Notes under the pieces: generated by a model
The model's input: the letters and a program-made list of their open reading frames with translations, nothing else
What the model was told of the DNA's origin: nothing
Database searches by the model: none
In this document: one piece after another, positions 1 through 64,000 of the stretch
How the letters are laid out: the number at the start of each line of letters is the position of its first letter
How positions within the stretch are numbered: the stretch's first letter is position 1
Made by a program: the position numbers and the translations under genes
Assembly (NCBI GenBank): GCA_943846685.1
Contig: OX044363.1
Coordinates: 1,765,386-1,829,385 of the forward strand
Source: an uncultured Pseudomonadales bacterium
Lineage (GTDB): Bacteria > Pseudomonadota > Gammaproteobacteria > Pseudomonadales > Porticoccaceae
Reading direction: 5' to 3'
Length of the DNA stretch: 64,000 bases

Positions 1-185
1 CAGAGAAAAAATAAGCCCGGCAGCCTCTATAAAGCTGCTATCAAGTCGGTAATCAGCCGCCTGCCAACGACCAAAAGGTTGAAACAGTTCCGACATTTTT
101 AAGGCTTGAAACCTAGACTTAGCCGCCTGATTAACAGCCGTTTATCAATCAAGCTTAAATAGGCGCAATTTCAGTCCATAAATTG

Positions 186-214
186 TTGACTACACCCCTT
201 AGGCCACCTAGAAT
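186..214 (+). promoter_or_regulatory. sigma70 stable-RNA promoter for tRNA-Asn
   Basis: TTGACT (186-191), 17-bp spacer, TAGAAT (209-214), followed by GC-rich discriminator GCGCGC. Confidence 0.8.
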
Positions 215-239
215 GCGCGCTTGTCAGGAAAGACACGAT

Positions 240-315
240 TCCGCCTTAGCTCAGTTGGTAGAGCAAATGACTGTTAATCATTGGGTCGCTGGTTCGAGCC
301 CAGCAGGCGGAGCCA
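240..315 (+). tRNA. tRNA-Asn (GTT)
   Basis: 76-nt cloverleaf: acceptor TCCGCCT/AGGCGGA, D-arm, anticodon stem ATGAC/ATCAT around loop TGTTAAT, T-loop GGTTCGAGCC, encoded CCA. Confidence 0.97.
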
Positions 316-413
316 CTTTTTTTGGGTATCTATTGGATTTCTATCACAGATAGAGCTAATAGATACTATTAAAAGTGCTTTAAAAGGAATTAGGTACAAA
401 TGGAGTACAGCAT

Positions 414-1479
414 ATGATGCAGTATCTGCCATCGCTCGCAGGCGTTGCGATTATCAGTTTTCTGTTCACCAGAATGCTGATCCCCCTCTCTCATAGCATG
501 GGTCTTCTAGACCGCCCCGACACACGCAAACTACATTTAGGTGCAGTTCCCCTTATCGGCGGCATCTCGATCTATTTATCAGTACTTTTTTGTGCAGTCT
601 TATTTCTCAATCTACCCGAACACTTTATAGGCATCGCCCTTATCTGCGGGTTGGTAACCTTTATTGGCGCTCTCGATGACCGCTATCCGGTTCATCCTAA
701 CTACCGACTCTCTATGCAGTTAATCGCCGGTATCACCATCGCCACCATCGGTGACGCCTGTCTTCGCGATCTCGGCAATCTGGTCGGCTTCGGCACCATT
801 ACTCTCGGCTTTCTGGCCATACCCTTTACCGCCATCACCATTGCCGGTCTGTGCAATGCCTACAATATGGTCGACGGCATCGACGGCCTGGCCGGTTCTC
901 TAACCCTAGTATCCATTCTCGGACTGCTGTTCCTGACCAATGGTCGAGCCGCTGACAATGAAGTCGCCCTGCTCGCCTATATGGCCACCTCAATCGGTGT
1001 GTTTTCTATTCTTTAATTTAAAAATAGGCCCCTTCGCCAAAGTGCAAAATATTTATGGGCGATGCCGGCAGTACCTTTTTGGGCTGCAGCGTGGCGATTG
1101 CAATGATCTATTTCTCCCAGAGCGGAGGACAATGTTTTAAGACCAGCTACCGCCCTCTGGCTGGTGGCCATTCCACTGATGGATATGACCAGCACCATGG
1201 TGCGGCGTATGAGCTAAAGGTAAGTCGCCCTTCCATGCCGATCGAACCCATCTGCACCATATTCTGATGCGCGGTGGACTCAGTCAGCAACAGGCTCTGA
1301 TAACCATTATTTTAGCTTCTGCTGGTATCGCCGGAATCGGCATTTTACTGGAGAGAGTATGGCCTCAGAACGACGCCATCTCGTTTGGATTGTTTGTTCT
1401 AACTTTCGCCCTGTACTTTAAGTTTATCTTCAAACACGCGTTTAAATTTGCCAGAGCTATTCGGCGCTTAAATAGCTAG
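414..1479 (+). pseudogene. wecA: WecA/MraY-family UndP-HexNAc-1-P transferase, interrupted by four +1 frameshifts (pseudogene or sequencing error)
   Basis: Motifs LDRP..RKLH, GALDDR, NAYNMVDGIDGL in 414..1016. KIFMGDAGS, PATALWLVAIPLMDM and PFHADRTHLHH lie in successive shifted frames. Removing one base near 1004, 1040, 1140 and 1210 gives one ~353-aa ORF. Confidence 0.85.
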
Positions 1480-1486
1480 CCCAAAC

Positions 1487-1524
1487 AAAAAAGGCATATT
1501 GATTAATACCAATATGCCTTTTTT
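1487..1524. terminator. bidirectional intrinsic terminator between convergent wecA and the polysaccharide operon
   Basis: AAAAAA-GGCATATTG-loop-CAATATGCC-TTTTTT, a perfect 9-bp stem flanked by A and T runs. Confidence 0.85.
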
Positions 1525-1551
1525 ATTACCGTGGTTATTGCCTTGAACGAG

Positions 1552-2286
1552 CTAGTAACCACCGCCCTTCAAAATAACAATCACACCCTTCCAGACAATC
1601 CACAGGTCGAGTTTTAAAAGTCCAAAGGATGAACGGTTTAAGTATTCATCAACATACTCATACTCGTAAACCGAGTTACCCATCTCAGATGTACCTTTGT
1701 TGATATGACCCAGCCCCAGCAAGCCACCCTTGAGTAATGAGCGAGTTACATTACCCTGCGCCTTATCACGCTCATAATGCAACACAGAGAGCGGACGGGG
1801 TCCGACAATACTCATATCACCAATTAAAACGCTCCAGAACTGTGGCAATTCATCCAGATACCATTTTTTGGCAAACGCACCAACAACGGTACGACTATCC
1901 GGTGTCCACTCCGCAGAAAATGCAATCCAGTCATGACGGGCTGCACCTTCAGGTTCTATATATTTGGTCTTGATAAGACGAATCTTCCACTTCTTCATCT
2001 TCTTGCCGCCACTGATACCCCAGTAGTAGAAGAGCATCGGGCCTTTATTCTCAGGGATTAGAATACCTTCAATCACATAAGCTATTTTTAGCAACAATAG
2101 AATCGGCAAGCTAGCCGCTAAAAGAACACTGGCCACCAACTTATCAAACAGCGTTTTGAAAAAACGCGCAGGCAGTGGCTCGGTTATTTCAAAAATATGC
2201 CCGTAGGTAGTTTTAATATGTTCGGTCGGCGGAGAATAGGGAAACGCTTCCGTAGGCTCTACCGCTGCTTCAATCTTGTCACTCAT
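1552..2286 (-). CDS. monotopic sugar-phosphate transferase (Bac_transf; PglC / WbaP C-terminal type)
   Basis: KTLFDKLVA..L helix, LDELPQF, GDMSIVGPRP motifs. ATG at 2286 preferred over the ORF-track start at 2352. Confidence 0.8.
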   Translation of the reverse strand: MSDKIEAAVEPTEAFPYSPPTEHIKTTYGHIFEITEPLPARFFKTLFDKLVASVLLAASLPILLLLKIAYVIEGILIPENKGPMLFYYWGISGGKKMKKWKIRLIKTKYIEPEGAARHDWIAFSAEWTPDSRTVVGAFAKKWYLDELPQFWSVLIGDMSIVGPRPLSVLHYERDKAQGNVTRSLLKGGLLGLGHINKGTSEMGNSVYEYEYVDEYLNRSSFGLLKLDLWIVWKGVIVILKGGGY

Positions 2287-2359
2287 AAAAAAGATTCTCG
2301 AATTCTGGAAAAATATTTTAAATAAAACAACCTTCCAAACTGGCAAGGTCAATTTATAG

Positions 2360-3649
2360 TTATTGGTTAATAAAATTTAAGGTGTTAAAGCCAAGTCGTT
2401 TCTTGACCATATAAACCGCAAGAAGATTTTGACTACCAATGGCTATGGCTGTTGATAGAGCAGCCCCTGTAGCGCCATACAGCGGAGTCAAAATAAAACC
2501 AAGGACCAGAGCTAGAGGTCCGGTAAAGAAAACCAGATTGCGCATATCCTTCTCATGGCCGGTCATATTCAGGAGGTAACCCACCGAGCCAGTCACAACA
2601 TTCACAAACTGACCAACCACAAAGATTCGCAACAAATCTGCGCCCTGACGATATTCTTCGCCAAAAAGGCCCATTAAAAATTCAGCAAACAAAAGAACAA
2701 AAATTAAAATCGGTGTGGCGACAGAGACCATAATGCGGGTACAAAACAACGAAGCAGCTCTAAGGTCATCATTGTTATTAAGCTTGGCACTAGCCGCAAA
2801 ACGAGGGGCTGCGACCATATTCACCGCAACCAGCACAAAACTTGTCAATGCACCCAGGCGCATGGCGACAGATAAAAATGCGATCTCCTCTGCAGGCAAA
2901 AAACCACCGGCAATCAACTGTCCAGACCATTGCACCAGCAGCATCATAACCATCACCGTACACAGCGGCTTGGCACTTTCTACCAGTGCACCCTGTTGAG
3001 AGTAATCCGCTTTAATGTGCCAGTGACCCTGCTTGATCCAGTACCAGAGACCTATAACCAGTGTGATAAAAGCGCCGATAGAAAATACTGCAGCAACATT
3101 GGCCGCCGATAAAACAACGCCAAAGGCTATAGCCACAACAAGCGTCAAGATCACCAACAACTGCGTGGATATATTGAGAACAAAGGCCGATATTAGAGGT
3201 TTATGAACCCCCTGAAAGGCGTAGCCAAGTAATTGGTAAAGCGCAAAGCAAGGTATACCCAGAGCGAATGCAGCAAGAACTGAATGCAGCCCGGCACTCT
3301 CAAACAGCATATCCCCAAATTGACTGCTGACAACATACAGTAAAACCGCACATAGGCAGGCAATTAAGAGTGTCGCTTTAAAACCCGCTCTAAAGACACC
3401 GTTGATAACGCCCCAATTATTCTCCGCTAAAAACCCACCAATAAAACGGATAAAAGCCGTTGTAAGCCCCAGAGTTGATAATGTTCCCAATACCGTAAAT
3501 ATCGCAAAAGCGAAAAAGAACAGACCAGCTTGATCAACCGCCAAATTGGTAGAGATCACAAAAGTCATACATATCCCGGAAGCTGCACCAATAACGCGGG
3601 CAGCGAAGGCTAAACCGGAACTCTTTAAGAAAGACTTTTTACCCTGCAC
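2360..3649 (-). CDS. wzx: Wzx-type polysaccharide flippase (MOP superfamily)
   Basis: 429 aa with ~12 hydrophobic segments; C-terminal LNMTGHEK..LTPLYGATGAALST pattern; operon context. Confidence 0.8.
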   Translation of the reverse strand: MQGKKSFLKSSGLAFAARVIGAASGICMTFVISTNLAVDQAGLFFFAFAIFTVLGTLSTLGLTTAFIRFIGGFLAENNWGVINGVFRAGFKATLLIACLCAVLLYVVSSQFGDMLFESAGLHSVLAAFALGIPCFALYQLLGYAFQGVHKPLISAFVLNISTQLLVILTLVVAIAFGVVLSAANVAAVFSIGAFITLVIGLWYWIKQGHWHIKADYSQQGALVESAKPLCTVMVMMLLVQWSGQLIAGGFLPAEEIAFLSVAMRLGALTSFVLVAVNMVAAPRFAASAKLNNNDDLRAASLFCTRIMVSVATPILIFVLLFAEFLMGLFGEEYRQGADLLRIFVVGQFVNVVTGSVGYLLNMTGHEKDMRNLVFFTGPLALVLGFILTPLYGATGAALSTAIAIGSQNLLAVYMVKKRLGFNTLNFINQ

Positions 3650-3669
3650 AACAATAAGCTCTATATGTT

Positions 3670-4554
3670 CTAAATTGATTTTAGTTTTGAAATAACCACT
3701 TTAATCGCAGACATCCAATCGCTAGATTGAACGGCCCAATCATTCATAATCTTGCCTGAGTCCAATGCCGAGAACGCAGGTCTTTTAGCCGGCGTGGGGA
3801 ACTCAGCAGTACTAATTGGCGTTAGTGCTGGACCACTGGAAATTAGATCGGCTGCCACCGCCTGTTCAAAAATAGCATCGGCAAAACCAAACCAGGTCGT
3901 CGATTGATCACCACAGTAATGATACAAACCCCAGTTCTGATTATTAGACTCAATACCTGACAGAATCTTCACAATAGCCTTAGCAATATCCTGCGCATAG
4001 GTCGGGCAACCAATTTGATCAGACACAATACTCAGGGAATCACGACCCTCAGCCAGGCGCAGCATGGTCTTTAAAAAGTTATTGCCATACTCACTAAATA
4101 CCCAGGCGGTTCGTATAATCAGGTGATTACAGCCAGATTCCTGAACTGCTAGCTCACCCAACAGCTTAGTTTGCCCATAGACACCCTGAGGATTGGTTAC
4201 TGCCGCTTCACCATATGAGATTGTCGCCTCGCCATCAAACACATAGTCAGTGGAAACATGGACCAGCACAGCGCCAATTTCAGCGCATACATTGGCAACA
4301 TTACCCACCGCGAGATTATTGATCAGATTTGCCTGCTCAGTCTCATCCTCAGCCTTATCCACTGCCGTGTAAGCGCTGGCATTAATAACCACATCCGCCT
4401 CGAGAGACACCAGTGCCGCTCTTGTCGTCTCAAAATCCGCAAGATTGATTTCGGCCCTTGAAGCCAGGGTAACCGCATGATTCGTACCGGCTAACTGATC
4501 CGCTAAACAGCGGCCAAGTTGACCATTGGCACCGAGAACTAAAACTTTCATCAT
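3670..4554 (-). CDS. rmlD: dTDP-4-dehydrorhamnose reductase (copy 1)
   Basis: GANGQLG, AYTAVDKAE, STDYVFDG, YGQTK motifs; ATGA overlap with the rmlC stop. Confidence 0.95.
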   Translation of the reverse strand: MMKVLVLGANGQLGRCLADQLAGTNHAVTLASRAEINLADFETTRAALVSLEADVVINASAYTAVDKAEDETEQANLINNLAVGNVANVCAEIGAVLVHVSTDYVFDGEATISYGEAAVTNPQGVYGQTKLLGELAVQESGCNHLIIRTAWVFSEYGNNFLKTMLRLAEGRDSLSIVSDQIGCPTYAQDIAKAIVKILSGIESNNQNWGLYHYCGDQSTTWFGFADAIFEQAVAADLISSGPALTPISTAEFPTPAKRPAFSALDSGKIMNDWAVQSSDWMSAIKVVISKLKSI

Positions 4555-5084
4555 CGAATATCCGCCAAAAATGGCGCTGACTGGTCCTTCTGAGACAGCA
4601 GAGGATTGGACTCTGGCCATGTAATGCCCAGATCAGGATCACTCCACAGAATGCTGCCTTCGTCCGTGGGATCGAAGTAGTCCGTACACTTGTAGACAAA
4701 GTCCGCAATATCCGAGAGAACGACAAAACCATGGGCAAAGCCTGGCGGCACCCAAAATTGTTTTTTGTTTTCTTCCGATAAGATAACGCCTTCCCACTGA
4801 CCGAAGGTACTCGAGCCCTCGCGGATATCAACAGCAACGTCAAATACCTCACCTTTAACTACGCTAACCAGCTTGCCCTGTGGCTTGGTCTTTTGAAAAT
4901 GCAAACCACGCAAAACAGATTTCGCCGAGCGCGAGTGATTATCCTGCACAAATGGCAGACTGATACCCGCCTCGTCTCTGTATCTGGACAACTGAAAAGT
5001 CTCGAGAAAAAAACCACGCTCATCACCAAATATTTTTGGCTCAATAATCACACAATCTTTTAATTTAGTTTGTATTACCTTCAC
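4551..5084 (-). CDS. rmlC: dTDP-4-dehydrorhamnose 3,5-epimerase (copy 1)
   Basis: [34 protein letters not shown] motifs. Confidence 0.96.
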
Positions 5085-5965
5085 TTATAACCACCTGCTA
5101 CCTTTCTTAAATACTGTCCATATGACGTTTTCTTAAGTGCATCCGCCTGACTGAGAATCCCTTCATGGGATAGCCAACCCTGATGGAATGCAATTTCCTC
5201 CAGACAGGCAACTTTCAAGCCCTGCCGGTGTTCAACTGTTTGAACAAACTGTCCCGCCTCAAGCAGGGAATCATGTGTGCCTGTATCCAGCCAGGCAAAA
5301 CCACGACCCAATAGCTGAACACCCAGATCACCTCTGGCCTGATAGGCATTGTTAACATCAGTGATTTCAAGCTCACCACGAGCAGAGGGAATAACTGCCT
5401 TGGCAATTTCTACTACATCATTGTCGTAAAAATAAAGCCCGGTTACCGCATAGCTTGACTTGGGGGTTTCCGGTTTCTCTGCAATAGATAAAACCTTCCC
5501 CTCATTATCAAACTCAACAACACCAAAGCGCTCAGGATCAGGGACATGATAACCAAAGATGGTTGCACCCTTATCCTTACTAACAGCGGCTTTTAAATTT
5601 TCAGAAAAATGTTGGCCGTAAAAAATATTATCACCAAGAACCAGAGCAACATTGCTATCGCCGATAAACTCCTCACCGAGAAGAAATGCCTGCGCCAATC
5701 CATCCGGGCTTGGCTGGATTGCGTATTCGATCTCAATGCCGAACTTTGATCCATCGCCCAACAGTTTCTGATAACTGGCAATATCATCGGGCGTAGAAAT
5801 CACAAGAATCTCTTTTATGCCCGCCAACATTAAAATCGAGATAGGGTAATAAATCATCGGCTTGTCATAGATAGCCAATAACTGCTTGGAGACACCAATA
5901 GTAATGGGGTGCAACCTGGTACCTGAACCTCCGGCTAATACAATTCCTTTATATTTAACTGTCAA
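5081..5965 (-). CDS. rmlA: glucose-1-phosphate thymidylyltransferase (copy 1)
   Basis: [38 protein letters not shown] motifs. Confidence 0.97.
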
Positions 5966-5996
5966 AATAACCTACCTGTCTCAAGTAATAATTAAT

Positions 5997-7061
5997 CTAT
6001 TTCGCTATTCTGCGAAGCAACATTTCTTTCAGGTTTTTAGTCCGCTTAAAATTCATAAGCAGCGCTAAAAAGCCCTTAACAAAAAGAGAACAACCACTGC
6101 CTAGCAAGCTCAACCAAGACCCTTTTATATCCTCAACCACATAGCCATATTCGTGCATCTCAGCTTTAGCGACACGCTGGCATATATCAATCTCAGCGTT
6201 TGACAGCCCGCCCTTTAGCCATGCTTGAGCGCGGTTTTTATCAATGCCAATCTCTTCGGGCTTATCAGTACCAGCCGATGAACCCACCTGTGGCACATCC
6301 AGCATAGAGCTTTCAAAATCCATATTCGCAAAAGCACAGATACCCCGAACAGTTTCTTCAGGGCTGGATAACAGATCCTCAAAACGGATAGACATAAACC
6401 GCTCTCGGCCTTTAAATTTAGAAGCTATTCGAACCGCTGAAACCCAGAGCTTGGTGGTAATTAATGGATGATAATTTGTCCAGGAACGAAACGCCTCATT
6501 GCGTGGAATAGTTGAGCCACCCAGAAACATTCGGCGCCATTTGTTTTTCTGGGAAACTAAAACATCACGGGGATCACGAACTAAATTAACAATCACCGCA
6601 TTGGGAAACTCATCCAGTATCTCATTCAGGAAATAGAGATAACCGGGAGTCTGCTCGCAGGGAATTTCTCTATCCTGGAGATTGGACTCGTAGTGCAAAA
6701 AATTGCGGTAAACATCAATGGGGTTGCGCTCGGCACTCTGCCCCAAAAAAGCCACTGCCTCTTCTTCATAGGCAGCAGTGTTGGCCTTGGAAAATAAGCT
6801 TTCACGAGACGAAGTAAACAGGCGAACCAATAAGGTAACCAGCTTATCCTGACTCCACTGAGAGCCGTCAGTAACCGCCCCGGCATCTACCTGATGATCA
6901 AAAAAGTGCAGCTCTCCAAAGGTATAGACCTTTGAATTTTGGCCGATAATACGACCCAGCATAGTCGTACCGCTGCGGCTATTGCCAACAACGAAAACCT
7001 GCTTTCTTTGATCAGTGCTGTCTATATTTTGCATACAGCTGATATCCACACTGTTGCGCAT
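5997..7061 (-). CDS. PAPS-dependent sulfotransferase 1 (inserted between rmlB and rmlA)
   Basis: 5'-PSB loop VGNSRSGTTML, EQTP, 3'-PB LVRDPRDVLVS, IRFEDLLSSPE. Start may be the ATG at 7034. Confidence 0.88.
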   Translation of the reverse strand: MRNSVDISCMQNIDSTDQRKQVFVVGNSRSGTTMLGRIIGQNSKVYTFGELHFFDHQVDAGAVTDGSQWSQDKLVTLLVRLFTSSRESLFSKANTAAYEEEAVAFLGQSAERNPIDVYRNFLHYESNLQDREIPCEQTPGYLYFLNEILDEFPNAVIVNLVRDPRDVLVSQKNKWRRMFLGGSTIPRNEAFRSWTNYHPLITTKLWVSAVRIASKFKGRERFMSIRFEDLLSSPEETVRGICAFANMDFESSMLDVPQVGSSAGTDKPEEIGIDKNRAQAWLKGGLSNAEIDICQRVAKAEMHEYGYVVEDIKGSWLSLLGSGCSLFVKGFLALLMNFKRTKNLKEMLLRRIAK

Positions 7062-7092
7062 TCAACACTAGAAGCGCTCAAAAAGGCGAGAT

Positions 7093-8157
7093 TCACGAAT
7101 CTTCACCTATTCTTTCCAACCTGTAGGCACCGGATAATACGCGCTTCCACCAGTCCTCATTATTGATGTACCAGACTACGGTTTTACGTAATCCAGTCTC
7201 GAAAGTTTCTTCAGGAACCCAGCCCAAATCCTCACCTATCTTCGATGCATCGATAGCATAGCGAGTGTCATGACCAGGGCGATCCTTCACAAAAGTGATC
7301 AGATCGCGGTAATTAGCGACACCCTCAGGTTTAGCGGGAACCAGTTCTTCCAAAAGTTCACATATAGTCTCAACCACTTCTATATTAGTCTTTTCATTGT
7401 GGCCACCAATATTATAGGTCTCGCCGAGCTTACCTTCCTGAGCAACCTTAAATAGCGCTCTTGCATGATCTTCCACATACAGCCAGTCTCGAATCTGCAA
7501 CCCGTCACCATAAATAGGCAGAGGCATTCCGTGGAGCGCATTCAATATAACGTGAGGTATCAGCTTTTCTGGAAAGTGATAAGGACCATAGTTGTTTGAA
7601 CAGTTAGTAATAATAACCGGCAGTTTATAGGTTCGACCCCAGGCTCTTACAAGATGGTCTGAACTGGCTTTACTCGCAGAATAAGGTGAAGACGGCGCAT
7701 AGGGCGTAGTCTCTAAAAATAGATCATCAGTGCCTTCTAAATCGCCATAGACCTCATCGGTAGAGATATGGTGAAAACGAAACGCTGCCTTTTCACTATC
7801 CGACAACCCTTCATAATAGGCACGGGACTGATTGAGCAGGTTAAATGTGCCCATAATATTTGTGCGCATAAAATCGCCCGGACTATCGATAGAACGATCC
7901 ACATGACTCTCAGCAGCCAGATGCATAACTATTGACGGACGATATTTGGTAAACAGTCCAGCAACGGCAACCTCATCACAAATATCCACTGTCTCAAGAC
8001 TATAGCGCTCACTGGAATCAAAACCGCCCAGAGATTCCAAATTACCGGCGTATGTAAGCTTATCAACATTGACCACATTGAAATCAGACGTATTTAAAAT
8101 GTTTCTTACAACAGCGCTGCCAATAAAACCGGCGCCACCGGTTACTAAAATATGCAA
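7093..8157 (-). CDS. rmlB: dTDP-glucose 4,6-dehydratase (copy 1)
   Basis: [48 protein letters not shown] motifs. Confidence 0.97.
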
Positions 8158-8187
8158 GAGATAACCCTCAGATAAAAATTAAAATTG

Positions 8188-9327
8188 TTAAACCAGGTCT
8201 GCTTTTTCCACATCAATGGATTCAGAACCTGAATGCTTTAAAAGTATGTTTTCATACTGTGAAAGAATACCGTCCCACTGAAATTCCTCGACAAACTTTC
8301 CTTTTGAGCAAGTTCGTTTATCCAGCACAAAATCATCGTCCATATAGCCATTTTCAAAGAAATCACTCAGATCATCGATTCCTGAAAAATAGTGCGCCGC
8401 ATCACCGGCAACCCAGCGATTAAACTTATTGTCATGGGCAATAATGGCACAGCCGGCACCCATAGCCTCAACCAGCGAGGGATTAGTGCCGCCAACCTGA
8501 TGACCATGAATATAGAAACGCGAGAAAAAACGCAGCGCGCTCACTACTGCAAAGTCATAAATAGCACCGGGGAAAACCACATCATCACTTGCAGCATCAA
8601 TGACTGCCTTATGGTAAGGATTAGAATCCGGCAAAAATTTCCCTAAAACTAAAAGTTTGTGATCACGCTTTGTTTTTGAAAATGCGCTGACAATTTCTAA
8701 AAAAGAATTTTCCGGCTCAGGACGAGCAATGATGATTGAATATTTATTTTTCACCACGCCATATTTCTCAATCAGAGATTCATCCGCTTCGGTTACCTCA
8801 GCGGCCCCATAGGGAATCATGGTGATCTTTTTACGCCCAACACGAGTAGCAAGATGATCTTCAATACAAGGATGATCAGCAATAAGGTGATTGCCGAACC
8901 AGCATCCAAAACGCTCGTTCATCCAAAACCATAGTTTGGCAACATAACCCCACTTCTGCCGCTTCCACTCAATACCGTCCATATTGATGACATTAACTTT
9001 TCTAAACAGACGTAAAAATAAACAAAATATAGCGGTGTTATAACCTAGAGTTAAATAAGTGGCCGAATGACGTAACGAATGAAGGGTAGCCTTCAAGTCA
9101 AAAATAACGGTCCCCAGTGCACCGGACGTAGAAACAGGGATATTAATACGCTTAACCCCACGCCATTCGTCCTCATAAATCTTTCCTGAGCCGTCTACCT
9201 GACAATAGACTGTCACCTTCCAATCACGCTTCAAGAGATACTCAGATAAGTACTGTGCAAATGTCTCAAAACCACCATGATTTGCCGGGATACCACGAAT
9301 ACCCAACACAACAAGATCTTTACTCAT
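8188..9327 (-). CDS. GT4 glycosyltransferase, WchF/RgpA-like putative rhamnosyltransferase
   Basis: N-terminal GIRGIPANHGGFETF, INMDGIEWKRQKW, ARPEPEN, GGTNPSLVEAM. Confidence 0.8.
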   Translation of the reverse strand: MSKDLVVLGIRGIPANHGGFETFAQYLSEYLLKRDWKVTVYCQVDGSGKIYEDEWRGVKRINIPVSTSGALGTVIFDLKATLHSLRHSATYLTLGYNTAIFCLFLRLFRKVNVINMDGIEWKRQKWGYVAKLWFWMNERFGCWFGNHLIADHPCIEDHLATRVGRKKITMIPYGAAEVTEADESLIEKYGVVKNKYSIIIARPEPENSFLEIVSAFSKTKRDHKLLVLGKFLPDSNPYHKAVIDAASDDVVFPGAIYDFAVVSALRFFSRFYIHGHQVGGTNPSLVEAMGAGCAIIAHDNKFNRWVAGDAAHYFSGIDDLSDFFENGYMDDDFVLDKRTCSKGKFVEEFQWDGILSQYENILLKHSGSESIDVEKADLV

Positions 9328-10312
9328 AACCGAGTTCTCCCATCAATCTCATAAATTCATCTTTAATTTCAATGGGCAGGTCAACAGGTTGACTGGCCCT
9401 CGGTGAGATCAACTCCTGTCGACAATATGTTGAAAAATCAGCGTCTTCAGACAATTCGCAAAACTTTAAAACGTCCTCCCTGTAAGACTCATCACGAACA
9501 TAACTCTCGTAACGAACCGGAATCATATTTACACTTTCGTCCTGCTGCAGAGCCAGGCCCTGCTTCATGGTTAAAATCCATTCGACGGCAGCCATATGCA
9601 CATGATCGGTATACTTTTTGATTGCTTCAGTACTTTTAGATAAAACCGGATCGCGACTTAATACCTGTTCACAGAGCAACTCCCACTTTCTATTGTTAAC
9701 GCCCCACCAGTCATGGACATCTCCAGCCACATCAAAACCGATACGCTCCGACCATCGCTGAATAGAATTGCAGGTATCCCAGCCATTTCGGTACAAGAAA
9801 AGGAATTTGGCATCAGGAAAAATCTTCTCGACAAAAGAAGTTCTAAATATCAACTCCGGATATTTATCGACCAAACGAGTTCTCGAGGTCAATTTCAGGT
9901 AGCAACCAATAATTGAAGAGAGCTTTTGTTTAATACTGGTACTGGCATCGTCGGCAGTAAGGTAGTAATTGCCAGGTTTATCCTGATAACTACCAATAAC
10001 GTCCTCACCCTTATGGGCATAACTCCAAAGTGCTTTTGGTTCATTTAAAAACCCGACGTCATCATGCATTCCCAATGTTATACCCAGCATTGTTGAGCCA
10101 CTGCGGCCAGTGCCAAGAATAAAAATCGGGCGATCAACTCGGGTCTTAAGTTTTAAGGATGCCTGAACCCTATAAAGAAAAAAGACAACTTGATTGAACC
10201 AACGCCCCTTTGTTGTTAAGGGTCGACCTTCATAGAGCAAATAACTTATAAACCTTACAAGAGTCTTCTTTTTGGACAATTTAACAAAGGTATTATCTAA
10301 TTGTGCAACCAC
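9320..10312 (-). CDS. PAPS-dependent sulfotransferase 2
   Basis: PIFILGTGRSGSTML, LNEP, VDKYP, LYRNG.D, VRYES motifs. Confidence 0.85.
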   Translation of the reverse strand: MVAQLDNTFVKLSKKKTLVRFISYLLYEGRPLTTKGRWFNQVVFFLYRVQASLKLKTRVDRPIFILGTGRSGSTMLGITLGMHDDVGFLNEPKALWSYAHKGEDVIGSYQDKPGNYYLTADDASTSIKQKLSSIIGCYLKLTSRTRLVDKYPELIFRTSFVEKIFPDAKFLFLYRNGWDTCNSIQRWSERIGFDVAGDVHDWWGVNNRKWELLCEQVLSRDPVLSKSTEAIKKYTDHVHMAAVEWILTMKQGLALQQDESVNMIPVRYESYVRDESYREDVLKFCELSEDADFSTYCRQELISPRASQPVDLPIEIKDEFMRLMGELGYE

Positions 10313-10588
10313 TGATCATTTCTCTTAGTTGTAAATAGTTAGAGTTAACAGAAGCTTTACTACCCCAATAGCGAGACAGCGCATACAGGTAGGAGATCAC
10401 CTACAAGTTGAGCCAGAACTTACTATTGGTCGTTAAAAAAAGGCTTTAGCTAACATAGAACGCGGGTAAATTCACTGAGCTATAGTTTTTTAATATTGGC
10501 AGAAACTTTAAAGTGCCAGCAGGGAAAACCTATAGAAAATGACTTACAAATCGAACTAGAACGTTCTTTTTTTATAATTATAATTTTA

Positions 10589-11512
10589 TTATCTAGCAGA
10601 GGAGCCTGTGAGGACTTCTCTTAACTGTACATATTGTGCATTAACAGAAGCTTTAAAATCCCTATAGGGGGACCAATCAAAGTCTTCTGTAACCTTAGAG
10701 ATATCCAAGACAACTTCCTTCACGTCAAAGCTTCTCTTTGGCGTGTAGTTGACTCGAACCTCTGCAGGAGAAATATCTTTAACAACATCTATAATTTGAT
10801 TGACCGACATACCCACGCCACAGCCAGCGTTGTAGGTAGAAGACTTCTTAAAATCCACACAGACTGCAATTAAATCAGCCAAATCTTTTACATAAAGGTA
10901 ATCCCGAATAGATTCCCCATCACCAAAGATTGATGTGGTTCTCTCCTGAATCGAATTTTTAAGCAGAGTTGAAATAATTCCCTGCGCACCGGAGTGGGAC
11001 TGCCCTTCCCCGAAGACATTGGAAGGTCTAAGAATCAGCGAAGAAACACCCCAAATAGAATCACTGATATTGAGGAACTTCTCAATAGCAACCTTGACCA
11101 CGCCGTAACAGGAAATAGGGCTCAAAGGATGCTCTTCGTCGACTGGGCTAGATTGAGGATTGCCATAGACCGTGCCGCCAGAAGACAGATAAATCAACTT
11201 GGGTACCTTCATCTTTTGCATCAGGCTTAATAATTCAAGGGTATTAACCAGATTTGACTGGATATCGGCAACCGGATCCAGCTCGCTAGAAGATGGAACC
11301 GTGCTGCTAATACAGTGCACAACCAAATCTACATCAACAAGCGCCTCAGCTAATTTTGCATGATCTGAGAAGTCACCTTTAATCACAGTACAATTTTTGT
11401 TGCTAATATCACCGGAGCGAAAAAAAGCTTTAACAAAATGTTCTGTATTGGTTAATCGATCGACAACATGAGAGCCGATAAAACCTTTTGCTCCCAGAAC
11501 CAGGATATTCAT
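10589..11512 (-). CDS. NAD-dependent epimerase/dehydratase (extended SDR, GalE-like)
   Basis: GAKGFIG, LSSGGTVYG, YGVVK, RDYLYVKD. Confidence 0.88.
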   Translation of the reverse strand: MNILVLGAKGFIGSHVVDRLTNTEHFVKAFFRSGDISNKNCTVIKGDFSDHAKLAEALVDVDLVVHCISSTVPSSSELDPVADIQSNLVNTLELLSLMQKMKVPKLIYLSSGGTVYGNPQSSPVDEEHPLSPISCYGVVKVAIEKFLNISDSIWGVSSLILRPSNVFGEGQSHSGAQGIISTLLKNSIQERTTSIFGDGESIRDYLYVKDLADLIAVCVDFKKSSTYNAGCGVGMSVNQIIDVVKDISPAEVRVNYTPKRSFDVKEVVLDISKVTEDFDWSPYRDFKASVNAQYVQLREVLTGSSAR

Positions 11513-12723
11513 TTAATAATACTCTTGTAGTTGTCCATAATGTTTTTGTAGAAAATATCGTCAGTAAAATTGTTTTCAACATAGGTCCGAGCCAACTCGC
11601 CCATCTCAGCGCACTTGCTGTCATTCGACCAAAGTTCGTTCATTGCATGAACCAAACTTGCAGCATTATTCGGGTCAAAGACAATTCCTTTATCATCCCC
11701 TATCAACTCGGGTATGCCACCGCGATCAGAGCCAATAACCGGCTTACCACAGGCAAAAGACTGGAAAATCACATAAGGAAAGTTTTCATGCCAAAGGGAT
11801 GGAATAATAACGAACTTGGCATTGAGCAAAATCGCCTTGAGCTCTTCACCCCATTTAGCGCCAACAAACTCAATATTGTTTATACCTTCATTGCTGCAGC
11901 GACTGCGCAGCAGCTCTAGATCTGGCCCATCACCAACAATCTTGATAACAACATCAGACTGTTTTGCAGCATCTAATATTCGATCAACACCCTTTTCCGA
12001 GATAATTCGACCGAAATATAACGCGTAATCACCAGAGTATTTGGGCTGATAGTCTCCAGAGTCAAAGGGGTTCTGCAAAACGCCATAATTAACATCTTTA
12101 TCCGCCCAAAACTCCTTGGTCTTATTCAACATAAACTGGCTTGCGAAAAGATATTTGTCGACACAGGTCTCGTAAATACCCTTATATTTGTGCACATATG
12201 ACTCGACCATAGAAGCCGTTGAGAAAATAAGAGAGTCCTTGCAGCACTTTTTTAAAGCCGCATTATAGAAGCGCTCACCTTTACAGGCCTCACACAGCTT
12301 ATCGCCATCGAATAATTTGTAATTTGGACAGATATGCTTGTAATCATTACATGACATTATGACTGGAACATTTCGCTCTTTAGCCGCCTCAAGCACGGAA
12401 GGCGTTAAATGAACATGAACAGCAAATGCATGAACCACATCTGGCTTAAACTCATCTATAGCTTCAAGCATTTTTCGCTTTTTACTTCCTGAAAAGAAGA
12501 TATCTATAGAACCGATCAGCTTTTTAAACAAACCATCACTTGCATAGTCCGGGGCAGGAACAGAATAAACTGGATCCCCTGTCGAAGCATTATCATCATC
12601 GTAAGTAGTAAAGAAGGCGACCATATGGCCATTCTCCTTTAAGACTCTAGCAACCTCGAAATAAAACAGTTCTGCGCCACCAGTTAACCTGTGGAACTTA
12701 TGAACCAATAAAATTTTTAACAT
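11509..12723 (-). CDS. GT4 family glycosyltransferase
   Basis: GGAE N-terminal loop, YFGRIISEKG, PSLWHENFPYVIFQSFACGKPVI. Confidence 0.88.
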   Translation of the reverse strand: MLKILLVHKFHRLTGGAELFYFEVARVLKENGHMVAFFTTYDDDNASTGDPVYSVPAPDYASDGLFKKLIGSIDIFFSGSKKRKMLEAIDEFKPDVVHAFAVHVHLTPSVLEAAKERNVPVIMSCNDYKHICPNYKLFDGDKLCEACKGERFYNAALKKCCKDSLIFSTASMVESYVHKYKGIYETCVDKYLFASQFMLNKTKEFWADKDVNYGVLQNPFDSGDYQPKYSGDYALYFGRIISEKGVDRILDAAKQSDVVIKIVGDGPDLELLRSRCSNEGINNIEFVGAKWGEELKAILLNAKFVIIPSLWHENFPYVIFQSFACGKPVIGSDRGGIPELIGDDKGIVFDPNNAASLVHAMNELWSNDSKCAEMGELARTYVENNFTDDIFYKNIMDNYKSIIK

Positions 12724-12760
12724 TCACCTCAATCCTAAACAATTATTTATGTGCAGTAAT

Positions 12761-14002
12761 TTAACGTAACATCATTCTTTTTTTCTTCGGATTTAGCCTG
12801 TTACCTTCCCTGACACTCAAAATAATTAAGAATAGAATCATCACAATCAGTGAATAAAAAACATCCGTAAAGACATTTCTGAAAAAGCTGATATATAAAA
12901 TCACTAGCAATAAAATCAGGATATCTGGACCCTTCAATGATCTTCTACCTATAAAATAAAAGCCTATCCCGGCCATCAAAAATGCTAAGAACCCTCCTAA
13001 AAAGCCATACTCTCCCATAAGCCCGCCTAACCCACTGTCGTAAATCCCAGTGCCATCAATCACCGTAGCCCAGTGGGCAATACCTACAACATTGTAAACA
13101 GGCGAACCTAGCGACATAGAAGAACCAAAGGTTCCACCACCTGCGCCAAAAGGAAAATTATCTAATGCGAGCTGAACACCCGAGCTAAACATCGCAATCC
13201 TGATATATCTGGACTGCCCATCTAAGGTAGATTCTGCAGCACCAAAAGTAGTGCCGATATCACCAAATAAAACAATAAATATGATTAATGGCACTGCCAC
13301 TAGAGGTAGCACAAGGAGGCTTCTGGCAAAGCTATACCTCATAGAACTTAGATAAAAGAAAAGGATAGGGGCAAGTAAAATAAACGATCTGGAATTTGTT
13401 AAAAGCAGCGCTGTTAGACAGATTAGAACATAAAAAAATCTGCGCTCAACAAACCAGAAATACAATGCGAACGCAACTGCCCAGGCACCACAGCGATTAG
13501 CATTAAGACTGAATCCGACCAAGCGGTCTGTTTTTACGCCAAAATTAGTATCTCTTAGCAAGCTGATAAAAAAATCAGTAAATATGATATTGAGAATTAT
13601 GCCAAGAACGTAAATAAAGAAGCCTAGCTTTATAAACGGGCTAACAATCTCTGGATCCAGGTTTCTTGCCAAATACATAACCAAAAAGAGCTTGGAGAAA
13701 AGTATCGTACTGACCAGCGAAACCCATATCCCCCTAGAATAAGCGCCTAATTCGGAGAGTGTAAAGAAAACCAAAACGACTAGACCAAACAAAACAAGGA
13801 CGGTTTTAGCTTTTATCGCCAGAATGTCTTTTAGTATAAATATGCCTGTCAAAACTGCGAAATAAGCATTACTTAACAGGATTATTTGATTGAAGTTTGT
13901 TGCACGTGCGACAAATATTGCGACCATATTCACCGCTAAAAACACCAGAATTAAGACGCCCAATCTTTGATCAGAGCGAAATAAAACAGATTTTAAAATC
14001 AC
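12761..14002 (-). CDS. wzy: Wzy-like polysaccharide polymerase / O-antigen ligase-like membrane protein
   Basis: 413 aa, AT-rich, ~11-12 TM segments, TNSRS motif and a large late periplasmic loop; located among the GTs. Confidence 0.65.
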   Translation of the reverse strand: MILKSVLFRSDQRLGVLILVFLAVNMVAIFVARATNFNQIILLSNAYFAVLTGIFILKDILAIKAKTVLVLFGLVVLVFFTLSELGAYSRGIWVSLVSTILFSKLFLVMYLARNLDPEIVSPFIKLGFFIYVLGIILNIIFTDFFISLLRDTNFGVKTDRLVGFSLNANRCGAWAVAFALYFWFVERRFFYVLICLTALLLTNSRSFILLAPILFFYLSSMRYSFARSLLVLPLVAVPLIIFIVLFGDIGTTFGAAESTLDGQSRYIRIAMFSSGVQLALDNFPFGAGGGTFGSSMSLGSPVYNVVGIAHWATVIDGTGIYDSGLGGLMGEYGFLGGFLAFLMAGIGFYFIGRRSLKGPDILILLLVILYISFFRNVFTDVFYSLIVMILFLIILSVREGNRLNPKKKRMMLR

Positions 14003-14859
14003 GCCTGAGCCTCAGACCAGGATTTTATAATCTCAGCTGTTTTAGCATCTATCTCAGAAGCAGAACCCACTAACTCTTTATATATAAAGCTCCGAAGGAA
14101 AACAGAAAAGGGCTTAAGCTTCTTTTTGATCGCTGGGAACATGATCATTTTTTGCGAAAGCTTACGGCGAACTACATTATAAGTTCGGGACAGCGACTGT
14201 GAGCGAGCAACCTTAGTCCTATTCTCAACACCCAAAGACTGGCGATCAATAGCAACATCTTTCAGCCCCAAAAAGCGAGTAACAGTATCAACACAGCGAT
14301 GCGGATCTTTTTTAAGGACTTCAAAATCAAGAACTAAAAGACGATCCCCATAAGCGGCCTTCCAGCGCTCCAAATATACATCCGTTCGACAATGATCCAG
14401 AGCACGGAATTGAACCGGAGTCTGAGAAGTAACCTTATTCTGATCCTGAAATAAAACATAATCACTCAAAGTCATATCCGATGGAATACGGCCACTCTGC
14501 TTAAAAAACCTAAAAGCGGAAACAACACGCTCAATTGGATCACGTAATATCACCACCGCTCTGGCATTAGGGAGCTTTTCTGAGGCTTCTAATGCGTTTT
14601 GGTTGTACAGATAATCAGGTGTGGCATCCATTAAGACCGAATTATCCGGCTTCTCAAAAAAACGCATATATTCATCTAAATTTGAGCCGTCATATACAAA
14701 CGGACGCTCCAATGGATACGAGTGATCTAAAAAGAAACGCGCTTCCTTAAGGCTTGAACCACAGATGTCCGGATGCTTAAGCAACCACTTAAAAAGCGAT
14801 GACGTACCCGCTTTAGGTTGCCCAACTATGAATAGATAATTTTTATTTGAAAGGTTCAT
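13999..14859 (-). CDS. PAPS-dependent sulfotransferase 3 (heparan-sulfate/NDST-like fold type)
   Basis: IVGQPKAGTSSL, LKEARFF, DATPDY, LRDPIERVVSAF motifs. Confidence 0.88.
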   Translation of the reverse strand: MNLSNKNYLFIVGQPKAGTSSLFKWLLKHPDICGSSLKEARFFLDHSYPLERPFVYDGSNLDEYMRFFEKPDNSVLMDATPDYLYNQNALEASEKLPNARAVVILRDPIERVVSAFRFFKQSGRIPSDMTLSDYVLFQDQNKVTSQTPVQFRALDHCRTDVYLERWKAAYGDRLLVLDFEVLKKDPHRCVDTVTRFLGLKDVAIDRQSLGVENRTKVARSQSLSRTYNVVRRKLSQKMIMFPAIKKKLKPFSVFLRSFIYKELVGSASEIDAKTAEIIKSWSEAQA

Positions 14860-15132
14860 TTAACATCAAGGCAACCGAATTAAACTCTCGAGTAGACTCA
14901 GTCATTTTTTGCCTTTCAGATAATTTTAAATTTAGAGATATATTGAAAGACAACAGTCAAAACAGTCGGGAAAGCCCCATATGTTCAGCGGTCAAACAAT
15001 GAATCAATTAACCTCAACAGCAAGGTTAACCTAAAATAAGCAATCTCTATGCCAACAAAGACAGCGCTTAAGACAGGCAATTCAACGGGAAAATAATAAG
15101 ATTTAGAAATGACAAATTTATTGCAGGCAGGC

Positions 15133-16305
15133 CTAAATAGCAGCGGAATGCTGAATCGATCGACGACCAAGACCTGTTAGATAAAACACAAAACCGTACA
15201 TAAGACATTCTAGAGCAAAGAAATAACCCCACTCATTGCTGGAACAGCTCCACCACTGGTTAAGGTAGCCAATCAGAACAAGACCTGAAGTCGAGCCTGA
15301 AATCAATAGTCCGGTGAGGGAATTAGAAGCAACCTGAGAACGGACTCTGGAACGCAAGAAGAAATGAATTCTATTGTGAAGGTGTTCATTATCTGGTGAA
15401 AATGGCGAACGGCCCACCAGCATTCTTCTTAATATGCTAACAAGGAAATCAACACAGGGGTAAGCAAATAATGCAGCCAGGAAGCCCAAAGAGAACACCC
15501 CAGCATTAAAGAACACCAGACCATAGATAGCCAAAGCTGCACCTAACCCATAGGTACCCGCATCACCCAGGAACAGACGACCAGTAACAACATTGAAAAA
15601 CAGGAATACCCCGCAGGCCGCCATAAAGCCCTCATCAACCACACTACCCGTCTGTATAGAGAACAGAAGGATAGAGAAGAATGCGATCCCAGAAATAAGA
15701 CCATTAGCCCCATCAGCCATATTTACGGCATTGATAAAGCCAACCAGAAATATAATTACAACAACCGCGCCGACAATGGGCAATGAGAGAACATAGTCAA
15801 GCCCGGCAAACCCTATGGATTCCGGAACCAGATCAGGCCAGACAAAGATAATGCCAGCGAAAAGGGCAAATTTTAGAGCGAGACGAATAGTCGGAGAGAG
15901 AAAATCAGCCTTTAAATCCTCTGCAAGCCCCATAGCCGCACAGCACATAATAGCGAAGATACCAAACCTGTGATTGCCATAAGTTTCAAGGTCATTGAGA
16001 AAAGAGGTACTGTTTTCAAAGTAGTTAGCCGCAAAAAACACCAGCACAGACACCATCACCGCCAAACCACCCAGCCGAGAAGATGTGCGAGCGCTAATCC
16101 CGTGCTTACTGGCCGAGTCTGTTCCCGACTGCTGAAGCGAAAACCATTGAAGAAGAAGGGCAACAATCGAACCCAACACACCAAAGCAAATGCCAGCAAT
16201 AACCACTACTATTGAAAGATGTACAAAGTCCTTTTTGGATAGAAGTAAATTAGAGATAAAAACCACCCAAATACATTTTAAGAAACAGAACCGCAGACCG
16301 CTCAA
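15133..16305 (-). CDS. second MraY/WecA-family polyprenyl-phosphate HexNAc-1-P transferase
   Basis: SRLGG, GLAEDL, NAVNMADGANGL, LFLGDAGTY, PDNEHLH motifs; start uncertain. Confidence 0.85.
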   Translation of the reverse strand: MSGLRFCFLKCIWVVFISNLLLSKKDFVHLSIVVVIAGICFGVLGSIVALLLQWFSLQQSGTDSASKHGISARTSSRLGGLAVMVSVLVFFAANYFENSTSFLNDLETYGNHRFGIFAIMCCAAMGLAEDLKADFLSPTIRLALKFALFAGIIFVWPDLVPESIGFAGLDYVLSLPIVGAVVVIIFLVGFINAVNMADGANGLISGIAFFSILLFSIQTGSVVDEGFMAACGVFLFFNVVTGRLFLGDAGTYGLGAALAIYGLVFFNAGVFSLGFLAALFAYPCVDFLVSILRRMLVGRSPFSPDNEHLHNRIHFFLRSRVRSQVASNSLTGLLISGSTSGLVLIGYLNQWWSCSSNEWGYFFALECLMYGFVFYLTGLGRRSIQHSAAI

Positions 16306-16570
16306 AGCTTTTCGCTAAGAAATAGGTTGAGCGCAATAAGCCGCGCACAATACTTGAGCCACAAGCTCAAATCAACCAGTTTCATAGCTTGAACGAAAAT
16401 AGCTCGATCGCAAAATATACTGTTATATCAGTTAGATAGCAAACAAGAGCAAAATTCAGGGGCCACTCAAGTGAATAGATTTAAAGCTCAAACTCTTATA
16501 ATTCAGGGGGTTAAAACAGGTCTGCAATCAATGATAATTCACAGGTGAATAGAGCGAAATAAAGACAAAT

Positions 16571-16600
16571 AAAAAAGCCCGGCTGTTTAGCCGAGCTTTT
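16571..16600 (-). terminator. intrinsic terminator downstream of the gmd-fusion ORF
   Basis: Minus strand AAAAGCTCGGC-TAAACA-GCCGGGCTTTTTT. Confidence 0.75.
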
Positions 16601-16742
16601 GGGTAAAAACTGGTGGGGTAATAACTGAAATGACCTGAAATACAGAATCGACACTAACAAACCACTGACAAATACTATTTTTTACACCTCTTGTACCTTT
16701 TTTAAACAGCAAGTATCCACCCTGCCGCTATTCCATTAACTA

Positions 16743-17660
<918 letters not shown>

Positions 17661-17697
17661 TTAATCCGTTTTCAAACTTCCATTTTTAACTACAGTT

Positions 17698-18027
17698 TTA
17701 TTGCTTTTGCACTTCACCCTTCAAAGACCGAATCTCCTTCTGCAGCCGCTTATACTCATCCTGCTTATACTTCAAAAACCGCTTGGCCAGTCTCGCCTTC
17801 TCGCGCAGGCCTTTACCGGTCAAGACGTACATAGAGCCGATCTTGTTATCTGATTTTTGGAAGTGTTCGATTTTTAGACAGCCAACATCGACCAGGGCTT
17901 TAACCACATAATGGCCTTTGCCGAGGCTGACACCGAGGTTTTCGGCGATCTGGCGCTGGGTTAGTTCGGGTTGTTTTTGAAGAAGCTTGAGGGTGCGGTA
18001 ATAGTATTCCTGGGTGTCCATAAGCAT
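17698..18027 (-). CDS. EPS-associated MarR-family transcriptional regulator
   Basis: PELTQRQIAENLGVSLGKGHY.VKALVDVG, Y.LT.KG, AKRFL..K..EY..L pattern. AGGAGG RBS 7 nt upstream of the ATG at 18027. Confidence 0.85.
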   Translation of the reverse strand: MLMDTQEYYYRTLKLLQKQPELTQRQIAENLGVSLGKGHYVVKALVDVGCLKIEHFQKSDNKIGSMYVLTGKGLREKARLAKRFLKYKQDEYKRLQKEIRSLKGEVQKQ

Positions 18028-18042
18028 AACTTTTCCTCCTGA

Positions 18043-18054
18043 CAGGCTACCGCA
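18043..18054 (-). promoter_or_regulatory. ops-like (RfaH loading) element
   Basis: TGCGGTAGCCTG vs consensus GGCGGTAGnnTG, immediately upstream of the AGGAGG RBS; rfaH is encoded in the same region. Confidence 0.55.
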
Positions 18055-18209
18055 GGAGCCGGTCATGAGCTCCTGCTTTTATATGACTTGGGTCTGTGTT
18101 TTGACCCGATCGTACAGTCCGTGAACGATGTTTTAAAAGTAGACCAAACTGGTGCAGTTGCCAGTTTATTTGCCGATTTAATTAACTGTTGTTATGCCGT
18201 TGTTATAGA

Positions 18210-19169
18210 TCAGTATTCATTGGGGGTTTTATTGCTTTTTGGCTGCCGGCCATAGTGCATCACTAATACTGCAAGTATTGATAGCATGGCGCCCAAGAGT
18301 ACGGCTAATACACAGATAAGTGCTCTTTTCGGGGTCGACTTTTCCTCTGGCACCATGGCTGGGTTTACGGTAACAAAGGCATATTCTGGGCTGGCTTCGG
18401 CGAGCATTTTGTTTTTTATCTGTTCTTCAATCACTTGATAAAACACTTCTTTCATGCCGGCGATGGCGGTTTTCTCTATCTGCGCTTCTAAATATTCAAT
18501 ATTGCTGTTGGTCTGTCCCAGTTTTCTGGTGCGCATATAGTCGTTAATGGTAGTGATATAGAGGTCTACCCATTGTTTGGCGAGTATTGGGGAATAATGT
18601 TCGATGGATATAGAGATCATGCCTGATGTTTTGTCGGTGGTGACGACTAGGCGCTCGGAAAACTCTTTATACAGTTCCCAGCTGGTGGGGTCGATGGTTT
18701 TACCTGCTGGTGGATTTCTTACCCAGTGTTTTTGCTGGCTGTCGTAGAGGCTGCTGTCATAGCTGAGTTGGTTGATTTCTCTGTCCCACCCGTCGGCGGC
18801 AAAGATTTCTGCAGCGAGGTTGTTGGTTTTTATAAATTGCTCAATAAAGCTCCAAGATTGCATTATTTCCATGGCTGCTTGGGCTTCTCCTCCCTCGTCT
18901 GAAGGGGCTTTGATTCCGGCTAGGGAGGCGAGCCCACCAAGCTGTGAGCTCATGGCGCCTAGCATGGAGGTGCTGCCACTTTGGGCTGGGGAGACTACGG
19001 CTGTGGCTTGGTATTGATTGGGGATTAGCAGTACGACAATCACTGCTATTACGGCGAATAGGCTGGTGACGGTGAGGATGTTTTTTTTGCCTGACCAGAG
19101 TACGGATGCGAGTTCTCGTAGGTCTATTTCATCGTCGGCTGGTTGGTTTAGGTGCATTTCATTTTGCAT
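18210..19169 (-). CDS. wzz: Wzz/FepE chain-length determinant (copy 1)
   Basis: DEIDLREL..LW, two terminal TM helices, PEEKSTPKRALI. ATG at 19169 has an AAGGA RBS; the ORF-track extension to 19247 is repeat-derived. Confidence 0.9.
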   Translation of the reverse strand: MQNEMHLNQPADDEIDLRELASVLWSGKKNILTVTSLFAVIAVIVVLLIPNQYQATAVVSPAQSGSTSMLGAMSSQLGGLASLAGIKAPSDEGGEAQAAMEIMQSWSFIEQFIKTNNLAAEIFAADGWDREINQLSYDSSLYDSQQKHWVRNPPAGKTIDPTSWELYKEFSERLVVTTDKTSGMISISIEHYSPILAKQWVDLYITTINDYMRTRKLGQTNSNIEYLEAQIEKTAIAGMKEVFYQVIEEQIKNKMLAEASPEYAFVTVNPAMVPEEKSTPKRALICVLAVLLGAMLSILAVLVMHYGRQPKSNKTPNEY

Positions 19170-19200
19170 GGTTGTATTCCTTTGTTCTTGATCCTTGGTA

Positions 19201-19380
19201 TAGACCCCAGCCTTCGCTGGGGTGACGTTCCGTTGTTGGGGTGACAACTCTCATGTTATTTCGACTAGCGGGAGAAATCTTATGGAGGTCCCTCGTCGCT
19301 TCGCTCTGTCGGGATGACAGTGTTAATAGAGTGCTCTGTCGGGATGACAGTATTGACAGGGTGCTCTGCTGGGATGACAG
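19201..19380. repeat. cluster of REP-like palindromes and a 30-bp tandem repeat
   Basis: Hairpin ACCCCAGC-CTTC-GCTGGGGT (19204-19223); GTTATTTCGACTAGCGGGAGAAATCT (19255-19280); 36-bp element 19285-19320; GCTCTG(TC/CT)GGGATGACAG x3 with a 30-bp period. Confidence 0.85.
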
Positions 19381-20392
19381 TGGGTTGTAAGCATTGTGCT
19401 TCCAGTGTTTTGGCTATGCCTGTCTCGAAGGTTTCCTGTGGTTTCCAGCCTATCTCTCTGGCTATTTTTTCTGCGTTTATGGCGTATCTCCAGTCGTGGC
19501 CGGGTCGGTCGGCGACGAAGCTAATCAGTTTTCGGTGGGGGGCGGCAGCTGGGTTTTGTTGGTCCATCAGGTCGCAGATGGTGCGGCAGATATCGATATT
19601 GGCCCATTCGTTGATACCGCCAATATTGTAGGTTTCACCGAGTGTGCCCTTGCGCACTACGGCATCAATGCCGGAGCAGTGATCTTCGACATACAGCCAG
19701 TCGCGAATATTGCTGCCGTCGCCATAGATGGGTATCTGCTGTTGCTGTTGGCAGGCTCTTATGACGGTGGGGATAAACTTTTCGGCGTGCTGACAGGGGC
19801 CGTAGTTATTCGAGCAGTTGCTGGTGGTGACGGGTAAGCCATAGGTGTGGTGCCAGGCTCTTACCAGATGGTCTGAGCTGGCTTTTGAGGCGGAGTATGG
19901 CGAGTTGGGTGCGTAGGCGGTGGTTTCTGTAAATGCCGGGTCTGTGAGCTTTAGGGTGCCAAAGACTTCATCGGTGGAGATATGGTGAAAACGGCATTGC
20001 TTGTTATCGAGACCGTTGGTTTGTTGCCAGTAGCTTCTTGCTGCTTCGAGTAGTGCAAAGGTGCCGATTACATTGGTTTGTATAAATTCACTGGGGCCGC
20101 TGATGGATCGGTCGACATGGCTTTCAGCGGCGAAGTGCACGAGGGTATCTATTTGATGTTGCTCGAGCAGTTTGGCGATTAATGTTTGGTTGCAGATATC
20201 GCCTTGCACAAAATGGTGGCGGGTTTTATCTGCCAGTCCGTCTAAGTTGTCCATTGAGCCGGCGTAAGTAAGCTTGTCGAGATTAACAATGTTTACGTCG
20301 GGGTATTTGCCGAGCATATAGCGGACGTAGTTGCTGCCTATAAAGCCTGCGCCGCCGGTGACGAGGATATTGCGTGGTTGATACTCAGTCAT
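19280..20392 (-). CDS. rmlB: dTDP-glucose 4,6-dehydratase (copy 2) with repeat-derived C-terminus
   Basis: [36 protein letters not shown]. Ends VIPAEH..VIPTEH..VIPTERSDEGPP, encoded by the repeats. Confidence 0.93.
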   Translation of the reverse strand: MTEYQPRNILVTGGAGFIGSNYVRYMLGKYPDVNIVNLDKLTYAGSMDNLDGLADKTRHHFVQGDICNQTLIAKLLEQHQIDTLVHFAAESHVDRSISGPSEFIQTNVIGTFALLEAARSYWQQTNGLDNKQCRFHHISTDEVFGTLKLTDPAFTETTAYAPNSPYSASKASSDHLVRAWHHTYGLPVTTSNCSNNYGPCQHAEKFIPTVIRACQQQQQIPIYGDGSNIRDWLYVEDHCSGIDAVVRKGTLGETYNIGGINEWANIDICRTICDLMDQQNPAAAPHRKLISFVADRPGHDWRYAINAEKIAREIGWKPQETFETGIAKTLEAQCLQPTVIPAEHPVNTVIPTEHSINTVIPTERSDEGPP

Positions 20393-21278
20393 GGTCTTGC
20401 AGGGCTCCTATGGTTTCATTGAGGCTGTCTTGCCATGGCTTGATAGTTAGGCCAAAGGTGTTTTCCAGTTTGCTGGTGTCAAGCTCTGAGTTGGCGGGCC
20501 GTTGGGCATGGGTGGGATATTCGCTGCTGGGTATTGGCTGCAGGTCGCTGACTAGCAGATGATTGCTCCAGTAGTTTTTATCGAGACTGCGGGCCTGCGC
20601 AAAGATTGCCTGTGCAAAGCTGTACCAGCTGAGTGCTTGGGGCTGGGCGAGGTTGTAGATGCCCCAGTGGTTTTCGATTTTTGGCAGTATCTGCAGTATC
20701 AGGCGGACAATTTCCCTGGCGGAGGTTGGCTTGCCTATCTGGTCGTCGACAACGTTCATTTTTTCGCGCATGGAGCCAACATGCAGCATGGTTTTGACAA
20801 AGTTGTGGCCGTACTCAGAGAATACCCAGCTGGTGCGAAAGATCAGGTGTTTGCTGTGTATCTGGGTAATGGCTTTTTCTCCGGCGAGTTTACTGGCGCC
20901 GTATATTCCCAGTGGGGCTGTTGGGTCATCTTCGAGCCAGGGGCCCTGTTTACTGCCGTCAAAGACATAGTCGGTGGAGAAGTGGACTAGGGGGATATCC
21001 AGTCGTTTGCAGACTTCGGCGAGGTTGGCTGGGCCGGTTTCATTGACCAGATAGGCGTTTTCTTTTTCAGATTCAGCGAGGTCTACCTGTGTGTAGGCGC
21101 TGGTGTTGATGACAAAGTCTGGGCGCTCGCGGGCTATCACTGTTTGGGCTTCGTCGACACAGGTGACGTCTAGGTCGCCGCGGCTATAGGCTGAGAATTG
21201 AATGTCTCTGTTGGCTTTTAGTTCGCTGACAAAGGCTTTGCCGAGTTGGCCGGCGGCTCCGGTGATCAGTAGCTTCAT
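20385..21278 (-). CDS. rmlD: dTDP-4-dehydrorhamnose reductase (copy 2)
   Basis: GAAGQLG, AYTQVDLAE, STDYVFDG, YGASK. Confidence 0.95.
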   Translation of the reverse strand: MKLLITGAAGQLGKAFVSELKANRDIQFSAYSRGDLDVTCVDEAQTVIARERPDFVINTSAYTQVDLAESEKENAYLVNETGPANLAEVCKRLDIPLVHFSTDYVFDGSKQGPWLEDDPTAPLGIYGASKLAGEKAITQIHSKHLIFRTSWVFSEYGHNFVKTMLHVGSMREKMNVVDDQIGKPTSAREIVRLILQILPKIENHWGIYNLAQPQALSWYSFAQAIFAQARSLDKNYWSNHLLVSDLQPIPSSEYPTHAQRPANSELDTSKLENTFGLTIKPWQDSLNETIGALQDHD

Positions 21279-21847
21279 AACTTTGACCCCGGATATAAGT
21301 CTTTAACTTGCTCTTTAAACAGTTCTGCAAAGCTCTGCCCTGCTCTATCTTTATCGGAAAGTATCGGGTTGGTTATCGGCCAGTCGATATTTAATTGCGG
21401 GTCATTCCACAGCAAGCAGCCTTCGTCGCTGGGGTCGTAGTATTCGGTGCATTTGTATTCAAAGTCGGCGCTGTCGGAGGTGACCACAAAGCCATGGGCG
21501 GTGCCCGGGGGCAACCAGAATTGACGGTGATTTTCTTCGGATAGCCAGACGCCGTGCCATTTCCCAAAGCTGGGTGAGTCTTTGCGCAGGTCGACGACTA
21601 CATCAAATACTTCGCCGCGCACAACTCTGACTAATTTGCCCTGGGGTTTGGTTTTCTGAAAGTGCAGCCCACGCAGTACGCCTCTGGATGAGCGCGAGTG
21701 GTTGTCTTGAACAAATGGTAGGTCGTTATGAATTTGTTTCTGGTAGCGCTGGGCTTGATAGGTTTCAAGAAAGAAGCCTCTCGCGTCGCCATAGACTTTG
21801 GGTTCAATTACTACGGCGCCTTGTACGGCGGTTTCAATTATATTCAT
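21275..21847 (-). CDS. rmlC: dTDP-4-dehydrorhamnose 3,5-epimerase (copy 2)
   Basis: [33 protein letters not shown]. Confidence 0.96.
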
Positions 21848-22740
21848 TGGTAGCCCTCGACAACTTTTTGCAGGTATTGGCCGTAGCCGGTTTTGTGCAG
21901 TGCGGCAGCTTGTTTCTGCAGACGTTGCTCACAGATCCAGCCCCGCTGATAGGCTATTTCTTCGAGACAGGCGACTTTTAGTCCCTGGCGGTGCTCGACG
22001 GTTTGGACAAATTGACTGGCTTCAAGCAGTGAGTCATGGGTGCCGGTGTCGAGCCAGGCAAAGCCGCGCCCGAGTTGACTGACATGCAGGTCACCACGCT
22101 CTAGGTAGACGTTGTTGATATCGGTTATTTCGAGTTCGCCGCGGGCTGAGGGTTTGATACTTTTGGCGATTTCAATAACGTCATTGTCGTAAAAGTAGAG
22201 GCCGGTGATGGCGTATCGGGATTTTGGATTTTGCGGTTTTTCTTCAATGCTGATGGCTTTGCCTTGTGCATCAAATTCAACCACACCAAAACGTTCGGGG
22301 TCGTTGACATGGTAGGCGTAGATGGTTGCGCCCTGATCTCGTTGTGTGGCATTTTCGAGCTTGTCGGTGAAGTGTTGGCCGTAAAAGATATTGTCGCCAA
22401 GTACTAGGGCTACGTTATCGTCGCCAATAAACTCTTCGCCGATAATAAAGGCTTGGGCTAGTCCGTCTGGGGATGGCTGTTCGGCATAGCTGATGCTGAC
22501 GCCAAATTGACTGCCGTCGCCAAGCATACGCTTGAAGCCGGGCAGGTCGACGGGGGTTGAGATGATTAATACTTCGCGGATCCCGGCCAGCATTAATACT
22601 GACAGGGGGTAGTAGATCATCGGCTTGTCGTAGACTGGCAACAGCTGCTTTGAGGCTGCCAGTGTGATCGGATGCAGACGTGTGCCTGAACCGCCGGCGA
22701 GGATAATCCCTTTGTAGTTCTTCCTTTCAGTTTCTTCCAT
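21844..22740 (-). CDS. rmlA: glucose-1-phosphate thymidylyltransferase (copy 2)
   Basis: [39 protein letters not shown]. Confidence 0.97.
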
Positions 22741-22834
22741 AAACTGTAAACAATTCCTTTGTTTAATTTTCGCTTAACTTGCGTTTTTTACGGCTGTTTT
22801 TTAGTCAGCCTTCCTATGCTGCCTGTGGTGGGAT

Positions 22835-23020
22835 GAGATCCCTCGTCGCTTCGCTCTGTCGGGATGACAGGTTAAATCCTCTGCCGCAATGACAGGGTAA
22901 ATCCTCTGCCGCAATGACAGCTTAAATCCTCTGCCGCAATAACATACTGAACCCTCTGCCGAAACGGCAGCCCAACCGCTCTTAATTCCGAGCGAAGCCG
23001 AGGGGTCTTGCAAGACCCCT
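22835..23020. repeat. REP-like cluster: 36-bp element, four 25-bp tandem units, inverted REP remnant, 20-bp perfect palindrome
   Basis: 22835-22870 matches 19285-19320 at 35/36. Units of the form xxTAAATCCTCTGCCGCAATGACAG span 22871-22970 (3rd and 4th degenerate). AGGGGTCTTGCAAGACCCCT at 23001-23020. Confidence 0.85.
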
Positions 23021-23045
23021 CATTGTTCTAACTTATAATTAGATA

Positions 23046-24572
23046 CTAGTAAAAATTGTAGTTAACCGACGCGGCTACGCGCAATTTGTCTTCCTGACGA
23101 CCAAATTGATCAATTATTTTGTCGGTGTATCGCCCTTCTATCTCTATTTCGCCCCAAACAAACGGACGCAGCCATTTTGCTGATACTGTGTTCAGTGCTG
23201 TTTTCTTTGAGGTGATTGAGTGACGTGAGCTAGGGTCTTCAGTCAGGCTGTCATAATTAATGTCGCCAAAGCTGTAGCGCGCTTCAATTTTATCGCCATT
23301 ACTGAGATGGCCTATAGCACCAAGACTGGTCACTTTTGAGTCATTGTCCCAGGTTGCTCCAATCACTCGACCTTCATAGCGGTAGCCAGAACGGTAAATT
23401 CTGTGATTGTAGAGACTGTTATAGGGGCTAGGGGCGGACTTTAGGCTGGTGCCATCATGTTCAATAAATACCGCGCCCTCAAACCACTGACTAGTCAAAT
23501 CGAACTGCATACCCATCTGACTGGCTCGGCGAGAAGGCAGTCCACCCGCTTCATCTTCACCGATGGTCTGGCCGTAAAAGGATGCATCTAGCCAGGGTAA
23601 ATCCCAGCGGAAATCTATGCCGCCTAACTGATTGCCGGGCTCATCGAGTTTACAACTTTCTTCAACACAGTTATCCGAAAGACCGGTCATCAGTCTTAAA
23701 AAATTGCTCAAGCTTTCAGGTCTGCCCTCGCCTCCCCACTGCGCAGTGCGTCGCAGGTTAATTTCCAAGGACTGAGTGGGACGAAATCCAACCGTCATGC
23801 CAACCAGCTTGGCATCTTTGATATGTCGCTCGTCATCCAGCTTGGTGACAAACATATTGGTAGTCCAGGGGCCCAGCCACTTTATTACTGGTAGTTCTGA
23901 GGCTTCGGAGTAATTGCGCTGCAGGCTTATACCGGTGGTTGGGCGGGCATTATTGGTCATGATTAAGCTGCTGTTCCAAGAGGGTCCCCACCAGCGCTCA
24001 ACACTGCCAATAAGACCGACCCAGTTGCCCATCACTACACCGAAGTAGCTGTTGTCGTAGTGGGTTTCTTCACCATCCCAGGGGTTGTTGGTTTTAGTGA
24101 CTTCAAGGTTGTAGGTGAAGTTTTCTGTAATGTCGCTGCGGCGCAGGGTTATCTCGGCTTCTTCACGAGCTTTGTCTCCGAAGTGCCGAAACAGCTGTGA
24201 TTGATTGGCAACGGTCAATTTGACTGACTGACTGGGCTTGTGGATGCGCGCGGCTTTTCTTCCAGCGGTCAGAACTCGTGCATAACTATTTTTTAGTTTA
24301 TCTGGAACCGCTTTACTGTCTGTGGCTTCAAGATTGTTAATGATACTCAACCACATTAATGGTCGAGTGTTGATAGGAACTTTAATAATGCCGGCGCTGG
24401 AGAGTCTCTCTATATCAACTCGCAGGCCTGAGTCTCTGGTATCAATCCATGGCTCTGCGGCGGCAAGGTAGGAGCCGTTCATCAACAGAACAAGAAACAG
24501 AGTGCAACTTCTAAGCCAGCTATTTGTTTTTTTATTATTAGTGATCAACACATTACGTTGTATCTTTAACAT
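23046..24572 (-). CDS. wzi: capsule assembly Wzi-family outer-membrane protein
   Basis: Signal peptide, EPWI..LRVDIERL..AGII, RWWGPSW.SSLIMTNNARP, NQLGG, C-terminal aromatic F-Y. Confidence 0.85.
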   Translation of the reverse strand: MLKIQRNVLITNNKKTNSWLRSCTLFLVLLMNGSYLAAAEPWIDTRDSGLRVDIERLSSAGIIKVPINTRPLMWLSIINNLEATDSKAVPDKLKNSYARVLTAGRKAARIHKPSQSVKLTVANQSQLFRHFGDKAREEAEITLRRSDITENFTYNLEVTKTNNPWDGEETHYDNSYFGVVMGNWVGLIGSVERWWGPSWNSSLIMTNNARPTTGISLQRNYSEASELPVIKWLGPWTTNMFVTKLDDERHIKDAKLVGMTVGFRPTQSLEINLRRTAQWGGEGRPESLSNFLRLMTGLSDNCVEESCKLDEPGNQLGGIDFRWDLPWLDASFYGQTIGEDEAGGLPSRRASQMGMQFDLTSQWFEGAVFIEHDGTSLKSAPSPYNSLYNHRIYRSGYRYEGRVIGATWDNDSKVTSLGAIGHLSNGDKIEARYSFGDINYDSLTEDPSSRHSITSKKTALNTVSAKWLRPFVWGEIEIEGRYTDKIIDQFGRQEDKLRVAASVNYNFY

Positions 24573-24597
24573 TTCTAATACCTTTTAATTTTTTAAT

Positions 24598-27135
24598 CTA
24601 AAAGCTGTTGATTGCTGCTGCACCCAGTGCCAGCTGGTAAACAATTGCACTGGCTTCTCCCCAGAGCGTTAGCTTGCGGCGGCGGTCAACATCCAGTGGA
24701 ACTATAACTGTATCTCCAGGTTCAATATTGTTGATTCTGTGTTTAAACCAGCCAGAGCGACCTGGCAAGGACACTGATCCATCAGCTTTTACTACATAGA
24801 TACGCTTGTTGTCGGCGCGGCGGGTCACACCGCCACTAAGATCAATATAATCATCAATCTTTAAATTTCTATTAAACAAATGTGATGATGGGTGCTGAAT
24901 TTCGCCCACCACTGATATCTCTTGGCGGTATTCGGGGACAACCAGCAGATCACCATCTTTTAAAATAATATCGTCTAAACTGGCATCGAGAATACCAGAA
25001 AGGTCTATAACCAGTCGCCCTAATGCTTCACTGGCCTCTAGCTCTGAAAGTATTTTGGTTGAATCATCGAGACTGGACGACTTGCCTTCATTGGTTTTTT
25101 CCAAGCTACTTGCAGCTATGTCTGCGCGTAAACGCTGGCGCAACTCTTGTAATTGTTTGGCTTCCTGTTCACGGAGTACTTCGCGAGTAAATACGGCTGC
25201 ATCTTGGTGCGCGTGCTCGGTTAAGCCTCCAGCGCGCTTGATAACTTCGCTTAATTTCTCGCCACGCTTAAATCGATAGTGGCCGGGAAATCTGACTTCT
25301 CCCATCAGGCTAATGCTCAGGGATTCTCTAAATTCGGGTATGGTGCGCACCGACACAACATCATAGGGGTGCAGTACTGGGTCTTTGCTCGGATCGCCTA
25401 TGGCTTCAGCCAGAGTGATGGCGAAATGGTCTGCTTGTGCCTTTTCTATATTGGTAAAATCATGTCGAGATAGCTCGACGACCTGCGTGTACGCTTCTTC
25501 ATTGAGCCCACCTGCTGTTGCAATTAACTGGGTCAACGTCATGTCTTTTGTCAGTGGGTATTCTCCGGGGGAGCGAACGGTACCGGTGATTGTGACAACC
25601 CGTGCCATTTCTCCAGAGCGCGATTGCAGTCTTAATAACTTCACCAGTTCTTCAAGCTTGGCGGCGCGGTTTGCCTCATTGGAGAAGACAATAAGTTTGT
25701 CGCGGGGCAGGAAGTTAATATTGGCGCTGCTGTCGGGATCGGCGAGCACTGCACGCAGGTCGACAAATAACGGTTCTATTCTTCCCACTGGCGGCAGTTC
25801 GCGGTGGATTAGGGCAAAGTCTAGGTCTGCATTGGGTTTTAGGCTTGCAAGACTTTTAACCAGGTCTGAGATTTGCAGCCCTTCACGCCATAAAAAATCA
25901 CCGGGGTAGTAAACATGGCCGGACAGTGTGACAACCAATTCCTGCCGCTCTACTGCGCTGTCGACCACTAAAAGATCACCACTTTTGATCGCGGTGTTCT
26001 GGCCTTTCGAGGTACTTAAATCTATATCAACTACACCCATAAATCCGGAATTGCCAACGCGGTGAATTCGCGCGCTTTTCGAAAATGCTTTGGGTGTTAA
26101 ACCTCCGGCCAGCTTTATAAGCTCATGGGCCGTGACGCTGCCTTTAAGCTCATAGATAGCGGGTCTGCGCACCTGGCCATTGACTGAGGCAGTTTTGTTG
26201 ACGGTGGGAATATAAATAGTGTCGCCGGACTGCAACTGTGCATCATCGCGAGTATCGCCATGTAACAGCAAGTCATAGAGATCTAGGTTGGCGACTACTT
26301 TACCGGCACGTTTTAGCTGCAGGTTGCGCAGCGAGGCAATATCACTGAGCCCCCCAGATAGGAACAGGGCGTTGGTAATGGTGGAAAGTGCGGAGATGGT
26401 ATAGGTGCCGGGCTTGTAGGCTTCACCTAACATAAACACCTGCATGGAGCGCAATTCACCGAGGCTGATACTGGCTTCGATACCAATAATTTCTTCTTTA
26501 ATACGGCGCTGTAATAGCTGTTTGGCGTCACTAAAGGTCATGCCGGCAAGGCTGACTGGGCCAAGCTGCGGGAAGTCTATGGAACCGTCACGATTAATTT
26601 CCAGTTTATGGGATTCATTGACCTTGCCATAAAAAAGCACCTGCACCGTATCTCCGGGCCCAAGAATATAGCTGGGGGACACAGGAATTCGTGATGCGGG
26701 TTCAAAACTGGTTGGCTCTCCAGAGAAAAGATCGTAGCCATAGGCTGTTAATGCTTTCGCTTTAGCGATTTCACTGAGTTCTTCTGCTGAGGGCAACGGC
26801 GATGGCATAGTTTTATCTGCATCTCTCTTTGCATCTTCGCGAGGCAAGACCAGTGGTTCATCATCGACGGAACTTTCCGAAAGCTCAAATAGATCAAGGC
26901 TGCTGCAAAGCGTGTCTATATCATAACCGGCGGATTTGGCGAGGCGCTTGTTCGACTCACTCATCCCACTACACAGCTGACGCGCTTCTTTTATACTTTC
27001 CTGAGCTGAGCTGAGAGATAAATCCTGAGCAGACAGCATTGCGCTTAGTAACATTAAGGCTAAGCCAATAGAAAAGGCGTAAAAAGTGGGGGTCTTAAAC
27101 ATAAGTAGTCTCATAATGTATTTTTTTGCATCCAT
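24598..27135 (-). CDS. large polysaccharide export protein with tandem SLBB domains (Wza-like, OtnA/WbfF/KpsD type)
   Basis: YILGPGD, G.V..PG.Y repeats, AGGL motifs x4, C-terminal PGDTVIVP and amphipathic helix. Confidence 0.85.
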   Translation of the reverse strand: MDAKKYIMRLLMFKTPTFYAFSIGLALMLLSAMLSAQDLSLSSAQESIKEARQLCSGMSESNKRLAKSAGYDIDTLCSSLDLFELSESSVDDEPLVLPREDAKRDADKTMPSPLPSAEELSEIAKAKALTAYGYDLFSGEPTSFEPASRIPVSPSYILGPGDTVQVLFYGKVNESHKLEINRDGSIDFPQLGPVSLAGMTFSDAKQLLQRRIKEEIIGIEASISLGELRSMQVFMLGEAYKPGTYTISALSTITNALFLSGGLSDIASLRNLQLKRAGKVVANLDLYDLLLHGDTRDDAQLQSGDTIYIPTVNKTASVNGQVRRPAIYELKGSVTAHELIKLAGGLTPKAFSKSARIHRVGNSGFMGVVDIDLSTSKGQNTAIKSGDLLVVDSAVERQELVVTLSGHVYYPGDFLWREGLQISDLVKSLASLKPNADLDFALIHRELPPVGRIEPLFVDLRAVLADPDSSANINFLPRDKLIVFSNEANRAAKLEELVKLLRLQSRSGEMARVVTITGTVRSPGEYPLTKDMTLTQLIATAGGLNEEAYTQVVELSRHDFTNIEKAQADHFAITLAEAIGDPSKDPVLHPYDVVSVRTIPEFRESLSISLMGEVRFPGHYRFKRGEKLSEVIKRAGGLTEHAHQDAAVFTREVLREQEAKQLQELRQRLRADIAASSLEKTNEGKSSSLDDSTKILSELEASEALGRLVIDLSGILDASLDDIILKDGDLLVVPEYRQEISVVGEIQHPSSHLFNRNLKIDDYIDLSGGVTRRADNKRIYVVKADGSVSLPGRSGWFKHRINNIEPGDTVIVPLDVDRRRKLTLWGEASAIVYQLALGAAAINSF

Positions 27136-27182
27136 TCAATTGTGAGCATTGCCGATAATATCTTACTTTTACAGGAAACACC

Positions 27183-27710
27183 CTAATCGGGGTTCTTATC
27201 ACTTGCCGTCAGGCTTTTAAACGGTAGCGATGCTTTTACCTGTTGGTTGAGTAAATTAACTAAAACAACGGCGCGCTGGTTGCCGTCTATTTCGGTAAAG
27301 ACTGCGTTGAGGCCTCTAAAGGGGCCGTCGATAATCTGTAGCTGATCACCAATCTTGGGTAGATCAGAAACCACCTCACCACTGGTTGCGTCAGTGCGCT
27401 CTTGCAGTTGCTCAATAAGGGTATCCGGCACCATAACCGGTGAGCCGGCACTGGTGACAAAATGGCTGACTCCTCGGGTAGAGCGAACGGTGGTGGCTGA
27501 CACTTTGCTTTGGTTAAAGTTTACAAAAAGGTAGCTGGGAAAGAGCGCTTCCTCTTTAATCACTCTGGTGCCTCGAGAGACTTTTTCGATACGAACCATT
27601 GGGCAAAAAGAGTCTACGCCCTGGCGTCCCAAATTCTCTACAGCCCGGGCTTCCTGCCTTGATTTCGTCTGAAGTAAAAACCAACTCCCTTCTTTCATAC
27701 CTGCATCCAT
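27183..27710 (-). CDS. rfaH: transcription antitermination factor RfaH
   Basis: NGN domain WFLLQTKSRQE..LFPSYLF..VRSTRGVSHFV and KOW GDQLQIIDGPFRGL. Confidence 0.92.
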   Translation of the reverse strand: MDAGMKEGSWFLLQTKSRQEARAVENLGRQGVDSFCPMVRIEKVSRGTRVIKEEALFPSYLFVNFNQSKVSATTVRSTRGVSHFVTSAGSPVMVPDTLIEQLQERTDATSGEVVSDLPKIGDQLQIIDGPFRGLNAVFTEIDGNQRAVVLVNLLNQQVKASLPFKSLTASDKNPD

Positions 27711-27743
27711 ATCCTTAAACTTTTTGACCTGTTTGCCTATACT

Positions 27744-29111
27744 TTAATCCAGTAGAGCAAGCAGCTCACTCTGACACTGAGCCAACAACTCACTATCACC
27801 GCGAGTTTCCAGATTCAGCCGCACTACCGGCTCGGTATTACTCATACGCAGATTAAAGCGCCACTCGGGGAATTCCATGGATATTCCGTCGGTGTCATCA
27901 ATAACCAATGCACTTGATTCGTAATGTTCGCGCACGCGCTGAATAGCCGCTGCGGGATCGGCAATTTTGCGATTGAGCTCACCCGGCGACGGATAGGCTA
28001 AAACCATATCATTGACCAGCTCAGAGAGTGGCTTGCCTGTGGTTGAAACCAGTTCTACAACCAATAACCATGGAATCATACCGCTGTCGCAGTAAAAGAA
28101 GTCACGGAAATAATGGTGGGCGCTCATCTCGCCGCCATAAATGGCGTCTTCTGCTCGCATACGCTCTTTAATAAAGGCGTGTCCAGTTTTTGACTGAATC
28201 GCTTGGCCACCGTTCTTTTCGGCGACTTCAATGGTGTTCCAGGTAAGCCGAGGGTCGTGAACAACTTTGGCTCCGGGGTTCTTCAACAAGAAGGCTTCTG
28301 CCAATAGGCCGACAATATAGTAGCCTTCAATAAAGTTGCCCTTTTCATCAACCAGGAAACAGCGATCAAAATCACCATCCCAGGCGATACCCATATCTGC
28401 TCCGTGCTCGAGAACCGCATCAATGGTTGGTGCACGATTCTCGTGGAGAATAGGATTGGGGATACCATTGGGGAATGTGCCATCTGGCTCATTGTTGATC
28501 TTGATTAATTCAATCGGCAGGTTTAACTCTGCAAAGCGCTTTTCAATGGCATCTACCACATGACCAGCTGCGCCGTTACCGGCATTCATAACCAGCTTGA
28601 GCGGCTTGACTTTGGAGACATCTAAATACCCAAACAGGTGGTCGAGATAGGCTTCCAGAACTGACATTTTCTTATAGCCGCCACGCTGTTCTTGAATGGC
28701 AGGAGAGAATTGATTTTGCTCTGCGAGTCGCTTGATATCCAGCAGGCCTGTATCGGCACTAATGGGTCGCGATCCCTCACGAATTGGTTTCATTCCATTG
28801 TGGTCAATCGGGTTGTGACTGGCTGTTACTTCGATACCACCGTCTGCATTGAGGTGCGAGGTGGCGAAATAGACTTCTTCGGTACCTACCATGCCAATAT
28901 CAATAACGTCTGATCCAGCATCACGGATACCTTCACTCAGGGCTGTTTTAAGAGCTTCGCTGGTTAAGCGAACATCACCGCCGAGAACAATGCTTTTTGG
29001 CTGAAGAAATTCAGCATAGGCACGACCAATACGGTAGGCTATTTCTTCGTTTAATTCAGTGCCCAGTTGCCCACGGATATCGTAGGCCTTAAAACAGGTT
29101 AACTCAGTCAT
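27744..29111 (-). CDS. manB: phosphomannomutase / phosphoglucomutase
   Basis: [39 protein letters not shown]. Confidence 0.95.
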
Positions 29112-29282
29112 TCATCTCTCTCTTAGATAGGCCTCTTTTGAGGCTTTTTCAGTCTGGCCAATAGCAACCAGATCCATTGACGTTTAATTTAAAATTACCC
29201 TGCTATATAAGCTTGTGTAAACCTTTATGAGAGACTCATGAAGATTTTTTCTACATTAGTATAGCTGAGATAATTCAGTTAG

Positions 29283-31052
29283 CTAGAAGGGCCAAACTAT
29301 TGGCACCAGAAATACCACCATTACTCCCACTAGTATGCTGAGTAGTAACCCGACCCGAAAGTAATCAGAAAACTGATAGCCACCAGGTCCCTGAACCATC
29401 AGGTTAGTCTGGTAGCCAAAGGGGGTCAAAAAGCTTGCCGATGCGGCAAACATGATGGTCATTACAAATGGCAGCAGACTGACATCAAGCTCGGTACTGA
29501 GCGCCTGTGCCAGCGGAAACATTAAAACTGCAGCAGCATTGTTGGTAATCAGTTCTGTGGCAGCGACGGTTACCAGATATAAAAGCAGTAAGTTTATAAA
29601 GGGGTTGCCATCGGCAAGGGACATAATTCCCTGGGCCGCTATATCAGCTAATCCGGTTTTTTGTAGGGCAAAGCCGAGAGACAGAGATGCGCCAATCGCG
29701 AGTATCACGCGCATATCAATACTGCGTTGAGCAAACTCCAGAGAAATACAGCGCGTGACTGCCAGTCCTGCAACCAGTAACAGTGAGGCTGAGACCAGTG
29801 ACATTAGCCCCAGCAAAACAACAACGATAAATAGTCCCAACAAGCCCAGCGCCACTGGGGCTCTTGAGACATCGGGAATGGTCGCGTCATCAATTCGACT
29901 GAGCAACAGGAAATCACGGTTATAGCGATGGCGACGAACAAAGCCGCGAGCGGCTTCCAGCAACAGGGTGTCACCGGGCTTAATAACAATGCTGCCTACC
30001 TTTTCATTGATTCGCTTGCCGTTGCGCGAGATAGATAGGATAACGCCGCCAAACAATGTTCTAAAGGTCGATTCCTTAACGGTCTTGCCAATCATATTGG
30101 AGACCGGTGAAACTACAGCTTCTATAAGGGCTCTACTGCTGTAGGGAACATCCAGCTCTAACACTTCACTTTCGGCTGGTGTCAGACCTCGAAATTGACG
30201 CAGTTCGCTTACGGCTTCTGGCTGACCAACAAAGACTAAAATATCATTACCACTAAGAATTTCCTCTGGACCCACAGCAGGAATGACATGGCCTTTGGAT
30301 TGAATCTCAGATAAAAAGCTGTATTGCAGATGGCGTAGGCCAGCATCGGCAATCGACATACCGGCCAATACACCGCCCTCTTCTACTCGCATAGATACTG
30401 CATATTGACGGGTATCAATAAGGTCTTCGCCGAGGCTCTTGCGCTCAGGCAGTAAGTGATGACCGATTAAAACGAAGTAGCCGATTCCTACCAGTATAAG
30501 GGGAAGACCAACTGCCGCCGGGCTGAACAGGTTAAGGCTCTCTGCCTCTGGAGACCCTTGCAGCATACCTACAATGATAATGTTGGTACTGGTGCCGATC
30601 AGTGTGCAAGTGCCACCCAAAATCGATGCGTAACTGAGCGGTATTAATAACTTGGATACTGATACATTATGGCGCCTTGCCCAATCCTGTATCAGCGGAA
30701 TAAATATAGCCACTACCGGAGTGTTGCTAATCACCGAGCTACTGACTGCGACTGGTGCCATAATCAGTGGAATAGCGCCTTTGACGGATTTGTTCTTGCC
30801 CAACCAGCGCATAATCCACCAGTGTAATGCGCCACTCTCTTTGAGGGCGGAGGAGACAATATAAAAGCTGGCAATAATAAAAATCGCCGGGTTAGAAAAG
30901 CCCTCAAAAGCTTCACTGGGAGTAAGTACACCAAAAACCAACAAAGCTGTCATGCACAGCGCTAAAGCAATATCTACCGCTATTCGGCCGCTGACTGCGA
31001 CAACGAGAAAGCTGATCAAAACAACTAATGTAATTACTGCATCGAGGCTCAT
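29283..31052 (-). CDS. SLC13/DASS-family permease with two TrkA-C domains (possible sulfate/anion transporter)
   Basis: SNTPVVA, LGGTCTLIGTSTN, TrkA-C-like central repeats, TELITNNAAA, FLTPFGYQTNLMV.GPGGY. Confidence 0.88.
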   Translation of the reverse strand: MSLDAVITLVVLISFLVVAVSGRIAVDIALALCMTALLVFGVLTPSEAFEGFSNPAIFIIASFYIVSSALKESGALHWWIMRWLGKNKSVKGAIPLIMAPVAVSSSVISNTPVVAIFIPLIQDWARRHNVSVSKLLIPLSYASILGGTCTLIGTSTNIIIVGMLQGSPEAESLNLFSPAAVGLPLILVGIGYFVLIGHHLLPERKSLGEDLIDTRQYAVSMRVEEGGVLAGMSIADAGLRHLQYSFLSEIQSKGHVIPAVGPEEILSGNDILVFVGQPEAVSELRQFRGLTPAESEVLELDVPYSSRALIEAVVSPVSNMIGKTVKESTFRTLFGGVILSISRNGKRINEKVGSIVIKPGDTLLLEAARGFVRRHRYNRDFLLLSRIDDATIPDVSRAPVALGLLGLFIVVVLLGLMSLVSASLLLVAGLAVTRCISLEFAQRSIDMRVILAIGASLSLGFALQKTGLADIAAQGIMSLADGNPFINLLLLYLVTVAATELITNNAAAVLMFPLAQALSTELDVSLLPFVMTIMFAASASFLTPFGYQTNLMVQGPGGYQFSDYFRVGLLLSILVGVMVVFLVPIVWPF

Positions 31053-31079
31053 TTGGGCACCGCTTTTATTCGAATCTAC

Positions 31080-32021
31080 TTAGATGTTACTTTTTGATGA
31101 GACACGGAGTGAATGCCTTACCAGAACTACGAGCATTGAAAAAATAACTGCAAAAAAACTGCCAAGAACAACTATAAGAACGCGCCTTGGTCCTATTTTT
31201 TCCTCAGCAACCATACTTTGATTAACCACAACGAATGTGTGCTCAGGGGTGGCTTCTGCAAGCATTTTATTTTTAATCTGTTCTTCGATAATAGTGTAAA
31301 ACACATTTTCCATATGTGAGATTGAGGTTTTCTCCACCTGAGCCCTTAGGTATTCGATATTACTATTTACCTTATTTAATTTTCTCTGCTGCATATGTCT
31401 GTTGATTTCCTCGAAAAGCAAATCAACCAGCTGTTTGGCAACGTAGGGAGAATAGTGCTCAATACTCAGTGTAACCAAACCGGCTTCTGAGTCCTGGCTA
31501 ACCGAAAGCATATCGGAAAATCTTTTATAGAGTTTCCAACTTGAGGGGGCACCTAAATCTCCATTAGCATCTTCAATCAACCATTTTTTATTTTTCTCAT
31601 CATAGATATCACTATCAATGATCAGGCTATTAGTGCTTTTATCCCATCCAGAGACTGCGTATAAGGGTATTTGAAGATTATTTTTTTCAATGAATTCCTC
31701 AATAAAGCCCCAAGATTCCATAATTTCCTGAGCGATTTGAGCTTCACTACCGTCTCCAACCCCAAAACTTAACCCAGCTAAAGAAGCTACACTACCTAAA
31801 CGACTTAAAGCACCAGGCAAGCCACTGGCTTCAGGGGTTACAGGAGCCAAAACAGACGCAGATGCGTACCTGTCAGGTAGAATTAAAGCTATGACAAGAC
31901 ATAGAACTGCAAAAAATGATGACAAGGCAACAATTAGTTTCCTGCCATTCCAAAGAGCTCGGACGACCTCACGAAGATCAATTTGGTCTTCGTTTACAAG
32001 AAGTGGAATGTCATTCTGCAA
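31080..32021 (-). CDS. wzz: Wzz/FepE chain-length determinant (copy 2)
   Basis: DQIDLREV..LW, two TM helices, EEKIGPRR; clearly paralogous to 18210..19169 (shared IIEEQIKNKMLAEA). Confidence 0.9.
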   Translation of the reverse strand: MQNDIPLLVNEDQIDLREVVRALWNGRKLIVALSSFFAVLCLVIALILPDRYASASVLAPVTPEASGLPGALSRLGSVASLAGLSFGVGDGSEAQIAQEIMESWGFIEEFIEKNNLQIPLYAVSGWDKSTNSLIIDSDIYDEKNKKWLIEDANGDLGAPSSWKLYKRFSDMLSVSQDSEAGLVTLSIEHYSPYVAKQLVDLLFEEINRHMQQRKLNKVNSNIEYLRAQVEKTSISHMENVFYTIIEEQIKNKMLAEATPEHTFVVVNQSMVAEEKIGPRRVLIVVLGSFFAVIFSMLVVLVRHSLRVSSKSNI

Positions 32022-32142
32022 AATATATGGCCCTTAATTGGTGCATAGCACCATAATTAGCTTAATTAGTGAGTTATTAGTTACTGCGATATTTCAAGAC
32101 ACTTTTTATTGATGAAAAAGCAAATAGCAGTGCGCAAATTTA

Positions 32143-34035
32143 TCACATATTCAAAGTTCTCATGAGGTTTTTTTCGCCCTGAGATCTGATTGCGTTTTCA
32201 ACGGGCTTTTTGGTTAACAACCCGGCATCTCGACAGTGGTAGCGCAGTAACCTATGCGAAGTTACTCGCGATGCCCTTCCCGGCGGTCTTGTAGGCTCTT
32301 TAATAAAATACATATTAAATGCGTCAAGTCGCTCGGAGGCTTCATGCCGGCTGTTCCAATCTCGGCAAACCCATGCGCCATAGTGCGTACGATGCTTTGC
32401 ATTACGCTTTAGCCAGAGAAAGTTTTTATACTTGCGCCAGCGATAGCTTTTAAACTGCTCACTGCTTTCAGGACGCACTGCCGAGGGCAATTCAAGCTTA
32501 TCGGCGGTCACATTAACCAGCTTGCCGTTTCTCAGAACGCCGGGGGTTATAAACCAGCCATCGTTCTTTTGCGGATAAGGGGCAAACATACTCCAGTACT
32601 GCTCGAGGCGAAGTCCGCGATAAAGCGGATCAAAAAATTTCGGCGCGGGAATTCGATAGCCTTTGGTAACACCGGTGTCTATTCCATGGACTGGATTCCA
32701 GACCTTAATTGAGGAGAGGTTCTGCCACAACAGAAGTGCGGTCAAAACAGCGACAAACACTGAGCCGGTTAGGCCGACACGGGGGTAAGTTTTACGCCAA
32801 GGCATCCAGCGGGCAGTCAGGGTTCCGAAGCCATAGCGGTGATCGCCGATCCAGTTATAGGCGCGATCTCCTGCAGCACCGGCTTTTTGCATTTGCTTCG
32901 CGAGCCAGGCAAATCGTGGATTAGACTGTATAACAAATACCAGTGCTTCCCAGCGCAAACGCTGAACTCCCTGCTCGTCTACCACGACCCAGCTATTCTC
33001 ACGCTCGAGAATTGGGCCTATATGTTTATCATCCTGAGCCGCTGCAATGGTTGCATTCAATCCCAGCAGGTAGCGAAGCAGATAACAGGTTTTCTCGCAG
33101 AAGGTACATTCCTTATCAAAATACATCTGTATTAAAGGCTTATTCTTCTTTTCCGACTTTCCTGAGCGCCACAGAAAATCCATTACTGAGGATGGCAAAA
33201 TGGCGATAAGAGATAAACTGGAGATAAACGGAAACAGACCAATACGCAGATTAAACATAAAGCCTATTTCCATAGCGATAAGAGCGACCACTACCAGTGT
33301 ACGGAAACCTGCAAACCACAGTGGACTCAAGGCCAATATTGGCCCTATCAACTCTAGCCACCAGACATATTGAGTTAGTACGCCAGTAAATCCATGCCAG
33401 TCGCGCCATAGAGAAGCCAAACCAAAAGCGACCTGATCATTGTGCAAGGCATAGTAAATACCGGTGCCATCACGCACCCATTCAACCCCGGTTTTAAGCA
33501 GCGCCGAGAAAAAATAAACCGACATAACCTGCAATACCAGAGCCACACTTACCGTACTAAAGTAGCGGTTCGATGTTCGCGGCTCACGGACCATAGAGGC
33601 ATCTATAGAGGCACGTTCACCCCAGGGAAGGAAGCAACCCCAAAAGGTTAATAGCAACAATAGGTTATCACCACCCTGCTGCAGGTAAGGGTTGCGTGTA
33701 TGTAGGGAGGCGAGAAATATAAAGCTGGCGATCGATGCCAGGCGCGTACGTATACCAAGCATCAGCATCATCGCAAAACCTGCGGCGATAACCATTAGCG
33801 ACATAGCCCATAATGGTTCAGCGTTAACCCAATATAACGACCAGTGCCAGCCAGAATTTACCGACATCGATATCTCGCGGGACATAACACCCCGGTCGGT
33901 CATAAATGCCATAAAACTGGGCGCACGCAACAAAAGATCGGTCAAAATCAATGCGCCAACACCAATACGCATTAACGCCAGTGCACGAAGATCGAGAGCG
34001 AAAGGATTGGATAATGATTTAAATAACGAACGCAT
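32143..34035 (-). CDS. HTTM-domain membrane protein with inserted DCC1-like thiol-disulfide module
   Basis: LDLRALALMRIG, SLHTRNP..QGGD.LL.L..FW..FLP, W..G (HTTM); FDKECTFC (DxxCxxC); C-terminal Q.WSMFAP. Confidence 0.8.
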   Translation of the reverse strand: MRSLFKSLSNPFALDLRALALMRIGVGALILTDLLLRAPSFMAFMTDRGVMSREISMSVNSGWHWSLYWVNAEPLWAMSLMVIAAGFAMMLMLGIRTRLASIASFIFLASLHTRNPYLQQGGDNLLLLLTFWGCFLPWGERASIDASMVREPRTSNRYFSTVSVALVLQVMSVYFFSALLKTGVEWVRDGTGIYYALHNDQVAFGLASLWRDWHGFTGVLTQYVWWLELIGPILALSPLWFAGFRTLVVVALIAMEIGFMFNLRIGLFPFISSLSLIAILPSSVMDFLWRSGKSEKKNKPLIQMYFDKECTFCEKTCYLLRYLLGLNATIAAAQDDKHIGPILERENSWVVVDEQGVQRLRWEALVFVIQSNPRFAWLAKQMQKAGAAGDRAYNWIGDHRYGFGTLTARWMPWRKTYPRVGLTGSVFVAVLTALLLWQNLSSIKVWNPVHGIDTGVTKGYRIPAPKFFDPLYRGLRLEQYWSMFAPYPQKNDGWFITPGVLRNGKLVNVTADKLELPSAVRPESSEQFKSYRWRKYKNFLWLKRNAKHRTHYGAWVCRDWNSRHEASERLDAFNMYFIKEPTRPPGRASRVTSHRLLRYHCRDAGLLTKKPVENAIRSQGEKNLMRTLNM

Positions 34036-34203
34036 GTTTTTTTGTGTACCAGAATTATAATAATTATGCGCGTATCCTACAGAAGGGCAGGTAAAAAAGG
34101 AACCAGAGATAAAACCCAAAAAGCCTATTCTATGGGGGGGGGTAAATGGCCTATTCGAGTACTCAAAAACGTTAATAAAATGCGGCTTATAAAGTTGGCA
34201 GAC

Positions 34204-34229
34204 AAAAAAACGGCCGCCTAAGCGACCGT
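34204..34229 (-). terminator. intrinsic terminator after comEA
   Basis: Minus strand ACGGTCGC-TTAG-GCGGCCGT-TTTTTT. Confidence 0.75.
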
Positions 34230-34251
34230 ATTATCTAACAGCAGCAGATTG

Positions 34252-34596
34252 TTACTCGAGAGTTATACGCTGCATATTTTTCTTGATTGTTTTACTTCCC
34301 ACGCCCTTGACCATCATCAGGGCATCAAGACTCTGGAAGGCACCGTTGGCATCTCGATAGGCGACTATGGCTTGCGCTGTCTTTATTCCTATACCTTTGA
34401 GAGAAGCTGCAAGTTCGGATGCGGATGCGCTATTGATATTAACCTGCTGCTGAGTCTGCTCAGAGACAAGCGCCCTACCCTGATCTGCTGGCGCAGAAAA
34501 AACAACAGAGGAACCGCAGAGGGCGATAAGAGAGGCACCGATCCAGAGAATTTTCTTACTTTTATTTAATCTGTTTTTTAACCTTTGTTTCAACAT
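34252..34596 (-). CDS. comEA: ComEA-family helix-hairpin-helix DNA-binding protein
   Basis: Signal peptide, VNINSASASEL..LKGIG.K.AQAIVAYR..NG.F.S.D.L..VKGVG; AAGGAG RBS. Confidence 0.92.
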   Translation of the reverse strand: MLKQRLKNRLNKSKKILWIGASLIALCGSSVVFSAPADQGRALVSEQTQQQVNINSASASELAASLKGIGIKTAQAIVAYRDANGAFQSLDALMMVKGVGSKTIKKNMQRITLE

Positions 34597-34785
34597 GGTC
34601 TAACTCCTTGTAGATTGATATGTTTTTGCGTCACAACTATCAATGATCATCCCTGTTTCATTCCCTTGAAGCTAAGCTTCACAGAGTCTTCACCACAAAA
34701 CAGCCTGCGACAGAGCAATACTGGCAAAAAGTCAGCGATAAACGGCAAGATCAGATCACAAAAACATTAATTTCGCCTCTTCTAA

Positions 34786-34814
34786 TTGACAAAAACTTCA
34801 GCGGTTACTATAGT
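34786..34814 (+). promoter_or_regulatory. near-consensus sigma70 stable-RNA promoter
   Basis: TTGACA (34786-91), 17 bp, TATAGT (34809-14), GC-rich discriminator CGCGCCCGC. Confidence 0.85.
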
Positions 34815-34973
34815 TCGCGCCCGCTGTGAGAGCTGGTGCAATAAGACCACAAAAGCTGATCACAGATATCGAGGAAACAGTCTCGGTGAAGGACAGGACG
34901 CCCGAAAGCGACCACGCGCGGGTCGACGTGAAATTAGCGCAGTTTTAGAAGTAAAAAGTCCATCTAGTTATAT

Positions 34974-35060
34974 GCCCAGGTGGTGAAATTGGTAGACACG
35001 CCAGCTTCAGGTGCTGGTCCTCGCAAGGGGGTGGAGGTTCAAGTCCTCTCCTGGGCACCA
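34974..35060 (+). tRNA. tRNA-Leu (CAG)
   Basis: 87-nt class II tRNA: GCCCAGG/CCTGGGC acceptor, CCAGC-TTCAGGT-GCTGG anticodon arm, long variable arm, GGTTCAAGTCC, CCA. Confidence 0.97.
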
Positions 35061-35434
35061 TTAAATATCTAAAGTCGATTCGGCTGAAAATTCTATCTAT
35101 CGCACATTATCCCAACCGGGACTTGAACCGGAACGAGGTTCACAAACTATGCCCACGGCAGAGTTTGGACGAGGCGCAAAGCGACGATGCCCCGAAGGGG
35201 TCAAAACAGCCCATAGGCTGTTTTTATCAACCCTCTCCTGGGCACCATAGATATCCAAAGCCTATTCGGCTGCAAAAGCAAACTATCTCTCTAAGTTCCA
35301 ACCGGGACTTGAACCGATAAGAGGTTCACAAACTATGCCCACGGCAGAGTTTGGACGAGGCGCAACGCGCCGATGCCCCGCAGGGGTCAAAACAGCCCAC
35401 AGGCTGTTTTTATCAACCCTCTCCTGGGCACCAT
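35045..35434 (+). repeat. tRNA-linked tandem repeats (two 186/187-bp units, each ending in a copy of the tRNA 3' end)
   Basis: CCTCTCCTGGGCACCAT at 35045, 35232 and 35418; the intervening units are highly similar. Confidence 0.92.
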
Positions 35435-35440
35435 ATATAG

Positions 35441-35470
35441 AAAGGCCGTCACTTTTGAGACGGCCTTTTT
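35441..35470 (+). terminator. intrinsic terminator of the tRNA-Leu unit (possibly bidirectional)
   Basis: AAAGGCCGTC-ACTTTTGA-GACGGCCTTTTT. Confidence 0.85.
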
Positions 35471-35496
35471 CGTTTCTGAGCAATAAGCGATTGAAT

Positions 35497-35802
35497 TTAC
35501 GAGGCGTATTCGCCCTCTTGCCTCACAATCAACTCAACCAATGGCTCGTTAATGTAAAAATTATTACGCCCCACCTTATGCTTGCTGACAAAGCCTTTCT
35601 CAGTCAGCGCCTCAAGGTATTTAGTCGCAGTTATACGAGTGACACCCAATTGATCAACCACAAACTGCACTTTGGTATAGGGATGAAAAAAAAGGTTATT
35701 CAGTAACTCCTGACTATACATTTTAGGCAATTCTGTACGCATGCGTTGCTTGGTGAGCATTATCAGGTCACGCATCTGATGCACAAAGTCAATCGTCTCC
35801 TT
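35497..35802 (-). pseudogene. C-terminal fragment of a Fic-family (SoFic-like) protein
   Basis: ELPKMYSQELLNNLFFHPYTK..LGVTRITATKYL..L...GF..K.KVGR.NFYIN matches the Fic C-terminal HTH. No FIC motif is present, and the frame is closed upstream by a stop inside the repeat array. Confidence 0.8.
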
Positions 35803-35938
35803 AAACTCTCATCTGACCCCAATTTACTCATCTGACCCCAATTTACTCAATTTACTAAACTCTCATCTGACCCCAATTTACTCTCAATTTACTTCTGACC
35901 CCAATTTACTCATCTGACCCCAATTTACTCAATTTACT
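35803..35938. repeat. irregular tandem array of TCTGACCCCAATTTACT
   Basis: Five exact 17-mers at 35812, 35831, 35866, 35894 and 35913, plus three extra CAATTTACT sub-units. Confidence 0.92.
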
Positions 35939-36057
35939 TCAGCCGTGGTTAAAACATCATCTATGGTAGCCGCCATGCCTTGCCACCCCAGTATCAAAAG
36001 CATTATCGAAATCACTGCGGCAAATAGTCTCGCTAAAACTCTACCCAAAGTGAACTT

Positions 36058-37959
36058 TTAGGCTGGCCCCTGTGTACAAAAACTATCCGATCGCTTTTCC
36101 TGACGGCTAAAAAACTTGGTGTTTTTATAGGGTAACTTCATAAAGCCCGACACCCCCAGACCATCAATCTGATCAAGATTGGTCAGTATCTCACTGAGAC
36201 AGCGGCGAAACTCATGCTCCCTAGATTTATCCAGCAGGGTGAAATAGTTATGAATTTTTAAATCCTTTTCCACCGCCTCAAAAATAATGCAACCGGTGTG
36301 ATGTATCTGATTCATAACGGCCAGTATCTGCATAATTGATTCTGGCAACTGTAGCCTCTCATCTGGATCACTGCCATCTTCAAAGTAGGAGTGCAGGCGG
36401 GTTTTGTTATCGTCATTATCTGAAGGGCTAATCTCTGAAGGACTTATCTCTGAAGGCAAGAGCTCGCCTATATCAAAGGAAATCTGCAAATCCGAGTCGA
36501 CCAAAAATTTTTGCTGGGCATTTTCACGCTCTATATGCAGGGTTTTTCGCGCATCAAACATACAGCTTTTAAACACCCCTTTTTTATTGATCGCACGACC
36601 CAGAGATACCACATTGTTAATTGCATTGATCAACGCTGGAGCATATTCAGCATCGTAGAGATTGAGATTGGAGTCTATATAGACACCACCATCATCCCAT
36701 CTAACCGCCAGACCGCCCGCGACGGGATAACGGCCTAGATGGGTAACCGCAATCACAAAGGCCTTTTCTGTATCACCCATACCGCTGAGATAATTTTTAT
36801 ACTCACCATAGCCCCCCAGACTTCCCACCAGTGGATGCTTGGCATAGCGGGGCTGAGCTTCAAACACGTCGGAACCAATCTCCTGACGGAGAAAACCCTT
36901 GCGCGAGCTGTACACCACTGTCTCTACCGTCACTTCACTGGAGGTAATCTGCAGTGGAATAAGTGACTCTTCCTGAGCCCTTATGGCGGGCTCTGAGCGA
37001 CTGACAATATGCTTCATATAGCGCATATTCTCGAAAAAGTAGTCCCCTGCTCTGCAGCGAGTATCGGCATCGTCATCGAGCATGCCGGCCAGGGTTCTGG
37101 CAAATTCTATCGGCAGCCCCAGAGACTCCAGAGTGATAACCTTTTTACCAAAACGACTGCCCTGCCCTGAGGCCAATGCGTAGAGAGTTCCGGCCAGACC
37201 CTGTTCATCAAAGCGCGGTGTGGAGCAGGCTCCCTGCAGCTGCTCTTCGCCGATAAAATATATATCGCCGAGTTTTGCATTGCTCTTTTGGTATTCCATA
37301 TTGATGGCGTCTATACCGAGGCTATCAATGCGATCACCGAGATGATTCTCCTGGGCAACCACCGCTGCACCCCAATCAATCAACGAGACTGTTTCAGAGT
37401 CGGGATCAAACATTATATTTGATGGCTTTATATCGCCATGAACTATAGTTGAACGGCCGGAATTATTGCGCAGACGCAACAGAATATCTGACATCTGTGC
37501 GGCAATTTTCAGTACCAGCCGTGGTTCGAGTTTGCCCACCTGACGGGCATAATCTTGCAGGTTAATCCCCGGTGCGCGGGACATCATCAATATGGATTGG
37601 CCGCGCACATGTTGAAAGGCGATATATTCAGGAATGCCCTGATGGGCAACCTGACTGAGCATAAAGCCCTCTTCTTCGAGGCGATCTTTAATATGCTGTG
37701 GCAGTGTGATACGCGAGAATTTAAAGACATATTGCTGTGTCTGCGAATCATCTTCACCGCCACTGGTACCGGCAAAAACAAAGCCGTAGGCGCCGTTGCC
37801 TATTAGCTCAATATTGCTGTATCCGAGACGCTCTAGCTGCGACTCACAGAGCTCTAACCAACTCTTTAGCTTGCGTGCATCTTTTTGACTGAGCAGATAA
37901 AACGATTGCTCTTCATTGATATAGAAATGCTGTAGGTTTTTGCTCTCATGTAAACTCAC
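36058..37959 (-). CDS. Hanks-type Ser/Thr protein kinase domain protein with long C-terminal domain
   Basis: IGNGAYGFVF Gly-loop, VFK lysine, helix-C EE, HGDIKPSN catalytic loop, DWG; GAGG RBS before GTG. Confidence 0.85.
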   Translation of the reverse strand: MSLHESKNLQHFYINEEQSFYLLSQKDARKLKSWLELCESQLERLGYSNIELIGNGAYGFVFAGTSGGEDDSQTQQYVFKFSRITLPQHIKDRLEEEGFMLSQVAHQGIPEYIAFQHVRGQSILMMSRAPGINLQDYARQVGKLEPRLVLKIAAQMSDILLRLRNNSGRSTIVHGDIKPSNIMFDPDSETVSLIDWGAAVVAQENHLGDRIDSLGIDAINMEYQKSNAKLGDIYFIGEEQLQGACSTPRFDEQGLAGTLYALASGQGSRFGKKVITLESLGLPIEFARTLAGMLDDDADTRCRAGDYFFENMRYMKHIVSRSEPAIRAQEESLIPLQITSSEVTVETVVYSSRKGFLRQEIGSDVFEAQPRYAKHPLVGSLGGYGEYKNYLSGMGDTEKAFVIAVTHLGRYPVAGGLAVRWDDGGVYIDSNLNLYDAEYAPALINAINNVVSLGRAINKKGVFKSCMFDARKTLHIERENAQQKFLVDSDLQISFDIGELLPSEISPSEISPSDNDDNKTRLHSYFEDGSDPDERLQLPESIMQILAVMNQIHHTGCIIFEAVEKDLKIHNYFTLLDKSREHEFRRCLSEILTNLDQIDGLGVSGFMKLPYKNTKFFSRQEKRSDSFCTQGPA

Positions 37960-38040
37960 GTTTTAGTACCTCACTTCTGGTAACTGACAGCTAAACTCTA
38001 ATTATCAAGAGCTAACATTAAGAGCTAAAAATTAAGAGCA

Positions 38041-39285
38041 TCAGATCATGGCAGCCAGCATGGTCGATGGAACTTCTAAATAACCCATCCATAAATTATT
38101 AAACCGGGCCATGGTGCCGCCATCGATTACCCGATGGTCACCAGACCAACTTACAGTCATGATCTTTCGCGCCACTAAATCTCCCTGCTCGTTGTAACGG
38201 GGCAGGGTCTGAATCTTGCCTAGGGCGACAATCGCCACACCGGGCTTATTGATAATCGGTGTCGCGGCCGTGCCGCCAATAGCACCTATATTGGAGATAG
38301 TGATGGTGCCCCCGGAGAGATCCTGAGGGTCAATTTTTCCACTGCGAGCCGCCGCAGTTAGACGCATCACTTCCCGTGCTATATCCAATATGCCCAACTG
38401 CTGGACATTCTTGATATTTGGCACCAACAGGCCGGTTTTTCCATCCACTGCCATACCTATGTTATGGCTGCCTACATAGGTCAGCTCGCTAAAATCATCG
38501 TTGGTGCGGCTATTGAGAATCGGAAATTCTTTTATCGCCAACGACAGCGCTTTAATAAATAACGGCATCAGGGTTATTTTTATATCATCTTTTCCATAGC
38601 TCTCTTTCAGTTTTTGGCGCAGCTCCATCAACTCAGTGACATCGACTTCATCCACATAGGTAAAGTGGGGAATGGTTGAGACCGCATCTCTCATGCGCTC
38701 AGCCATAATTTTTCGCACGCCTCTTATGAGCTCAACACGCTCCTCCATTACAGGCGATATTCCAGCCGTAGTGGATGACGGCGAAGATTGATTAGCCCCG
38801 ACCAAAAAACCAAGTATGTCTTCTTTTAATACGCGGCCCTGTCTTCCTGTCCCCACTATGGTTGCCAAATCTAATTGATGTTCGCGGGCCATTTTGCGAA
38901 CTGCGGGGGTACTTAATACCTTCTGGTTCACAGTATTGTCTGAGGTCACAGCATCTGAGGCTATAACCGATGACGGAACAGCTACCGCCTGTTCAGCAGG
39001 CGCGGCTGCCTTCTCAGGCAAGCTTTCGGTGACTGCTGCCTCTTCGCCATCCAATTCAATAGCAAACAGCGGCTCATGGACTTTAGCGGTATCGCCCTCC
39101 GCATAATGCAGCCGAGTAATACGACCGTTGTACATTGAGGGAATTTCCACAATGGCTTTGTCAGTGCTGACATCGACAACAATCTGATCTTCTTCAATTC
39201 TGTCGCCCTCTTTGATCTTCCATTCGATCACTTCACACTCGACAATACCTTCGCCAATATCCGGCAATATAAAATCTTTTTGCAT
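38041..39285 (-). CDS. bkdB: branched-chain 2-oxo-acid dehydrogenase E2 (dihydrolipoyl acyltransferase)
   Basis: LPDIGEG, lipoyl STDKA, TPAVRKMARE E3-binding domain, DHRVIDG. Confidence 0.93.
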   Translation of the reverse strand: MQKDFILPDIGEGIVECEVIEWKIKEGDRIEEDQIVVDVSTDKAIVEIPSMYNGRITRLHYAEGDTAKVHEPLFAIELDGEEAAVTESLPEKAAAPAEQAVAVPSSVIASDAVTSDNTVNQKVLSTPAVRKMAREHQLDLATIVGTGRQGRVLKEDILGFLVGANQSSPSSTTAGISPVMEERVELIRGVRKIMAERMRDAVSTIPHFTYVDEVDVTELMELRQKLKESYGKDDIKITLMPLFIKALSLAIKEFPILNSRTNDDFSELTYVGSHNIGMAVDGKTGLLVPNIKNVQQLGILDIAREVMRLTAAARSGKIDPQDLSGGTITISNIGAIGGTAATPIINKPGVAIVALGKIQTLPRYNEQGDLVARKIMTVSWSGDHRVIDGGTMARFNNLWMGYLEVPSTMLAAMI

Positions 39286-39336
39286 AACTGCTTCCTCTCT
39301 CCTCTTTCCTCGTTCCCTGGAATTCTATCGGCCGCT

Positions 39337-40329
39337 CTAAAAGGCCAGACTCGACTTAATCGCTTGGTAAATTTTTAGATAATCCGGTAGATACTGTTTT
39401 TCCTGGATCAGCGGGAATGGTGTATCTAACCCTGTAACCCTAGTGATAGGTGCTTCCAGATTTAAAAAGCAGCGCTCTTGAATAGTCGCGGCGATTTCAC
39501 CGGCAAAGCCACCGGTTCGTGGTGCCTCATGGCTGATTAGCAGACGACCGGTTTTACTCACCGAATTAGCCACACAGTCCCTGTCCCAGGGCAGTAAGGT
39601 ACAGAGATCGATCACTTCACAGGCGATACCATCAGCGGCGGCAAGTTCGGCGGCTTTATTAATCTGAATCATCTGTGCCCCCCAACCCAGCAGGGTTATA
39701 TCGGTGCCCTCACAAACCACTTCAGCAACGCCCAGCGCTAACTCATAATCCTGCTCTGGAACCTCGCCTACCGAGGCACGATAGATCGCCTTGGGTTCAA
39801 AAAAGATCACTGGATTCGGGTCGCGGATGGCGGCTAATAACAGCCCCTTAGCCTGATAGGGATTGCTTGGAATAACTACCTTGAGGCCTGGGGTATGGCA
39901 GAAATAAGCTTCCGGGGATTGGGAGTGATAGAGCCCGCCGTCGATACCGCCACCATAGGGTGCGCGAATAGTCAGGCCGCCGCAGTTAAATTCATCGCCA
40001 CTGCGATAGCGAAATTTGGCTGCTTCATTAACAATCTGATCAAAGGCGGGAAAGATATAGTCGGCAAACTGAATTTCTGCCACCGCCACTGAGCCCTGGG
40101 CCGCCAGACCAATGGCAAAGCCGGCGATACCCTGTTCGGTAAGCGGGGTATTAAAGCAGCGCGGCTTGCCGTACTTTTCCTGCAGGTTGCTGGTAGCGCG
40201 GAAGACACCGCCAAACTTGCCTATATCTTCACCCAGACAGATAACCTGTTCATTTTCCGCCATGGCTATATCCAGCCCGCTATTGACCGCCTGAAGTAAG
40301 TTCATCTTTGTTGTTGTCATCTCGTCCAT
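39337..40329 (-). CDS. bkdA2: branched-chain 2-oxo-acid dehydrogenase E1 beta
   Basis: [45 protein letters not shown]. Confidence 0.95.
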
Positions 40330-40332
40330 CAG

Positions 40333-41535
40333 CTAGCCCTCCCCGTGCATGCGGTTGCTGTCTGGATAGTTGTTGGGATACTTGGCTATATGCTTTTCAA
40401 GACTTTCAAACTGCTCGAGAAGATGCGCCGGAGGGGTTTTATAGACATCGGTAATCAAGTCTTTGAGGGACGGCTTGGGGCGCTTCTCTGCCAGTTTGAG
40501 CTCGGCGAGAATCTCAGCGTGGTAGGTTTTATGCAGCTCTTCGTCACGACCTTCATCCCACCACTGCTGGTTGATCAGCCAGTTTTTCATGCGGCTGATA
40601 GGATCTTTCTGTCGCCATTTTTCCTCTTCCTGCGGACTGCGATAGCCACTCGGATCATCGGAGGTTGAATGAGCGCCAAGACGGTAGCTCATGGTTTCAA
40701 TCAATACTGGTTGCTGCTGTTCTACGGCTATTTTTCGCGCCTCAACGGCCGCGGCATACACCGCCAGAATATCGTTGCCATCAACGCGGATAGTTTTAAT
40801 GCCATAGGCCACGCCGCGCGGAGCAATACCATCCCCTGCATACTGTTCCGAAGAGGGCGTGGAAATGGCATAGCCATTGTTGCGCACCACAAAAACCACT
40901 GGACTCTTTAGCACTGCCGCCATATTTAGGCCGGCATGGAAGTCTCCTTCCGAAGCCGCTCCATCACCAAAATAGCACAGCGTACAGGCATCATTTCCCG
41001 CCAGCTTTTGCCCGTAGGCATAACCCGCAGCCTGAGGTATCTGGGTTGCCAGTGGCGAGCGAATAGTCATAAAGTGAAGATCCCGGCAGCCGTAATGAAC
41101 CGGCATCTGACGGCCTTTGCCCAAATCTTTACCATTGCTGAATAGCTGGTTCATAAACTGTTCGGTGGTGAAACCGCGAAAACGCAGGGCGACCTGTTCT
41201 CGATACTGGCCCATCACCATATCGTCTGGATTAAAGGCTGCGATAGTGCCTGCAACCGAGGCTTCTTCCCCGGTACAGGTGAGATAAAAACTCAAGCGCC
41301 CCTGCCGCTGTGCGCTGACCATGCGCTCGTCAAGAGTACGGGTATAAACCATATCGCTGTAGATTTTCTTCGCCAGCTGTTCACCAATCTGTGGTGTTTG
41401 CGCGCCTTTGGTTAAGCGTCCATCCGCCTTTAAAACACTCAGCGTGGGAATAGTTAATGCGGACCCATCGATAAACATTACGCTGGCTGCTTGCTTACTC
41501 TTAGCTGAATTTTTTTGTGCATTTTTAACTGCCAT
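40333..41535 (-). CDS. bkdA1: branched-chain 2-oxo-acid dehydrogenase E1 alpha
   Basis: QRQGRLSFY, GKGRQMPVHY, TPP motif GDGAASEGDF..N, YRLGAHSTSDD; ATG at 41535 with AGGGG RBS. Confidence 0.95.
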   Translation of the reverse strand: MAVKNAQKNSAKSKQAASVMFIDGSALTIPTLSVLKADGRLTKGAQTPQIGEQLAKKIYSDMVYTRTLDERMVSAQRQGRLSFYLTCTGEEASVAGTIAAFNPDDMVMGQYREQVALRFRGFTTEQFMNQLFSNGKDLGKGRQMPVHYGCRDLHFMTIRSPLATQIPQAAGYAYGQKLAGNDACTLCYFGDGAASEGDFHAGLNMAAVLKSPVVFVVRNNGYAISTPSSEQYAGDGIAPRGVAYGIKTIRVDGNDILAVYAAAVEARKIAVEQQQPVLIETMSYRLGAHSTSDDPSGYRSPQEEEKWRQKDPISRMKNWLINQQWWDEGRDEELHKTYHAEILAELKLAEKRPKPSLKDLITDVYKTPPAHLLEQFESLEKHIAKYPNNYPDSNRMHGEG

Positions 41536-41839
41536 GTGACACCCCTGCAATTCCGTTTATAACTTATATTTCAGGGCATAAAATTAGCATGATGATTGCT
41601 AGGGAATCCTGCCAAAGTGCTTAAGCCGCACAGACTGTTAAGATAGGTTGTAGCGCAAAGATTGGATTTAATAACGAAATATTGCGCAATCTTTCCTATA
41701 CTCAAATAAATCACTAATTACTCTGTTAGCTATGGCAGATCACTGTATTTGCTCGCATTTGCCCGTATCAGATTTTCCAATGCCGTCGTTGAGACTGGCC
41801 AACCGCAAAATTAATCACTATAAAAAGTATAGAAGCCCT

Positions 41840-42334
41840 ATGAATGAATACAAATTGGATAGTATTGATTGGAAGATTCTCAATACCCTGCAAGCCGATG
41901 CAGGGATTTCCAATCTGGAACTGGCGGATCAGGTCTGCCTATCTCCCTCACCCTGCTCCAGACGGGTGAAAAACCTTGAGGTCCTCGGTTATATCAGTCG
42001 CCGTGTCACACTGATCGACCCGCTGAAAGCCGGGTTGCCAGTGACTGTCTTTGTTCAGGTCACCATGCACCATCAGGTCAAAAAAGATCTCGATCACTTC
42101 GCCCATCAGGTGCTTAACTGGCCGGAGGTGATGGAGTGTTATTTAATGACTGGCGATTTTGATTACTTGATTCGCGTAGTCGCACCCGACCTGCTTGCCT
42201 ATCAGGCTTTTCTCGACAAACTGACCCAGGTCGAAGGCCTGGATCATGTCAAGAGCAGCTTTTCCCTTAAACCGATTTGCTATAAGACTGAGTTGCCGTT
42301 GGGGCATTTGACCGAGTCGGTTGCCAACAGTTAG
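41840..42334 (+). CDS. bkdR: Lrp/AsnC-family regulator divergent from the bkd operon (BkdR-like)
   Basis: [43 protein letters not shown]. Confidence 0.85.
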
Positions 42335-43397
42335 TGGCGCTATTAAAGCGCTCTTCGGCAACCCGGTCGGCGATCACAAAAGTCGGCAGATTCTCTGCTT
42401 CACTGCGCGCAAATATTTCTTTTAGAGTGGTACCAATCCCCTCAACTTTAGTCGATAGATCACTGGCATAGTTTTCCGCGCTGTAGTCAGCACTGAGCAT
42501 TTTTCGTTGGTAGTAGACATCGATAATACCGCCGGCATTGACCACATAATCAGGCGCATATAAAACACCGCGATTATGAAGTAGCTGTCCATGGTCAGTG
42601 GTGGCCAATTGATTATTGGCGGCGCCGGCGACAATCGTGGCCCTGAGTTGATCAATGGTTTGGTCATTAATTGCAGCGCCCAGCGCACAGGGGGCAAAGA
42701 CATCGACATCTAGCGCAAATATCTTATCGCCAGCCACTGCAGTGGCATTTAATTCGCCAACTGCACGGTCGACATTGGCCTGAACTATATCGGTAACAAA
42801 CAGTTCTGCTCCGGCTTCATGCAGATACTCCGCCAGACGATAACCAACATTACCCAGCCCCTGAATAGCCACCCTAAGCCCCTGCAAATTAGCCCGCCCC
42901 AACTTATAGGTCACTGCTTCACGGAGGCTGACAAACACTCCGTAAGCGGTACTCGGCGATGGATCTCCACCGTGATCAGAGGCTTTATCGACACCACTGA
43001 TGTAACTGGTACGCTGGCTCATTTTAAGAATATCGGGTACCGAGGTTCCAGAGTCTTCCGCAGTGATATAGCGACCGCCCAAACCTTCGATAAAGTCACC
43101 CATGGCATAAAGAAGTTCATCGCTCTTTTGGCTGCGTGGGTCGCCAATAATCACCGCCTTGCCGCCGCCTAACTTCAGGTTGGCCAATGCAGACTTGTAA
43201 GTCATGCCTCTGGAGAGCCGCAGCACATCAGTTAAAGCCTCTTCATCAGTGGCGTAGGGCCACATTCGACAGCCGCCGAGGGCTTGACCCAGATTGGTGT
43301 TGTGAACGGCAATAATGGCTTTTAAACCGGTTTTTTTATCTTTGAAGAAAGCGACCTGCTGATGATTATCAAATTCGCGGTGAGAGAAAACCGACAT
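42267..43397 (-). CDS. ldh: leucine dehydrogenase (Glu/Leu/Phe/Val family)
   Basis: [52 protein letters not shown]. Confidence 0.93.
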
Positions 43398-43597
43398 ATT
43401 CCAGGCTCCAGTTCCATTGGTATGTTTATCAATAATTATCTGGAATTCTAGCACTGGCACTGCGAAGAGAAATTGCGTATCCGTACTTTTAGCAAAGGCT
43501 TTTAGCAGTACTCGCTGTATTTTTCTGAGCGGCGAAATTATTCACCAAATGGAAGGCTTGCGATTGATATAAGGCTTGGTAATTCAACATCTGCTAG

Positions 43598-43638
43598 TTG
43601 ATGACCATCAATTTTCTCAGGCGACTGTTACTTATAAT
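43598..43638 (+). promoter_or_regulatory. FNR-dependent class II promoter of hsp20
   Basis: Perfect TTGATGACCATCAA (43598-43611) and perfect TATAAT (43633-43638), box centre 28.5 bp from the -10. Confidence 0.85.
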
Positions 43639-43707
43639 TTTAGCTACAGCTTTGCAGGCAGCTTAAAAATTAATTTTCATCTAAACATATATAAAAGGAG
43701 ATTTAAG

Positions 43708-44163
43708 ATGAGTCTAATGTTGAGAGAACCCACCCAGATAATGAATCGATTTCAGGACGAATTTAATCATTTATTCCGCAACTTCGGCGAGAGATCTTCA
43801 ATATTTCCCGACGAGGACAGCAATGTGATTACCAGTGAGTGGATACCGACGGTTGATATAGTCGAAGACGAAAATGAGTTTGTTATCAGCGCGGATATTC
43901 CGGGAGTCAAGACCAAAGATATTGAGATCAGTATGAACGATGGCATTTTATCCATTAAGGGCGAACGACAAACGGAAAAAAGTGAAGAGCACAACGGTTA
44001 CTATCGCAGCGAGTGTTCCCATGGCACTTTTCATCGACGCTTTAGTCTTCCCGACTCTGCGGATCCCGAAAAAATAGTCGCCAAGGGTAAAGATGGGGTT
44101 TTGACAATCACCTTGGGCAAGCGTGAAATATCCAAGCCAAAACTCATTCGTATTCAGTCCTGA
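43708..44163 (+). CDS. small heat-shock protein (Hsp20/alpha-crystallin)
   Basis: WIPTVDI.E...ADIPGV..I.I..LSIKGER, G.F.RRF.LP, DGVLTI.L.K; AAGGAG RBS before the ATG at 43708. Confidence 0.93.
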   Translation: MSLMLREPTQIMNRFQDEFNHLFRNFGERSSIFPDEDSNVITSEWIPTVDIVEDENEFVISADIPGVKTKDIEISMNDGILSIKGERQTEKSEEHNGYYRSECSHGTFHRRFSLPDSADPEKIVAKGKDGVLTITLGKREISKPKLIRIQS

Positions 44164-44248
44164 TCTATTCTCTGGATAGGTTTAAAACCTCCGCTATACA
44201 AGGTAAAAAGTCCTCTGGCGGAGGTTTCCCCTTTTCTCAAAAACTGCT

Positions 44249-45718
44249 CTAACGCTGGGCAACCAGCAGTGACTTATACAGCTGAGCGTATTCTTTGGCG
44301 CTGCTCTCCCAGGAAAAATCCTCGCACATACCCGCGCGCTGCAAATCACGCCACAACAATCTGTTGCTGTAGACAAACTCCAGCCGTTGCAGGGCTTCAA
44401 CTAAGGCGCTGCTACTGTACTGCCAAAACAACACTCCCGTGGCATCGGCAATATCCTCTGAAAATGGCGGTATATCAATAATCGTATCCGCCAGCCCGCC
44501 TACACCCTGGGCGACCGGTATGGTGCCGTAACGCTGGGCGTACATCTGGGTTAGACCGCAGGGTTCATAGCGCGAGGGTATTAACAGCGCATCGGCACCA
44601 GCAATAACAAGGTGGGCGATTTTTTCGTCGTAACCCAGTTTGACCTCAATACGCGATGGATACTTTAATGCTGCCTGCTTAAAAGCTTTCTCCAGCTTCT
44701 GGTCACCGCTACCCAACAGCAGAATATCCACTGGCATCTGCATAATCAGTGGCAGAGCTTCGAGCAGCAGGTCGAACCCTTTCTGTGGGGTCAGGCGCGA
44801 GACTACACCGAGCACCAGACGCTCACTGTTGCGCGCATGAAAAAACGCTTCCTGCAGGGCTAATTTATTAAAAACTTTGCGATGCAGGCTGCTGGTTCCA
44901 TAGACCGTATCAATTAATTGATCGTTACCGGGATCCCACAATCGGTTATCAATGCCGTTGGCAATACCTGAAAAACGCGGCCCAATACTCTGCAAAAGCC
45001 CCTCGAGACCGCAGCCAAACTGTTCGGTTAACACCTCTCTTGCATAACCTGCACTTACCGTATTGACTGCATCAGAGAAAACAATAGCGGCTTTCATAAA
45101 CGACATCTGGCCATAAAACTCCACTGCCCGGTAATCCCAAAGGCGCTTGCCATCGACCATCTCAGGCAGCTTAAGGGCTTTAAACTCCTCTTCATCAAAC
45201 AGCCCCTGGTAGGCCAGGTTGTGAATCGTAAACAGGGTTCGCGGACGCGGTTTAGCGGTCGCCAGCAACAGCGGTACCAGCCCGGTATGCCAGTCATTGC
45301 AGTGGACTATATCCGGCTGCCAGGATTGGTCTGCCTGGTCCATGGCAATCAAGGTTACCATTCGGCAAAACAACGCGAAGCGTTTGGCGTTATCCGGCCA
45401 GCCATGCTCCCGGTCTTCACCATAGGGGCCTCCGGAGCGATCAAAAAGCTCAGGGCAATCGATTAAATAGACTGGAATAGCCGTGTTTTCCAGATTGATT
45501 TTTAACAGGCTAAGCCGATAGCCATCAATGCGCGTGCTGAACGCAACAACCGCTCTCAGATGACCTAGCTCGTTTAATAGGCTGCGATAGGCGGGTAGAA
45601 CAATGCGCACCTGATGTCCGAGACGACTCAGGGCAAGAGGCAGGTTATAGGCAACATCGGCAAGCCCGCCGGTTTTGATCAGTGGGTAGAGTTCGCTGCA
45701 GGCAAAGAGAATCTTCAC
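44249..45718 (-). CDS. glgA: glycogen synthase
   Basis: KTGGLADV, HCNDWHTG, TIHNLAYQG, SRLTPQKG, PSRYEPCGL.QM. Confidence 0.96.
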   Translation of the reverse strand: MKILFACSELYPLIKTGGLADVAYNLPLALSRLGHQVRIVLPAYRSLLNELGHLRAVVAFSTRIDGYRLSLLKINLENTAIPVYLIDCPELFDRSGGPYGEDREHGWPDNAKRFALFCRMVTLIAMDQADQSWQPDIVHCNDWHTGLVPLLLATAKPRPRTLFTIHNLAYQGLFDEEEFKALKLPEMVDGKRLWDYRAVEFYGQMSFMKAAIVFSDAVNTVSAGYAREVLTEQFGCGLEGLLQSIGPRFSGIANGIDNRLWDPGNDQLIDTVYGTSSLHRKVFNKLALQEAFFHARNSERLVLGVVSRLTPQKGFDLLLEALPLIMQMPVDILLLGSGDQKLEKAFKQAALKYPSRIEVKLGYDEKIAHLVIAGADALLIPSRYEPCGLTQMYAQRYGTIPVAQGVGGLADTIIDIPPFSEDIADATGVLFWQYSSSALVEALQRLEFVYSNRLLWRDLQRAGMCEDFSWESSAKEYAQLYKSLLVAQR

Positions 45719-45723
45719 TGTAC

Positions 45724-47943
45724 TCAGTCACCCACCCTGGTCAGCACAATTGCTGCCAGCGGCGGCAAGAGCATTATCAGGGAGTGCGGCTGCCCCATAC
45801 AGGCGACCGGCCGGGTTTTAAGCAGACCACTGTTGCCCATATTAGTGCCCGCGTAGAATTGAGAATCAGAATTAATCAGTTCCCGGTAAGTTCCGTTTTC
45901 GGGGACGCCGATGCAGTACTGATGGCGAGGCACAGGGGTAAAGTTAAGAACAACCAGAATCGATTCGCCGTCGGCTCTGCGCCTGTAAGAAAGGACCGAT
46001 TGCTGGCTGTCGTGACAGTCCAGCCAATGAAACCCCTGGGCATCGAAGTCGTACCCATAGAGCGCGGAATGGTGCTGGTAGAGATCATTGAGATCCTTGA
46101 TCAAGTGACTGATACCGCGATGCCTGTGCGAGCTTGGTTCAGAGAGCAGCTGCCAATCCAGTGCCTGATCACAGCGCCACTCCTGCCGCTGGGCAAATTC
46201 GCAGCCCATAAAAAGGCATTTTTTCCCCGGCCAGGTGTATAAAAAGACGTACAGCAATCTGAGGTTGGCAAATTTTTGCCAGTCGTCACCCGCCATCTTT
46301 TCAAGCAGGGATTTCTTGCCGTGGACAACTTCATCGTGAGAGAGCGCCAGCATAAAATTTTCATGGTGGGCATAGAGGGCACTAAAGGTTAAAAGCTGGT
46401 GATGGTAGCGGCGATGGATCGGGTCTTTGCCAAGATATTCAAGACTGTCATGCATCCAGCCCATATTCCATTTCATGGAAAATCCAAGACCGCCAATCCA
46501 GGTTGGCCGACTGACCTGGGGCCACTGGGTGGACTCTTCAGCAATCATCATAGCGCCGGGAAATTGTTCGTGGACAATTTCATTCAGCTGTCGAAGAAAG
46601 GCTATGGCATCGAGGTTTTCATTGCCACCAAATTGGTTTGGCAGCCATTCATTTTCACCGCGCGAGTAATCCAGGTAGATCATCGAGGCCACTGCATCCA
46701 CGCGCAGGCCGTCGATATGAAATTCCCTAAACCAATAGAGGGCATTGGCCAGTAAAAAATTCTTCACTTCGTTGCGGGCAAAATTAAATGTCAGCGTGCC
46801 CCAGTCGGGATGTTCTGCCAGGCGCGCATCGAAGTGTTCATAGAGGGGCGAACCATCAAACTGTGCAAGTCCATGTTCATCCTTTGGGAAATGCCCTGCT
46901 ACCCAGTCGACCAGAACACCGATCTTGTAACCATGGGCGCAATCGATAAAGTAGCGAAAATCATCCGCCGAACCAAATCTACTTGAAGGAGAATAGTAGC
47001 CTGTGCACTGGTAACCCCAGGATTCATCCAGCGGGTGTTCGGCAACAGGCATAAGCTCAATATGGGTAAAGCCGAGATCCTTTACGTAAGGCAGCAGTTG
47101 ATGAGCGAGCGCTCTCCAGCTGAGGAAGCTTCCGTTCTCATCGCGCCGCCAGGAGCCCACATGAAGTTCGTACACAGAGACTGGCTGGTGCTGCCAATCC
47201 CACTGGCGGCGCCTCTCCATCCACAGATGATCAGACCAGCTAAAAGTACTTTCAGCGCAGACAACAGAGGCATTTTCCGGTCGCAGTTGGGCGCTCTGGG
47301 CATAGGGATCGGCTTTTAGGGAGAGTTTGCTGGTGCCGCGCTGGGATATTTCGTATTTATACAGCACTTGCACACCGAGCCCGGGAATAAACAATTCCCA
47401 TACCCCGCTTCTGCCCCGGGAACGCATGGGATGACTACGACCATTCCAGTTATTGTGATCGCCAACCACACTGACACGCTCGGCCTCTGGCGCCCAGACG
47501 GCAAATAAAACACCGTTTATGTGATCGACTTTATGCAGATGGGCGCCGAGCTTTTGGTAGATATGCTGATGGCAGCCCTCCGCAAACAGATGTAAATCAA
47601 GGTCGCTCAGCTGTGGTGCAAAGCTGTAGGGATCACAGGAGTAATGACAGTTCCCCTCATAGTCCACCCAGCGGATCATATAATGTTTAGGCAACGCCTC
47701 GCTTCCGACCCATTCAAACAGATCAGTATTGCCAAGCCGCTGCATTGGCAGCGATGGATCTTCGATTGATGCGCTGCCCGCATTGGGCAACAGCACACAA
47801 ACTCGCCACTGATCATCAGCGATCCAGTGACGCCCCAAAACACTAAATGGATCGTGATGGCGCATCTCCAATAACCGCTGCAGCGGCTCGGTAATCTGCC
47901 CGCAAACTGCTGAACTGAGGTCGGGATTAATTTCTGGCTCCAT
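45724..47943 (-). CDS. glgB: 1,4-alpha-glucan branching enzyme (GH13)
   Basis: HHDPFSVLG, VWAPEA, YELHVGSW, WGYQ, DGLRVDAVASM, AEEST, SHDEVVHGK. Confidence 0.96.
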   Translation of the reverse strand: MEPEINPDLSSAVCGQITEPLQRLLEMRHHDPFSVLGRHWIADDQWRVCVLLPNAGSASIEDPSLPMQRLGNTDLFEWVGSEALPKHYMIRWVDYEGNCHYSCDPYSFAPQLSDLDLHLFAEGCHQHIYQKLGAHLHKVDHINGVLFAVWAPEAERVSVVGDHNNWNGRSHPMRSRGRSGVWELFIPGLGVQVLYKYEISQRGTSKLSLKADPYAQSAQLRPENASVVCAESTFSWSDHLWMERRRQWDWQHQPVSVYELHVGSWRRDENGSFLSWRALAHQLLPYVKDLGFTHIELMPVAEHPLDESWGYQCTGYYSPSSRFGSADDFRYFIDCAHGYKIGVLVDWVAGHFPKDEHGLAQFDGSPLYEHFDARLAEHPDWGTLTFNFARNEVKNFLLANALYWFREFHIDGLRVDAVASMIYLDYSRGENEWLPNQFGGNENLDAIAFLRQLNEIVHEQFPGAMMIAEESTQWPQVSRPTWIGGLGFSMKWNMGWMHDSLEYLGKDPIHRRYHHQLLTFSALYAHHENFMLALSHDEVVHGKKSLLEKMAGDDWQKFANLRLLYVFLYTWPGKKCLFMGCEFAQRQEWRCDQALDWQLLSEPSSHRHRGISHLIKDLNDLYQHHSALYGYDFDAQGFHWLDCHDSQQSVLSYRRRADGESILVVLNFTPVPRHQYCIGVPENGTYRELINSDSQFYAGTNMGNSGLLKTRPVACMGQPHSLIMLLPPLAAIVLTRVGD

Positions 47944-47970
47944 ATCAGAAGGATCACTAATAGCAGAACC

Positions 47971-48438
47971 TCAAACCGTCAATGGCATGGGTGCATGATG
48001 GCCAGTGACCGCCTTTAACATTCCCTCGGTGCGATAAAACGGCAGCTCTGCATCATCGGCGCTATTCGAGCGGGCGATAATATCACCAGAGGTGACAATA
48101 CCCGCCAGCTTGCCTTGACTGTTGACCACCGGAAGTCTGCGTACGCTGTGTTCACGCATTAAATCCAGCGCCTGCTCAATATCCGTCTCAGTTTCACATT
48201 TATACAGCTGCTGGCTATCGGTAATATCCCGAGCGTTTAACTCCCACAGCGGTTTCTTTTGCAGGGCTGCACCCATGGCTATATCGCGATCAGTAATCAT
48301 CGCAATGGGATTCTGTTGATCATCGACAACGGGCACTGCACCGCAGTCATTATTCCACATTGTCATGGCCACAGAATTTAATGGGGTGGTTGGTGAGCAG
48401 GTGTATACCTGACTCGTCATCATCTCTTTTACGTTCAT
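47971..48438 (-). CDS. tandem CBS-domain protein
   Basis: VKEMMT, GAVPVVD..ITDRDI, RRLPVV..GIVTSGDI. Confidence 0.9.
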   Translation of the reverse strand: MNVKEMMTSQVYTCSPTTPLNSVAMTMWNNDCGAVPVVDDQQNPIAMITDRDIAMGAALQKKPLWELNARDITDSQQLYKCETETDIEQALDLMREHSVRRLPVVNSQGKLAGIVTSGDIIARSNSADDAELPFYRTEGMLKAVTGHHAPMPLTV

Positions 48439-48514
48439 ATGCTTTCTACTCCTGGTCAGTGAAATCGCGGCAGCGAACTGTTGAGAATAGTCATAGAAAT
48501 TAGCCCGTTAAGTG

Positions 48515-48528
48515 TTGATCGGGGTCAA
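48515..48528. promoter_or_regulatory. FNR-type box in the divergent CBS-glgB-glgA / glgC-GH57-malQ intergenic region
   Basis: TTGATCGGGGTCAA (9/10 to TTGAT-N4-ATCAA). Confidence 0.7.
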
Positions 48529-48615
48529 GATTACCAAGCCTGGTCGGTGGTCAAATTTTCCCTGTTGCCTGTGGTTAATTTCTAACCAGGAATAACTGAA
48601 AGGATTGCTAACACA

Positions 48616-49929
48616 ATGAATCAAATTGTGGTGGATAAGAACTGGTTGCCCGAAACAGTCCGCCAGGCGAGCAATAGTCGTTTTGTCAGTCGACTGACAA
48701 AGAACAGCCTGGCATTAATTCTTGCCGGCGGCTGCGGTTCGCGCCTCAATCAATTGACCCACTGGCGCGCCAAGCCTGCAGTGCCGTTTGGCGGTCAATT
48801 TAGAATTATTGATTTCACCCTGTCCAACTGCGTCAATTCAGGCATTCGCCGTATTGGTGTACTGACCCAGTACAAGGCACATTCGCTGATCAGGCATATT
48901 CAGCGTGGCTGGGGATTTTTACATGGGGATTTCGGTGAGTTTATCGAACTGCTGCCCGCCCAGCAGCGCCTTGAGAGCAGTTGGTATCTGGGCACGGCAG
49001 ATGCGGTGTACCAAAATATTGATATTTTGCGCAATCACAATCCCCGCTATGTGCTGATTTTGGCCGGGGACCATATTTATAAAATGGACTATGGGCCAAT
49101 GCTGGCTAAGCATGTGGAACAGGGCGCGAAACTGACCATTGGCTGTATTGAAATGCCCATGGACCAGGCCAGTGCTTTCGGGGTGATGGCGATTGATAAG
49201 GATGGGCGGGTCAGGGATTTCGTCGAAAAACCCGAACAGCCTAGCCCTATACCCGGCAGGCCAGACCGCGCATTGATCTCCATGGGTATTTATATCTTCG
49301 ACAGCCAGTTCCTGATCGATCAACTGATTGCGGATGCCGAGTGCCCGCAGTCGGGCCATGATTTTGGTGTCGATATTATTCCCTCCCTAATTCACAAACA
49401 CCCTGTTTATGCCTACGCCTTTCGCGATGCAGCGCAACAGCGGCAAGCCTATTGGCGGGATGTGGGCACGGTGGATGCCTACTGGCGCAGCAATCTTGAG
49501 TTGATCGGTGTGACCCCCGAACTCAACCTCTATGACCGCGAGTGGCCGATCTGGACCTGTCGCGAACAGACACCACCGGCAAAATTTGTCTTTGATGAAC
49601 CGGATCGTCGCGGTTTAGCCATAGATTCGATGGTCTCCGGCGGCTGCATTATCTCAGGCGCTAAAGTCAGGCATGCTCTGCTCTTTAACAATGTCACTGT
49701 AGATGAAGGCAGCAGCGTCGAAAACTCGGTGGTACTCCCAGAGGTGAGCATTGGCAAACAGTGCACAATCAACAACGCCGTTATCGACAAGGGCGCAATA
49801 ATTCCGGACCATATGGTTATCGGCGAAAATGCCCAAGAGGACGCCCGGCGCTTTTATGTCAGCCCCGGCGGTGTTGTTTTAGTAACCGCAGAAATGCTCG
49901 GTCAGGTGCTGCACCATGCCCCGAGATAA
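48616..49929 (+). CDS. glgC: ADP-glucose pyrophosphorylase
   Basis: LAGG.GSRL..RAKPAVPFGG, WYLGTADAVYQN, LAGDHIYKMDY, FVEKP, DFG.DII, YWRDVGT. Confidence 0.96.
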   Translation: MNQIVVDKNWLPETVRQASNSRFVSRLTKNSLALILAGGCGSRLNQLTHWRAKPAVPFGGQFRIIDFTLSNCVNSGIRRIGVLTQYKAHSLIRHIQRGWGFLHGDFGEFIELLPAQQRLESSWYLGTADAVYQNIDILRNHNPRYVLILAGDHIYKMDYGPMLAKHVEQGAKLTIGCIEMPMDQASAFGVMAIDKDGRVRDFVEKPEQPSPIPGRPDRALISMGIYIFDSQFLIDQLIADAECPQSGHDFGVDIIPSLIHKHPVYAYAFRDAAQQRQAYWRDVGTVDAYWRSNLELIGVTPELNLYDREWPIWTCREQTPPAKFVFDEPDRRGLAIDSMVSGGCIISGAKVRHALLFNNVTVDEGSSVENSVVLPEVSIGKQCTINNAVIDKGAIIPDHMVIGENAQEDARRFYVSPGGVVLVTAEMLGQVLHHAPR

Positions 49930-51628
49930 CCCGCTTAATGTGGTGCTCTGCTGGCATATGCATCAGCCGCAGTATCGCGACAACCTTAAAGGAAGCTGCA
50001 GCGAACCCTGGACTTATCTGCGAGCGATTAAAGACTACAGTGATATGGCGGCCCATTTAGAGCAGGTGCCCAACAGCCGTGCGGTGATTAATTTTAGTCC
50101 GCTGTTACTGCAGCAGATCGATGATTATAACCGTCAATTTAACGCCTATTTTGTCGATAACAAACCACCCCAGGAACCCATTTTAGCGGCACTGGTAGAG
50201 CCGGTTGTCAATATCGATCCCCAACACCGCTACCAACTGGTCAAGGAATGTCTCAGTCACCACAATTACAACAGCGGCCAACATTTTGAACAGTATGTGG
50301 CACTGACTAATATTGGCCAGCATATTCTCGACAACCCCGGTCATCTCGATTATGTCAGCGACGAGTTCTTTACTGATCTACTGGTGTGGTTTCACCTGAC
50401 ATGGCTGGGGGAAACCGTGCGCCGCGACGATCCCCGGGCCCAGACACTGATCAAAAAAGCGCGACGCTATACGATGTTTGAACGCATCCAGTTAGTGAGA
50501 ATTATCAGTGAGCAGGTCAGTCAGATTGTGCCTCGCTACCAGGCCCTGGCCAGTGCTAAATCAATAGAGCTCTCCATGACACCCTATGGCCATCCGATTG
50601 CACCACTTATCCTCGATCTTCACAGCGCCACTGAAGCCACACCAGAACTGCCAATGCCTCGGGAAAAACAATACCCCGGAGGCGAGCAGCGTCTGCAGTG
50701 GCATATTGATCATGGCAAGAAAATCTTCGCCGAGCATTTTGCTGAGCCGCCCTGTGGCTGCTGGCCTGCCGAGGGTGCGATTAGTCAAGGAACCCTGGTT
50801 GTTCTCAATAACAGCGGATTTAGCTGGGCCGCCAGTGGCGGTGCAGTTCTTCACAACAGTCTCAACTATGATCGGGATATTCACCGGATAAAATCAGACA
50901 CCGAAACCTATTGCGCCTACCATTTACCCGACCAGGAACTGTGCTGCTTTTTTCGCGACGACCAGCTTTCGGATCTTATAGGTTTTACCTACTCCTCCTG
51001 GCATGGCGATGATGCAGTGGCAAATTTTATTCAGCGTCTGGAAGATATCGCCGGGCGCTGCGCCGACCAGCAGGATCCAGTGGTGTCAATTATTATGGAT
51101 GGCGAAAATGCCTGGGAGCACTACCACCAGAACGGCTTTTTCTTTTTACGCGAACTCTACCGGCGCCTGGCCAGTCACCCAGATCTATGCCTGACCACTT
51201 TTTCTGACTGCCTGCAGAACCAGCGCAGACAGCTCAATTATTTGCGCAGCGGCAGCTGGGTGCATGGCAACCTGACCACCTGGATCGGCAGTGCCGATAA
51301 GAACCGTGCCTGGGATATGTTAATCCAGGCCAAGCACTGCTTTGATCGCGTGATACAAAGTGGCCGATTAACCGACAGCGAACAGTCTGTGGCAGAGCAA
51401 CAGCTGGCAATCTGCGAGGGATCTGACTGGTTCTGGTGGCCCGGGGGCGACAATCCACCAGAGACTATCGCCGCTTTCGACAAGCTCTATCGAATGCACC
51501 TGAGTGGACTTTATCAGCGGCTAAAAACCCCATGTCCAGACTATTTACAATGGCCCTTCACCCACACCGCACCCACAGAGCTTACCGACCAGGCGGCACT
51601 GGGTGGTGTTATGCGCAAGGCCCAGTAA
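49916..51628 (+). CDS. glycoside hydrolase family 57 (amylopullulanase/alpha-amylase-like)
   Basis: WHMHQP, TPYGHPI.PL, nucleophile CWPAEG, FRD..LSD.IGF.Y, acid/base IIMDGENAW, EGSDWFWW. Confidence 0.92.
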   Translation: MPRDNPLNVVLCWHMHQPQYRDNLKGSCSEPWTYLRAIKDYSDMAAHLEQVPNSRAVINFSPLLLQQIDDYNRQFNAYFVDNKPPQEPILAALVEPVVNIDPQHRYQLVKECLSHHNYNSGQHFEQYVALTNIGQHILDNPGHLDYVSDEFFTDLLVWFHLTWLGETVRRDDPRAQTLIKKARRYTMFERIQLVRIISEQVSQIVPRYQALASAKSIELSMTPYGHPIAPLILDLHSATEATPELPMPREKQYPGGEQRLQWHIDHGKKIFAEHFAEPPCGCWPAEGAISQGTLVVLNNSGFSWAASGGAVLHNSLNYDRDIHRIKSDTETYCAYHLPDQELCCFFRDDQLSDLIGFTYSSWHGDDAVANFIQRLEDIAGRCADQQDPVVSIIMDGENAWEHYHQNGFFFLRELYRRLASHPDLCLTTFSDCLQNQRRQLNYLRSGSWVHGNLTTWIGSADKNRAWDMLIQAKHCFDRVIQSGRLTDSEQSVAEQQLAICEGSDWFWWPGGDNPPETIAAFDKLYRMHLSGLYQRLKTPCPDYLQWPFTHTAPTELTDQAALGGVMRKAQ

Positions 51629-53176
51629 GTGACCAGCGCCGCTATAGAGAAAGAGCCGGAGAAAGAGCTGGAGAATGAGTTGGATAGCCGCGTCGATATC
51701 TTTCAACAGCGCCGCTGTGGCGCTCTGCTTCCGATTACTTCACTGCCTGCTGTTGGATTAAATAAACAGGCTGGATTTGATTCGGCGCAGCGCTTTATTG
51801 ACTGGATTGCCTCTGCGGGCATCAGTGTCTGGCAGCTGCTGCCGATGGGTCCACCCCATGCTGATCTATCACCCTATCTATGTCTCTCCTCCATGGCCGG
51901 CAACAGCGCATTAATCGGTCTGGACTGGCTGGCTGAAACCGGCTTTCTGCAACCCGAGGCACTTTCACTGCACAAAGACAAACAGCACAGTGACAATTAT
52001 CACAGCGCCGCTATTCGATCCGCCTGTGACCATTTCAGCCGCATACCAGACGAGGATTATTGGCGCTTTGAATTTGATAGTTTCTGTCGCCAGTCCCAGG
52101 CCTGGCTGGATGATTTTGCGCTGTTTATGGCACTGCGTGAGGAGCAGAAAAACCAACCCTGGAACTGTTGGCCCAGAGCCTTGCGCGACCGCGATACCGC
52201 GGCCATTATTGATGCGCAACAGCGTCTCGGCGAAGAAATTTTAGCGATTAAATTTGCCCAGTTTTTATTTTTCCGCCAGTGGCAAAAAATTCGTCGCTAT
52301 GCCCAGGGCAAAGGGGTTTTTCTGTTTGGGGATATGCCGCTTTTTGTCGCCTATGACAGTGCCGATGTCTGGGCCAATCGAGACTACTTTAAACTGACAG
52401 AAGACGGCCAACCCAGGGTTGTTGCTGGCGTACCCCCAGATTATTTTTCCTCGACCGGACAGCGCTGGGGTAATCCCCACTACAACTGGGAGGCGCTGCA
52501 GCGAGATAATTTTGCATGGTGGATTGAGCGCTTGCGTGTTCATTTAAGTCTCTACGATCTGCTGAGGATAGATCATTTTAGGGGGCTGGAGAGCGCCTGG
52601 GAAATTCCCACCACAAGCACAACAGCTATAGAGGGACAGTGGCAAAAGGCACTGGGGGCGGAGTTGCTCAAGGCTCTTCAGAAGGCATTTAAAAACACAC
52701 CCCTGGTCGCCGAGGATCTCGGACTGATCACCGCCGATGTTATGGCACTTCGCGATCAGTTTGGTTTGCCAGGTATGGCGGTATTACAGTTCGCTTTCGA
52801 TGGGGACTCTGACAACCCTTCCCTGCCGCACAATCACAAACCCCAATCGGTTGTGTATACCGGCACCCATGATAACGACACCAGCCTCAGCTGGTTTCAA
52901 TCCCTGCCTGAGCCCCAGCGCAGAAAAATCACCCAATACCTGCGGTGTCGCGACGAAGATCTGCCCGGTGCCCTGGTTGAATGCGCCCTGGCCTCGGTGG
53001 CTAAACTTGCCGTTATTCCACTGCAGGATATGCTCGAGCTTGGCTCTGGCAACCGTATTAACACCCCCGGTACTGTCGGCAATAACTGGCGCTGGTATTT
53101 TCAATGGCAGCAGTTTTCTCCAGCGATAGCCGAGCACTTTTTAATCCTGAACAGACAGTATGGACGCTGTGATTAG
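51629..53176 (+). CDS. malQ: 4-alpha-glucanotransferase (amylomaltase, GH77)
   Basis: WQLLP, SPY..S..AGN, GDMP.FV, GVPPDYFS..GQRWGNP, RIDHFRG, AEDLG, THDNDT. Confidence 0.95.
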   Translation: MTSAAIEKEPEKELENELDSRVDIFQQRRCGALLPITSLPAVGLNKQAGFDSAQRFIDWIASAGISVWQLLPMGPPHADLSPYLCLSSMAGNSALIGLDWLAETGFLQPEALSLHKDKQHSDNYHSAAIRSACDHFSRIPDEDYWRFEFDSFCRQSQAWLDDFALFMALREEQKNQPWNCWPRALRDRDTAAIIDAQQRLGEEILAIKFAQFLFFRQWQKIRRYAQGKGVFLFGDMPLFVAYDSADVWANRDYFKLTEDGQPRVVAGVPPDYFSSTGQRWGNPHYNWEALQRDNFAWWIERLRVHLSLYDLLRIDHFRGLESAWEIPTTSTTAIEGQWQKALGAELLKALQKAFKNTPLVAEDLGLITADVMALRDQFGLPGMAVLQFAFDGDSDNPSLPHNHKPQSVVYTGTHDNDTSLSWFQSLPEPQRRKITQYLRCRDEDLPGALVECALASVAKLAVIPLQDMLELGSGNRINTPGTVGNNWRWYFQWQQFSPAIAEHFLILNRQYGRCD

Positions 53177-53198
53177 GAACCGGTAAAAGCCCTACAAG

Positions 53199-53212
53199 TT
53201 GACCCCTATCAA
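53199..53212 (+). promoter_or_regulatory. FNR-type box upstream of gap
   Basis: TTGACCCCTATCAA (9/10), 55 bp upstream of the ATG, within a 90-bp intergenic gap. Confidence 0.65.
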
Positions 53213-53266
53213 GCTAAAAAACCTGATTCACTGATTTTATAAACCCGATTCCAGCAGGACATTACT

Positions 53267-54298
53267 ATGAAGAAAATTGCTATTAATGGGCTTGGTCGTA
53301 TAGGGCGACTTATATTGCGTCGCTACCTGGATGGCAGCTATAAAAACCTGCATATAGTCGCGGTAAACGACCCCATGCCGAGGAAAAATCTACTCTATCT
53401 ACTGAAATACGACTCAGTTTATGGGCCACTAAACTATAGTGTTGCAATTAACGATGGTGAGTTGTGCATCGACGAAAAATTATTTAGTCACTACAATGAA
53501 ACAGATGCCCATCATTTACCCTGGGATCGCCATGAAATCGATTTTGTTATCGATTGCAGCGGCAAATTCTGCCGCAATAACAAGGCTATGCGTCATATAG
53601 ACGCCGGTGCCGGCCAAGTGATTCTCTCCGCACCTTCGAACGACGCAGATATCACCCTGGTTATGGGTGTTAACCAGCATCTCTTTGATAGCAAACGCCA
53701 TCTTATTATTTCAAATGCCTCATGCACGACCAACTGTCTGGCGCCTGTACTAAAGGTACTCAGTGATGAGTTTGGTATCCTCAGGGCGTTTGCAACTACT
53801 GTGCATGCCTATACTGCCAGCCAATATCTGGTCGATGCCGCGGCCAGCAAATATCATCGCGGCCGGGCCGCGGCAGTGAATATTGTCCCGACCTCCAGCG
53901 GCGCGGATGCCTGCACCCTGCAAGTATTGCCCGATCTGAAAGGCCGGCTCTCAGCCTCGGCGCTGCGAGTGCCAGTGGCCAGTGGCTCCCTTATTGATAT
54001 CAATACTGAACTCGCGGATGGCGCCACCAGAGAAGATATTAATAGGGCATTTGAGCAGGCCGCCGACGGAGAGATGAACAATATTATTCAATACAGCACC
54101 GAGCAACTGGTCTCCAGCGATATTGTCGGCAATCCTCACTCGGCGATTATTCACGGCCTCGCTACCACTGTACTGCAGGACAATATGCTCAAGCTCTACG
54201 CCTGGTATGACAATGAGTATGCCTATGCCTGTCGCTGCCTGGATCTGGTTGAAACGCTCTCTTGCCAACCGTTAAAAGTGACACCTGAGGTTGCTTAA
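53267..54298 (+). CDS. gap: type I glyceraldehyde-3-phosphate dehydrogenase
   Basis: INGLGRIGR, ASCTTNCLAP catalytic Cys, TTVHAYT, RVPV, WYDNEY. Confidence 0.93.
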   Translation: MKKIAINGLGRIGRLILRRYLDGSYKNLHIVAVNDPMPRKNLLYLLKYDSVYGPLNYSVAINDGELCIDEKLFSHYNETDAHHLPWDRHEIDFVIDCSGKFCRNNKAMRHIDAGAGQVILSAPSNDADITLVMGVNQHLFDSKRHLIISNASCTTNCLAPVLKVLSDEFGILRAFATTVHAYTASQYLVDAAASKYHRGRAAAVNIVPTSSGADACTLQVLPDLKGRLSASALRVPVASGSLIDINTELADGATREDINRAFEQAADGEMNNIIQYSTEQLVSSDIVGNPHSAIIHGLATTVLQDNMLKLYAWYDNEYAYACRCLDLVETLSCQPLKVTPEVA

Positions 54299-54348
54299 AA
54301 GAGCTCACAGCAAGGGAAGATTATGGGAAAAATTAATGGAGAAAAATT

Positions 54349-54954
54349 ATGTTAAAGGTATTTAGATTATCAATTATCGTTGGCCTTACTGCGCTTTTGC
54401 TGGGCAGCTGTGCATCGCGCCTGCAGAGTGATGTTGTCACTTTTCACGAGGGTCGGTTGCCGAAGGGCGAAACCATTCATATAGAATCGATAAATGCATT
54501 CGAAGAAGAGAGCCTTGAATTTAGTCATTACAAAAATTTAATCAGTGCCGAGCTTCGTCGTATTGGCTATGTCCCGGTCAAGGATGATCAGGCCGCCGAG
54601 TTAGTTGCGCAAATTGGTTACTCGGTAAGCGATGGTCAGACACAGATTCGCAGTAGTCAGCGCAACTACGTGCGCTATCATTTTTATCACGGCCACTACC
54701 ACAATCCTTTCTACTACGGCTTTTATAATGATTGGCCCCCTGAGTCATACAGTTATATTGTTTACAATCGACAGCTGCATATTAATATTTCCCGGAAGTC
54801 ACCAGAGCCAGAACTGCTATTTGAAGGGAGAGTGCAAAGTATCGGACGGGAAAAAGAGATCGCCTCGGTTATGCCCTATATGATTACCGCAATGTTTAAT
54901 AACTTTCCCGGTGAAAATGGGGTTACCAAGGTGGTGACTATTGAGAAGAAGTAG
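54349..54954 (+). CDS. lipoprotein, DUF4136-like
   Basis: Lipobox LLLGSC, aromatic/Tyr-rich central stretch, L.I.I..LFEG.V and M..AMF..FP C-terminal pattern. Confidence 0.7.
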   Translation: MLKVFRLSIIVGLTALLLGSCASRLQSDVVTFHEGRLPKGETIHIESINAFEEESLEFSHYKNLISAELRRIGYVPVKDDQAAELVAQIGYSVSDGQTQIRSSQRNYVRYHFYHGHYHNPFYYGFYNDWPPESYSYIVYNRQLHINISRKSPEPELLFEGRVQSIGREKEIASVMPYMITAMFNNFPGENGVTKVVTIEKK

Positions 54955-54984
54955 TCGAGAAAGTAGTCGGTGTTTAAGCGCCGG

Positions 54985-57561
54985 CTACAGCCACAGCATA
55001 CAGCCGAGCTCAAAGGGGTGGCTGAGCAGTTCGTGATAGGGATACAGGCGCAGGCGATACTCTTTTAAGCCGCACTCGGTTGGTGTCCAGTCCACCGAAA
55101 AAGTCGCGTCGCCAAAGCTTTGGTCTCCACTCTGGTCTCCACGGTTCTGATCAGCAGCCTGAAATGCCAATCTAATACAGCTGTCGGCGCAGAATTGATG
55201 TTGGGCTATTTTTCCCACCAGGCATTCGACCAATATATCTGCGGTATCCAGTCCATTCAGATTGACCTTAACCCTCAGGGATACTGATTGGCGAAGATTT
55301 ATCTCGGTCACAGGCTGGTCAATACGCCTAGCACTGACCCCCGACCAACAGTCTAGTACACGCTGTTTCCAGTCAGCCAAAAGTTCTGCCTGTCCCGATT
55401 GTGCAAGCCTGCTGCCCTGCTTTGCTGCTGGCAGGTAGGCCTGTTCGATATAGTCGTGAACCATACGGCGAGCGCTGTATTTGGCAATAATCGATGCCAT
55501 GGAGGCCTTGGAAAACTCAATCCATTGCTGGGGATATTGGTCCGTATCGCGCTGCTGCCATACGGGGATAATCTGGTGTTGAATAATATCCAGAATATCA
55601 ATCGCCTCCTGTCGATCGCGGTATTCCGGATCGCAATCCGGATCATGGGGCGCTACAGCCCAACCATTTTTACCGTTGTAGCCCTCGGCCCACCAACCAT
55701 CGCGAATACTCAGGTTGACCACCCCGTTCACCCCGGCTTTTTGGCCTGAGGTGCCACAGGCCTCCATTGGATACTGCGGGGTGTTTAACCAGATATCACA
55801 GCCGGAAACCAACATTCTGGCCAGGGAAATATCATAGCCTTCGAGCAGGATTATCCTGCCGATAAATTCCGACTCCAGGGATTTTTCATAGAGCATTTTA
55901 ATAAGCTCCTTACCGCCATCATCACTGGGATGTGCCTTTCCGGCGAAAACAAAGATAACCGGCCACTGGGGGTCACCCACCAGTTCAGCAAGGCGCTGCA
56001 TTTCCAAAAACAACAGCCCGGCGCGTTTGTAAGAGGTAAACCGACGCGCAAAACCGATCACTAAAGCCTTCTCATCGGTCTGGCACAGGTAACGGATGCT
56101 GCGCTCTATCAGTGCCTCACTCAAACCATTGCGATGATACTGTATACGCAGGCGGTCGGTAATTTCAGCTAACAGTGATTGTTTGATTGCCCGGTGCACT
56201 GACCACCAGGTTTGGCTGTCGATATCCTCCAGTGCTTTCCAGTAGTCAGGCTTGTAAAAATTCTCGCGCCAACCCGCTAGACGCCGATCAAACAATTCGC
56301 TCCACTGCTTGTGTAAAAAGGTCTCTACATGAATACCATTGGTGATATAGGAAATAGGGTTTTCATCAGCGGGAACCTGCGGCCATAAATACTGCTCCAT
56401 TTGCGAGGCGACGCCGCCATGGATGCGGCTAACGGCATTGTGAAACCGCGACCCACGCAGGGCCAGTGCCGTCATATTGAACTGATGTTGATTATCGATT
56501 GACTTGCCCAGGGCCATAAACTGGTCCATATCAATCTCCAGCTCTTGCAGGTAGTGGTTGAAATAATGGATTATCAATTCGGGATCAAAACGATCATGGC
56601 CGGCGGCAATCGGGGTATGCATGGTAAAGACCGAGGCCCCGGCGATTTCTTCCAGGGCAGCATTCAGGGGCTTGCCTGTTTTGCGCAACTGGAGAATTCG
56701 CTCAAACACAGAAAAAGCCGCATGCCCCTCGTTGATATGCCAAACCGTTGGCTCTATTCCCAGCGCAGCCAGTGCGCGTACACCACCTATACCCAGTATC
56801 ATCTCTTGCTGTAAGCGCATCTTACTATCACCGCCGTAGAGCTTACGGGTAATCAGGCGATCATCTCGGCTGTTCTCGTCAATATCCGCATCCAGTAATA
56901 CCAGCTGTATACGCCCTACCGATACTCGCCACAGCTTTACAGCGATATCTTCATCGGCGGAGGGAACGCTGATAATCACGGGATTCCCCTGATCATCGAG
57001 CCACTGGGTAATCGGTGAATCGACAAACGACTGAAACTGATAGTGGAATATTTGCTGTCCCCGAGCATCGATAAGTTGGGTAAAGTAACCCTCGTGATAG
57101 AGTAATCCGACGGCGACAAAGTTGAGCCCAATATCACTGGCCGCCTTGCAGTGGTCACCGGCAAGAATCCCCAGCCCACCGGCATAAATTGGCAGGCTTT
57201 CATGAAAACCGTACTCTGCACAGAAGTATGCGACCAGTGTTTTGTCTGGCAAATTTTGTGCAAGCTTCTGTTGCTCCCCCTCAGCCTGGCAGTAATCACG
57301 CGACCAGTGTAAAACCTGGTTATATTTTTCCAGATAGGCATCATCCTGCGCTGCAGCATTCAACAACTGCTCATCAATCCGCCGCAGAAACAATTTCGGA
57401 TTCTGTTTGCAGGCAAGCCACAGCGGCCGATCCAACAGGGCGAAAAGCTCGCGTATTGAACCCTGCCAGCTGTACAAAAGATTTTCGGACAACGCCTGTA
57501 GTCCCGCTATTTTATCGGGAATCTTGGGTTTGACTTCAAGGCTGTATTTGCTGGTATTCAT
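54985..57561 (-). CDS. glgP: alpha-glucan phosphorylase 1 (GT35, ~858 aa)
   Basis: AYFCAEYG..LPIYAGGLG.LAGDH, H.NEGHA, TNGIH, GFARRF..YKR, PLP-Lys EACGTSGQK. Real start is the ATG at 57561, not 57837. Confidence 0.93.
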   Translation of the reverse strand: MNTSKYSLEVKPKIPDKIAGLQALSENLLYSWQGSIRELFALLDRPLWLACKQNPKLFLRRIDEQLLNAAAQDDAYLEKYNQVLHWSRDYCQAEGEQQKLAQNLPDKTLVAYFCAEYGFHESLPIYAGGLGILAGDHCKAASDIGLNFVAVGLLYHEGYFTQLIDARGQQIFHYQFQSFVDSPITQWLDDQGNPVIISVPSADEDIAVKLWRVSVGRIQLVLLDADIDENSRDDRLITRKLYGGDSKMRLQQEMILGIGGVRALAALGIEPTVWHINEGHAAFSVFERILQLRKTGKPLNAALEEIAGASVFTMHTPIAAGHDRFDPELIIHYFNHYLQELEIDMDQFMALGKSIDNQHQFNMTALALRGSRFHNAVSRIHGGVASQMEQYLWPQVPADENPISYITNGIHVETFLHKQWSELFDRRLAGWRENFYKPDYWKALEDIDSQTWWSVHRAIKQSLLAEITDRLRIQYHRNGLSEALIERSIRYLCQTDEKALVIGFARRFTSYKRAGLLFLEMQRLAELVGDPQWPVIFVFAGKAHPSDDGGKELIKMLYEKSLESEFIGRIILLEGYDISLARMLVSGCDIWLNTPQYPMEACGTSGQKAGVNGVVNLSIRDGWWAEGYNGKNGWAVAPHDPDCDPEYRDRQEAIDILDIIQHQIIPVWQQRDTDQYPQQWIEFSKASMASIIAKYSARRMVHDYIEQAYLPAAKQGSRLAQSGQAELLADWKQRVLDCWSGVSARRIDQPVTEINLRQSVSLRVKVNLNGLDTADILVECLVGKIAQHQFCADSCIRLAFQAADQNRGDQSGDQSFGDATFSVDWTPTECGLKEYRLRLYPYHELLSHPFELGCMLWL

Positions 57562-57607
57562 CGGAAAATTAACAGTGCAATCCAAGGGAGTATTTCTAGC
57601 ATTCCCC

Positions 57608-57648
57608 AATTTAAACAACGCTGCCGAAGTTAACTTGATCATTGTCAA
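57608..57648 (-). promoter_or_regulatory. FNR-type box with class II -10 for glgP1 (divergent from fixL-like gene)
   Basis: TTGATCATTGTCAA (57635-57648, 9/10); TAAATT on the minus strand at 57608-57613, 28.5 bp from the box centre. Confidence 0.72.
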
Positions 57649-57771
57649 TAGCTTAGTATTTACTGGCTCAACAGGTGAAAACATAAGCTTTAATCTATAG
57701 TAGTCTAATCTGTGTTGCGGGCTGCCAGGTTGACGATTGGAAATAAAGTGAACCTCTGGATGACTTACTAA

Positions 57772-59286
57772 ATGAATTATTTGGACTTGCCAAAGCCGGC
57801 TACTCTTATACTGGACGCTGGTGGAAATATTGAACATATCAGTAGCTCTACCTGTGAACTATTGGGGTACCAACCGGCCGAACTACAATCTCTCAATTGG
57901 ATAGATATCTGTGTTCCGCCCCTGTTCCAGATAAAAACCAAACGTATTTTTGATGCAGTTTTATCGGGCAAAAAAGATCTTCCCGACCAGATTATCTTCC
58001 CCGTCCTGAGTAAATCCGGCGATCAACATCTATTCTCCTGGCACAGTGAACCGCGCTTCGATGCCAGCGGCAGGGCCATTGGTTCTATTACTACCGGTAT
58101 AGCAATACCTGAGGACGCCGTTAAGCAAGAAAACTCTTACTTGCAGACCGCCGCTCGTAATCAGGCAGTACTGGATAATGCGATTGAGGCGATTATCAGC
58201 ACCAATAACCGCGGCATCATTACCCATGCCAACAAAACTACCGAGAGTATTCTCGGTTACAAACCAAATGAGTTGCTGGGCAAAAGGATTACCTGCCTGA
58301 TTCCTATGAATATTATTAGCGACTGCGCCAGGGAAATAAGATTCCATATGCAATCCACAGATACCAATACGGTTATCAACAGAGAAGTGGAAGCCAGACA
58401 TAAAGACGGCAGGAAAATCCCTGTCGAACTGACCGTCACCGAAATTACCATTGGTGGCACATTCAGCTTCACCGGCATTATGCGTGATATCAGTGAGCGC
58501 AAACTCAGCGAAGCGCGTTTAAAGAAAAGTAAGGAAGAGGTTCAGCAGGCCCGCGACCGCCTGACACAAATGGATCGGCTGCATCTCGCCAGCGAAATGT
58601 CTGCCGGACTTGCCCATGAGCTCAACCAGCCGTTAAGTGCAATTTCAATGTATGCCCAGGGCTGCCACAACTTGCTTAACAATAGTGAACTGGATCGACA
58701 TAAACTGAGTAATACCCTGCTGCGCATTGACACACAGGCACAGCGGGCTGGTGAAATTATTCGCAATATCAGGGCGCTGATGGAAAGACAGGAACTTCAT
58801 CATCAACTCACCGATATCAATACGCTTATTCGCAGCACAATTGAACTGGCCGAGGAAGATTATGAGTGCAGGGCAATCGATTTCGAATGTATTTTTTCAC
58901 ATTCCCTACCCCAGGTTGAAATTGTCTATGGACAGATACAGCAGGTATTACTGAATTTAATTCGCAACGCCTGTGACGCGATGATTGCTATTCCTGTCGA
59001 AGAAAAGTCCATCAGCATTATCAGCGAACAATATTCTGACAGTTTTATCAAAGTATCTGTCAGGGACAGGGGCAGCGGAATTGATATTCAGCATAGGGAT
59101 AAGATTTTTCAGAATTTTTTCTCAACAAAAAATAGTGGTATGGGTATGGGCCTGGCGATTAGCTATTCGATTATTACCAGTCATGGCGGAGTGATGGATA
59201 TTAACCCTGAATACTCGGATGGCGCTGAATTTTTCTTTACATTGCCAATCATGACCAACCTTAGGAAACCATCCCATGGAGAGTAA
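57772..59286 (+). CDS. fixL: FixL-like PAS-PAS histidine kinase
   Basis: Two PAS domains, RHKDG..IPVELTV.E..FTGIMRDISER, H-box LAHELNQPL, N-box QQVLLNLIRNA, G boxes DRGSG/GMGMGL. Confidence 0.78.
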   Translation: MNYLDLPKPATLILDAGGNIEHISSSTCELLGYQPAELQSLNWIDICVPPLFQIKTKRIFDAVLSGKKDLPDQIIFPVLSKSGDQHLFSWHSEPRFDASGRAIGSITTGIAIPEDAVKQENSYLQTAARNQAVLDNAIEAIISTNNRGIITHANKTTESILGYKPNELLGKRITCLIPMNIISDCAREIRFHMQSTDTNTVINREVEARHKDGRKIPVELTVTEITIGGTFSFTGIMRDISERKLSEARLKKSKEEVQQARDRLTQMDRLHLASEMSAGLAHELNQPLSAISMYAQGCHNLLNNSELDRHKLSNTLLRIDTQAQRAGEIIRNIRALMERQELHHQLTDINTLIRSTIELAEEDYECRAIDFECIFSHSLPQVEIVYGQIQQVLLNLIRNACDAMIAIPVEEKSISIISEQYSDSFIKVSVRDRGSGIDIQHRDKIFQNFFSTKNSGMGMGLAISYSIITSHGGVMDINPEYSDGAEFFFTLPIMTNLRKPSHGE

Positions 59287-59878
59287 AAATATCGTCTATA
59301 TTGTCGATGATGATCCCGATGTTTTAGACGCTACCTGTATGCTGCTGGAATCTACCGGGTTGGAAACACAACGCTTCAATTCCGCTATGTCCTTTCTCAA
59401 CAGTATTAACCAGAACTCTCAGGGTTGCATAGTACTGGACGTGCGTATGCCGAATATGAGCGGGCTAAAACTACAGAGCGAGATAATGCGTCGAGAAATA
59501 TGTTTACCGATAATATTTATCACCGGTCACGGCGATGTTCCCATGGCCGTTGAAGCCATGAAGAATGGTGCCCTGGAGTTTTTCCAAAAACCCTTTCGCG
59601 ACCAGGAGTTTATTGACTGCGTTTACGGCGCACTGGATATCAATCAACAGAGCCTCAACAACTTAAACCGTGTGCATTCAATACAGCGCCGAATAGCCAC
59701 CCTGACCAAACGTGAACAGCAGATTATGCAGTACATGACAGAGGGTCATATCACTAAGGTTATTGCCGATAAACTAGCCATAAGTCCACGCACAGTGGAA
59801 ACTCACAGGGCGCGGGTAATGGAAAAAATGCAGGCCAAAACCCTCGCCCAGTTAATTCATATGGTAATGGAAACATAG
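59276..59878 (+). CDS. fixJ: FixJ-like response regulator (REC + LuxR HTH)
   Basis: IVDDD, CIVLDVRMP, IIFITGHGDVPMAVEAMK.GA.EF..KPF, LTKRE..ISPRTVE.HRARVMEKM; overlaps the kinase stop. Confidence 0.9.
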   Translation: MESKNIVYIVDDDPDVLDATCMLLESTGLETQRFNSAMSFLNSINQNSQGCIVLDVRMPNMSGLKLQSEIMRREICLPIIFITGHGDVPMAVEAMKNGALEFFQKPFRDQEFIDCVYGALDINQQSLNNLNRVHSIQRRIATLTKREQQIMQYMTEGHITKVIADKLAISPRTVETHRARVMEKMQAKTLAQLIHMVMET

Positions 59879-59910
59879 GTACACCAATCAAACATAAATG
59901 CTCTGCAACT

Positions 59911-60702
59911 CTACCCAATGCTACGGCAACTTAGCTGTTCACCGTAGCCCACTTTACTGCCGAGATATGCACCAGTAGCCATACTGTGCAAACCATCAAT
60001 ATCGACAATATGCAACCGGTGACGCTGGGCAACAATAAGCCCCTGCTCTTCCAGACGTTTGAACAAGCGACTTACCGTCTCTACTGCCAGACCGAGATAG
60101 TTGGCAATATCATAGCGAGCCATAGGCAATTTAAACTCATAGGGTGACTGGCGACGCTCATACATTGACTGGGATATATCGAGCAAAAAACTCGCCAGCC
60201 GCTGTTCAGCTCTAATCTTGGTTAAAGTCATCAACAGATGATTGGCTTTGGACATCATGCCGCTAACATTGCAAATTAATTCATCGTAGAGACCCCTGTT
60301 ATCGCGCAGGGAAACCTCTTTAAATAATTGAAAGGGCAGAGTACAAACACTGGAAGTTTCCAGCGCCTCTACCTCACGTATATGCCTGCCGGGATCAATG
60401 CCATCTATGCCAAGAATATCGTGTGAGAAATGAAATCCTGTAACCTGCCTCTCACCGGTTTCATCGGTAAAACAGGATTTAAATGAACCTGAACGAACTA
60501 GGTAAAGTGATTGAAATTTATCACCCTGAAGGAATAAATTCTGTCCTTTACGCATTGGTTTTTCATGCGTGACAAGACCCTCAACATTATTCGCTTCACT
60601 GTCGCTAAACACCCGCATAAGACATGACTTGCGAGTCTGGCAATGTCTACAAGATATCTTGTCTATATTACTTACGCTTATACCACTATTTATTAGCTTC
60701 AT
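59911..60702 (-). CDS. fnr: FNR-type Crp-family regulator with [4Fe-4S] ligands
   Basis: C18-x2-C21-x5-C27 plus central SSVC Cys; recognition helix LGLAVETVSR. Confidence 0.88.
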   Translation of the reverse strand: MKLINSGISVSNIDKISCRHCQTRKSCLMRVFSDSEANNVEGLVTHEKPMRKGQNLFLQGDKFQSLYLVRSGSFKSCFTDETGERQVTGFHFSHDILGIDGIDPGRHIREVEALETSSVCTLPFQLFKEVSLRDNRGLYDELICNVSGMMSKANHLLMTLTKIRAEQRLASFLLDISQSMYERRQSPYEFKLPMARYDIANYLGLAVETVSRLFKRLEEQGLIVAQRHRLHIVDIDGLHSMATGAYLGSKVGYGEQLSCRSIG

Positions 60703-60775
60703 GCTTACTCTCCCTTAACAATCCAATGTTATTTAATGATGGTTATGTAATACGCAAAAAAAAACCGCCCTCCAA

Positions 60776-61099
60776 TTAAGCGGCAAAGACACCAGAAGTA
60801 TTGAAATAATCCGGCCCATGTCCTTTTTCACCCGTCCACATAAGCCCCGCCCGATCATCTTCCGTCCATATAACCAGCGCACTCATACCAGAGTAATTCT
60901 TCATTTCACCCTTGCAGTTGGTCATTGCCTGTAAAAACATATCTTCTCTAAGGCAGCCGTGACAATTGCTGATACCAAAGCCGCTGACACCTATATTACT
61001 TATCGGAAAGGCACCTATCCTGACACCTGAAAGATACAGCTCAACAGTTGTGCTGGAATCCTTGCGATCCCCTATACGATGTTCCATATCGCCTCCCAT
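60776..61099 (-). CDS. stand-alone PilZ-like domain protein
   Basis: RIGDR (RxxxR) followed ~22 aa later by NIGVSG (variant of D/NxSxxG); C-terminal VIW..AGL.W. Confidence 0.6.
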   Translation of the reverse strand: MGGDMEHRIGDRKDSSTTVELYLSGVRIGAFPISNIGVSGFGISNCHGCLREDMFLQAMTNCKGEMKNYSGMSALVIWTEDDRAGLMWTGEKGHGPDYFNTSGVFAA

Positions 61100-61386
61100 A
61101 GCTATCCAGGATAGCTGTATAAATTTTCCACTTTACTCTGCATGATCAGTAGCAAAATATACAGCTCTGCAAGTTACTGATCTGAAGCCGGATTACAGAG
61201 AATAACAAAGCAAGGTAATACAACAATGGGGGAGTCTGCGTAATTTTTTGCGGGAACTACGTATAAAATGATTACAATTTTTTTCGTTTAATCTGGATAA
61301 CAGAATTTTGTTATTAAGTTCACACAAAATAAGTAGTTATCCTTATTTTTATTCCTCGAGCATCGTGTCAAAATTTACTCCAAATT

Positions 61387-61818
61387 ATGAATGAAAACCA
61401 GAGGAAAAAATTGACCAGAAAACCTTCTCTCACTGAAAAAAAAATCAACAAACAGACCTCCGTGGACATAGTGGCCAGCGACGAAGTAATCCAGAAAAAA
61501 GTTGTTGATTTATTATCTTTGATCAATATAAAAACTAACATTCATGTTAATGGCAGCAGCTTGCTAAAGAAAAAAAGACGCCTTAAAAGCGATTGCTTGA
61601 TCATTGAAACCAGGCTTGATGATATGCGTGGAATTATGCTTTTTAAAAAGTTACTGGTGATGTGCAAGAACACGCCGCCGACGATTTTTATCGGTGCGCG
61701 ACCTGGCAGTATCAACGAGGCTATAGAAACCATAAAACTTGGCGCCATTGACTATATTGAAAAGCCCTTCTCATCAAGACGACTGATCACCTCGGTTAAT
61801 CTTGCCCTTGGTACTTAA
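61387..61818 (+). CDS. atypical single-domain receiver (FixJ-type REC, phosphoacceptor Asp replaced by Glu)
   Basis: CLIIETRL vs FixJ CIVLDVRM; TIFIG vs IIFIT; GAIDYIEKPF retained; acidic pocket reduced to VASDE. Confidence 0.7.
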   Translation: MNENQRKKLTRKPSLTEKKINKQTSVDIVASDEVIQKKVVDLLSLINIKTNIHVNGSSLLKKKRRLKSDCLIIETRLDDMRGIMLFKKLLVMCKNTPPTIFIGARPGSINEAIETIKLGAIDYIEKPFSSRRLITSVNLALGT

Positions 61819-61849
61819 CCTGCCACTCCCGGGAGGGAACCATTAGAAG

Positions 61850-61891
61850 TTGACCAATATCAACATCCAGCTGATTTGGATTATCTAGCCT
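61850..61891 (+). promoter_or_regulatory. FNR-type box with class II -10 for glgP2 and P-type ATPase
   Basis: TTGACCAATATCAA (61850-61863, 9/10); TAGCCT at 61886-61891, 29.5 bp from the box centre. Confidence 0.72.
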
Positions 61892-61962
61892 GTAAGATCA
61901 CCAATAATTACAAGCCCGGCTGATTAAAAGCCAGCTAAGTAAACAACAGCTGAGTAAAAAAT

Positions 61963-63660
61963 TTGATTGATCAAAATATCCGTATTGCCTACTTTAGTAT
62001 GGAGATAGCCCTGCACTCGAGTATGCCAACCTATGCCGGGGGTCTGGGAATACTCGCTGGCGATACACTGCACTCGGCAGCAGATATGCATGTCCCCATG
62101 GTGGGAATCTCACTGCTCCCCCGCCGCGGCTATTTTCAACAACAGCTGAGTGACGATGGCTGGCAAACCGAAAACAGCGTCAGCTGGACGGTAGAGGACT
62201 ATCTGCAGGAAGTGGGCCCGCGCACCGCAATTAGTATTGAGGGCCGCGAGGTGCATATCCGCGCCTGGAAATATCAACTCAACAGCCGCAATCAAAACAG
62301 CGTCGATATTTACTTTCTCGATACAGACCTGGAAGAAAACAGCGACTACGACCGTTCACTCGCCTATTTCCTCTATGGCGGTAACAGCCACTACCGGCTC
62401 TGCCAGGAAACTGTTCTGGGTATTGGCGGCGTGCGTATGCTCGCCGCACTGGGTTACAGCGGATTACAGCGCTACCACCTCAATGAGGGACATGCGAGCT
62501 TGTTGATTCTCGAATTACTCGAACAGAAGCGTCGCCAGAATCAGGGCAGTGATGATCCTGAAACTGTGCGCGATCTCTGTGTATTCACTACCCATACACC
62601 AGTGCCCTCAGGGCATGACCAGTTCCCCCTGAGTATGGTCTCCGACGTTCTTGGTGCGGAATATTCCCTGGCCGGCTGTGAGGATAATTTCTGTTTTGAC
62701 CACAAACTGAATATGACCTACCTCGCCCTCGCCAACAGTCGCTATATCAACGGGGTGGCAAAAAAACACAGTCAGTTATCGCGGCAAATGTATGCCGGCT
62801 ACTGTGTCGATTCTATTACCAATGGCGTGCATGCAGAGACATGGACATGTCAGCCCATGCAGCAATTGTTTGACCAGTATATTCCCGGCTGGCAACTCGA
62901 CAACCTGAGCTTGCGGGGAGCACTGAATATTCCCGTTGAGCCAATTCAAAAGGCACACCAGCTGGCAAAGAAAAACCTGTTAAATCATATTAACCAACTG
63001 CCCGGCACAACGCCTGAAAAACAGATGGAGGAGGATATTTTCACCATTGGTTTTGCCCGCCGGTCAACCCTCTACAAACGCCCGGATCTGTTTTTTACCG
63101 ACCTCAAGCGCCTGCAAGCTATTGGAGAGAAATTTGTTCGCCTGCAGATTATCTATGGGGGAAAGGCACATCCAAATGACAACCAGGGCAAGCTGCTTAT
63201 CCAAAAAATTATCTCTGTAGCCAACAGCCTCAATAAACATATCAATATTGTCTACCTAAATAACTACGATATCGCTCTGGCCAAACTGATGACCAGTGGC
63301 TGCGATCTCTGGCTGAACACCCCGCAGCCACCGATGGAGGCCTCTGGCACCAGTGGCATGAAGGCCGCCCTGAATGGCGTTCCCTCTCTAAGCACGATGG
63401 ATGGCTGGTGGCTGGAAGGCTGTATTGAGGGGTTAACCGGTTGGGGAATAGGCAACACAGCAGTTTCAACCACTTCGCCCCCACAGATAACTCAGGAGGC
63501 CTGCTCGCTGTACGACAAGCTGGAGCAGGTTATCCTGCCTCTCTACTACCAGAACCAGCCCGGCTACCTGGAGGTTATGCGTCACACCATTGCCCTGAAT
63601 GGCTCCTATTTCAACACTGAGCGAATGCTTAACCAGTATGTAACCAAGGCCTATTACTAA
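61963..63660 (+). CDS. glgP: alpha-glucan phosphorylase 2 (short GT35, 565 aa)
   Basis: AYFSMEI..TYAGGLG.LAGD, HLNEGH, TNGVH, GFARR..YKR, PLP-Lys EASGTSGMKAALNG. Confidence 0.93.
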   Translation: MIDQNIRIAYFSMEIALHSSMPTYAGGLGILAGDTLHSAADMHVPMVGISLLPRRGYFQQQLSDDGWQTENSVSWTVEDYLQEVGPRTAISIEGREVHIRAWKYQLNSRNQNSVDIYFLDTDLEENSDYDRSLAYFLYGGNSHYRLCQETVLGIGGVRMLAALGYSGLQRYHLNEGHASLLILELLEQKRRQNQGSDDPETVRDLCVFTTHTPVPSGHDQFPLSMVSDVLGAEYSLAGCEDNFCFDHKLNMTYLALANSRYINGVAKKHSQLSRQMYAGYCVDSITNGVHAETWTCQPMQQLFDQYIPGWQLDNLSLRGALNIPVEPIQKAHQLAKKNLLNHINQLPGTTPEKQMEEDIFTIGFARRSTLYKRPDLFFTDLKRLQAIGEKFVRLQIIYGGKAHPNDNQGKLLIQKIISVANSLNKHINIVYLNNYDIALAKLMTSGCDLWLNTPQPPMEASGTSGMKAALNGVPSLSTMDGWWLEGCIEGLTGWGIGNTAVSTTSPPQITQEACSLYDKLEQVILPLYYQNQPGYLEVMRHTIALNGSYFNTERMLNQYVTKAYY

Positions 63661-63679
63661 ATAAATTGCGGCATCTGAT

Positions 63680-64000
63680 ATGGATAATCAATGCAACTGG
63701 CACTGTCTGGAAAAGTCTGCGGTTATCAGCCAGCTGGACAGCGGATCCACTGGCCTAACCACCGCAGAAGCCCGACGCAGGCTTGAACTCCACGGCCCCA
63801 ACCTGTTGCCAGCAGCCAGGCCCAGTCCATTCTATCGGTTTTTCTTGCGCCAGTTTATCAGCCCATTTATCTATGTTTTGATCGTTGCCATGCTTATCTC
63901 ACTGCTGGTGGGCAATCTGGCCGACGCCGCTTTTATCGGGGTTATCCTGGTTGCCAACGCCACCATTGGAGCCCTGCAGGAATATCATGCGCAACGCAGT
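63680..64000 (+). CDS. cation-transporting P-type ATPase (type II), N-terminal part, runs off the window end
   Basis: Manual translation MDNQCNWH..GLTTAEARRRLELHGPN.LP..FLRQF.SPFIYVL..DAAFI..I.VANATIGALQEYHAQRS; open to the window end. Confidence 0.88.
   Translation, partial: MDNQCNWHCLEKSAVISQLDSGSTGLTTAEARRRLELHGPNLLPAARPSPFYRFFLRQFISPFIYVLIVAMLISLLVGNLADAAFIGVILVANATIGALQEYHAQRS

Follow-up and report, generated by a model that had tools for sequence, protein, structure and literature searches.

Rhamnose-containing glycans decorated with sulfate have been described both in cyanobacteria and in marine Gammaproteobacteria. Synechan, the product of the xss cluster carried by plasmid pSYSM of Synechocystis sp. 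PCC 6803, is assembled by a Wzx/Wzy system that includes two sulfotransferases, and contains two sulfates per repeat unit (Maeda et al., eLife 2021, PMC8205485). The capsule of Vibrio sp. KMM 8419 is built up from ->2)-a-L-Rha3S4Ac-(1->6)-a-D-Glc units, and its three sulfotransferase genes lie apart from one another in a multi-glycan locus of 95 kb (PMC11641403), while that of Cobetia marina KMM 1449 consists of ->4)-a-L-Rha2S-(1->3)-b-D-Man6PGro units (PMC11766843). For both of these Rha3S- and Rha2S-containing capsules, the sulfotransferase genes are located next to rml genes (PMC11641403, PMC11766843). With such sulfated rhamnose capsules and synechan already published, the view of the initial annotation, that glycans of this type are rarely characterised in bacteria, is no longer tenable; the cassette presented here, found in a marine gammaproteobacterium, adds a further example to a type of locus known from both cyanobacteria and marine bacteria.

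The cassette extends on the minus strand from position 16442 to position 1552 of the window, i.e., the whole 64-kb stretch of DNA that was analysed, and is organized as a tightly packed, operon-like block in which overlaps of 4-8 nt occur between ST3 and wzy, GT4 and epimerase, ST2 and the rhamnosyltransferase, and rmlA and rmlC. The first gene (15133..16305) codes for a WecA-like polyprenyl-phosphate HexNAc-1-P transferase (Glycos_transf_4 5e-17; NCBIfam ECA_wecA 1e-14, below cut-off; 91% amino acid identity with the related locus L001) and the last (1552..2352) for a small Bac_transf-type polyprenyl-phosphate sugar-phosphate transferase (Pfam Bac_transf 6e-25; 89-98% identity with its orthologs in L004 and L006). 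Between these two priming enzymes, which belong to the cassette in all relatives, the genes for a Wzy polymerase assigned by context (12761..14002; about 12 hydrophobic segments and a Wzy_C match, 2.5e-6, that stays under the gathering score) and a Wzx flippase (2360..3649; MatE 3e-11 and a weak MurJ match; about 12 hydrophobic segments) both keep their position, the former in relatives and the latter in L004, L006 and a JGI contig. A GT4 glycosyltransferase (11509..12723; Pfam Glycos_transf_1 1e-32), 99-100% identical to that of L001 with a dN/dS of 0.009, is always paired with a GalE-like NAD-dependent sugar epimerase (10589..11512; Pfam Epimerase 3e-44; NCBIfam galE 3e-46, below cut-off), and the order GT4-epimerase-ST2 is kept in L002, L007, L008, L009, L031, L063 and L084. 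The second Leloir enzyme (8188..9327; Pfam DUF1972 6e-19) is a DUF1972/GT4 glycosyltransferase resembling the Cps2T/WchF rhamnosyltransferases, whose score against the beta-1,4-rhamnosyltransferase Cps2T model NF046071 of NCBIfam (4e-48, 164 bits) stays below the equivalog cut-off of 500. The genes of dTDP-L-rhamnose synthesis comprise rmlB, the dTDP-glucose 4,6-dehydratase (7093..8157; Pfam GDP_Man_Dehyd 1e-86, Epimerase 5e-68; 98% identity with L001), rmlA (5081-5965; NTP_transferase 1e-75), rmlC (4551-5084; dTDP_sugar_isom 3e-72) and rmlD (3670-4620; RmlD_sub_bind 3e-103). A tRNA-Asn gene on the plus strand (240..315; ARAGORN), also present in this flank in a Porticoccaceae MAG (L006) and a TARA scaffold (L004), forms a conserved right-hand boundary, and a strong terminator-like hairpin with a 12-bp stem followed by a T-run (16573..16600, minus strand; consensus scan only) separates the cassette from the upstream genes.

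Exactly three sulfotransferase genes were found in the 64 kb with family HMMs built for this purpose, and Pfam searches of the remaining large ORFs agreed with this count; all three are read from the minus strand. ST1 (5997..7061, 354 amino acids; Pfam Sulfotransfer_3 3e-26, Sulfotransfer_1 3e-14) lies between rmlB and rmlA and displays conserved RSGTT and RDPRD..S motifs; its AF2 model (pLDDT 91) matches best, according to Foldseek, the sulfotransferase domains of CurM and OLS, and TPST. It alone possesses a C-terminal hydrophobic helix (residues 317-335, from hydropathy), which is probably a membrane anchor. ST2 (9320..10312, 330 amino acids; Sulfotransfer_3 3e-16), the 3' end of which overlaps the start of the rhamnosyltransferase gene by 8 nt, contains a conserved N-terminal helical extension of about 60 residues and 62 positions invariant among 52 homologs, including GRSGxT, E91 and R175..S183; its model (pLDDT 93) matches the CurM sulfotransferase, TPST and Stf1/Stf9. 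High-confidence sulfotransferase folds are thus predicted for ST1 and ST2. ST3 (13999..14859, 286 amino acids; Sulfotransfer_1 5e-12, Sulfotransfer_3 3e-12) is of the heparan-sulfate type, with 3rnl (1.6e-14), the sulfotransferase domain of NDST1 (5.6e-14) and 3-OST-3 (3e-8) as PDB sequence matches, and PKxGT, the catalytic KE pair and RxPxxRxxS all aligned to NDST1/3-OST and conserved in 95 homologs. The 5'-PSB and 3'-PB motifs involved in PAPS binding are intact in all three enzymes and conserved across 51-121 homologs each; apart from these motifs the three proteins are not alike. No signal peptide was found in ST1, ST2 or ST3, and all three are cytoplasmic. They apparently represent distinct, functional PAPS-type sulfotransferases.

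These results bear out the content of the initial annotation, which had recognized the three sulfotransferase genes and their positions, the splitting of rmlB from rmlA by one of them, the PKAGTS / KEARFF / RDPIER..SAF pattern of heparan-sulfate-type enzymes in another (the 13999-14859 product, where PKAGTS, KEARFF and RDPIERVVSAF occur literally), and the WchF-like rhamnosyltransferase, GT4, epimerase, wzy and wzx, with which the Pfam and NCBIfam matches and the hydrophobic segments agree. Its count of two glycosyltransferases is correct for the Leloir enzymes located within 2360-14859 but leaves out the two flanking priming transferases. Since the repeat unit deduced from two Leloir enzymes plus priming transferases comprises at least three sugars, the ratio of sulfotransferases to sugar transfers is about 1:1, not above 1, and the argument for a short unit from an excess of sulfotransferases over glycosyltransferases has to be adjusted. 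The observation as such is confirmed as real and well supported, and its interpretation is partly supported.

We consider it fairly likely that the cassette directs the synthesis of a Wzx/Wzy-dependent surface heteropolysaccharide with L-rhamnose in its repeat, O-sulfated by three different PAPS-dependent sulfotransferases. Judging from the gene context, no other product would be nearly as likely as a sulfated rhamnose-containing glycan; several positions of the sugar probably carry sulfate, and a dense multi-sulfation is plausible. A priming transferase, either the small Bac_transf or the WecA-like enzyme, would load the first sugar phosphate onto undecaprenyl phosphate, the Cps2T/WchF-like enzyme would attach L-rhamnose from dTDP-Rha made by the rmlBACD genes of the cassette, and the GT4 would attach a third sugar, probably a 4-epimer delivered by the adjacent GalE-like epimerase. 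While the lipid-linked unit still faces the cytoplasm, ST1, ST2 and ST3 would add the sulfates; the anionic unit would next be flipped by Wzx and joined into polymer by Wzy. Where the cassette has its natural form, export as a group-1-like capsule or an EPS would fall to the Wzb-Wza-Wzc proteins that it encodes. The results document the gene content, the preserved PAPS motifs, the sulfotransferase folds, the purifying selection and the conservation of the entire cassette; what we infer in this scheme is that the sulfotransferases act on a glycan, as well as which sugars receive sulfate, how many sulfates each unit bears, in what order the steps proceed and what the first and third sugars are.

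The most serious alternative, unlikely as it appears, is a lightly sulfated glycan with at most one sulfate per repeat, one or two of the sulfotransferases being redundant, conditional, sub-stoichiometric or devoted to the glycan of the neighbouring locus. The number of sulfates cannot be read from the number of genes, since Vibrio sp. KMM 8419 has three sulfotransferase genes, although dispersed ones, for a mono-sulfated disaccharide (PMC11641403); in the synechan system, deletion of xssE barely alters the EPS, and a second polysaccharide locus, with a second rml set, Wzz, Wzi and an 845-amino-acid OPX, occurs immediately upstream in the window. However, the three genes belong to the same operon-like cassette, in which wzx and wzy each occur once, and an identical gene set in identical order is found at 67-99% amino acid identity in L001/L006, L004 and the JGI contig. 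The trio has been kept together in four lineages, down to 67% amino acid identity. Each enzyme is under purifying selection, with dN/dS values of 0.12-0.14 for ST1, about 0.06 for ST2 and 0.33 (versus L001) for ST3. Pseudoalteromonas, Marinobacter and Porticoccus (four sulfotransferases) carry simpler or richer versions of the cassette, and the three subfamilies are also found together in Poribacteria and cyanobacteria; among the 80 best ST2-family loci they co-occur in 54, and an ST1-like gene directly precedes the ST2-like gene in 55. The single cassette, the retention of the set, the purifying selection and the co-occurrence of the subfamilies argue for a joint, non-redundant action of the three enzymes. 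The exact cassette with its sulfotransferase trio is widespread in marine metagenomes; runs labelled as metatranscriptomic cover the window with a flat, DNA-like depth and support its expression weakly.

The product of the three sulfotransferases might also fail to leave the cell by its own route. Compared with L001, the window exhibits a clean 6.2-kb gap at 14870/14871, where a wecA2-wzb-wza-wzc block, identified by Pfam in L001, is missing and the last 11 nt of wzc run directly into the first 35 nt of the second wecA-like gene (14860..14905, minus strand; alignment to L001). Without wzc, wza and wzb, the cassette of the source genome would be crippled or re-routed, its unit being poorly polymerised or diverted to the neighbouring Wzz/OPX or, as O-antigen, to lipid A-core. 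Two Wzz-type co-polymerases, Wzi and the OPX are indeed available at 3-17 kb upstream, and a WecA-like gene in the flank carries frameshifts: this Glycos_transf_4 gene of the plus strand (414..1479; Pfam match on the first ORF), intact with 348-360 amino acids in L004 and L006, is split into three ORFs (414-1016, 1055-1267 and 1267-1479), and corresponds either to a pseudogene or to indel errors, public contigs differing from the window by 1 nt at 1006, 1039 and 1213. We regard a crippled or diverted cassette as distinctly improbable, however. Over 12.7 kb, public metagenome contigs have the same sequence as the window, and they then proceed into wzc and wecA2 exactly as in L001; the junction words are present in none of the indexed runs. 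An assembly artefact, or a rare variant of the kind that contigs can hide, is therefore a likelier origin of the gap than a deletion shared by the population. Two other oddities are supported by the public contigs. The non-coding 276-bp spacer at 10313..10588, absent from L001 and L004 and closed by a degenerate duplicate of the 3' end of the epimerase gene (10291-10377 versus 10587-10673, 71% identical), is spanned with 0 mismatches and is real in the population. The chimeric SDR gene at 16743..17657 (minus strand; split Pfam match) joins the N-terminus of a GDP-mannose 4,6-dehydratase (NCBIfam gmd 7e-30, residues 6-87) to the C-terminal two-thirds of an epimerase that is intact in L001 (HpnA-like, residues 70-247); homology to L001 begins within it, at about 17451, the contigs cover 17138-17724 with no differences, and the gene is a recombination scar that delimits the imported cassette on the left.

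That at least one sulfotransferase hitch-hikes in the locus and acts on a non-glycan acceptor (a lipid, a small metabolite or protein tyrosine) is very improbable: the solved structures nearest to ST1 and ST2 are polyketide (CurM/OLS) and protein-tyrosine (TPST) enzymes, rather than carbohydrate enzymes, and ST2-family genes of Poribacteria and cyanobacteria usually have no rhamnosyltransferase or rml genes nearby, but TM-scores of only about 0.5 and identities of 14-19% with TPST/CurM denote a superfamily-level likeness, the sulfotransferase genes sit among Wzx, Wzy and glycosyltransferase genes in every locus examined, and the reading frames of ST2 and the rhamnosyltransferase overlap.

With respect to described systems, ST3 resembles NDST1, 3-OST-1/3 and the bacterial 3rnl (1e-14 to 3e-8) in its PKxGT 5'-PSB loop, KE catalytic pair and RxPxxRxxS 3'-PB motif, but shares about 25-30% identity with them and lacks both a Golgi-type membrane anchor and a deacetylase domain; in place of heparosan, for which no kfi-like synthase genes are present here, its acceptor is presumably a lipid-linked bacterial oligosaccharide. 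The cassette shares with the synechan cluster the Wzx/Wzy-dependent EPS organization, with genes for sulfotransferases of distinct subfamilies interleaved with glycosyltransferase, wzx and wzy genes, and a product, in synechan, that combines rhamnose and sulfate in a stoichiometry roughly equal to the number of sulfotransferases. It differs from the cyanobacterial, plasmid-borne xss, which has eight glycosyltransferases and two sulfotransferases against about three transfer steps and three sulfotransferases here; the XssQRS regulators occur in xss only, and the rml genes in the cassette only. The sulfotransferases of the two systems are distant relatives at most: ST1 is 21% identical to XssE (7e-12) and ST3 26% identical to XssA over 113 residues, whereas ST2 has no meaningful match. 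By their published descriptions, Vibrio KMM 8419 and Cobetia marina are similar sources, marine Gammaproteobacteria with co-located rml and sulfotransferase genes, but their capsules depend on an ABC transporter (kps) and are encoded by composite loci of 70-95 kb with second cysNDC copies. The present cassette is compact and Wzx/Wzy-dependent, and a tblastn search with CysD, CysN and CysC found no PAPS genes over the 64-kb window, as the initial annotation had noticed. PAPS would be supplied by genes located elsewhere in the genome; a DASS/SLC13-type anion permease with two TrkA_C domains (29283..31052, minus strand; CitMHS 1e-68, TrkA_C, Na_sulph_symp 1e-4; DASS 2e-27, below cut-off) is a speculative supplier of sulfate for the cassette. 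Marinobacter nitratireducens carries cysD near its version of the cassette. In Pseudoalteromonas (GCA_000813065.1; ST2 ortholog WP_082014406.1/ATG59255.1), a locus devoid of ST1 and ST3, with a Sulfotransfer_2 enzyme and a GT2 instead, shares the core Wzy-GT4-epimerase-ST2-DUF1972 rhamnosyltransferase-rmlBACD-PGT-Wzx, with amino acid identities of 60% for ST2, 65% for the rhamnosyltransferase and 62% for GT4. The cysD, cysN, SLC13 permease and cysC genes are embedded there, a permease of the same architecture, 32% identical to that of the window, lying between wzx and cysC, and this flanking of the core ties the module to PAPS supply.

The minus-strand polysaccharide gene block of the window, hereafter the cassette, runs from about 16442 to 1552, within a region (1552 to 34119) in which every ORF lies on the minus strand. 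According to Pfam and NCBIfam scans it consists, in transcription order, of a WecA-like priming transferase (15133-16305; Glycos_transf_4, 5e-17), the sulfotransferase ST3 (13999-14859), Wzy (12761-14002), a GT4 glycosyltransferase (11509-12723), a GalE-like epimerase (10589-11512), the sulfotransferase ST2 (9320-10312), a DUF1972/Cps2T-like rhamnosyltransferase (8188-9327), rmlB (7093-8157), the sulfotransferase ST1 (5997-7061), rmlA (5081-5965), rmlC (4551-5084), rmlD (3670-4620), Wzx (2360-3649) and, in last position, a small Bac_transf priming transferase (1552-2352; Bac_transf, 6e-25). Overlaps of 4-8 nt exist between several adjoining genes, a strong terminator-like hairpin occurs upstream of the cassette at 16573-16600, and the G+C content amounts to 0.39-0.45 within the cassette as compared to 0.47-0.52 in its surroundings. 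The dTDP-L-rhamnose pathway is complete, with strong Pfam matches for RmlA, RmlB, RmlC and RmlD, and the priming polyprenyl-phosphate glycosyl-phosphate transferase step is covered twice, by 1552-2352 and 15133-16305. Wzx displays about 12 hydrophobic segments and a MatE match above the gathering score. The candidate Wzy, recognized from about 12 hydrophobic segments, a conserved position and a sub-threshold Wzy_C match (27.8 bits for a gathering score of 31.7), may alternatively be WaaL-like by its role.

The coordinates, motif strings and gene calls of the initial annotation proved correct when compared with the ORF list and the Pfam and NCBIfam matches. Its three sulfotransferases were recovered as exactly three genes by searching the 64 kb with family HMMs built for this analysis, and the absence of PAPS synthesis genes from the window holds both for Pfam scans of all large ORFs and for tblastn searches with CysD, CysN and CysC from a Pseudoalteromonas locus. 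The accompanying statement that sulfotransferases outnumber glycosyltransferases is valid inside the coordinates originally considered, but no longer applies once the priming transferase is counted, which gives a repeat unit of at least three sugars and thus about one sulfate per sugar at most. In about 15 kb, the cassette combines one wzx, one wzy, some three sugar-transfer steps and three unrelated sulfotransferases; the observation is confirmed, its interpretation in terms of a multiply sulfated glycan is partly supported, and the dense sulfation of the product is still a prediction.

All three sulfotransferases possess a P-loop-like 5'-phosphosulfate-binding loop of the xxRSGTT or PKxGT form (G26-N-S-R-S-G-T-T33 in ST1, G69-R-S-G-x-T74 in ST2 and G13..K16-A-G-T-x-S21 in ST3) whose conservation in the corresponding family alignment is complete or reaches at least 90%. 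The 3'-phosphate-binding motif (R..S, on a strand-helix), which reads R162-D-P-R..S170 in ST1, R175-N-G..S183 in ST2 and R106-D-P..R111..S114 in ST3, is similarly conserved and aligned with the equivalent motif of solved enzymes, conservation being judged on family alignments of 51-121 homologs. By sequence, ST1 and ST2 show weak matches only to solved structures. Their AlphaFold (AF2) models, with pLDDT values of 91 and 93, were compared to the PDB with Foldseek, and every significant match is a sulfotransferase (E down to 3e-10, TM about 0.5-0.6), e.g., CurM/OLS domains, TPST1/2, the mycobacterial Stf1/Stf9 and 3rnl. The models, which show the sulfotransferase alpha/beta fold, cover ST1 and ST2; ST3, assigned by sequence alone, matches NDST1 (5.6e-14), 3-OST-3 (3e-8) and the bacterial 3rnl (1.6e-14). 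Its alignment to the heparan sulfate enzymes comprises the PKxGT loop, the KE pair and the RxPxxRxxS motif, and K38-E39, in which the catalytic Glu follows the Lys, is kept in at least 90% of 95 homologs. Judging from these motifs and folds, ST1, ST2 and ST3 are members of the PAPS-dependent sulfotransferase superfamily with a predicted PAPS-dependent sulfuryl transfer activity, and their mutual resemblance is confined to the motif surroundings. ST3 probably resembles heparan-sulfate-type enzymes in the way it works, and the substrate need not be common to both; heparosan or glucosamine is an unlikely acceptor because heparosan synthesis genes were not found in the window. Signal peptides are absent from the three proteins, of which only ST1 carries a conserved C-terminal hydrophobic helix; this fits the use of cytoplasmic PAPS at the inner membrane face. 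The dN/dS values of the three genes relative to their orthologs from two relatives range from 0.06 to 0.33, indicating that all of them are maintained by selection.

The same cassette is found gene for gene in the Porticoccaceae MAG JAQWGK010000008 (94-95% nucleotide identity), on a TARA Oceans scaffold (67-89% amino acid identity) and, according to the homolog tables, on a JGI metagenome contig (69-80% amino acid identity). All copies for which DNA is available have in common a tRNA-Asn flank (240-315 in the window), which forms the right-hand boundary in the window, the MAG and the TARA scaffold. Near-identical copies (up to 100%) occur in at least 20 marine metagenome runs spread over several years. 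Four 'metatranscriptomic' runs containing the locus were rejected as evidence of transcription, the depth being flat and the 12.7-kb contig occurring also in the DNA runs of the study. The RfaH ops/JUMPstart element (GGCGGTAG) has two exact matches in the 64 kb, neither of them in a plausible leader, a count that is not above that of shuffled sequences.

With respect to its relatives, the copy in the window lacks, at 14870/14871, a 6.2-kb block found in the MAG as well as on the TARA scaffold, where it encodes a second WecA-like enzyme, a low-molecular-weight (LMW) phosphatase (LMWPc), Wza and the tyrosine kinase Wzc; of this block, 35 nt from the start of wecA2 and 11 nt from the end of wzc persist as remnants at 14860-14905. 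Contigs from at least five public runs, mismatch-free over the window flanks, continue into wzc and wecA2 as in the MAG, and in two metagenome contigs (X3 and X4) the mismatch-free match spans 12.7 kb. Sequence words across the junction occur in no indexed run, and a 3% sample of each of three 2026 seawater runs contained no reads on this region. Since the block is found in public contigs and the junction in no indexed run, the natural cassette possesses its own group-1-type export machinery, and the gap represents either a rare variant or an artefact of assembly. In the window, no co-polymerase or exporter (PCP, OPX) is located inside the cassette; two Wzz, a Wzi and an 845-aa OPX protein occur elsewhere.

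The copy in the window has other peculiarities. The chimeric SDR gene at 16743-17657, confirmed by public contigs, associates the N-terminus of a GDP-mannose 4,6-dehydratase (residues 6-87) with the C-terminal two-thirds of an HpnA-like epimerase, a gene that the MAG has in intact form. The fusion resembles a recombination scar left by the exchange of cassettes (serotype switch), in which the present cassette would have taken the place of an earlier GDP-mannose-based one. The replacement site adjoins a conserved region of Wzz, second rml set, Wzi, OPX, RfaH and PMM genes. Next to the tRNA-Asn, a WecA-like gene (414-1479, plus strand) is frameshifted into three ORFs; its counterparts in the MAG and on the TARA scaffold are intact. 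A 276-bp AT-rich non-coding spacer, absent from these two relatives and real in the population, separates the epimerase from ST2; degenerate direct repeats of the epimerase 3' end (10291-10377 and 10587-10673, 71% identical) lie on either side of it, and a small mobile element or a recombination junction is a possible origin.

The surroundings of the cassette contain additional genes. A MarR-family EPS-associated regulator (17698-18066; TIGR04176, 5.5e-37, above cut-off) lies between Wzz and the chimeric gene. A second complete rml set (19280-22740), in the order rmlB-D-C-A, has a G+C content of about 0.51; this set shares the strand of the cassette rml genes with opposite GC and AT skews and only 66-67% nucleotide identity. 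The segment 23046-27710 encodes Wzi and the unusually long 845-aa OPX exporter with four SLBB domains, with an RfaH gene directly upstream. Further upstream, a CpsG-type phosphomannomutase (27744-29111) may be left over from the former GDP-mannose pathway, and a 658-aa protein with faint DCC1-like and SdpB-like matches (32143-34119) occupies the upstream end of the polysaccharide region. The glycogen cluster at 44249-63660 (glgA, glgB, glgC, GH57, malQ, two phosphorylase-family genes, one of the DUF3417 type, a PAS histidine kinase and a LuxR-type regulator) is ordinary in appearance. Used as a housekeeping marker, GlgB has its best genome matches at only 58-59% identity in mixed gammaproteobacterial families, and the taxonomic placement is therefore based on the Porticoccaceae MAG as the closest relative of the cassette.

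In related loci, the core made of GT4, epimerase, ST2 and rhamnosyltransferase, with or without rmlBACD, is constant while the remaining genes vary. In Pseudoalteromonas, a Sulfotransfer_2 enzyme and a GT2 replace ST1 and ST3, and the core module is physically linked to PAPS genes, with cysD and cysN at one end and an SLC13-type permease and cysC at the other. The core locus of Marinobacter nitratireducens has cysD nearby, and that of a Porticoccus sp. MAG (GCA_041603575.1, 2338-15501) combines the ST2-rhamnosyltransferase-rmlBACD core with four sulfotransferases and a GINT1_N-like protein. Other carriers are Francisellaceae, Thiodiazotropha, Plasticicumulans, Methylococcales and Rhodobacter capsulatus DSM 1710. 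In the window, a DASS/SLC13-type permease with two TrkA_C domains (29283-31052) stands between the phosphomannomutase and the second Wzz; the sulfated-glycan locus of Pseudoalteromonas has a permease of the same architecture, placed between wzx and cysC. The permease of the window may import sulfate for PAPS; with only 32% identity to this counterpart and an NCBIfam match below cut-off, it was not accepted as a sulfate importer and is kept as a lead.

Homolog searches yielded 2,036 proteins for ST2, whose relatives occur in 369 species-representative genomes, 1,225 for ST1 and 102 for ST3; in an exhaustive search, the ST3 superfamily comprises about 18,000 clusters at 50% identity, only 77 of them at E <=1e-30. 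Among the 80 best ST2-family loci, mostly from Poribacteria with a few cyanobacteria and phylogenetically lopsided, 54 have ST1-like and ST3-like genes at 10 kb or less, and in 55 an ST1-like gene immediately precedes ST2. The three are thus found together repeatedly, not in the window alone. Rhamnose as the ST2 acceptor, suggested by adjacency, was dropped, the link being restricted to Gammaproteobacteria and not extending to Poribacteria or cyanobacteria; a rhamnosyltransferase at 45% identity or more occurs in 12 of the 80 loci. In Poribacteria, the order is epimerase-flippase-ST-ST-Wzy-x-ST-ST, then secreted sulfatases. On the Poribacteria chromosome OY282383.1, a Wzx/Wzy locus (7218-21047) with four sulfotransferase genes directly precedes two secreted sulfatases with dockerin and Por-secretion-tail domains; genes for the synthesis and the trimming of sulfated glycans adjoin in this way in dozens of Poribacteria genomes. 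A tentative and rather doubtful reading would be that ST1, ST2 and ST3 form a conserved, horizontally shared 'tri-sulfation module' creating a defined multi-sulfated motif on Wzy-built glycans. Equally speculative is the range of phylogenetically distant hosts it would then have, namely Porticoccaceae, sponge-symbiont Poribacteria and pleurocapsalean cyanobacteria. If true, seawater would contain densely sulfated, rhamnan-sulfate/ulvan-like polysaccharide from a so far unrecognised source, the abundant free-living bacterioplankton, with a bearing on marine carbon and sulfur cycling, defence against phages and grazers, and mimicry of algal or host glycans.

The pathway with the best support is of the Wzx/Wzy type and would proceed as follows: one priming enzyme would begin the unit on undecaprenyl phosphate, the Cps2T/WchF-like enzyme would add L-Rha, and the GT4 would add a third sugar, probably the product of the epimerase. 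The three cytoplasmic sulfotransferases would then sulfate the lipid-linked unit from PAPS, before flipping by Wzx, polymerisation by Wzy and export by Wza-Wzc. The gene inventory, the integrity of motifs and folds, the selection, the conservation of the set and the PAPS-gene linkage of the Pseudoalteromonas core module are observed directly. We infer the glycan nature of the acceptor and the sulfation ahead of flipping, as well as the identities of the sugars and the positions and number of the sulfates. The locus makes a good and tractable candidate for a rhamnose-containing capsule with multiple sulfation.

To our knowledge, structure and locus are both known for only a handful of bacterial sulfated polysaccharides, and we know of almost no bacterial polysaccharide sulfotransferase of established regiospecificity. 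Sub-versions of the cassette occur in cultivable relatives (Pseudoalteromonas, Marinobacter nitratireducens and Rhodobacter capsulatus DSM 1710), so that, together with its compactness and its spread in metagenomes, it offers a tractable system for three sulfotransferase specificities together. The cassette represents a candidate set of parts for the enzymatic sulfation of rhamnose-containing glycans and, from an ecological point of view, points to bloom-associated Gammaproteobacteria as producers of sulfated glycans besides degraders. No solved polysaccharide structure from any organism with the cassette was found in the literature.

Sulfated rhamnose polysaccharide loci with sulfotransferases are, as a general phenomenon, already described. 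The capsule of Vibrio sp. KMM 8419 (Rha3S4Ac-Glc) depends on a locus with three sulfotransferase genes, cysNDC, rml genes and a kps transporter (PMC11641403), and that of Cobetia marina KMM 1449 (Rha2S-Man6PGro) on a locus with sulfotransferase and rml genes (PMC11766843). The cassette differs from this kps type, and neither ABC-transporter nor kps-type domains (KpsMT, KpsDE/S) occur among the ORFs scanned across the window. Synechan from Synechocystis, genetically dissected, derives from a Wzx/Wzy locus with two sulfotransferases and has two sulfates per octasaccharide (PMC8205485). The sulfotransferases of the window share only 21-26% identity with XssE and XssA, and no STAND/OmpR-type XssQ homolog is located next to the cassette, the nearest regulator being the MarR_EPS protein; the cassette works alike, yet is no member of the xss system. 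It stands apart from the known systems as a compact, sulfotransferase-rich, Wzy-dependent locus of a gammaproteobacterium which includes a heparan-sulfate-type enzyme, while the principle is the same.

Follow-up and report, generated by a model that had tools for sequence, protein, structure and literature searches.

The window, that is, the whole stretch of 64,000 nucleotides analysed, carries two sets of dTDP-L-rhamnose genes. The pathway is complete in both, all four enzymes (TIGR01207, TIGR01181, TIGR01221, TIGR01214) scoring above the NCBIfam equivalog cut-offs. In set 1 the genes run rmlB1 (7093–8157), a sulfotransferase gene (5997–7061, PF13469), rmlA1, rmlC1, rmlD1; it is the second rml copy of the genome, is sited in a variable region and is 52% identical to the rmlACDB block. 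Set 2, considered here, has the order A-C-D-B and lies between wzi and wzz (Table 1), in agreement with the difference in gene order described in the earlier note.

Table 1. Features of the wzi–rmlACDB–wzz region, in the direction of transcription.
Feature	Position	Strand	Remarks
wzi, capsule assembly protein	23046..24572	-	PF14052; closes the upstream block, which is more diverged
5' breakpoint of the high-identity tract common to L130	23208..23242	.	within the 3' end of wzi
Perfect 20-nt palindrome AGGGGTCTTGCAAGACCCCT and inverted partial element core CGGCTTCGCTCGG	22988..23020	-	palindrome just past the wzi stop; folding z = -4.8
Array A	22871..22978	-	four 25-nt units (element 5' half, CTGTC/GACAG-type mini-hairpin, plus 8-nt spacer); adjoins the 5' side of copy A
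REP-like element, subfamily S1, copy A	22835..22870	-	minus-strand sequence CTGTCATCCCGACAGAGCGAAGCGACGAGGGATCTC; wzi–rmlA spacer, sense orientation
Leader motif GGCAGCATAGGAAGGCTG, conserved	22806..22823	-	between copy A and the rmlA start; kept in L130, L132, L138, L155
rmlA2, glucose-1-phosphate thymidylyltransferase	21844..22740	-	TIGR01207, 517 bits (cut-off 361)
rmlC2, dTDP-4-dehydrorhamnose 3,5-epimerase	21275..21847	-	TIGR01221, 254 bits (cut-off 156)
12-nt in-frame variable repeat	21299–21319		3' end of rmlC2
rmlD2, dTDP-4-dehydrorhamnose reductase	20385..21278	-	TIGR01214, 314 bits (cut-off 224)
rmlB2, dTDP-glucose 4,6-dehydratase, 370 aa	19280..20392	-	TIGR01181, 471 bits (cut-off 365), residues 8–331
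Array B	19321..19380	-	two 30-nt units (element 5' half plus 13-nt spacer), in frame; each encodes approximately TVIPTEHSIN
REP-like element, subfamily S1, copy B	19285..19320	-	minus-strand sequence CTGTCATCCCGACAGAGCGAAGCGACGAGGGACCTC; within the end of the rmlB2 ORF
19-nt 5'-half unit preceding the S3 hairpin	19227–19245	-	S3 feature in total 19202..19245
Second subfamily, S3, hairpin GTCACCCCAGCGAAGGCTGGGGTCT	19202–19226	-	folding z = -3.7
wzz, chain-length determinant	18210..19169	-	C3/A3-rich codon signature as in the rml genes; same low-divergence block

The features of set 2 gave rise to several candidate readings that were discarded. The end of the profile match to RmlB2 at residue 331 had suggested a truncation by about 25 codons, but orthologues of 338–340 aa form a naturally short clade. 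Short or absent gene calls for rmlC and rmlD in L001, L006 and L009 (related contigs and lineages are denoted by L and a number) were traced not to decay but to the 12-nt variable repeat, scaffold gaps and probable assembly indel errors. The conserved leader motif was compared with ops/JUMPstart, and GGCAGCATAGG does not fit GGCGGTAG.

A pattern search of the window yields exactly two matches to the 36-mer of copies A and B, both found on the plus strand in the same orientation, 3.5 kb apart and identical at 35 of 36 positions, the sole difference being at the G/A position; none is expected by chance (100 shuffles). The pair reported in the earlier note is thus real. The likeness between the copies reaches out to 43 nt at 91%, and their flanks have nothing in common except the family consensus. 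Contigs with unrelated flanks stop at 22836 and 22869–22875 at copy A, and the depth profile at copy B has sharp edges, up at 19285/6 and down after 19320; by these ends the element is short and well delimited, as a REP is. Neither copy has terminal inverted repeats or duplicated flanks, so neither qualifies as MITE- or IS-derived. As for the claim that the pair encloses exactly four rml genes, rmlA, rmlC, rmlD and rmlB do lie between the copies, but copy B is inside the last 13 codons of the rmlB ORF.

HTCC2207 and other Porticoccaceae-like MAGs also carry the 36-mer, with 33–36 of 36 positions identical, at housekeeping loci that are unrelated to this one. Two 8-kb loci of HTCC2207 hold four and three copies, and the depth of the 36-mer core is 55–200 times that of its flanks (summed contig depth in mixed communities, which may include co-occurring relatives). 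Most copies are intergenic (15 of 18), and 13 of 17 point the same way as the gene upstream of them. Hence the suggestion of a dispersed, mostly extragenic, REP-like repeat holds. The abundance counts against the suggestion of a mobile cassette, and is one of the two findings that the earlier note itself named as refuting it: several copies occur per 8-kb HTCC2207 locus, and those in unrelated genomes are as similar as the two in the window. In a contig scan with the 17-mer unit the matches listed were mostly due to chance, and only the Porticoccaceae-like ones were informative.

Fully complementary stems are present in 39 of 50 loose-frame matches, in five stem versions, against a chance expectation of about 1/16. 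The head is (CT)GTCA in all subfamilies, rather than of the GTAG type, and the common form of the superfamily would be GTCA, a stem of 4–5 nt, a loop of 10–18 nt, the complementary stem and TCT. Taken alone, the 36-mer has a folding energy of -6.4 to -7.0 kcal/mol (z about +0.6), which is no improvement on shuffles, and therefore the hairpin rests on covariation among the subfamilies (4-nt stem, five versions). Subfamily S3 forms a strong hairpin (z = -3.7), and its array is longer in L130 and L139 than in the window. No RAYT (Y1 transposase, PF01797) was found among the 40 scanned, larger ORFs of the window or among the ORFs by REP clusters in L065, L109 and L113, and Rfam gave no match apart from two tRNAs. 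Literature searches for the repeat sequence, and for SAR92 together with REP, returned nothing. Judging by sequence comparison, the 36-mer is the S1 subfamily of a dispersed REP-like superfamily of the Porticoccaceae (SAR92). SAR92-type bacteria are abundant in coastal algal blooms; a repeat family is now documented in them, and it breaks metagenome assemblies at such sites.

The family resembles the REP/BIME elements of Enterobacteria and Pseudomonas, mobilised by Y1-type RAYTs, in length (about 25–36 nt), in tens to hundreds of dispersed, mostly intergenic copies often situated just past genes or terminators, in the presence side by side of several subfamilies whose heads and tails are conserved and whose stems covary, in occasional inverted pairing (here in L140 and L015) and in high conservation across related genera. 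It differs in the head, GTCA instead of GTAG/GTGG, in the S1 stem of only 4–5 bp around an 18-nt loop that folds like shuffles, and in that no RAYT was found in the scanned window ORFs or next to clusters. Moreover, BIMEs alternate whole REPs, whereas in the arrays seen here the 5' half alone is repeated, in direct orientation and to one side of the element.

These arrays adjoin the 5' side of the element in 12 of 35 cases and the 3' side in two, and both 3'-side arrays belong to an inverted neighbour element. Array A comprises from four to eight units, the element itself included, among 18 same-species contigs. At one position of the stem the mini-hairpin units run through T-A, T.G and C-G; in folding energy the arrays do no better than shuffles. 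Slippage of the replication machinery at the mini-hairpin may have produced the arrays, and the hairpins, once transcribed, may influence how stable the mRNA is or how well it is translated from one operon segment to the next. An integron attC, considered for the resemblance of GTTAAAT to GTTRRRY, was dropped by inspection, as no integrase is present among the 40 scanned window ORFs and no paired core sites were seen, and also because the GTTAAAT motif sits in the array spacers.

Array B has become part of a protein. In the alignment with the 338/340-aa orthologues, the similarity of RmlB2 stops near codon 337 (..LEAQCLQP), and the last 33 codons of the gene are array B and copy B. A 13-nt deletion relative to L138, L154 and L155 took out the rmlB2 stop codon, so that the ORF continues in frame through the array and the element to a stop at 19280–19282, yielding a repeat-encoded tail. 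RmlB variants of 360 and 370 aa are observed, and the tail would vary in 10-aa steps via array B.

Across 19–23 kb the plus strand has a GC skew of +0.08 to +0.23 and an AT skew of -0.15 to -0.29; the coding strand has a GC3 skew of -0.38 to -0.61 and an AT3 skew of +0.20 to +0.35. The GC3/AT3 signature spans rmlACDB and wzz, both in the window and in L132, and hence the copy at 19285 lies inside the compositional block. Thus, the skews confirm that the second rml set is compositionally distinct, as was noticed by eye, but the signature also takes in wzz, outside the repeat bracket. The genes rmlACDB, wzz and marR would form one block with its own codon signature.

The order wzi–rmlACDB–wzz–marR is kept in at least six other lineages, with various occupancy of the two repeat sites. 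Both copies are present in L130 and both are decayed in L132. L138 has a decayed copy A and a copy B located after an intact rmlB stop codon, in L140 copy A stands alone, L139 shows copy B (the contig does not reach site A), and L131 is without copy B. The cassette thus exists in relatives, in the same context, with one of the repeats missing or decayed, the rmlB-side copy being absent from L140 and L131 and the wzi-side copy being decayed in L138 and L132; this is the other finding that the earlier note had named as refuting its reading. In the more distant relatives L134 and L137 wzi is followed directly by wzz, without rml. The earlier note suggested looking for an empty site with one repeat; the empty wzi–wzz spacers of these two contain no REP. 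In L135 rmlA is reduced to a 5' remnant, and hence the deletion there broke inside a gene.

Exchange between lineages is visible in the alignments to two diverged lineages. Nucleotide identity of L130 to the window rises from 71–79% to 94–98% between 23242 and 23208, within wzi, and remains high across both repeats as far as the contig end at 19174. In L155, wzi is 73% identical, and positions 22919–18462 are 95% identical in a single alignment that crosses copy B into wzz; the switch from unrelated to related sequence is only about 20–35 nt from copy A. In L132 and L140 the identity step falls somewhere in the unalignable spacer. The repeat-rich spacer may contribute to the 5' breakpoints. 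L130 and L155 are metagenome contigs, for which chimeric assembly is possible; yet the identity of their right-hand parts to the window species is only 94–98%, and the pattern is the same in two independent assemblies. Both the compositional block and the recombination tracts reach past copy B, and their borders do not coincide with the repeats.

No deletion allele was found in this lineage or its close relatives (about 37 contigs), a sample in which rare excision cannot be revealed. The full arrangement is present in all 22 contigs read for an identical Wzi and in all 10 read for an identical RmlB. The predicted loop-out junctions are GATTTAAC + 36-mer + CATAAGATTTC for the deletion and CTATTAACA + 36-mer + ATCCCACCACAGG for the circle. 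The deletion junction has no match in the JGI contigs, five of which hold copy B with the rmlB-side flank. An apparent 19324-to-22835 joint was rejected as a loop-out, having 10 extra letters and sides of only 23–30 nt; we read it as short contigs of adjacent REP copies from elsewhere.

The earlier note proposed that recombination between REP copies had inserted rmlACDB or could loop it out. A circle integrating at a resident REP between wzi and wzz would be one way, and the pair would then mark a mobile unit. This proposal draws on the two copies in the same orientation, matching at 35 of 36 positions and 3.5 kb apart around exactly four rml genes, on the distant relatives having wzi–wzz without rml, on both sites being already occupied in lineages as distant as L132, and on the REP-mediated rearrangements known in enterobacteria. 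However, the near-identity belongs to the whole family and not to the pair, the flanks of the copies are alike only in the family consensus, the spacers at the empty sites lack REPs, and lineages in which one copy is missing or degenerate still have the cassette. Past copy B, wzz and marR belong to the low-divergence block and bear its codon signature, and the exchange tracts in L130 and L155 are not bounded by the repeats but run unbroken across copy B, one of them beginning within wzi. With empty sites free of the repeat, borders beyond copy B and no deletion allele among the approximately 37 contigs, the segment does not qualify as a repeat-bounded mobile or excisable cassette, and insertion or loop-out via REPs, already largely refuted, is very improbable.

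We also consider it unlikely that the repeats and hairpin arrays are retained mainly for a function as RNA in the operon, where they could stabilise 3' ends, terminate transcription in part or modulate translation and so set the wza/wzi : rml : wzz expression ratio, rather than as neutral selfish repeats. The sense-strand bias downstream of genes, the two sites staying occupied across lineages, the series of changes at the stem position of the mini-hairpins, the contigs spanning the whole region in runs labelled metatranscriptomic, and the effects of REPs on mRNA decay and translation known in E. coli agree with such a role. On the other hand, copies decay or vanish in sister lineages (copy A in L138; also L132, L140, L131) while the operon stays intact, the copy number of the arrays varies freely among near-identical strains, their folding is no better than that of shuffles, Rfam gives no match, and the RNA runs consist of contigs only, which carry no 3'-end or abundance information.

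Probably, the two 36-mers are separate S1 copies of a common dispersed repeat residing in old spacers, rmlACDB is an old syntenic part of the locus, and exchange proceeds by homologous recombination. The polysaccharide operon is long and co-directional, and in its spacers each copy follows a gene, wzi in one case and rmlB in the other, in the sense orientation usual for the family. Occupation of the two sites would go back to before several lineages split, the copies having since been kept, decayed or lost independently. The rmlACDB–wzz–marR block would have passed between lineages through ordinary homologous recombination that ended in wzi, in the rmlA leader or beyond wzz. The locus is a mosaic without an IS, as had been supposed. 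Thus, a striking direct repeat around a cassette can be simply two members of an abundant repeat family. The tests that tell this case from repeat-mediated mobility ask how alike the copies are across the family, whether the sites are occupied in relatives, how far the compositional block and the recombination tracts extend, and whether deletion alleles turn up.

The analysis maps the capsule/O-antigen locus into modules, a conserved export and rml block being followed by a strain-specific sulfated-glycan region with the other rml set, and exchange of the rml–wzz block between SAR92-type lineages is seen to go via homologous recombination. The locus resembles modular O-antigen and capsule loci that recombine in conserved flanking genes, such as enterobacterial O-antigen clusters with rml at the conserved end: there is a conserved 5' module (an rfaH-like gene, wza, wzi, rmlACDB, wzz), a 3' region that is low in GC and strain-specific, sharp divergence steps between modules, and rml genes more similar between lineages than their neighbours. 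Unlike those loci, it has a further rml set, 52% identical, within the variable region and a strong C3/A3 codon signature of its own in the conserved rml block.

The 30-nt units of rmlB and the 12-nt units of rmlC are similar to in-frame variable-number tandem repeats at gene ends of the contingency-locus type, being multiples of three with strain-variable copy number, so that the tail length changes without a frameshift. In contrast to that type, the rmlB units come from a dispersed intergenic repeat, captured via loss of the stop codon, with no sign of on/off switching or of a function of the tail. A broader proposal, which we consider unlikely, is that the GTCA...TCT repeats of the Porticoccaceae are a previously undescribed REP-like superfamily capable of one-directional self-extension. 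The element would seed a fast-evolving array of its 5' half, always to the same side, through either hairpin-driven slippage or nick-and-copy activity of some Y1-type enzyme; stop loss would then convert arrays into in-frame, length-variable protein tails, as in RmlB, and the repeat-rich wzi–rmlA spacer would be a preferred end point for interspecies rml–wzz exchange. The one-sided arrays and the repeat-encoded RmlB tail, both apparently undescribed, are small leads in their own right.

The second rml set (set 2) is indeed flanked by near-identical 36-mers in the same direction, as the earlier note had it. A pattern search yields exactly two matches in the window, identical at 35 of 36 positions (none expected by chance), and the similarity of the two copies reaches 43 nt at 91%. 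All genes at 1.5-34 kb are on the minus strand, and a MarR-type regulator gene lies with wzz downstream of rmlB. The rmlA, C, D and B genes do lie between the copies, but the cassette is not enclosed exactly, since copy B is situated inside the final 13 codons of the rmlB ORF and not beyond the cassette.

Coordinates of the rml set 2 genes, their neighbours and the associated repeats
Feature	Position	Strand	Remark
Sulfotransferases (variable region)	5997-7061, 9320-10312, 13999-14859		
wzz	18210-19169	-	downstream of rmlB (set 2)
Second hairpin type, GTCACCCCAGCGAAGGCTGGGGTCT	19202-19226	-	one half-unit before hairpin
rmlB (set 2)	19280-20392	-	above NCBIfam equivalog cut-off
36-mer, copy B	19285-19320	+	rmlB end
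Array B	19321-19380	-	30-nt period
rmlD (set 2)	20385-21278	-	above NCBIfam equivalog cut-off
rmlC (set 2)	21275-21847	-	above NCBIfam equivalog cut-off
rmlA (set 2)	21844-22740	-	above NCBIfam equivalog cut-off
36-mer, copy A	22835-22870	+	wzi-rmlA spacer
Array A	22871-22978	-	25-nt period
wzi	23046-24572	-	upstream of rmlA (set 2)

The RmlB proteins of the two sets (RmlB1 and RmlB2) are 52% identical. The RmlB2 homologues form a graded series between 98% and about 70% identity, in which the entries with taxon names include Porticoccaceae MAGs, MOLA455 and the SAR92 clade bacterium H231; RmlB of Mariprofundus (Zetaproteobacteria) is at 72-73% and other SAR92 genomes are at 70-72%. The homologues of RmlB1, encoded in a low-GC region (2.3-14.9 kb), fall fast to a plateau of gammaproteobacterial sequences at 76-78%. 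The graded series, the plateau and the variable location of rmlB1 together identify set 2 as the conserved, resident set, and set 1 as one moving with the strain-specific, sulfotransferase-rich region.

The strain-specific part is 2260-14870: contigs 99.6-100% identical to the window over 14871-30393 have other genes there (wza, wzc and others) and rejoin it at about 2259. Besides sulfotransferases, it encodes set 1, in the order claimed earlier (rmlB1, sulfotransferase, rmlA1, rmlC1, rmlD1), a Wzy-like protein, a MATE-type flippase and glycosyltransferases; the gene content suggests a sulfated, rhamnose-containing polysaccharide. A 304-aa ORF at 16743-17657 (minus strand) is a chimera, its residues 1-87 resembling the N-terminus of GDP-mannose 4,6-dehydratase and residues ~70-250 the C-terminal half of a different NAD-dependent epimerase. 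It is kept in same-species contigs, and one compared contig (L004) has other sequence in its place, with two more repeats of the 36-mer subfamily; the ORF resembles a recombination scar at the variable-region edge. A 200-aa Glycos_transf_4 fragment at 414-1016 (plus strand), with GC3 skew of -0.53, unlike its neighbours, adjoins tRNA-Asn (240-315) and is perhaps what is left of a WecA-type gene.

The earlier note suggested that REP recombination had inserted the set 2 cassette or could loop it out. This mechanism is not supported. Five lines of evidence (synteny, composition, exchange tracts, population and flanks) say no: as far as the compared sequences tell, the cassette is not delimited by the repeats. 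The order wzi-rmlACDB-wzz-marR is found in the same context in the relatives L130, L131 and L132/L133 (Wzi 70-79% identical) and, via RmlB, in L138, L139 and L140. Both copies are intact in L130 and decayed in L132. In L138, copy A is a decayed remnant and copy B is intact, behind an intact rmlB stop codon; in L140, copy A is intact and copy B is absent, rmlB overlapping wzz. Copy B is absent from L131, where the copy A site falls in a scaffold gap, and intact in L139, where the copy A site is not covered. The rmlACDB context is kept where a copy is absent or decayed (L138, L140, L132, L131). In the more distant L134 and L137 wzi adjoins wzz without rml and without repeat. In L135, also more distant, rmlA is reduced to a 5' remnant, and thus the deletion broke inside the gene.

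A strong coding-strand signature, with GC3 skew of -0.38 to -0.61 and AT3 skew of +0.20 to +0.46, is common to rmlA, C, D, B and wzz; it is seen in no other window gene and again in L132 (9751-14236). The second rml set is therefore compositionally distinct, as was noticed by eye, but the signature includes wzz too, and copy B lies within the block. The C3/A3-rich codon usage at 18210-22740 could reflect foreign origin of the whole block, expression selection or a former opposite orientation. In comparison with the metagenome contig L130, identity is 71-79% for PGM, rfaH, wza and wzi (0.44-0.63 at third codon positions) and 94-98% for rmlA-B (0.87-0.96). The switch occurs within wzi, between 23242 and 23208, and high identity persists across both copies and the cassette between them until the contig ends at 19174. 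Against L155, an independent JGI metagenome contig, wzi is 73% identical and 22919-18462 is 95% identical in one alignment, across copy B into wzz, the leader being alignable from ~20-35 nt beyond copy A; L152 has 95.6% identity from rmlB through the wzz end. Thus the exchanged unit exceeds the stretch between the repeats, and in no case does copy B form its border.

Both copies and the full arrangement are present in all contigs read (22 with identical Wzi, 10 with identical RmlB). None of the JGI contigs contains the predicted deletion junction, and all five of those with copy B and its downstream flank have rmlB upstream; rare excision would be invisible in contigs. An apparent joint, with extra letters and sides of just 23-30 nt, was rejected as a deletion and read as adjacent REP copies from elsewhere. 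The flanks of the two window copies have nothing in common beyond the family consensus.

When a sequence collection was scanned with the 17-mer unit, most matches were due to chance; the useful ones, among the matches listed, are from the SAR92 isolate HTCC2207 and from several MAGs that are Porticoccaceae-like or labelled 'Pseudomonadales'. In these loci unrelated housekeeping genes flank the 36-mer, which matches the window copies at 33-36 of 36 positions and reaches 4 copies in 2.5 kb, so the 35/36 identity in the window is a family property. Contig depth over the 36-mer, from which its copy number is inferred, is 55-200x that of the flanks (four DNA runs, contigs from mixed communities). 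Over copy B the depth edges are sharp, at 19285/6 and 19320, and many contigs with unrelated flanks terminate at the 36-mer edges. At other loci 15/18 copies are intergenic and 13/17 are co-oriented with the upstream gene; hence a pair of sense-oriented copies is what one would expect in a co-directional operon.

The loose frame GTC[AG]-YYYY-N6-24-RRRR-TC[TC] has 50 sites in 316 kb of repeat-bearing loci, the 4-nt blocks being fully complementary in 39 of them (chance ~1/16), with five stem versions (TCCC/GGGA, TCTC/GAGA, CCCC/GGGG, TCCT/AGGA, TTTC/GAAA). These repeats form one superfamily, divided into several subfamilies, whose stem covaries. The 36-mer alone folds no better than shuffled sequence, no Rfam family matches the element, and a literature search found no publication containing the repeat sequence. 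A cognate RAYT was looked for, and no Y1 transposase is seen among the window ORFs scanned or the ORFs beside repeat clusters. The label 'REP-like' is reasonable for a dispersed, mostly intergenic family, although two defining REP features are not established.

On the minus strand the 36-mer reads CTGTCATCCCGACAGAGCGAAGCGACGAGGGA(T/C)CTC. Each window copy ends a short tandem array, in which the preceding units consist only of its first 17 nt (a CTGTC/GACAG mini-hairpin) and a spacer. Across 18 same-species contigs the unit count of array A is 4-8. Arrays occur on the 5' (GTCA) side of 12/35 elements and on the 3' side of 2/35, where the two arrays are those of a neighbour in inverted orientation. 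The second subfamily, GTCACCCC...GGGGTCT (window 19202-19245, L130:10080-10175, L139:1640-1910), behaves similarly: 22-nt units of its own 5' half accumulate on the 5' side. The window has one such unit, L130 has three and L139 many, in an array that crosses a scaffold gap. The arrays may have arisen by slippage.

Thirteen nucleotides that are present in L138, L154 and L155 (GCCGAAGCCTAGT or a variant), with the final rmlB codons and stop, have been lost from the window lineage. Due to this loss, the rmlB ORF stays open in the same frame across array B and the element and ends with TAA at 19280-19282. Databases contain RmlB variants of 360 and 370 aa, a difference of one 30-nt unit. The repeats might affect the mRNA or the RmlB enzyme. 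Most of what is seen at the second rml set is ordinary. The repeat family, its arrays on one side only and the RmlB tail encoded by the repeats appear to be undescribed and are minor leads.

Length variation is also seen at the rmlC 3' end (21299-21319), where a 12-nt in-frame variable repeat, GTTAAAGAGCAA, encoding VKEQ, gives RmlC of 190, 194 or 198 aa in near-identical strains. Short-read contigs break there (21263-21321), and at this position L138 (4870-5115) has a far longer array of 24-27-nt units. The rmlA leader motif GGCAGCATAGGAAGGCTG (22806-22823, minus strand) is kept in L130, L132, L138 and L155, while its surroundings diverge. The motif differs from enterobacterial ops; it is a possible recruitment site for the NusG/RfaH paralogue encoded at 27183-27710. 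Finally, at 34974-35939 tRNA-Leu(CAG) is directly followed by a 186-nt tandem duplication (35045-35439, 2.1 copies, 88%) and then by a 19-nt repeat array at 35808-35931.

Follow-up and report, generated by a model that had tools for sequence, protein, structure and literature searches.

A probable two-unit array of tRNA-linked repeats behind tRNA-Leu(CAG) in a marine Porticoccaceae-type genome, and the wider family of its four-hairpin core

An intact tRNA-Leu(CAG) gene was identified on the forward strand at positions 34974-35060 of the analyzed window, a stretch of 64,000 nucleotides from the genome of an uncultured member of the Porticoccaceae. ARAGORN and Rfam agreed on the gene, which scored 53.9 bits with the Rfam tRNA model (match span 34974-35057). 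Directly behind it, TRF reported a tandem repeat with a period of 186 bp, 2.1 copies, and 88% matches. The 17-mer CCTCTCCTGGGCACCAT, which comprises the last 16 nt of the tRNA and the next base, occurred exactly three times, at 35045, 35232, and 35418. When up to three mismatches were allowed, the 16-mer occurred three times in the window compared to 0.35 expected, and this count was reached in none of 100 shuffles. The 11-mer GGACTTGAACC was present at 35119 and 35305 and was the exact reverse complement of the T-arm at 35036-35046. The direct repeats enclosed about 170 non-coding bases in each unit. The neighbors of the array were genes for a ComEA-like HHH protein, a SoFic C-terminal remnant, and a kinase, together with BCKDH genes.

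Much of this arrangement had been recognized in a first-pass annotation of the same DNA, which described 186/187-bp repeats, each repeating the tRNA 3' end and containing the T-arm in antisense orientation, and all three observations were reproduced. The three internal hairpins that it named were also found, along with two further ones, designated H1 and H2 (Table 1). A terminator scan of 34600-35600 flagged nothing, and the hairpins were ranked by folding energy instead. By this ranking, the hairpin behind unit 2 was the sole strong terminator-like structure and exceeded the internal hairpin H4, in agreement with the earlier proposal that the true terminator comes only after the last unit, while H4 may end a share of the transcripts. 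On the upstream side, the leader element aligned locally to the repeat units of the two other leucine tRNAs listed in Table 1 with scores of 45 and 32, compared to a mean of 15 and a maximum of 22 among shuffles.

Table 1. Features of the array behind tRNA-Leu(CAG) and of its flanks, in window coordinates.
Feature	Position (unit 1 or single)	Position (unit 2)	Strand	Evidence or remark
Sigma-70-like promoter match (TTGACA, 17 nt, TATAGT), predicted	34786-34814		+	11/12 consensus positions; sole such site in 34600-35600
Leader element with two GGA motifs	34878-34914		+	Common to repeat units upstream of tRNA-Leu(CAA) and tRNA-Leu(GAG)
Unit 1 (candidate TLR), about 187 nt	35061/35062-35247		+	R1 115 bits, R2 112 bits; RNA fold z -3.2 vs shuffles
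Unit 2 (candidate TLR), 186 nt		35248-35433	+	R1 117 bits; RNA fold z -4.4 vs shuffles
Variable spacer (53 nt in unit 1) with conserved motif ATTCGGCTG (35078-35086)	35061-35113	35248-35299	+	Identity between species 49-57%
Antisense T-arm hairpin CCGG-GACTTGAA-CCGG, holding the 11-mer (35119-35129)	35116-35131	35302-35317	+	Kept in congeners
GGTTCAC, T-loop-like left core border	35137-35143	35323-35329	+	Pairs with GAACC 35125-35129
H1, followed by conserved linker TTTGGACGAG (to 35173)	35144-35166	35330-35352	+	9/9 pairs changed on both sides; 95% of cells paired
H2, GGCGC-AAA-GCGAC	35173-35185	35359-35371	+	5/5 pairs changed on both sides; perfect stem GGCGC/GCGCC in unit 2
H3, GCCCC-GAA-GGGGT	35189-35201	35375-35387	+	95% of cells paired; most conserved part of the family; loop GCA in unit 2
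H4, AAAACAGCC-CATA-GGCTGTTTT, like a weak bidirectional terminator	35203-35224	35389-35410	+	7/7 pairs changed on both sides; -13.9 kcal/mol
Perfect copy of the 16 terminal tRNA bases (3' strands of T-stem and acceptor stem, ACCA)	35232-35247	35418-35433	+	Preceded by T-loop-like ATCAAC
Strong terminator-like hairpin (35441-35468) and T run	35441-35475		+	-18.8 kcal/mol; ctRNA-like terminator match

Independent marine metagenome contigs contained the three joins of the array without any difference, namely those between the tRNA and unit 1, between the core end with its 3'-end copy and the spacer of unit 2, and between unit 2 and the terminator. The array is therefore no assembly artefact. In Logan contigs from the best metatranscriptome runs (X1 and X4), the depth was flat, with 36-70 over the units and 43-55 over the flanks; DNA runs gave similar values, DNA carry-over is possible, and the depth carries no signal for transcription, transcript ends, or strand.

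The units are members of a larger family, which was collected by iterated nhmmer searches and by two covariance models, R1 (built from four units) and R2 (built from 57 matches). The family is defined by a core of 105 nt with the four hairpins H1 to H4, whose left border is occupied throughout by GGTTCAC or GGTTCGAC. The structure was set by hand, and covariation was evaluated on a model-based alignment of the 57 matches, 51 of which were distinct. An alignment of 12 units by MAFFT and RNAalifold had recovered only H3 and part of H4, with H1 and H2 misaligned, and was replaced by the model-based one. Of the cells at stem positions in the 57 sequences, 94.6% formed pairs, compared to 74% in shuffles and 33-49% in controls with slid partners. 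Changes on both sides were observed in 24 of the 26 pairs, with 190 double-change cells against 40 expected; because the alignment was fitted to the model, these figures are somewhat inflated. Diverse stem sequences in H1, H2, and H4 were nonetheless evident row by row. The stems included 14 G-U and 11 A-C combinations and thus no strand bias, so that selection on the hairpins could operate at the DNA level or on either of the two strands and need not concern the sense RNA.

Small open reading frames overlapped the units. A coding role for them looks unlikely, since the hairpin stems covary and the unit of one congener carries a 1-nt insertion in the H3 loop. The hairpin loops of the units behind tRNA-Leu(CAG) were CAC, AAA/AAC, GAA/GCA, and CATA/CACA. 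The motif GGA was absent from all of them and was found just at 35118-35121, 35130-35132, and 35167-35169, in stems or linkers.

The genome is a single contig of 2.21 Mb with 39 tRNA and tmRNA genes, and about 24 copies of the core were found in it (24-26 by R1 and R2). All 24 significant R1 matches were located on the same strand as, and downstream of, one of 12 tRNA genes or a single tRNA-Pro pseudogene. The first-pass annotation had advised a search for the unit beside other tRNAs, and the 12 host genes were those for Arg-TCG, Ser-GCT, Leu-TAA, Lys, Ala-GGC, Arg-ACG, Ser-GGA, Ser-TGA, Pro-GGG, Asp, Leu-CAG, and Val-GAC. These loci contained from one to five units each, with two at Leu-CAG. 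The same-strand zones within about 700 bp downstream of tRNA genes account for approximately 0.6% of all two-strand positions, and the placement of the core is therefore not a matter of chance. At the pseudogene, the core was situated directly inside the T-loop of the tRNA-Pro fragment (genome positions 1693733-1693837). The R2 model added one weak match (E 0.0015) upstream of tRNA-Ser(GCT).

Repeats next to stable-RNA genes were a broader feature of this genome. A total of 14 long tandem repeats adjoined tRNA genes or the rRNA operon, on both the upstream and the downstream sides. The arrays upstream of tRNAs contained copies of the tRNA 5' ends together with a related core. Exact copies of their own 3' ends followed four tRNAs, those for Met, Leu-TAA, Leu-CAG, and Phe.

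Beyond this genome, a sample of 141 genomes from the order was scanned with R1, and 27 of them, from 19 of 91 genera, contained the core. The names returned by a pattern scan indicated the Porticoccaceae, the Halieaceae, and other Pseudomonadales (in the GTDB sense). When the class was sampled with one genome per family, R2 detected the core in 39 of 151 genomes. A tRNA gene was located upstream on the same strand at 22 of the 27 loci of the order, and the remaining five comprised two at contig ends and three outside the inspection. At the class level, an upstream same-strand tRNA was present at 11 of 11 loci, one of these being a tmRNA. The distance from the tRNA to the core was typically 65-100 nt among the loci of both sets.

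A canonical order of parts emerged from these loci. The tRNA was followed by a strong bidirectional terminator, an antisense copy of approximately the last 28 nt of the tRNA (starting with TGG), the border GGTTCGAC, and the hairpins H1 to H4. The 3' part of the unit consisted of (G)ATTCAATCC and the T-stem 3' strand, the acceptor strand, and the CCA of the tRNA. The sense copy was clearly cognate, as the own tRNA ranked in the top tenth at 20 of 33 loci (p about 4e-6), and the antisense copy was weakly so (8 of 33 loci, p about 1e-4). The stricter proposal of clear copies of the own tRNA in every unit, both sense and antisense, was rejected; in this genome alone, the result was not significant for Ala, Arg, Pro, and Asp. 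In many members at the class level, the loops of H1 and H4 contained AGGA.

Canonical members formed a long closing stem around the hairpins by pairing of their antisense and sense copies. The antisense segment and the 3'-end copy of the units behind tRNA-Leu(CAG) did not pair with each other, and these units are without a closing stem because their antisense segment fits the T-arm of tRNA-Leu(GAG/TAA). Their spacer stands where canonical units have the strong first terminator, and it is proposed to be a decayed form of it.

Copy number at tRNA-Leu(CAG) differed among congeners. Three genomes had two units, a fourth had one or more, a fifth had one unit and a decayed second one, and a sixth had a truncated unit, while at least nine others had none. 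The core evolved slowly, with an identity between species of 86-92%, compared to 49-57% for the spacer. The antisense 11-mer, the lack of conservation of which had been put forward as grounds for abandoning the earlier interpretation, was kept in four of five congeners and differed by one mismatch in the fifth. Units within an array were 97-100% identical in two genomes and 88% identical at the Leu-CAG locus of this genome, which exceeded the likeness between species. This pattern fits repeated duplication or homogenization through the direct repeats of 16-17 nt. The core at this locus was nearest to the Pro-GGG units (the closest) and the Leu-TAA units of its own genome, a hint that cores have been transferred from one locus to another. 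Outside the genus, a shared tRNA did not raise the likeness of cores (0.64, with within-genus pairs included, versus 0.60-0.61 for cores behind different tRNAs).

The closest described counterparts of the family were the tRNA-linked repeats (TLRs) of E. coli. First described in 1978, these number 22 units, distributed over ten loci in operons for tRNAs or rRNAs, and the final 18-19 bp of each unit match the 3' end of the preceding gene exactly (PMC8144298). They include RtT/RttR behind tyrT-tyrV and RrA, RrB, and RrF behind rrnA, rrnB, and rrnD; RtT and RrB arise by co-transcription with the gene before them and by processing into a discrete RNA, and RrB, which has GGA-bearing loops, binds CsrA in vitro (PMC8144298). 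The R2 model holds no E. coli sequence and was scanned against the 4.64-Mb K-12 chromosome. Three of its best five matches were at the ends of rrnD, rrnA, and rrnB (28.7-28.9 bits, E about 6e-4), and the other two lay behind lysQ and lysV (22.3 bits, E 0.03). Checks against the annotation placed the starts of the matches at rrfB, lysQ, and lysV 65-74 nt past the gene and on its strand. The alignment of R2 to the rrnB spacer paired up H1, UUUGAACG, H2, H3, and H4. The tyrT/tyrV units scored 15-18.5 bits, and the R2 scores in E. coli are modest overall. The R1 model, with four sequences, missed the TLRs in K-12, where its best E-value was 4.8.

The parallel to tyrT/RtT-type repeats that had been drawn from the sequence alone was therefore apt, given that the best E. 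coli matches of the family model were TLRs and that the tyrV units had the same order of parts. The Rfam model gave a different outcome for the suggested search. A scan of 34500-36000 at E<=10 returned neither RtT nor any other family on the units, and the best RtT (RF00391) match in the genome reached 25.8 bits on the Ala-GGC units, below the cut-off of 45. The array resembled the E. coli TLRs in its placement, its end copies, its number of units per locus, and its relatedness to them, while its units fell short of the 45 bits or more of RF00391 and were without the GGA loops of the RrA/RrB/RrF subgroup. Because the best K-12 matches of R2 are TLRs and the tyrV units share the order of parts, the array is classified here, on sequence grounds, as a TLR array outside Rfam RtT. 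A search of the literature for RtT, RttR, or TLRs outside the enterobacteria and their near kin returned nothing relevant.

Taken by itself, the Leu-CAG locus is a modest result and an ordinary family member. It probably represents a two-unit TLR array, the marine Porticoccaceae-type counterpart of the TLRs of E. coli. Since no strong terminator lies between the tRNA and the units, the array would be transcribed together with tRNA-Leu, from the promoter at 34786 to the terminator at 35441. Each 3'-end copy, with the A/T-rich bases that follow it, would recreate the 3' maturation signal of the tRNA, so that tRNA nucleases would free CCA-ended units of about 186 nt, as has been mapped for the processing of RrB in E. 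coli (PMC8144298). Putative CCA-ended small RNAs from the units, which the first-pass annotation had considered, are plausible. The direct repeats of 16-17 nt would in turn drive the gain, loss, and homogenization of units through unequal recombination or slippage. Co-transcription, the release of CCA-ended RNAs of about 186 nt by tRNA 3'-end nucleases, and growth by unequal recombination are considered reasonably likely.

A wider proposal, compatible with a TLR array at this locus, is that an ancient class-wide TLR core, including the rrnB T1-T2 spacer, spreads among stable-RNA genes through copies of their terminal segments. The core would then be a present or recent protein-less mobile DNA cassette that lodges in such copies, in the segment from T-loop to CCA behind genes and from 5' end to D-loop before them, with the hairpins working in the DNA and any RNA being a by-product. 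The distribution of the core is consistent with this proposal, as it is patchy within the order and restricted at tRNA-Leu(CAG) to one subclade of the genus, and core likeness outside the genus does not follow the tRNA. The mixed affinities of the Leu-CAG units, whose antisense segment fits tRNA-Leu(GAG/TAA) and whose core is nearest to the Pro-GGG unit of the same genome, point the same way, along with the T-loop halves that border the core (GGTTCGA ... AATCC), its position in the T-loop of the tRNA-Pro fragment, the upstream arrays with tRNA 5'-end copies and a related core, and the stems without G-U strand bias. However, no enzyme was associated with the core, as the genome yielded no match to PF00589 and just one weak XerD-like match, and the analysis found no pair of empty and filled sites. 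A transcribed function would likewise account for the strict same-strand orientation and the slow change of the core, and the direct repeats suffice for tandem growth. Movement of the core as a cassette, and the wider proposal with it, is regarded as rather improbable.

Three other explanations were weighed, each of which appeared far less probable. Direct repeats of a tRNA 3' end are a hallmark of integration at tRNA sites, and the first-pass annotation had suggested that the copies could be spare attachment sites. They would be left by islands or phages, with the units as scars of decayed elements. Such repeats are indeed present, and a truncated Fic-family gene (SoFic C-terminal domain, 35497-35784) with an array of 19-bp repeats just downstream suggests past foreign DNA. 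Nevertheless, the repeats enclose non-coding bases only, neither a tyrosine integrase beside the tRNA nor foreign genes between the repeats were found, and the genome-wide absence of PF00589 applies here as well. A single conserved core also occurs behind 12 tRNA genes here and behind both tRNA and rRNA genes in E. coli, and the independent decay of islands would not give one core behind so many genes, which makes this origin very unlikely. The suggestion that the 11-mer regulates the folding or processing of precursor tRNA-Leu by pairing with its T-arm fared no better and is considered highly improbable, even though the complementarity is exact over 11 nt, falls largely in a hairpin loop, and is kept in congeners. 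Seven of the 11 nt are T-loop sequence common to the Leu isoacceptors of this genome, and the 11-mer is the T-loop part of an antisense segment that is found family-wide. This segment scored 11 with its own tRNA and 17 with the best other tRNAs, which were other Leu isoacceptors; when most of the T-loop was left out, the own tRNA was still not favored (6 versus 5.1 for others). In canonical units, moreover, the pairing partner of the antisense segment is the 3'-end copy of that unit and not the tRNA. Similarly, it is scarcely credible that the units are decayed tandem copies of tRNA-Leu. A sequence like the 5' strand of the T-stem (AGAGG or CGAGG) precedes GGTTCA, and the true 3' end follows ATCAAC, as in a T-arm split by an insertion, but ARAGORN and Rfam called the intact gene alone and returned no tRNA-like match for the units, and the unit body is the family core that also stands behind unrelated tRNAs rather than decayed tRNA-Leu sequence.

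For the TLRs of E. coli, known since 1978, no function has been agreed upon, and a broad comparative data set is now available for this old puzzle. It adds a four-hairpin module, backed by covariation, behind genes for tRNA, tmRNA, and rRNA in roughly one in four of the sampled gammaproteobacterial families, as well as a streamlined marine genome of 2.2 Mb with arrays at a third of its tRNA genes, and module borders that coincide with loop positions of the tRNA. The model of H1 to H4 with the linker UUUGRACGAG is usable for the annotation of elements that Rfam 15 misses. If the wider proposal were true, the module would be a protein-less cassette or the product of an RNA-guided process for stable-RNA genes, beyond a locally duplicated trailer.

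Among known systems, the TLRs of E. coli were the most similar to the Leu-CAG array. Both directly follow a stable-RNA gene, with which they share the operon and the strand, consist of one to five tandem units that end in the 3' end of the upstream gene, and have the final terminator after the last unit; the terminator-like hairpin of the array occupies the place of T2 in rrnB. The tyrV units share further parts with the Leu-CAG units, including an antisense copy of the tRNA 3' part, a GGTTCGAC-like border, hairpins with GNA loops, and AATCC followed by the tRNA 3' end. The Leu-CAG array differs in its shorter end copy (16-17 nt compared to 18-19 bp), in the lack of a strong first terminator ahead of its units, and in its host, which belongs to another order and has 12 occupied tRNA loci in a 2.2-Mb genome. 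At CIME-type or att remnants, the 3' end of an intact tRNA is likewise repeated directly on its downstream side, and the copies can stack, although the Leu-CAG array has neither integrase nor cargo and contains a structured, conserved core that also occurs behind the rRNA genes of E. coli. Protein-sponge RNAs of the CsrB/RsmY type are multi-hairpin non-coding RNAs, in which they resemble the TLR family, and csrA was found in the genome. However, the loops of the Leu-CAG units contain no GGA, unlike the GGA-motif loops of RrB, and a role of these units as a CsrA sponge therefore seems unlikely from their sequence. Lastly, the 3'ETS-leuZ of the glyW-cysT-leuZ transcript in E. coli is presented, in a published summary (PMC8144298), as a functional RNA from a tRNA trailer, a single short one that sponges small RNAs. 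While it differs from the Leu-CAG units in having no tRNA-end copy, tandem units, or shared core, it resembles them in that tRNA-processing nucleases could free a functional RNA from the precursor, whose level would track the transcription of the tRNA.

Besides the tRNA-linked repeats (TLRs) located downstream of tRNA genes, tandem arrays were found upstream of tRNA genes in the genome that contains the window. In three of the four upstream arrays, those of tRNA-Leu(GAG), tRNA-Ser(GGA), and tRNA-Leu(CAA), the units start with a copy of the first 22-24 nt of the tRNA, which extends as far as the D-loop; among these four arrays, no copy of the tRNA 5' end was found in the units of tRNA-Met. In both tRNA-Leu arrays the 5'-end copy is followed by hairpins with AGGA loops, which resemble CsrA sites, and the tRNA-Ser(GGA) units include a core resembling H1, the first TLR core hairpin (GAC-AAAACAC...GTGTTTT-GG). 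Judging from their sequences, the arrays with 5'-end copies seem to mirror, on the 5' side, the TLRs behind tRNA genes. In the window, two GGA motifs (GTGAAGGACAGGACGCC...AGCGACCA) occur in a 35-nt element of the tRNA-Leu(CAG) leader; the element is homologous to the repeat units upstream of tRNA-Leu(CAA) and tRNA-Leu(GAG). This element is relevant to a separate remark of the first-pass annotation on a structured leader.

Coordinates of the features (G000:C1, the 2.21-Mb contig of the genome containing the window)
Feature	Sequence	Positions	Strand
Tandem arrays upstream of tRNA genes (outside the window)	G000:C1	45273-45570, 1047109-1047599, 1352258-1352906, 1840688-1840968	
Arrays behind tRNA-Phe and two tRNA-Met genes	G000:C1	2092852-2093401, 36400-36494, 1046360-1047036	
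tRNA-Pro pseudogene fragment with TLR core	G000:C1	1693733-1693860	(-)
Tandem block upstream of rRNA operon	G000:C1	597964-598210	
csrA, tRNA-Ser(GCT), and TLR array	G000:C1	1107738-1109123	
XerD-like match	G000:C1	1535896-1536603	
Leader element of tRNA-Leu(CAG)	window	34878-34914	
95-aa ORF	window	35497-35784	(-)
19-bp tandem array	window	35808-35931	

The array behind tRNA-Phe is composed of 3.5 units of 158 bp and ends in exact tRNA 3'-end copies, and one tRNA-Met gene is followed by a single unit that ends in an exact copy of its 3' end. The bodies of these units were matched by neither R1 nor R2, the covariance models of the TLR core, and the units look, by sequence, like TLRs with different or rearranged hairpin cores. 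Behind the other tRNA-Met gene, an array with a 121-bp period and 5.6 copies gave no tRNA 3'-end copy by the same test. L028 is a tRNA-Leu(CAG) locus from a different family within the order. Exact copies of the tRNA 3' end occur there twice, at +193 and +402, along with a strong terminator, and the body is unlike that of the tRNA-Leu(CAG) units in the window.

The location of a TLR core within a T-loop is clearest in a tRNA-Pro pseudogene. Its fragment spans the anticodon arm to the T-loop GGTTCA, with 26 of 28 nt identical to tRNA-Pro(GGG) when compared by eye, and runs straight into a TLR core. Beyond this core come another core-like stretch and the decayed 3' end of a tRNA-Pro.

No tyrosine-recombinase domain (PF00589) was found at E<=0.001 in this 98%-complete, single-contig genome, where the sole weak XerD-like match scored 27.9 bits; canonical XerC/XerD seem to be absent or very divergent. 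Beside the window array, a 95-aa ORF is a truncated Fic-family gene, since its similarity to SoFic-like adenylyltransferases (E 4e-25) is confined to their C-terminal domain; it adjoins a 19-bp tandem array of 7.2 copies.

The genome's single rRNA operon is preceded by three tandem copies, with a 113-bp period, of a block that resembles a promoter (TTGACA, 17 nt, TAGAAT, GCGC). The csrA gene lies directly upstream of tRNA-Ser(GCT), with a weak core match between the two and a five-match TLR array downstream of the tRNA. In E. coli, csrA likewise closely precedes serV.

The GGA-type motifs in the H1 and H4 loops were mostly absent from TLR members of the order to which this genome belongs. Among loci from other gammaproteobacterial families (L117-L125), one of which (L125) has its unit behind a tmRNA gene, most members carry AGGA, GGGA, or TGGAA in these loops. 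Loops of this type are also found in RrB, the E. coli TLR behind rrnB, which binds CsrA in vitro (PMC8144298).

What the first reader, a model, noticed from the sequence alone, without database searches (positions are those of the whole stretch)
43598..64000. Self-contained low-oxygen glycogen island wired by five FNR boxes, with its own FNR and FixLJ-like regulators
Seen in sequence: TTGAT-N4-ATCAA-type sites lie in intergenic DNA in front of five transcription units of a ~20-kb block. They are at 43598 (perfect, hsp20), 48515 (divergent CBS-glgB-glgA / glgC-GH57-malQ), 53199 (gap-lipoprotein), 57635 (glgP1 / fixL) and 61850 (glgP2-ATPase). Three have a TAnnnT hexamer 28.5-29.5 bp from the box centre (TATAAT 43633, TAAATT 57608-13 minus, TAGCCT 61886), the class II -41.5 geometry. 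The same block encodes a Crp/FNR protein with the ETVSR recognition helix. Established: ETVSR-type FNR/FixK proteins bind this box, and rhizobial FixK regulons contain small HSPs, CBS proteins and P-type ATPases. Inference: glycogen synthesis and mobilisation (glgA/B/C, GH57, malQ, two glgP, gap) form one hypoxia-induced storage module with an in-cis O2-sensing cascade. I do not know of this being described as a unit.
Basis: partly seen in the sequence, partly recalled or inferred. Interest (0 to 1): 0.88.

Follow-up and report, generated by a model that had tools for sequence, protein, structure and literature searches.

The report
FNR-wired glycogen cluster with FixLJ cascade
An uncultured marine gammaproteobacterium keeps its glycogen, glycolysis and stress-survival genes in one 20-kb cluster whose promoters all carry conserved binding sites for an oxygen-sensing FNR regulator encoded in the same cluster, and that regulator's own promoter carries a FixJ-type site: this predicts a low-oxygen survival programme, but no expression data support it yet.

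Summary
All five TTGAT-N4-ATCAA boxes exist at the stated coordinates, all in non-coding DNA (5 in 1,548 nt against 0.088 expected, P = 4e-8). In seven to eight related lineages from metagenomes the cluster is syntenic. The boxes keep their positions while their N4 spacers and flanks drift. A -10-like hexamer starts +28.5 or +29.5 from the box centre in 27 of 31 instances, which is class II (-41.5) geometry. The cluster's Crp/FNR protein has all four Fe-S cysteine ligands and the ETVSR helix. New here: the promoter of the fnr operon (a PilZ-like small ORF plus fnr) carries a near-invariant element, TACGTAGTTCCCG, that matches published FixJ sites. This supports a FixLJ to fnr cascade like the rhizobial FixLJ to fixK cascade. 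Correction: in this clade the FixL-like kinase has Cys where FixL has its haem-ligating His, so oxygen sensing by the kinase is unsupported. More distant relatives keep the His. Oxygen-dependent expression could not be tested. I found no paper linking FNR or FixK to glycogen genes. Verdict: a real feature, a new variant of a known regulatory kind, of moderate to high interest.

The parts
43598..43611 (+). FNR box 1 (perfect TTGATGACCATCAA), hsp20 promoter. -10 TATAAT at 43633-43638 (+28.5). Predicted TSS about 43645.
   Evidence: Box and -10 conserved in L019, L020, L021.
43708..44163 (+). hsp20 (alpha-crystallin family small heat-shock protein, 151 aa)
   Evidence: Pfam HSP20 E = 5.8e-26. Orthologs are 151-153 aa.
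44249..48438 (-). CBS-pair protein (47971-48438), glgB (45724-47943), glgA (44249-45718): one operon read leftward
   Evidence: Pfam CBS, CBM_48/Alpha-amylase/GlgB_N, Glyco_transf_5. Same order in L019-L022.
48515..48528 (.). FNR box 2, shared by two divergent promoters. glgC: extended -10 TGgTCAAAT (TG 48548-48549, hexamer 48551-48556, +29.5). CBS: GACTAT 48492-48487 on the minus strand (+29.5).
   Evidence: L021 and L022 have two separate boxes here.
48616..53176 (+). glgC (48616-49929), GH57 glucan enzyme (49916-51628), malQ 4-alpha-glucanotransferase (51629-53176)
   Evidence: Pfam NTP_transferase, Glyco_hydro_57, Glyco_hydro_77.
53199..53212 (+). FNR box 3, gap promoter. Extended -10 TGaTTTTAT (TG 53232-53233, hexamer 53235-53240, +29.5).
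   Evidence: Conserved in 7 lineages including L016.
53267..54954 (+). gap (type I GAPDH, 53267-54298) and DUF4136 lipoprotein (54349-54954)
   Evidence: NCBIfam TIGR01534 378.6 bits, above the 367.2 cut-off. Pfam DUF4136.
54985..57561 (-). glgP1, alpha-glucan phosphorylase with DUF3417 N-terminus (858 aa; true start ATG at 57561)
   Evidence: TIGR02094 758.7 bits. Ortholog lengths are 847-862 aa. Longer metagenome gene calls run over the box.
57635..57648 (-). FNR box 4, glgP1 promoter. -10 TAAATT at 57613-57608 (+28.5). No correctly spaced -10 toward the kinase gene.
57772..59878 (+). FixL-like PAS-PAS-HisKA-HATPase kinase (57772-59286) and FixJ-like REC-GerE response regulator (59276-59878), with overlapping reading frames
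   Evidence: Pfam. PDB: FixL kinase core 4gcz E = 4.4e-46, haem-PAS 1dp6 E = 1.2e-10. BjFixJ 5xso E = 1.5e-44. NCBIfam best hits are FixL and FixJ, both below cut-off. Cys185 replaces the haem His.
59911..61087 (-). fnr operon: PilZ-like small ORF (60776-61087, 103 aa) followed by FNR (59911-60702, 263 aa)
   Evidence: FNR: four Cys ligands and ETVSR aligned to A. fischeri FNR 5cvr, E = 2.5e-46. Small ORF: conserved in six lineages, invariant RxxxR, Pfam PilZ hit in 2 of 6.
61199..61263 (-). fnr-operon promoter. FixJ-type site TACGTAGTTCCCG (61263-61251). Second repeat TACGCAG (61242-61236), 21 bp from the first. -35 TTGTTG (61226-61221). Extended -10 TGtTATTCT (61207-61199).
   Evidence: About 90 nt are near-invariant across lineages whose FNR is 62% identical. 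The motif is unique in the window and present once at the same place in orthologous loci. It matches the FixJ sites quoted in PMC4999443 and PMC13327599.
61387..61818 (+). single-domain pseudo-receiver (Glu in place of the phospho-acceptor Asp)
   Evidence: Pfam Response_reg. Alignment A4 against FixJ receivers.
61850..61863 (+). FNR box 5, glgP2-ATPase promoter. -10 TAGCCT at 61886-61891 (+29.5).
   Evidence: Conserved in L010, L012, L014.
61963..64000 (+). glgP2 (short alpha-glucan phosphorylase, 61963-63660) and the start of a P-type cation ATPase (63680 onward, runs off the window; 912 aa in L004)
   Evidence: TIGR02094 525 bits. ATPase domains in L004-L014. N-terminus translated.

Best explanation
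The block is a conserved, co-regulated gene cluster under a two-tier cascade.

Tier 1. A FixL-like PAS kinase phosphorylates a FixJ-like response regulator. That regulator binds a FixJ-type site (TACGTAGTTCCCG plus a second TACGCAG repeat 21 bp away), roughly 45-70 bp upstream of the predicted start of the PilZ-like-ORF-fnr operon, and raises FNR levels.

Tier 2. FNR carries the four cysteines that hold an O2-labile [4Fe-4S] cluster. When oxygen is low it dimerises and binds TTGAY-N4-RTCAA sites centred about 41.5 bp upstream of six transcription starts (class II activation). The six units are hsp20; CBS-glgB-glgA; glgC-GH57-malQ; gap-DUF4136; glgP1; and glgP2-P-type ATPase.

Outcome. Glycogen turnover enzymes, a dedicated GAPDH, a small chaperone, a CBS protein (a fold that commonly binds adenine nucleotides) and a cation pump are made together. 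An aerobic marine bacterium could then run maintenance metabolism on stored glucan during oxygen shortage.

Shown here by computation: the sites, their conservation and spacing, the regulators' diagnostic residues, and the FixJ-site match. Inferred: every binding event, the direction of regulation, the O2 signal, the physiological role, and what the kinase senses, since its canonical haem ligand is missing in this clade.
For: Enrichment: 5 boxes in 1,548 nt of intergenic DNA against 0.088 expected, P = 4e-8.

Footprinting: the boxes sit at the same promoters in L010/L019, L012, L014, L020, L021 and L022, and partly in L016-L018. TTGA and TCAA are fixed in all 31 tabulated boxes (one further glgP1-proximal site in L022 reads TTGAT-N4-ATAAA), while N4 and flanks vary.

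Geometry: a -10-like hexamer at +28.5 or +29.5 in 27 of 31 instances; other offsets give 0-6, mostly 0-2.

Synteny: the cluster is conserved while its left flank varies.

FNR: four Cys ligands and ET(V/L)SR are invariant in 34 subfamily members and align to A. fischeri FNR.

FixJ site: near-invariant, unique in the window, at the same place in orthologs. It matches the SELEX classes GTAMGTAG and GTAGTTTCCC and the S. meliloti fixK site TAAGTAATTTCCCTTA (PMC4999443), and GTACGTAG in the R. palustris fixK promoter (PMC13327599).

Response regulator: closest to FixJ, with the acceptor Asp present.

Distant relatives: the same FNR subfamily sits beside glgP, gap, glk, pgm, aldolase, transaldolase, PPS, hsp20, CBS and the ATPase, with boxes at several of them.
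Against: There are no expression or start-site data. The metatranscriptome contigs are flat and cross intergenic DNA.

The kinase lacks the FixL proximal His in this clade.

FNR, FixL and FixJ all score below the NCBIfam family cut-offs, so DNA specificity and ligand are extrapolated.

Co-induction of synthesis (glgA, glgB, glgC) and breakdown (glgP1, glgP2, malQ) leaves the net direction of flux undefined.

A second FNR-family protein elsewhere in the genome could share the boxes; only 64 kb is visible.

The 31 promoter instances are phylogenetically related, not independent.
Confidence: 0.72

Rival explanations
1. The boxes are real Crp/FNR-family sites, but a different family member encoded elsewhere mainly uses them: a housekeeping Anr/FNR, or an NO-responsive Dnr/NnrR type. 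The signal would then be general anaerobiosis or nitric oxide, and the cis-encoded FNR would be only one of several inputs.
For: TTGAT-N4-ATCAA is shared by FNR, FixK and NnrR-type regulators (PMC5596199). The cis-encoded protein is a divergent FNR: 187 bits against the 228 cut-off, and only about 40% identical to named FNRs. That is compatible with it being an extra paralog. Only 64 kb of the genome is visible.
Against: This FNR subfamily co-occurs with glgP, gap, hsp20 and CBS genes across lineages down to 49% identity, even where gene order is reshuffled. That pattern is typical of a dedicated regulator. It has the complete O2-sensing cysteine set, not the Dnr/NnrR type.
Confidence: 0.15
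2. The cascade is gated mainly by a signal other than oxygen (redox state, energy charge, c-di-GMP or a metabolite). That signal would be sensed by the modified PAS kinase, the PilZ-like protein or the pseudo-receiver. FNR's oxygen sensitivity would be secondary.
For: The haem-ligating His is replaced by Cys185 (no His at all in L020), and the Arg206 position is Phe. A PilZ-like ORF is co-transcribed with fnr in all lineages. A conserved pseudo-receiver lies next to it. A CBS protein, whose fold commonly binds adenine nucleotides, heads the glgBA operon.
Against: The FNR cysteine ligands are invariant, which argues for continued selection on the Fe-S sensor. Distant relatives keep a canonical FixL haem pocket, so the ancestral logic was O2 sensing at both tiers.
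Confidence: 0.1
3. The boxes are chance matches or non-functional remnants, and the genes are clustered for metabolic reasons only.
For: Single 10-of-10 or 9-of-10 matches do occur by chance (3.6 expected per window). Several such matches in coding DNA here are probably meaningless (59634, 61519, 43359).
Against: P = 4e-8 for the intergenic cluster. Positional conservation with drifting spacers in at least 6 lineages. A fixed -10 offset.
Confidence: 0.01

Closest known systems
Rhizobial and Caulobacter FixLJ-FixK cascade
   Same: A PAS kinase and a REC-GerE regulator are encoded next to a Crp/FNR-family gene whose promoter carries a FixJ-type site (TA[A/C]GTAGTTTCC; PMC4999443, PMC13327599). 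The downstream regulon is wired by TTGAT-N4-ATCAA boxes. A single-domain receiver lies nearby, which recalls Caulobacter FixT (own knowledge).
   Different: The host is a marine gammaproteobacterium. The FixJ target is a true FNR with the Fe-S cysteines rather than a cysteine-free FixK. The kinase in this clade lacks the haem His (Cys185). The regulon in view is glycogen and glycolysis rather than cbb3 oxidase or nitrogen fixation. A PilZ-like ORF is co-transcribed with the regulator.
E. coli / Aliivibrio FNR and Pseudomonas Anr class II promoters
   Same: Four Cys ligands, an E--SR recognition helix, a TTGAT-N4-ATCAA site centred about -41.5, and weak or absent -35 elements.
   Different: The protein is about 40% identical and scores below the NCBIfam Fnr cut-off. 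It is placed under a two-component system. The visible targets form one contiguous cluster rather than a dispersed respiratory regulon.
FNR-family control of PHB storage (CydR in Azotobacter vinelandii, Anr in Pseudomonas extremaustralis and P. chlororaphis)
   Same: An oxygen-responsive FNR-type regulator controls genes for a carbon-storage polymer in aerobic bacteria (PMC9049629).
   Different: The polymer there is PHB, not glycogen. There are one or two target promoters rather than six. CydR acts negatively. No dedicated local regulator cascade is involved.
Mycobacterium tuberculosis DosR (DevR) hypoxia/dormancy regulon
   Same: The content is parallel: an alpha-crystallin Hsp20 (hspX), a P-type cation ATPase (ctpF) and a small stand-alone protein, Rv2626c (PMC3177182), which is a CBS-pair protein by my own knowledge. 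It also has a GerE-type response regulator with PAS/GAF kinases and storage-compound genes (tgs1).
   Different: The DNA motif and master regulator are unrelated (DosR boxes, no FNR). The storage compound there is triacylglycerol. The resemblance is analogy or convergence, not homology of the circuit.
E. coli glgBXCAP regulation
   Same: Synthesis and degradation genes for glycogen are co-transcribed, and a Crp-family protein takes part (cAMP-CRP; references cited within PMC3424579).
   Different: CRP recognises TGTGA-N6-TCACA and reports carbon status, not oxygen. There is no FixLJ tier and no linked hsp20, CBS or ATPase.

Membership tests
FNR (O2-sensing [4Fe-4S] Crp/FNR regulators) | N-terminal C-X2-C-X5-C plus one central Cys as cluster ligands | tested here: met
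   C18, C21, C27 and C120 align with the ligands of A. fischeri FNR 5cvr. They are invariant in 34 homologs.
FNR (O2-sensing [4Fe-4S] Crp/FNR regulators) | E--SR DNA-recognition helix, with cNMP-like and HTH_Crp_2 domains | tested here: met
   ETVSR at 208-212. Pfam cNMP_binding, HTH_Crp_2 and Crp.
FNR (O2-sensing [4Fe-4S] Crp/FNR regulators) | Score above the curated NCBIfam Fnr cut-off | tested here: not met
   NF008365: 187.2 bits against a cut-off of 228. This is a divergent subfamily; PGAP names the P. hydrocarbonicus homolog only 'helix-turn-helix domain-containing protein'.
FNR (O2-sensing [4Fe-4S] Crp/FNR regulators) | O2-labile cluster and O2-dependent DNA binding | not testable with these tools
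   Needs anaerobic reconstitution and EMSA.
Class II FNR-dependent promoter | TTGAT-N4-ATCAA-type site upstream of a -10 element, at the spacing that puts the site centre near -41.5 | tested here: met
   A -10-like hexamer at +28.5 or +29.5 in 27 of 31 instances across 6 promoters and 4-7 lineages.
Class II FNR-dependent promoter | Mapped transcription start 41.5 bp from the site centre, and FNR-dependent activity | tested here: inconclusive
   Metatranscriptome contigs span intergenic DNA at flat depth and show no ends at promoters.
FixL (haem-PAS oxygen-sensor kinase) | PAS-HisKA-HATPase architecture with a FixL-like kinase core and PAS-B | tested here: met
   Pfam. 4gcz E = 4.4e-46, 1dp6 E = 1.2e-10. 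The best NCBIfam hit is FixL, but at 242 bits against a cut-off of 850.
FixL (haem-PAS oxygen-sensor kinase) | Proximal haem ligand (BjFixL His200) and Arg206 | tested here: not met
   Cys185 and Phe191 occupy these positions in the window, L010 and L012. L020 has no His. L016 and L017 keep RSRHDGYIKRF and GQHDHYIKRY.
FixJ (REC-GerE response regulator activating a Crp/FNR-family gene) | REC domain with acceptor Asp plus a GerE HTH, closest to FixJ | tested here: met
   Pfam. BjFixJ 5xso E = 1.5e-44. Asp in 'VLDVRMP'. NCBIfam FixJ 227.9 bits, just under the 255 cut-off.
FixJ (REC-GerE response regulator activating a Crp/FNR-family gene) | FixJ-type binding site upstream of the linked fnr/fixK-family gene | tested here: met
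   TACGTAGTTCCCG at 61263-61251(-) is unique in the window and conserved in orthologs. It matches GTAMGTAG, GTAGTTTCCC and TAAGTAATTTCCCTTA (PMC4999443) and GTACGTAG (PMC13327599). Binding itself was not tested.
Horizontally acquired genomic island | Compositional break, integrase or transposase, and a flanking tRNA or direct repeats | tested here: not met
   GC is 0.41-0.53 in the block against 0.39-0.52 elsewhere, with no step at 43.5 kb. The tRNAs are at 240 and 34974 only. No mobility genes lie in the block. The left flank varies between relatives, but the right flank (ATP-grasp, transglutaminase-like, SecDF) is conserved.
PilZ (c-di-GMP receptor) - small ORF upstream of fnr | RxxxR and [D/N]xSxxG motifs, and a Pfam PilZ match | tested here: inconclusive
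   Invariant R8 and R12 (RxxxR) and I-G-x-S-G. Pfam PilZ matches only 2 of 6 orthologs (best E = 1.4e-05), not the window copy.

The most novel reading that the evidence does not exclude
Abundant uncultured marine Gammaproteobacteria, and at least one cultured Cellvibrionales relative, run a dedicated hypoxic-persistence programme fuelled by glycogen. It would be controlled by a hybrid FixLJ-to-FNR feed-forward cascade: two sensors in series, with a true Fe-S FNR in place of FixK. Its output (Hsp20, CBS protein, P-type ATPase, storage-polymer and glycolytic enzymes) converges on the mycobacterial DosR dormancy regulon. In the window's clade the FixL haem histidine has been replaced by cysteine, so the upper sensor may have acquired a new chemistry (thiolate-ligated haem or a thiol redox switch). 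The co-transcribed PilZ-like protein may couple FNR to c-di-GMP.
Probability: 0.3. Interest if true: 0.78.

Novelty: new variant of a known kind. Interest (0 to 1): 0.62.

Why it matters
Glycogen is a known anoxic energy reserve in several bacteria, but I found no paper that ties its genes transcriptionally to an oxygen sensor. Within the searched literature, FNR-family control of storage is documented for PHB only.

The organism is common in marine metagenomes: its FNR protein is indexed in 92 blocks of the assembly collection, and the block sits at 60-180x contig depth in four metatranscriptome runs. A hard-wired low-oxygen programme based on glycogen would explain how aerobic heterotrophs persist in the low-oxygen microzones of particles and blooms. 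That ecological reading is my inference.

The circuit also extends the FixLJ-FixK design outside the Alphaproteobacteria and Betaproteobacteria, with a true FNR as the FixJ target. It provides six compact natural promoters with an unusually clean class II architecture. It also shows a natural series of FixL variants, some with the haem ligand and some without, that could be used to study sensor evolution.

Tried and rejected
1. A genome-contig scan with MalQ found only relatives at 41-51% identity in other phyla and no ortholog locus.

2. I tried mapping starts and expression with four marine metatranscriptomes. The contigs cover the whole block, both strands and the intergenic DNA at flat depth, so they give no start sites and no condition contrast.

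3. An organism name could not be obtained. Cluster look-ups returned no taxon. The nearest named carrier of the FNR subfamily is Pseudomaricurvus (Aestuariicella) hydrocarbonicus at 49% identity.

4. Literature searches for FNR, Anr or FixK together with glycogen returned nothing that links them. The S. meliloti paper links FixK-type motifs to PHB mutants and explicitly not to the glgA1 mutant.

5. 'FixJ box' as a phrase found no papers. The consensus came from PMC4999443 and PMC13327599.

6. I considered CRP-type control, as for E. coli glg genes, and rejected it: the motif core is TTGA/TCAA, the helix is ETVSR, and the Fe-S cysteines are present.

7. I considered whether the 57635 box also drives the kinase operon. 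There is no -10 at the right offset on that strand (sequence), although L020 has a separate weaker box near its kinase gene.

8. Box-like hits inside genes (43359, 59634, 61519 and four others) and the hit at 1499 (a terminator hairpin) were set aside as chance.

9. Rfam found only two tRNAs in the window and no riboswitch or sRNA in the block.

Full report
OBSERVATION. The window holds 12 matches with at most one mismatch against 3.63 expected, and none of 100 dinucleotide shuffles reaches 12. With a gene mask, the five sites fall in the 1,548 nt of non-coding DNA in 43401-64000, where 0.088 are expected (Poisson P = 4e-8; Fisher test of intergenic against coding DNA within the block, P = 4e-5). 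The remaining 5,774 nt of intergenic DNA in the window contain one match, at 1499, which is the stem-loop of a terminator between convergent genes. The other six matches are inside coding regions, and I treat them as chance.

GENES. Pfam and NCBIfam confirm every gene call.
- hsp20: 43708-44163 (+).
- CBS-glgB-glgA: 48438-44249 (-).
- glgC-GH57-malQ: 48616-53176 (+).
- gap-DUF4136: 53267-54954 (+).
- glgP1: 57561-54985 (-), a DUF3417-type alpha-glucan phosphorylase. Ortholog lengths of 847-862 aa fix the start at 57561; longer metagenome gene calls run over the box.
- PAS-PAS-HisKA-HATPase kinase and REC-GerE regulator: 57772-59878 (+).
- A 103-aa ORF plus the Crp/FNR protein: 61087-59911 (-).
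- Single-domain receiver: 61387-61818 (+).
- glgP2: 61963-63660 (+), followed from 63680 by a P-type cation ATPase that runs off the window.

RELATIVES. The species-representative genome set gave no ortholog. Exact and homolog look-ups in metagenome assemblies did. The window's FNR sequence is indexed in 92 blocks of the assembly collection (22 contigs were read). The identifiable sources are marine. The whole block, in the same order, is found in lineages with 86%, 81% and 62% FNR identity (L010/L019, L012, L014) and 78%, 75% and 72% GlgC identity (L020, L021, L022). The right flank (ATP-grasp, transglutaminase-like, SecDF) is shared. The left flank differs: BCKDH and LeuDH in the window and L019, FTR1 in L020, PPS and aldolase in L021, ArgG in L022. 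At 49-55% FNR identity the order is reshuffled, but the same FNR subfamily still sits beside glgP, gap, DUF4136, the kinase-regulator pair, CBS, hsp20 and the ATPase. New neighbours there are glucokinase, phosphoglucomutase, transaldolase, PPS/PPDK, class I aldolase and an ADP-forming acetyl-CoA synthetase domain protein (L016, L017, and L018 = Pseudomaricurvus hydrocarbonicus). The block shows no compositional step, integrase or flanking tRNA. It is a conserved gene cluster, not a demonstrable mobile island.

FOOTPRINTING. In every relative whose fetched DNA covers the region, a box lies at the same promoter, with three exceptions: L016 has none at CBS, L017 none at gap, and L018 none at glgP1. 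Distances to the start codon are about 102 nt for hsp20 (190 in L020), about 72-84 nt for CBS, about 62-105 nt for gap, about 60-81 nt for glgP1 (114 in L022) and about 40-107 nt for glgP2. The half-site cores TTGA and TCAA are identical in all 31 tabulated boxes (one further glgP1-proximal site in L022 reads TTGAT-N4-ATAAA), whereas the N4 spacer and the flanks differ between lineages. The effective consensus is TTGAY-N4-RTCAA. L021 and L022 have two boxes in the CBS/glgC intergenic region, one per promoter; the window has one shared box. Additional boxes with the same geometry precede transaldolase (L016), a DeoC-type aldolase (L021), and hsp20 and CBS in P. hydrocarbonicus.

PROMOTER GEOMETRY. 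I aligned 31 box-promoter instances on the box. A -10-like hexamer (T at position 1, T at 6, A at 2 or 5) starts at +28.5 (11 instances) or +29.5 (16 instances) from the box centre. All other offsets from 11.5 to 54.5 score 0-6, mostly 0-2. In addition, glgC has TGgTCAAAT and gap has TGaTTTTAT at +29.5. Both have the TGn extension, conserved as TGnTnnnAT in most lineages. CBS has the weaker GACTAT. With a -10 at -12 to -7, this spacing puts the box centre at about -41.5, which is the class II activation position. The instances are phylogenetically related, so the count is not a probability. The pattern nevertheless recurs at six different promoters whose surrounding sequence is unrelated.

THE FNR. 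The 263-aa protein aligns over its full length with Aliivibrio fischeri FNR (5cvr, E = 2.5e-46). C18, C21, C27 and C120 fall on the four cluster ligands, and ETVSR falls on the ETISR recognition helix. All four cysteines and the ET(V/L)SR helix are invariant in 34 homologs spanning 39-99% identity. The protein scores below the NCBIfam Fnr cut-off (187 against 228 bits), so it belongs to a divergent subfamily. Whether the genome has a second, housekeeping FNR cannot be seen from 64 kb.

THE KINASE AND REGULATOR. The kinase core is closest to Bradyrhizobium FixL (4gcz chimera, E = 4.4e-46). Its second PAS domain is closest to the FixL haem-PAS (1dp6, E = 1.2e-10). In the alignment, BjFixL His200 (the proximal haem ligand) corresponds to Cys185 and Arg206 to Phe191 in the window, L010 and L012. 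L020 has no His in the segment, and L014 has one displaced by a residue. L016 and L017 retain the canonical RSRHDGYIKRF and GQHDHYIKRY. The ancestral protein was therefore a canonical FixL by sequence, but the window's clade fails this defining feature. Its ligand is unknown. The regulator is closest to FixJ (NCBIfam 227.9 bits against a cut-off of 255; BjFixJ 5xso E = 1.5e-44) and has the acceptor Asp.

A FixJ SITE AT THE fnr OPERON. Upstream of the 103-aa ORF that precedes fnr, about 90 nt are almost invariant between lineages whose FNR proteins are only 62% identical. On the minus strand the block reads ATACGTAGTTCCCGCAAAAAATTACGCAGACTCCCCCATTGTTGTATTACCTTGCTTTGTTATTCTCT. Its parts are two TACG(T/C)AG repeats 21 bp apart (61263-61257 and 61242-61236), then TTGTTG (61226-61221), 16 nt (13 before the TGt extension), and TGtTATTCT (61207-61199). 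PMC4999443 quotes the SELEX-derived FixJ site classes GTAMGTAG and GTAGTTTCCC (Ferrieres and Kahn 2002) and the S. meliloti fixK site TAAGTAATTTCCCTTA. PMC13327599 reports GTACGTAG in the FixJ-bound fixK promoter of R. palustris. The element here is the two SELEX classes fused: TACGTAGTT(C/T)CCG, or TAAGTAGTTTCCG in L014. TAMGTAGTTYCC occurs once in the 64-kb window, at this promoter. It occurs once at the same place in each of L004-L011, L014 and L015; L012 differs by one base. With the predicted -10, the element spans roughly -71 to -44, similar to the -69 to -44 FixJ footprint quoted for S. meliloti fixK. Related TACGTAG-type elements precede the same operon in L016, L017 and L018. I infer a FixLJ to fnr step analogous to FixLJ to fixK. 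Binding was not tested.

ACCESSORY PROTEINS. The 103-aa ORF is conserved in six lineages, with an invariant RxxxR and an I-G-x-S-G motif. Two orthologs hit Pfam PilZ (best E = 1.4e-05), but the window copy does not. The single-domain receiver has Glu at the phospho-acceptor position and lacks the conserved Thr in all four lineages, so it is a pseudo-receiver. From my own knowledge, its location next to the cascade recalls the single-domain receiver FixT, which feeds back on FixL in Caulobacter. That is a lead, not a result.

MECHANISM. Step 1 (inferred): the kinase phosphorylates the FixJ-like regulator in response to a signal that was O2 ancestrally and is unknown in this clade. Step 2 (supported by the motif): the regulator activates the PilZ-like-fnr operon. 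Step 3 (supported by diagnostic residues): FNR assembles its cluster and dimerises when O2 is low. Step 4 (supported by enrichment, footprinting and geometry): FNR activates six class II promoters. Step 5 (inferred): the products allow glucan turnover feeding glycolysis through a dedicated GAPDH, together with a chaperone, a CBS protein (a fold that commonly binds adenine nucleotides) and a cation pump, for maintenance during oxygen shortage. Synthesis and breakdown genes are co-induced, as in the E. coli glg operon. The direction of flux would therefore be set post-translationally, which is a further inference.

EXPRESSION. Four marine metatranscriptome runs contain the entire block at 60-180x contig depth. 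The contigs are 2-23 kb long, cross divergent intergenic regions and show no ends at promoters. They prove presence, not regulation. This is the main gap.

KNOWN WORK. Full-text searches combining FNR, Anr or FixK with glycogen found no report of such control. Two sets of precedents are documented. FNR-family regulators control PHB storage: CydR negatively in A. vinelandii, and Anr positively in Pseudomonas extremaustralis and P. chlororaphis (PMC9049629). The DosR hypoxia regulon of M. tuberculosis contains hspX, ctpF and Rv2626c (PMC3177182), which parallels the Hsp20, P-type ATPase and CBS trio here. The library does not include most subscription journals, so absence of a report is not proof of novelty.

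VERDICT. It needs correction in three places: six promoters rather than five, the 57635 box serves glgP1 only, and the kinase is not a demonstrable O2 sensor in this clade. It is strengthened by one new finding, the FixJ-type site at the fnr operon. It is a new variant of a known regulatory kind. Interest is 0.62.

Noticed in passing
window 60776-61087 (-): A conserved 103-aa ORF is co-transcribed upstream of fnr in all six lineages examined. It has an invariant RxxxR and an I-G-x-S-G motif. Two orthologs hit Pfam PilZ (best E = 1.4e-05), which suggests a c-di-GMP-binding partner of the FNR cascade.
   Followed up: partly
window 61387-61818 (+): This single-domain receiver has Glu at the phospho-acceptor Asp position and has lost the conserved Thr in all four lineages, so it is a pseudo-receiver. 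Its position next to the FixLJ-FNR genes recalls Caulobacter FixT (own knowledge).
   Followed up: partly
window 57772-59286 (+), residues 178-192: In the FixL-like kinase, the position of the haem-ligating His200 of BjFixL is Cys185, and the Arg206 position is Phe191. The change is shared by L010 and L012. L020 has no His in the segment. L016 and L017 keep the canonical pocket. This is a natural series of FixL variants with and without the haem ligand.
   Followed up: yes
window about 1550-27100 (-): A long same-strand, low-GC (0.39-0.46 up to about 18 kb) polysaccharide synthesis and export cluster. It includes a MatE-type flippase, a sulfotransferase, several glycosyltransferases, GDP-mannose 4,6-dehydratase and a Wza-like exporter with SLBB domains, so the product may be a sulfated exopolysaccharide.
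   Followed up: partly
window 1499-1512: The only FNR-box-like match in intergenic DNA outside the block sits in the hairpin of an intrinsic-terminator-like structure (aaaaaaggcataTTGATTAATACCAAtatgccttttttatt) between convergent genes. It is not a promoter site.
   Followed up: yes
window 32143-34119 (-) and 36058-37959 (-): A 658-aa ORF has no Pfam match at E <= 1e-10, and a 633-aa protein has a eukaryotic-type Ser/Thr protein kinase domain. They flank a tRNA-Leu (34974-35060) and about 2 kb without long ORFs.
   Followed up: no
L021 6511-6972 and L022 6572-7048: The relatives carry a Host_attach / baeRF-like (release-factor-like) gene inserted between glgA and glgB. It is absent from the window and from L019 and L020.
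   Followed up: no
L017 3513-8895: In one distant relative the FNR neighbourhood holds an IS element (transposase and rve integrase), an ADP-forming acetyl-CoA synthetase/acetyltransferase fusion and a histone-deacetylase-family protein. This is compatible with acetate-forming substrate-level phosphorylation being linked to the module.
   Followed up: no
window 57562-57837; L004-L008: Automatic gene calls for glgP1 in public metagenomes (885 or 950 aa) extend upstream across the FNR box and the -10. Ortholog lengths (847-862 aa) and the conserved promoter show that the start is the ATG at 57561.
   Followed up: yes
window 41732-43460: An Lrp/AsnC regulator, a Leu/Val-type amino-acid dehydrogenase and the branched-chain keto-acid dehydrogenase E1/E2 genes lie directly left of the block in the window and in L019 only. 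The ORF frames of the Lrp gene and the dehydrogenase gene overlap at their 3' ends as listed.
   Followed up: no
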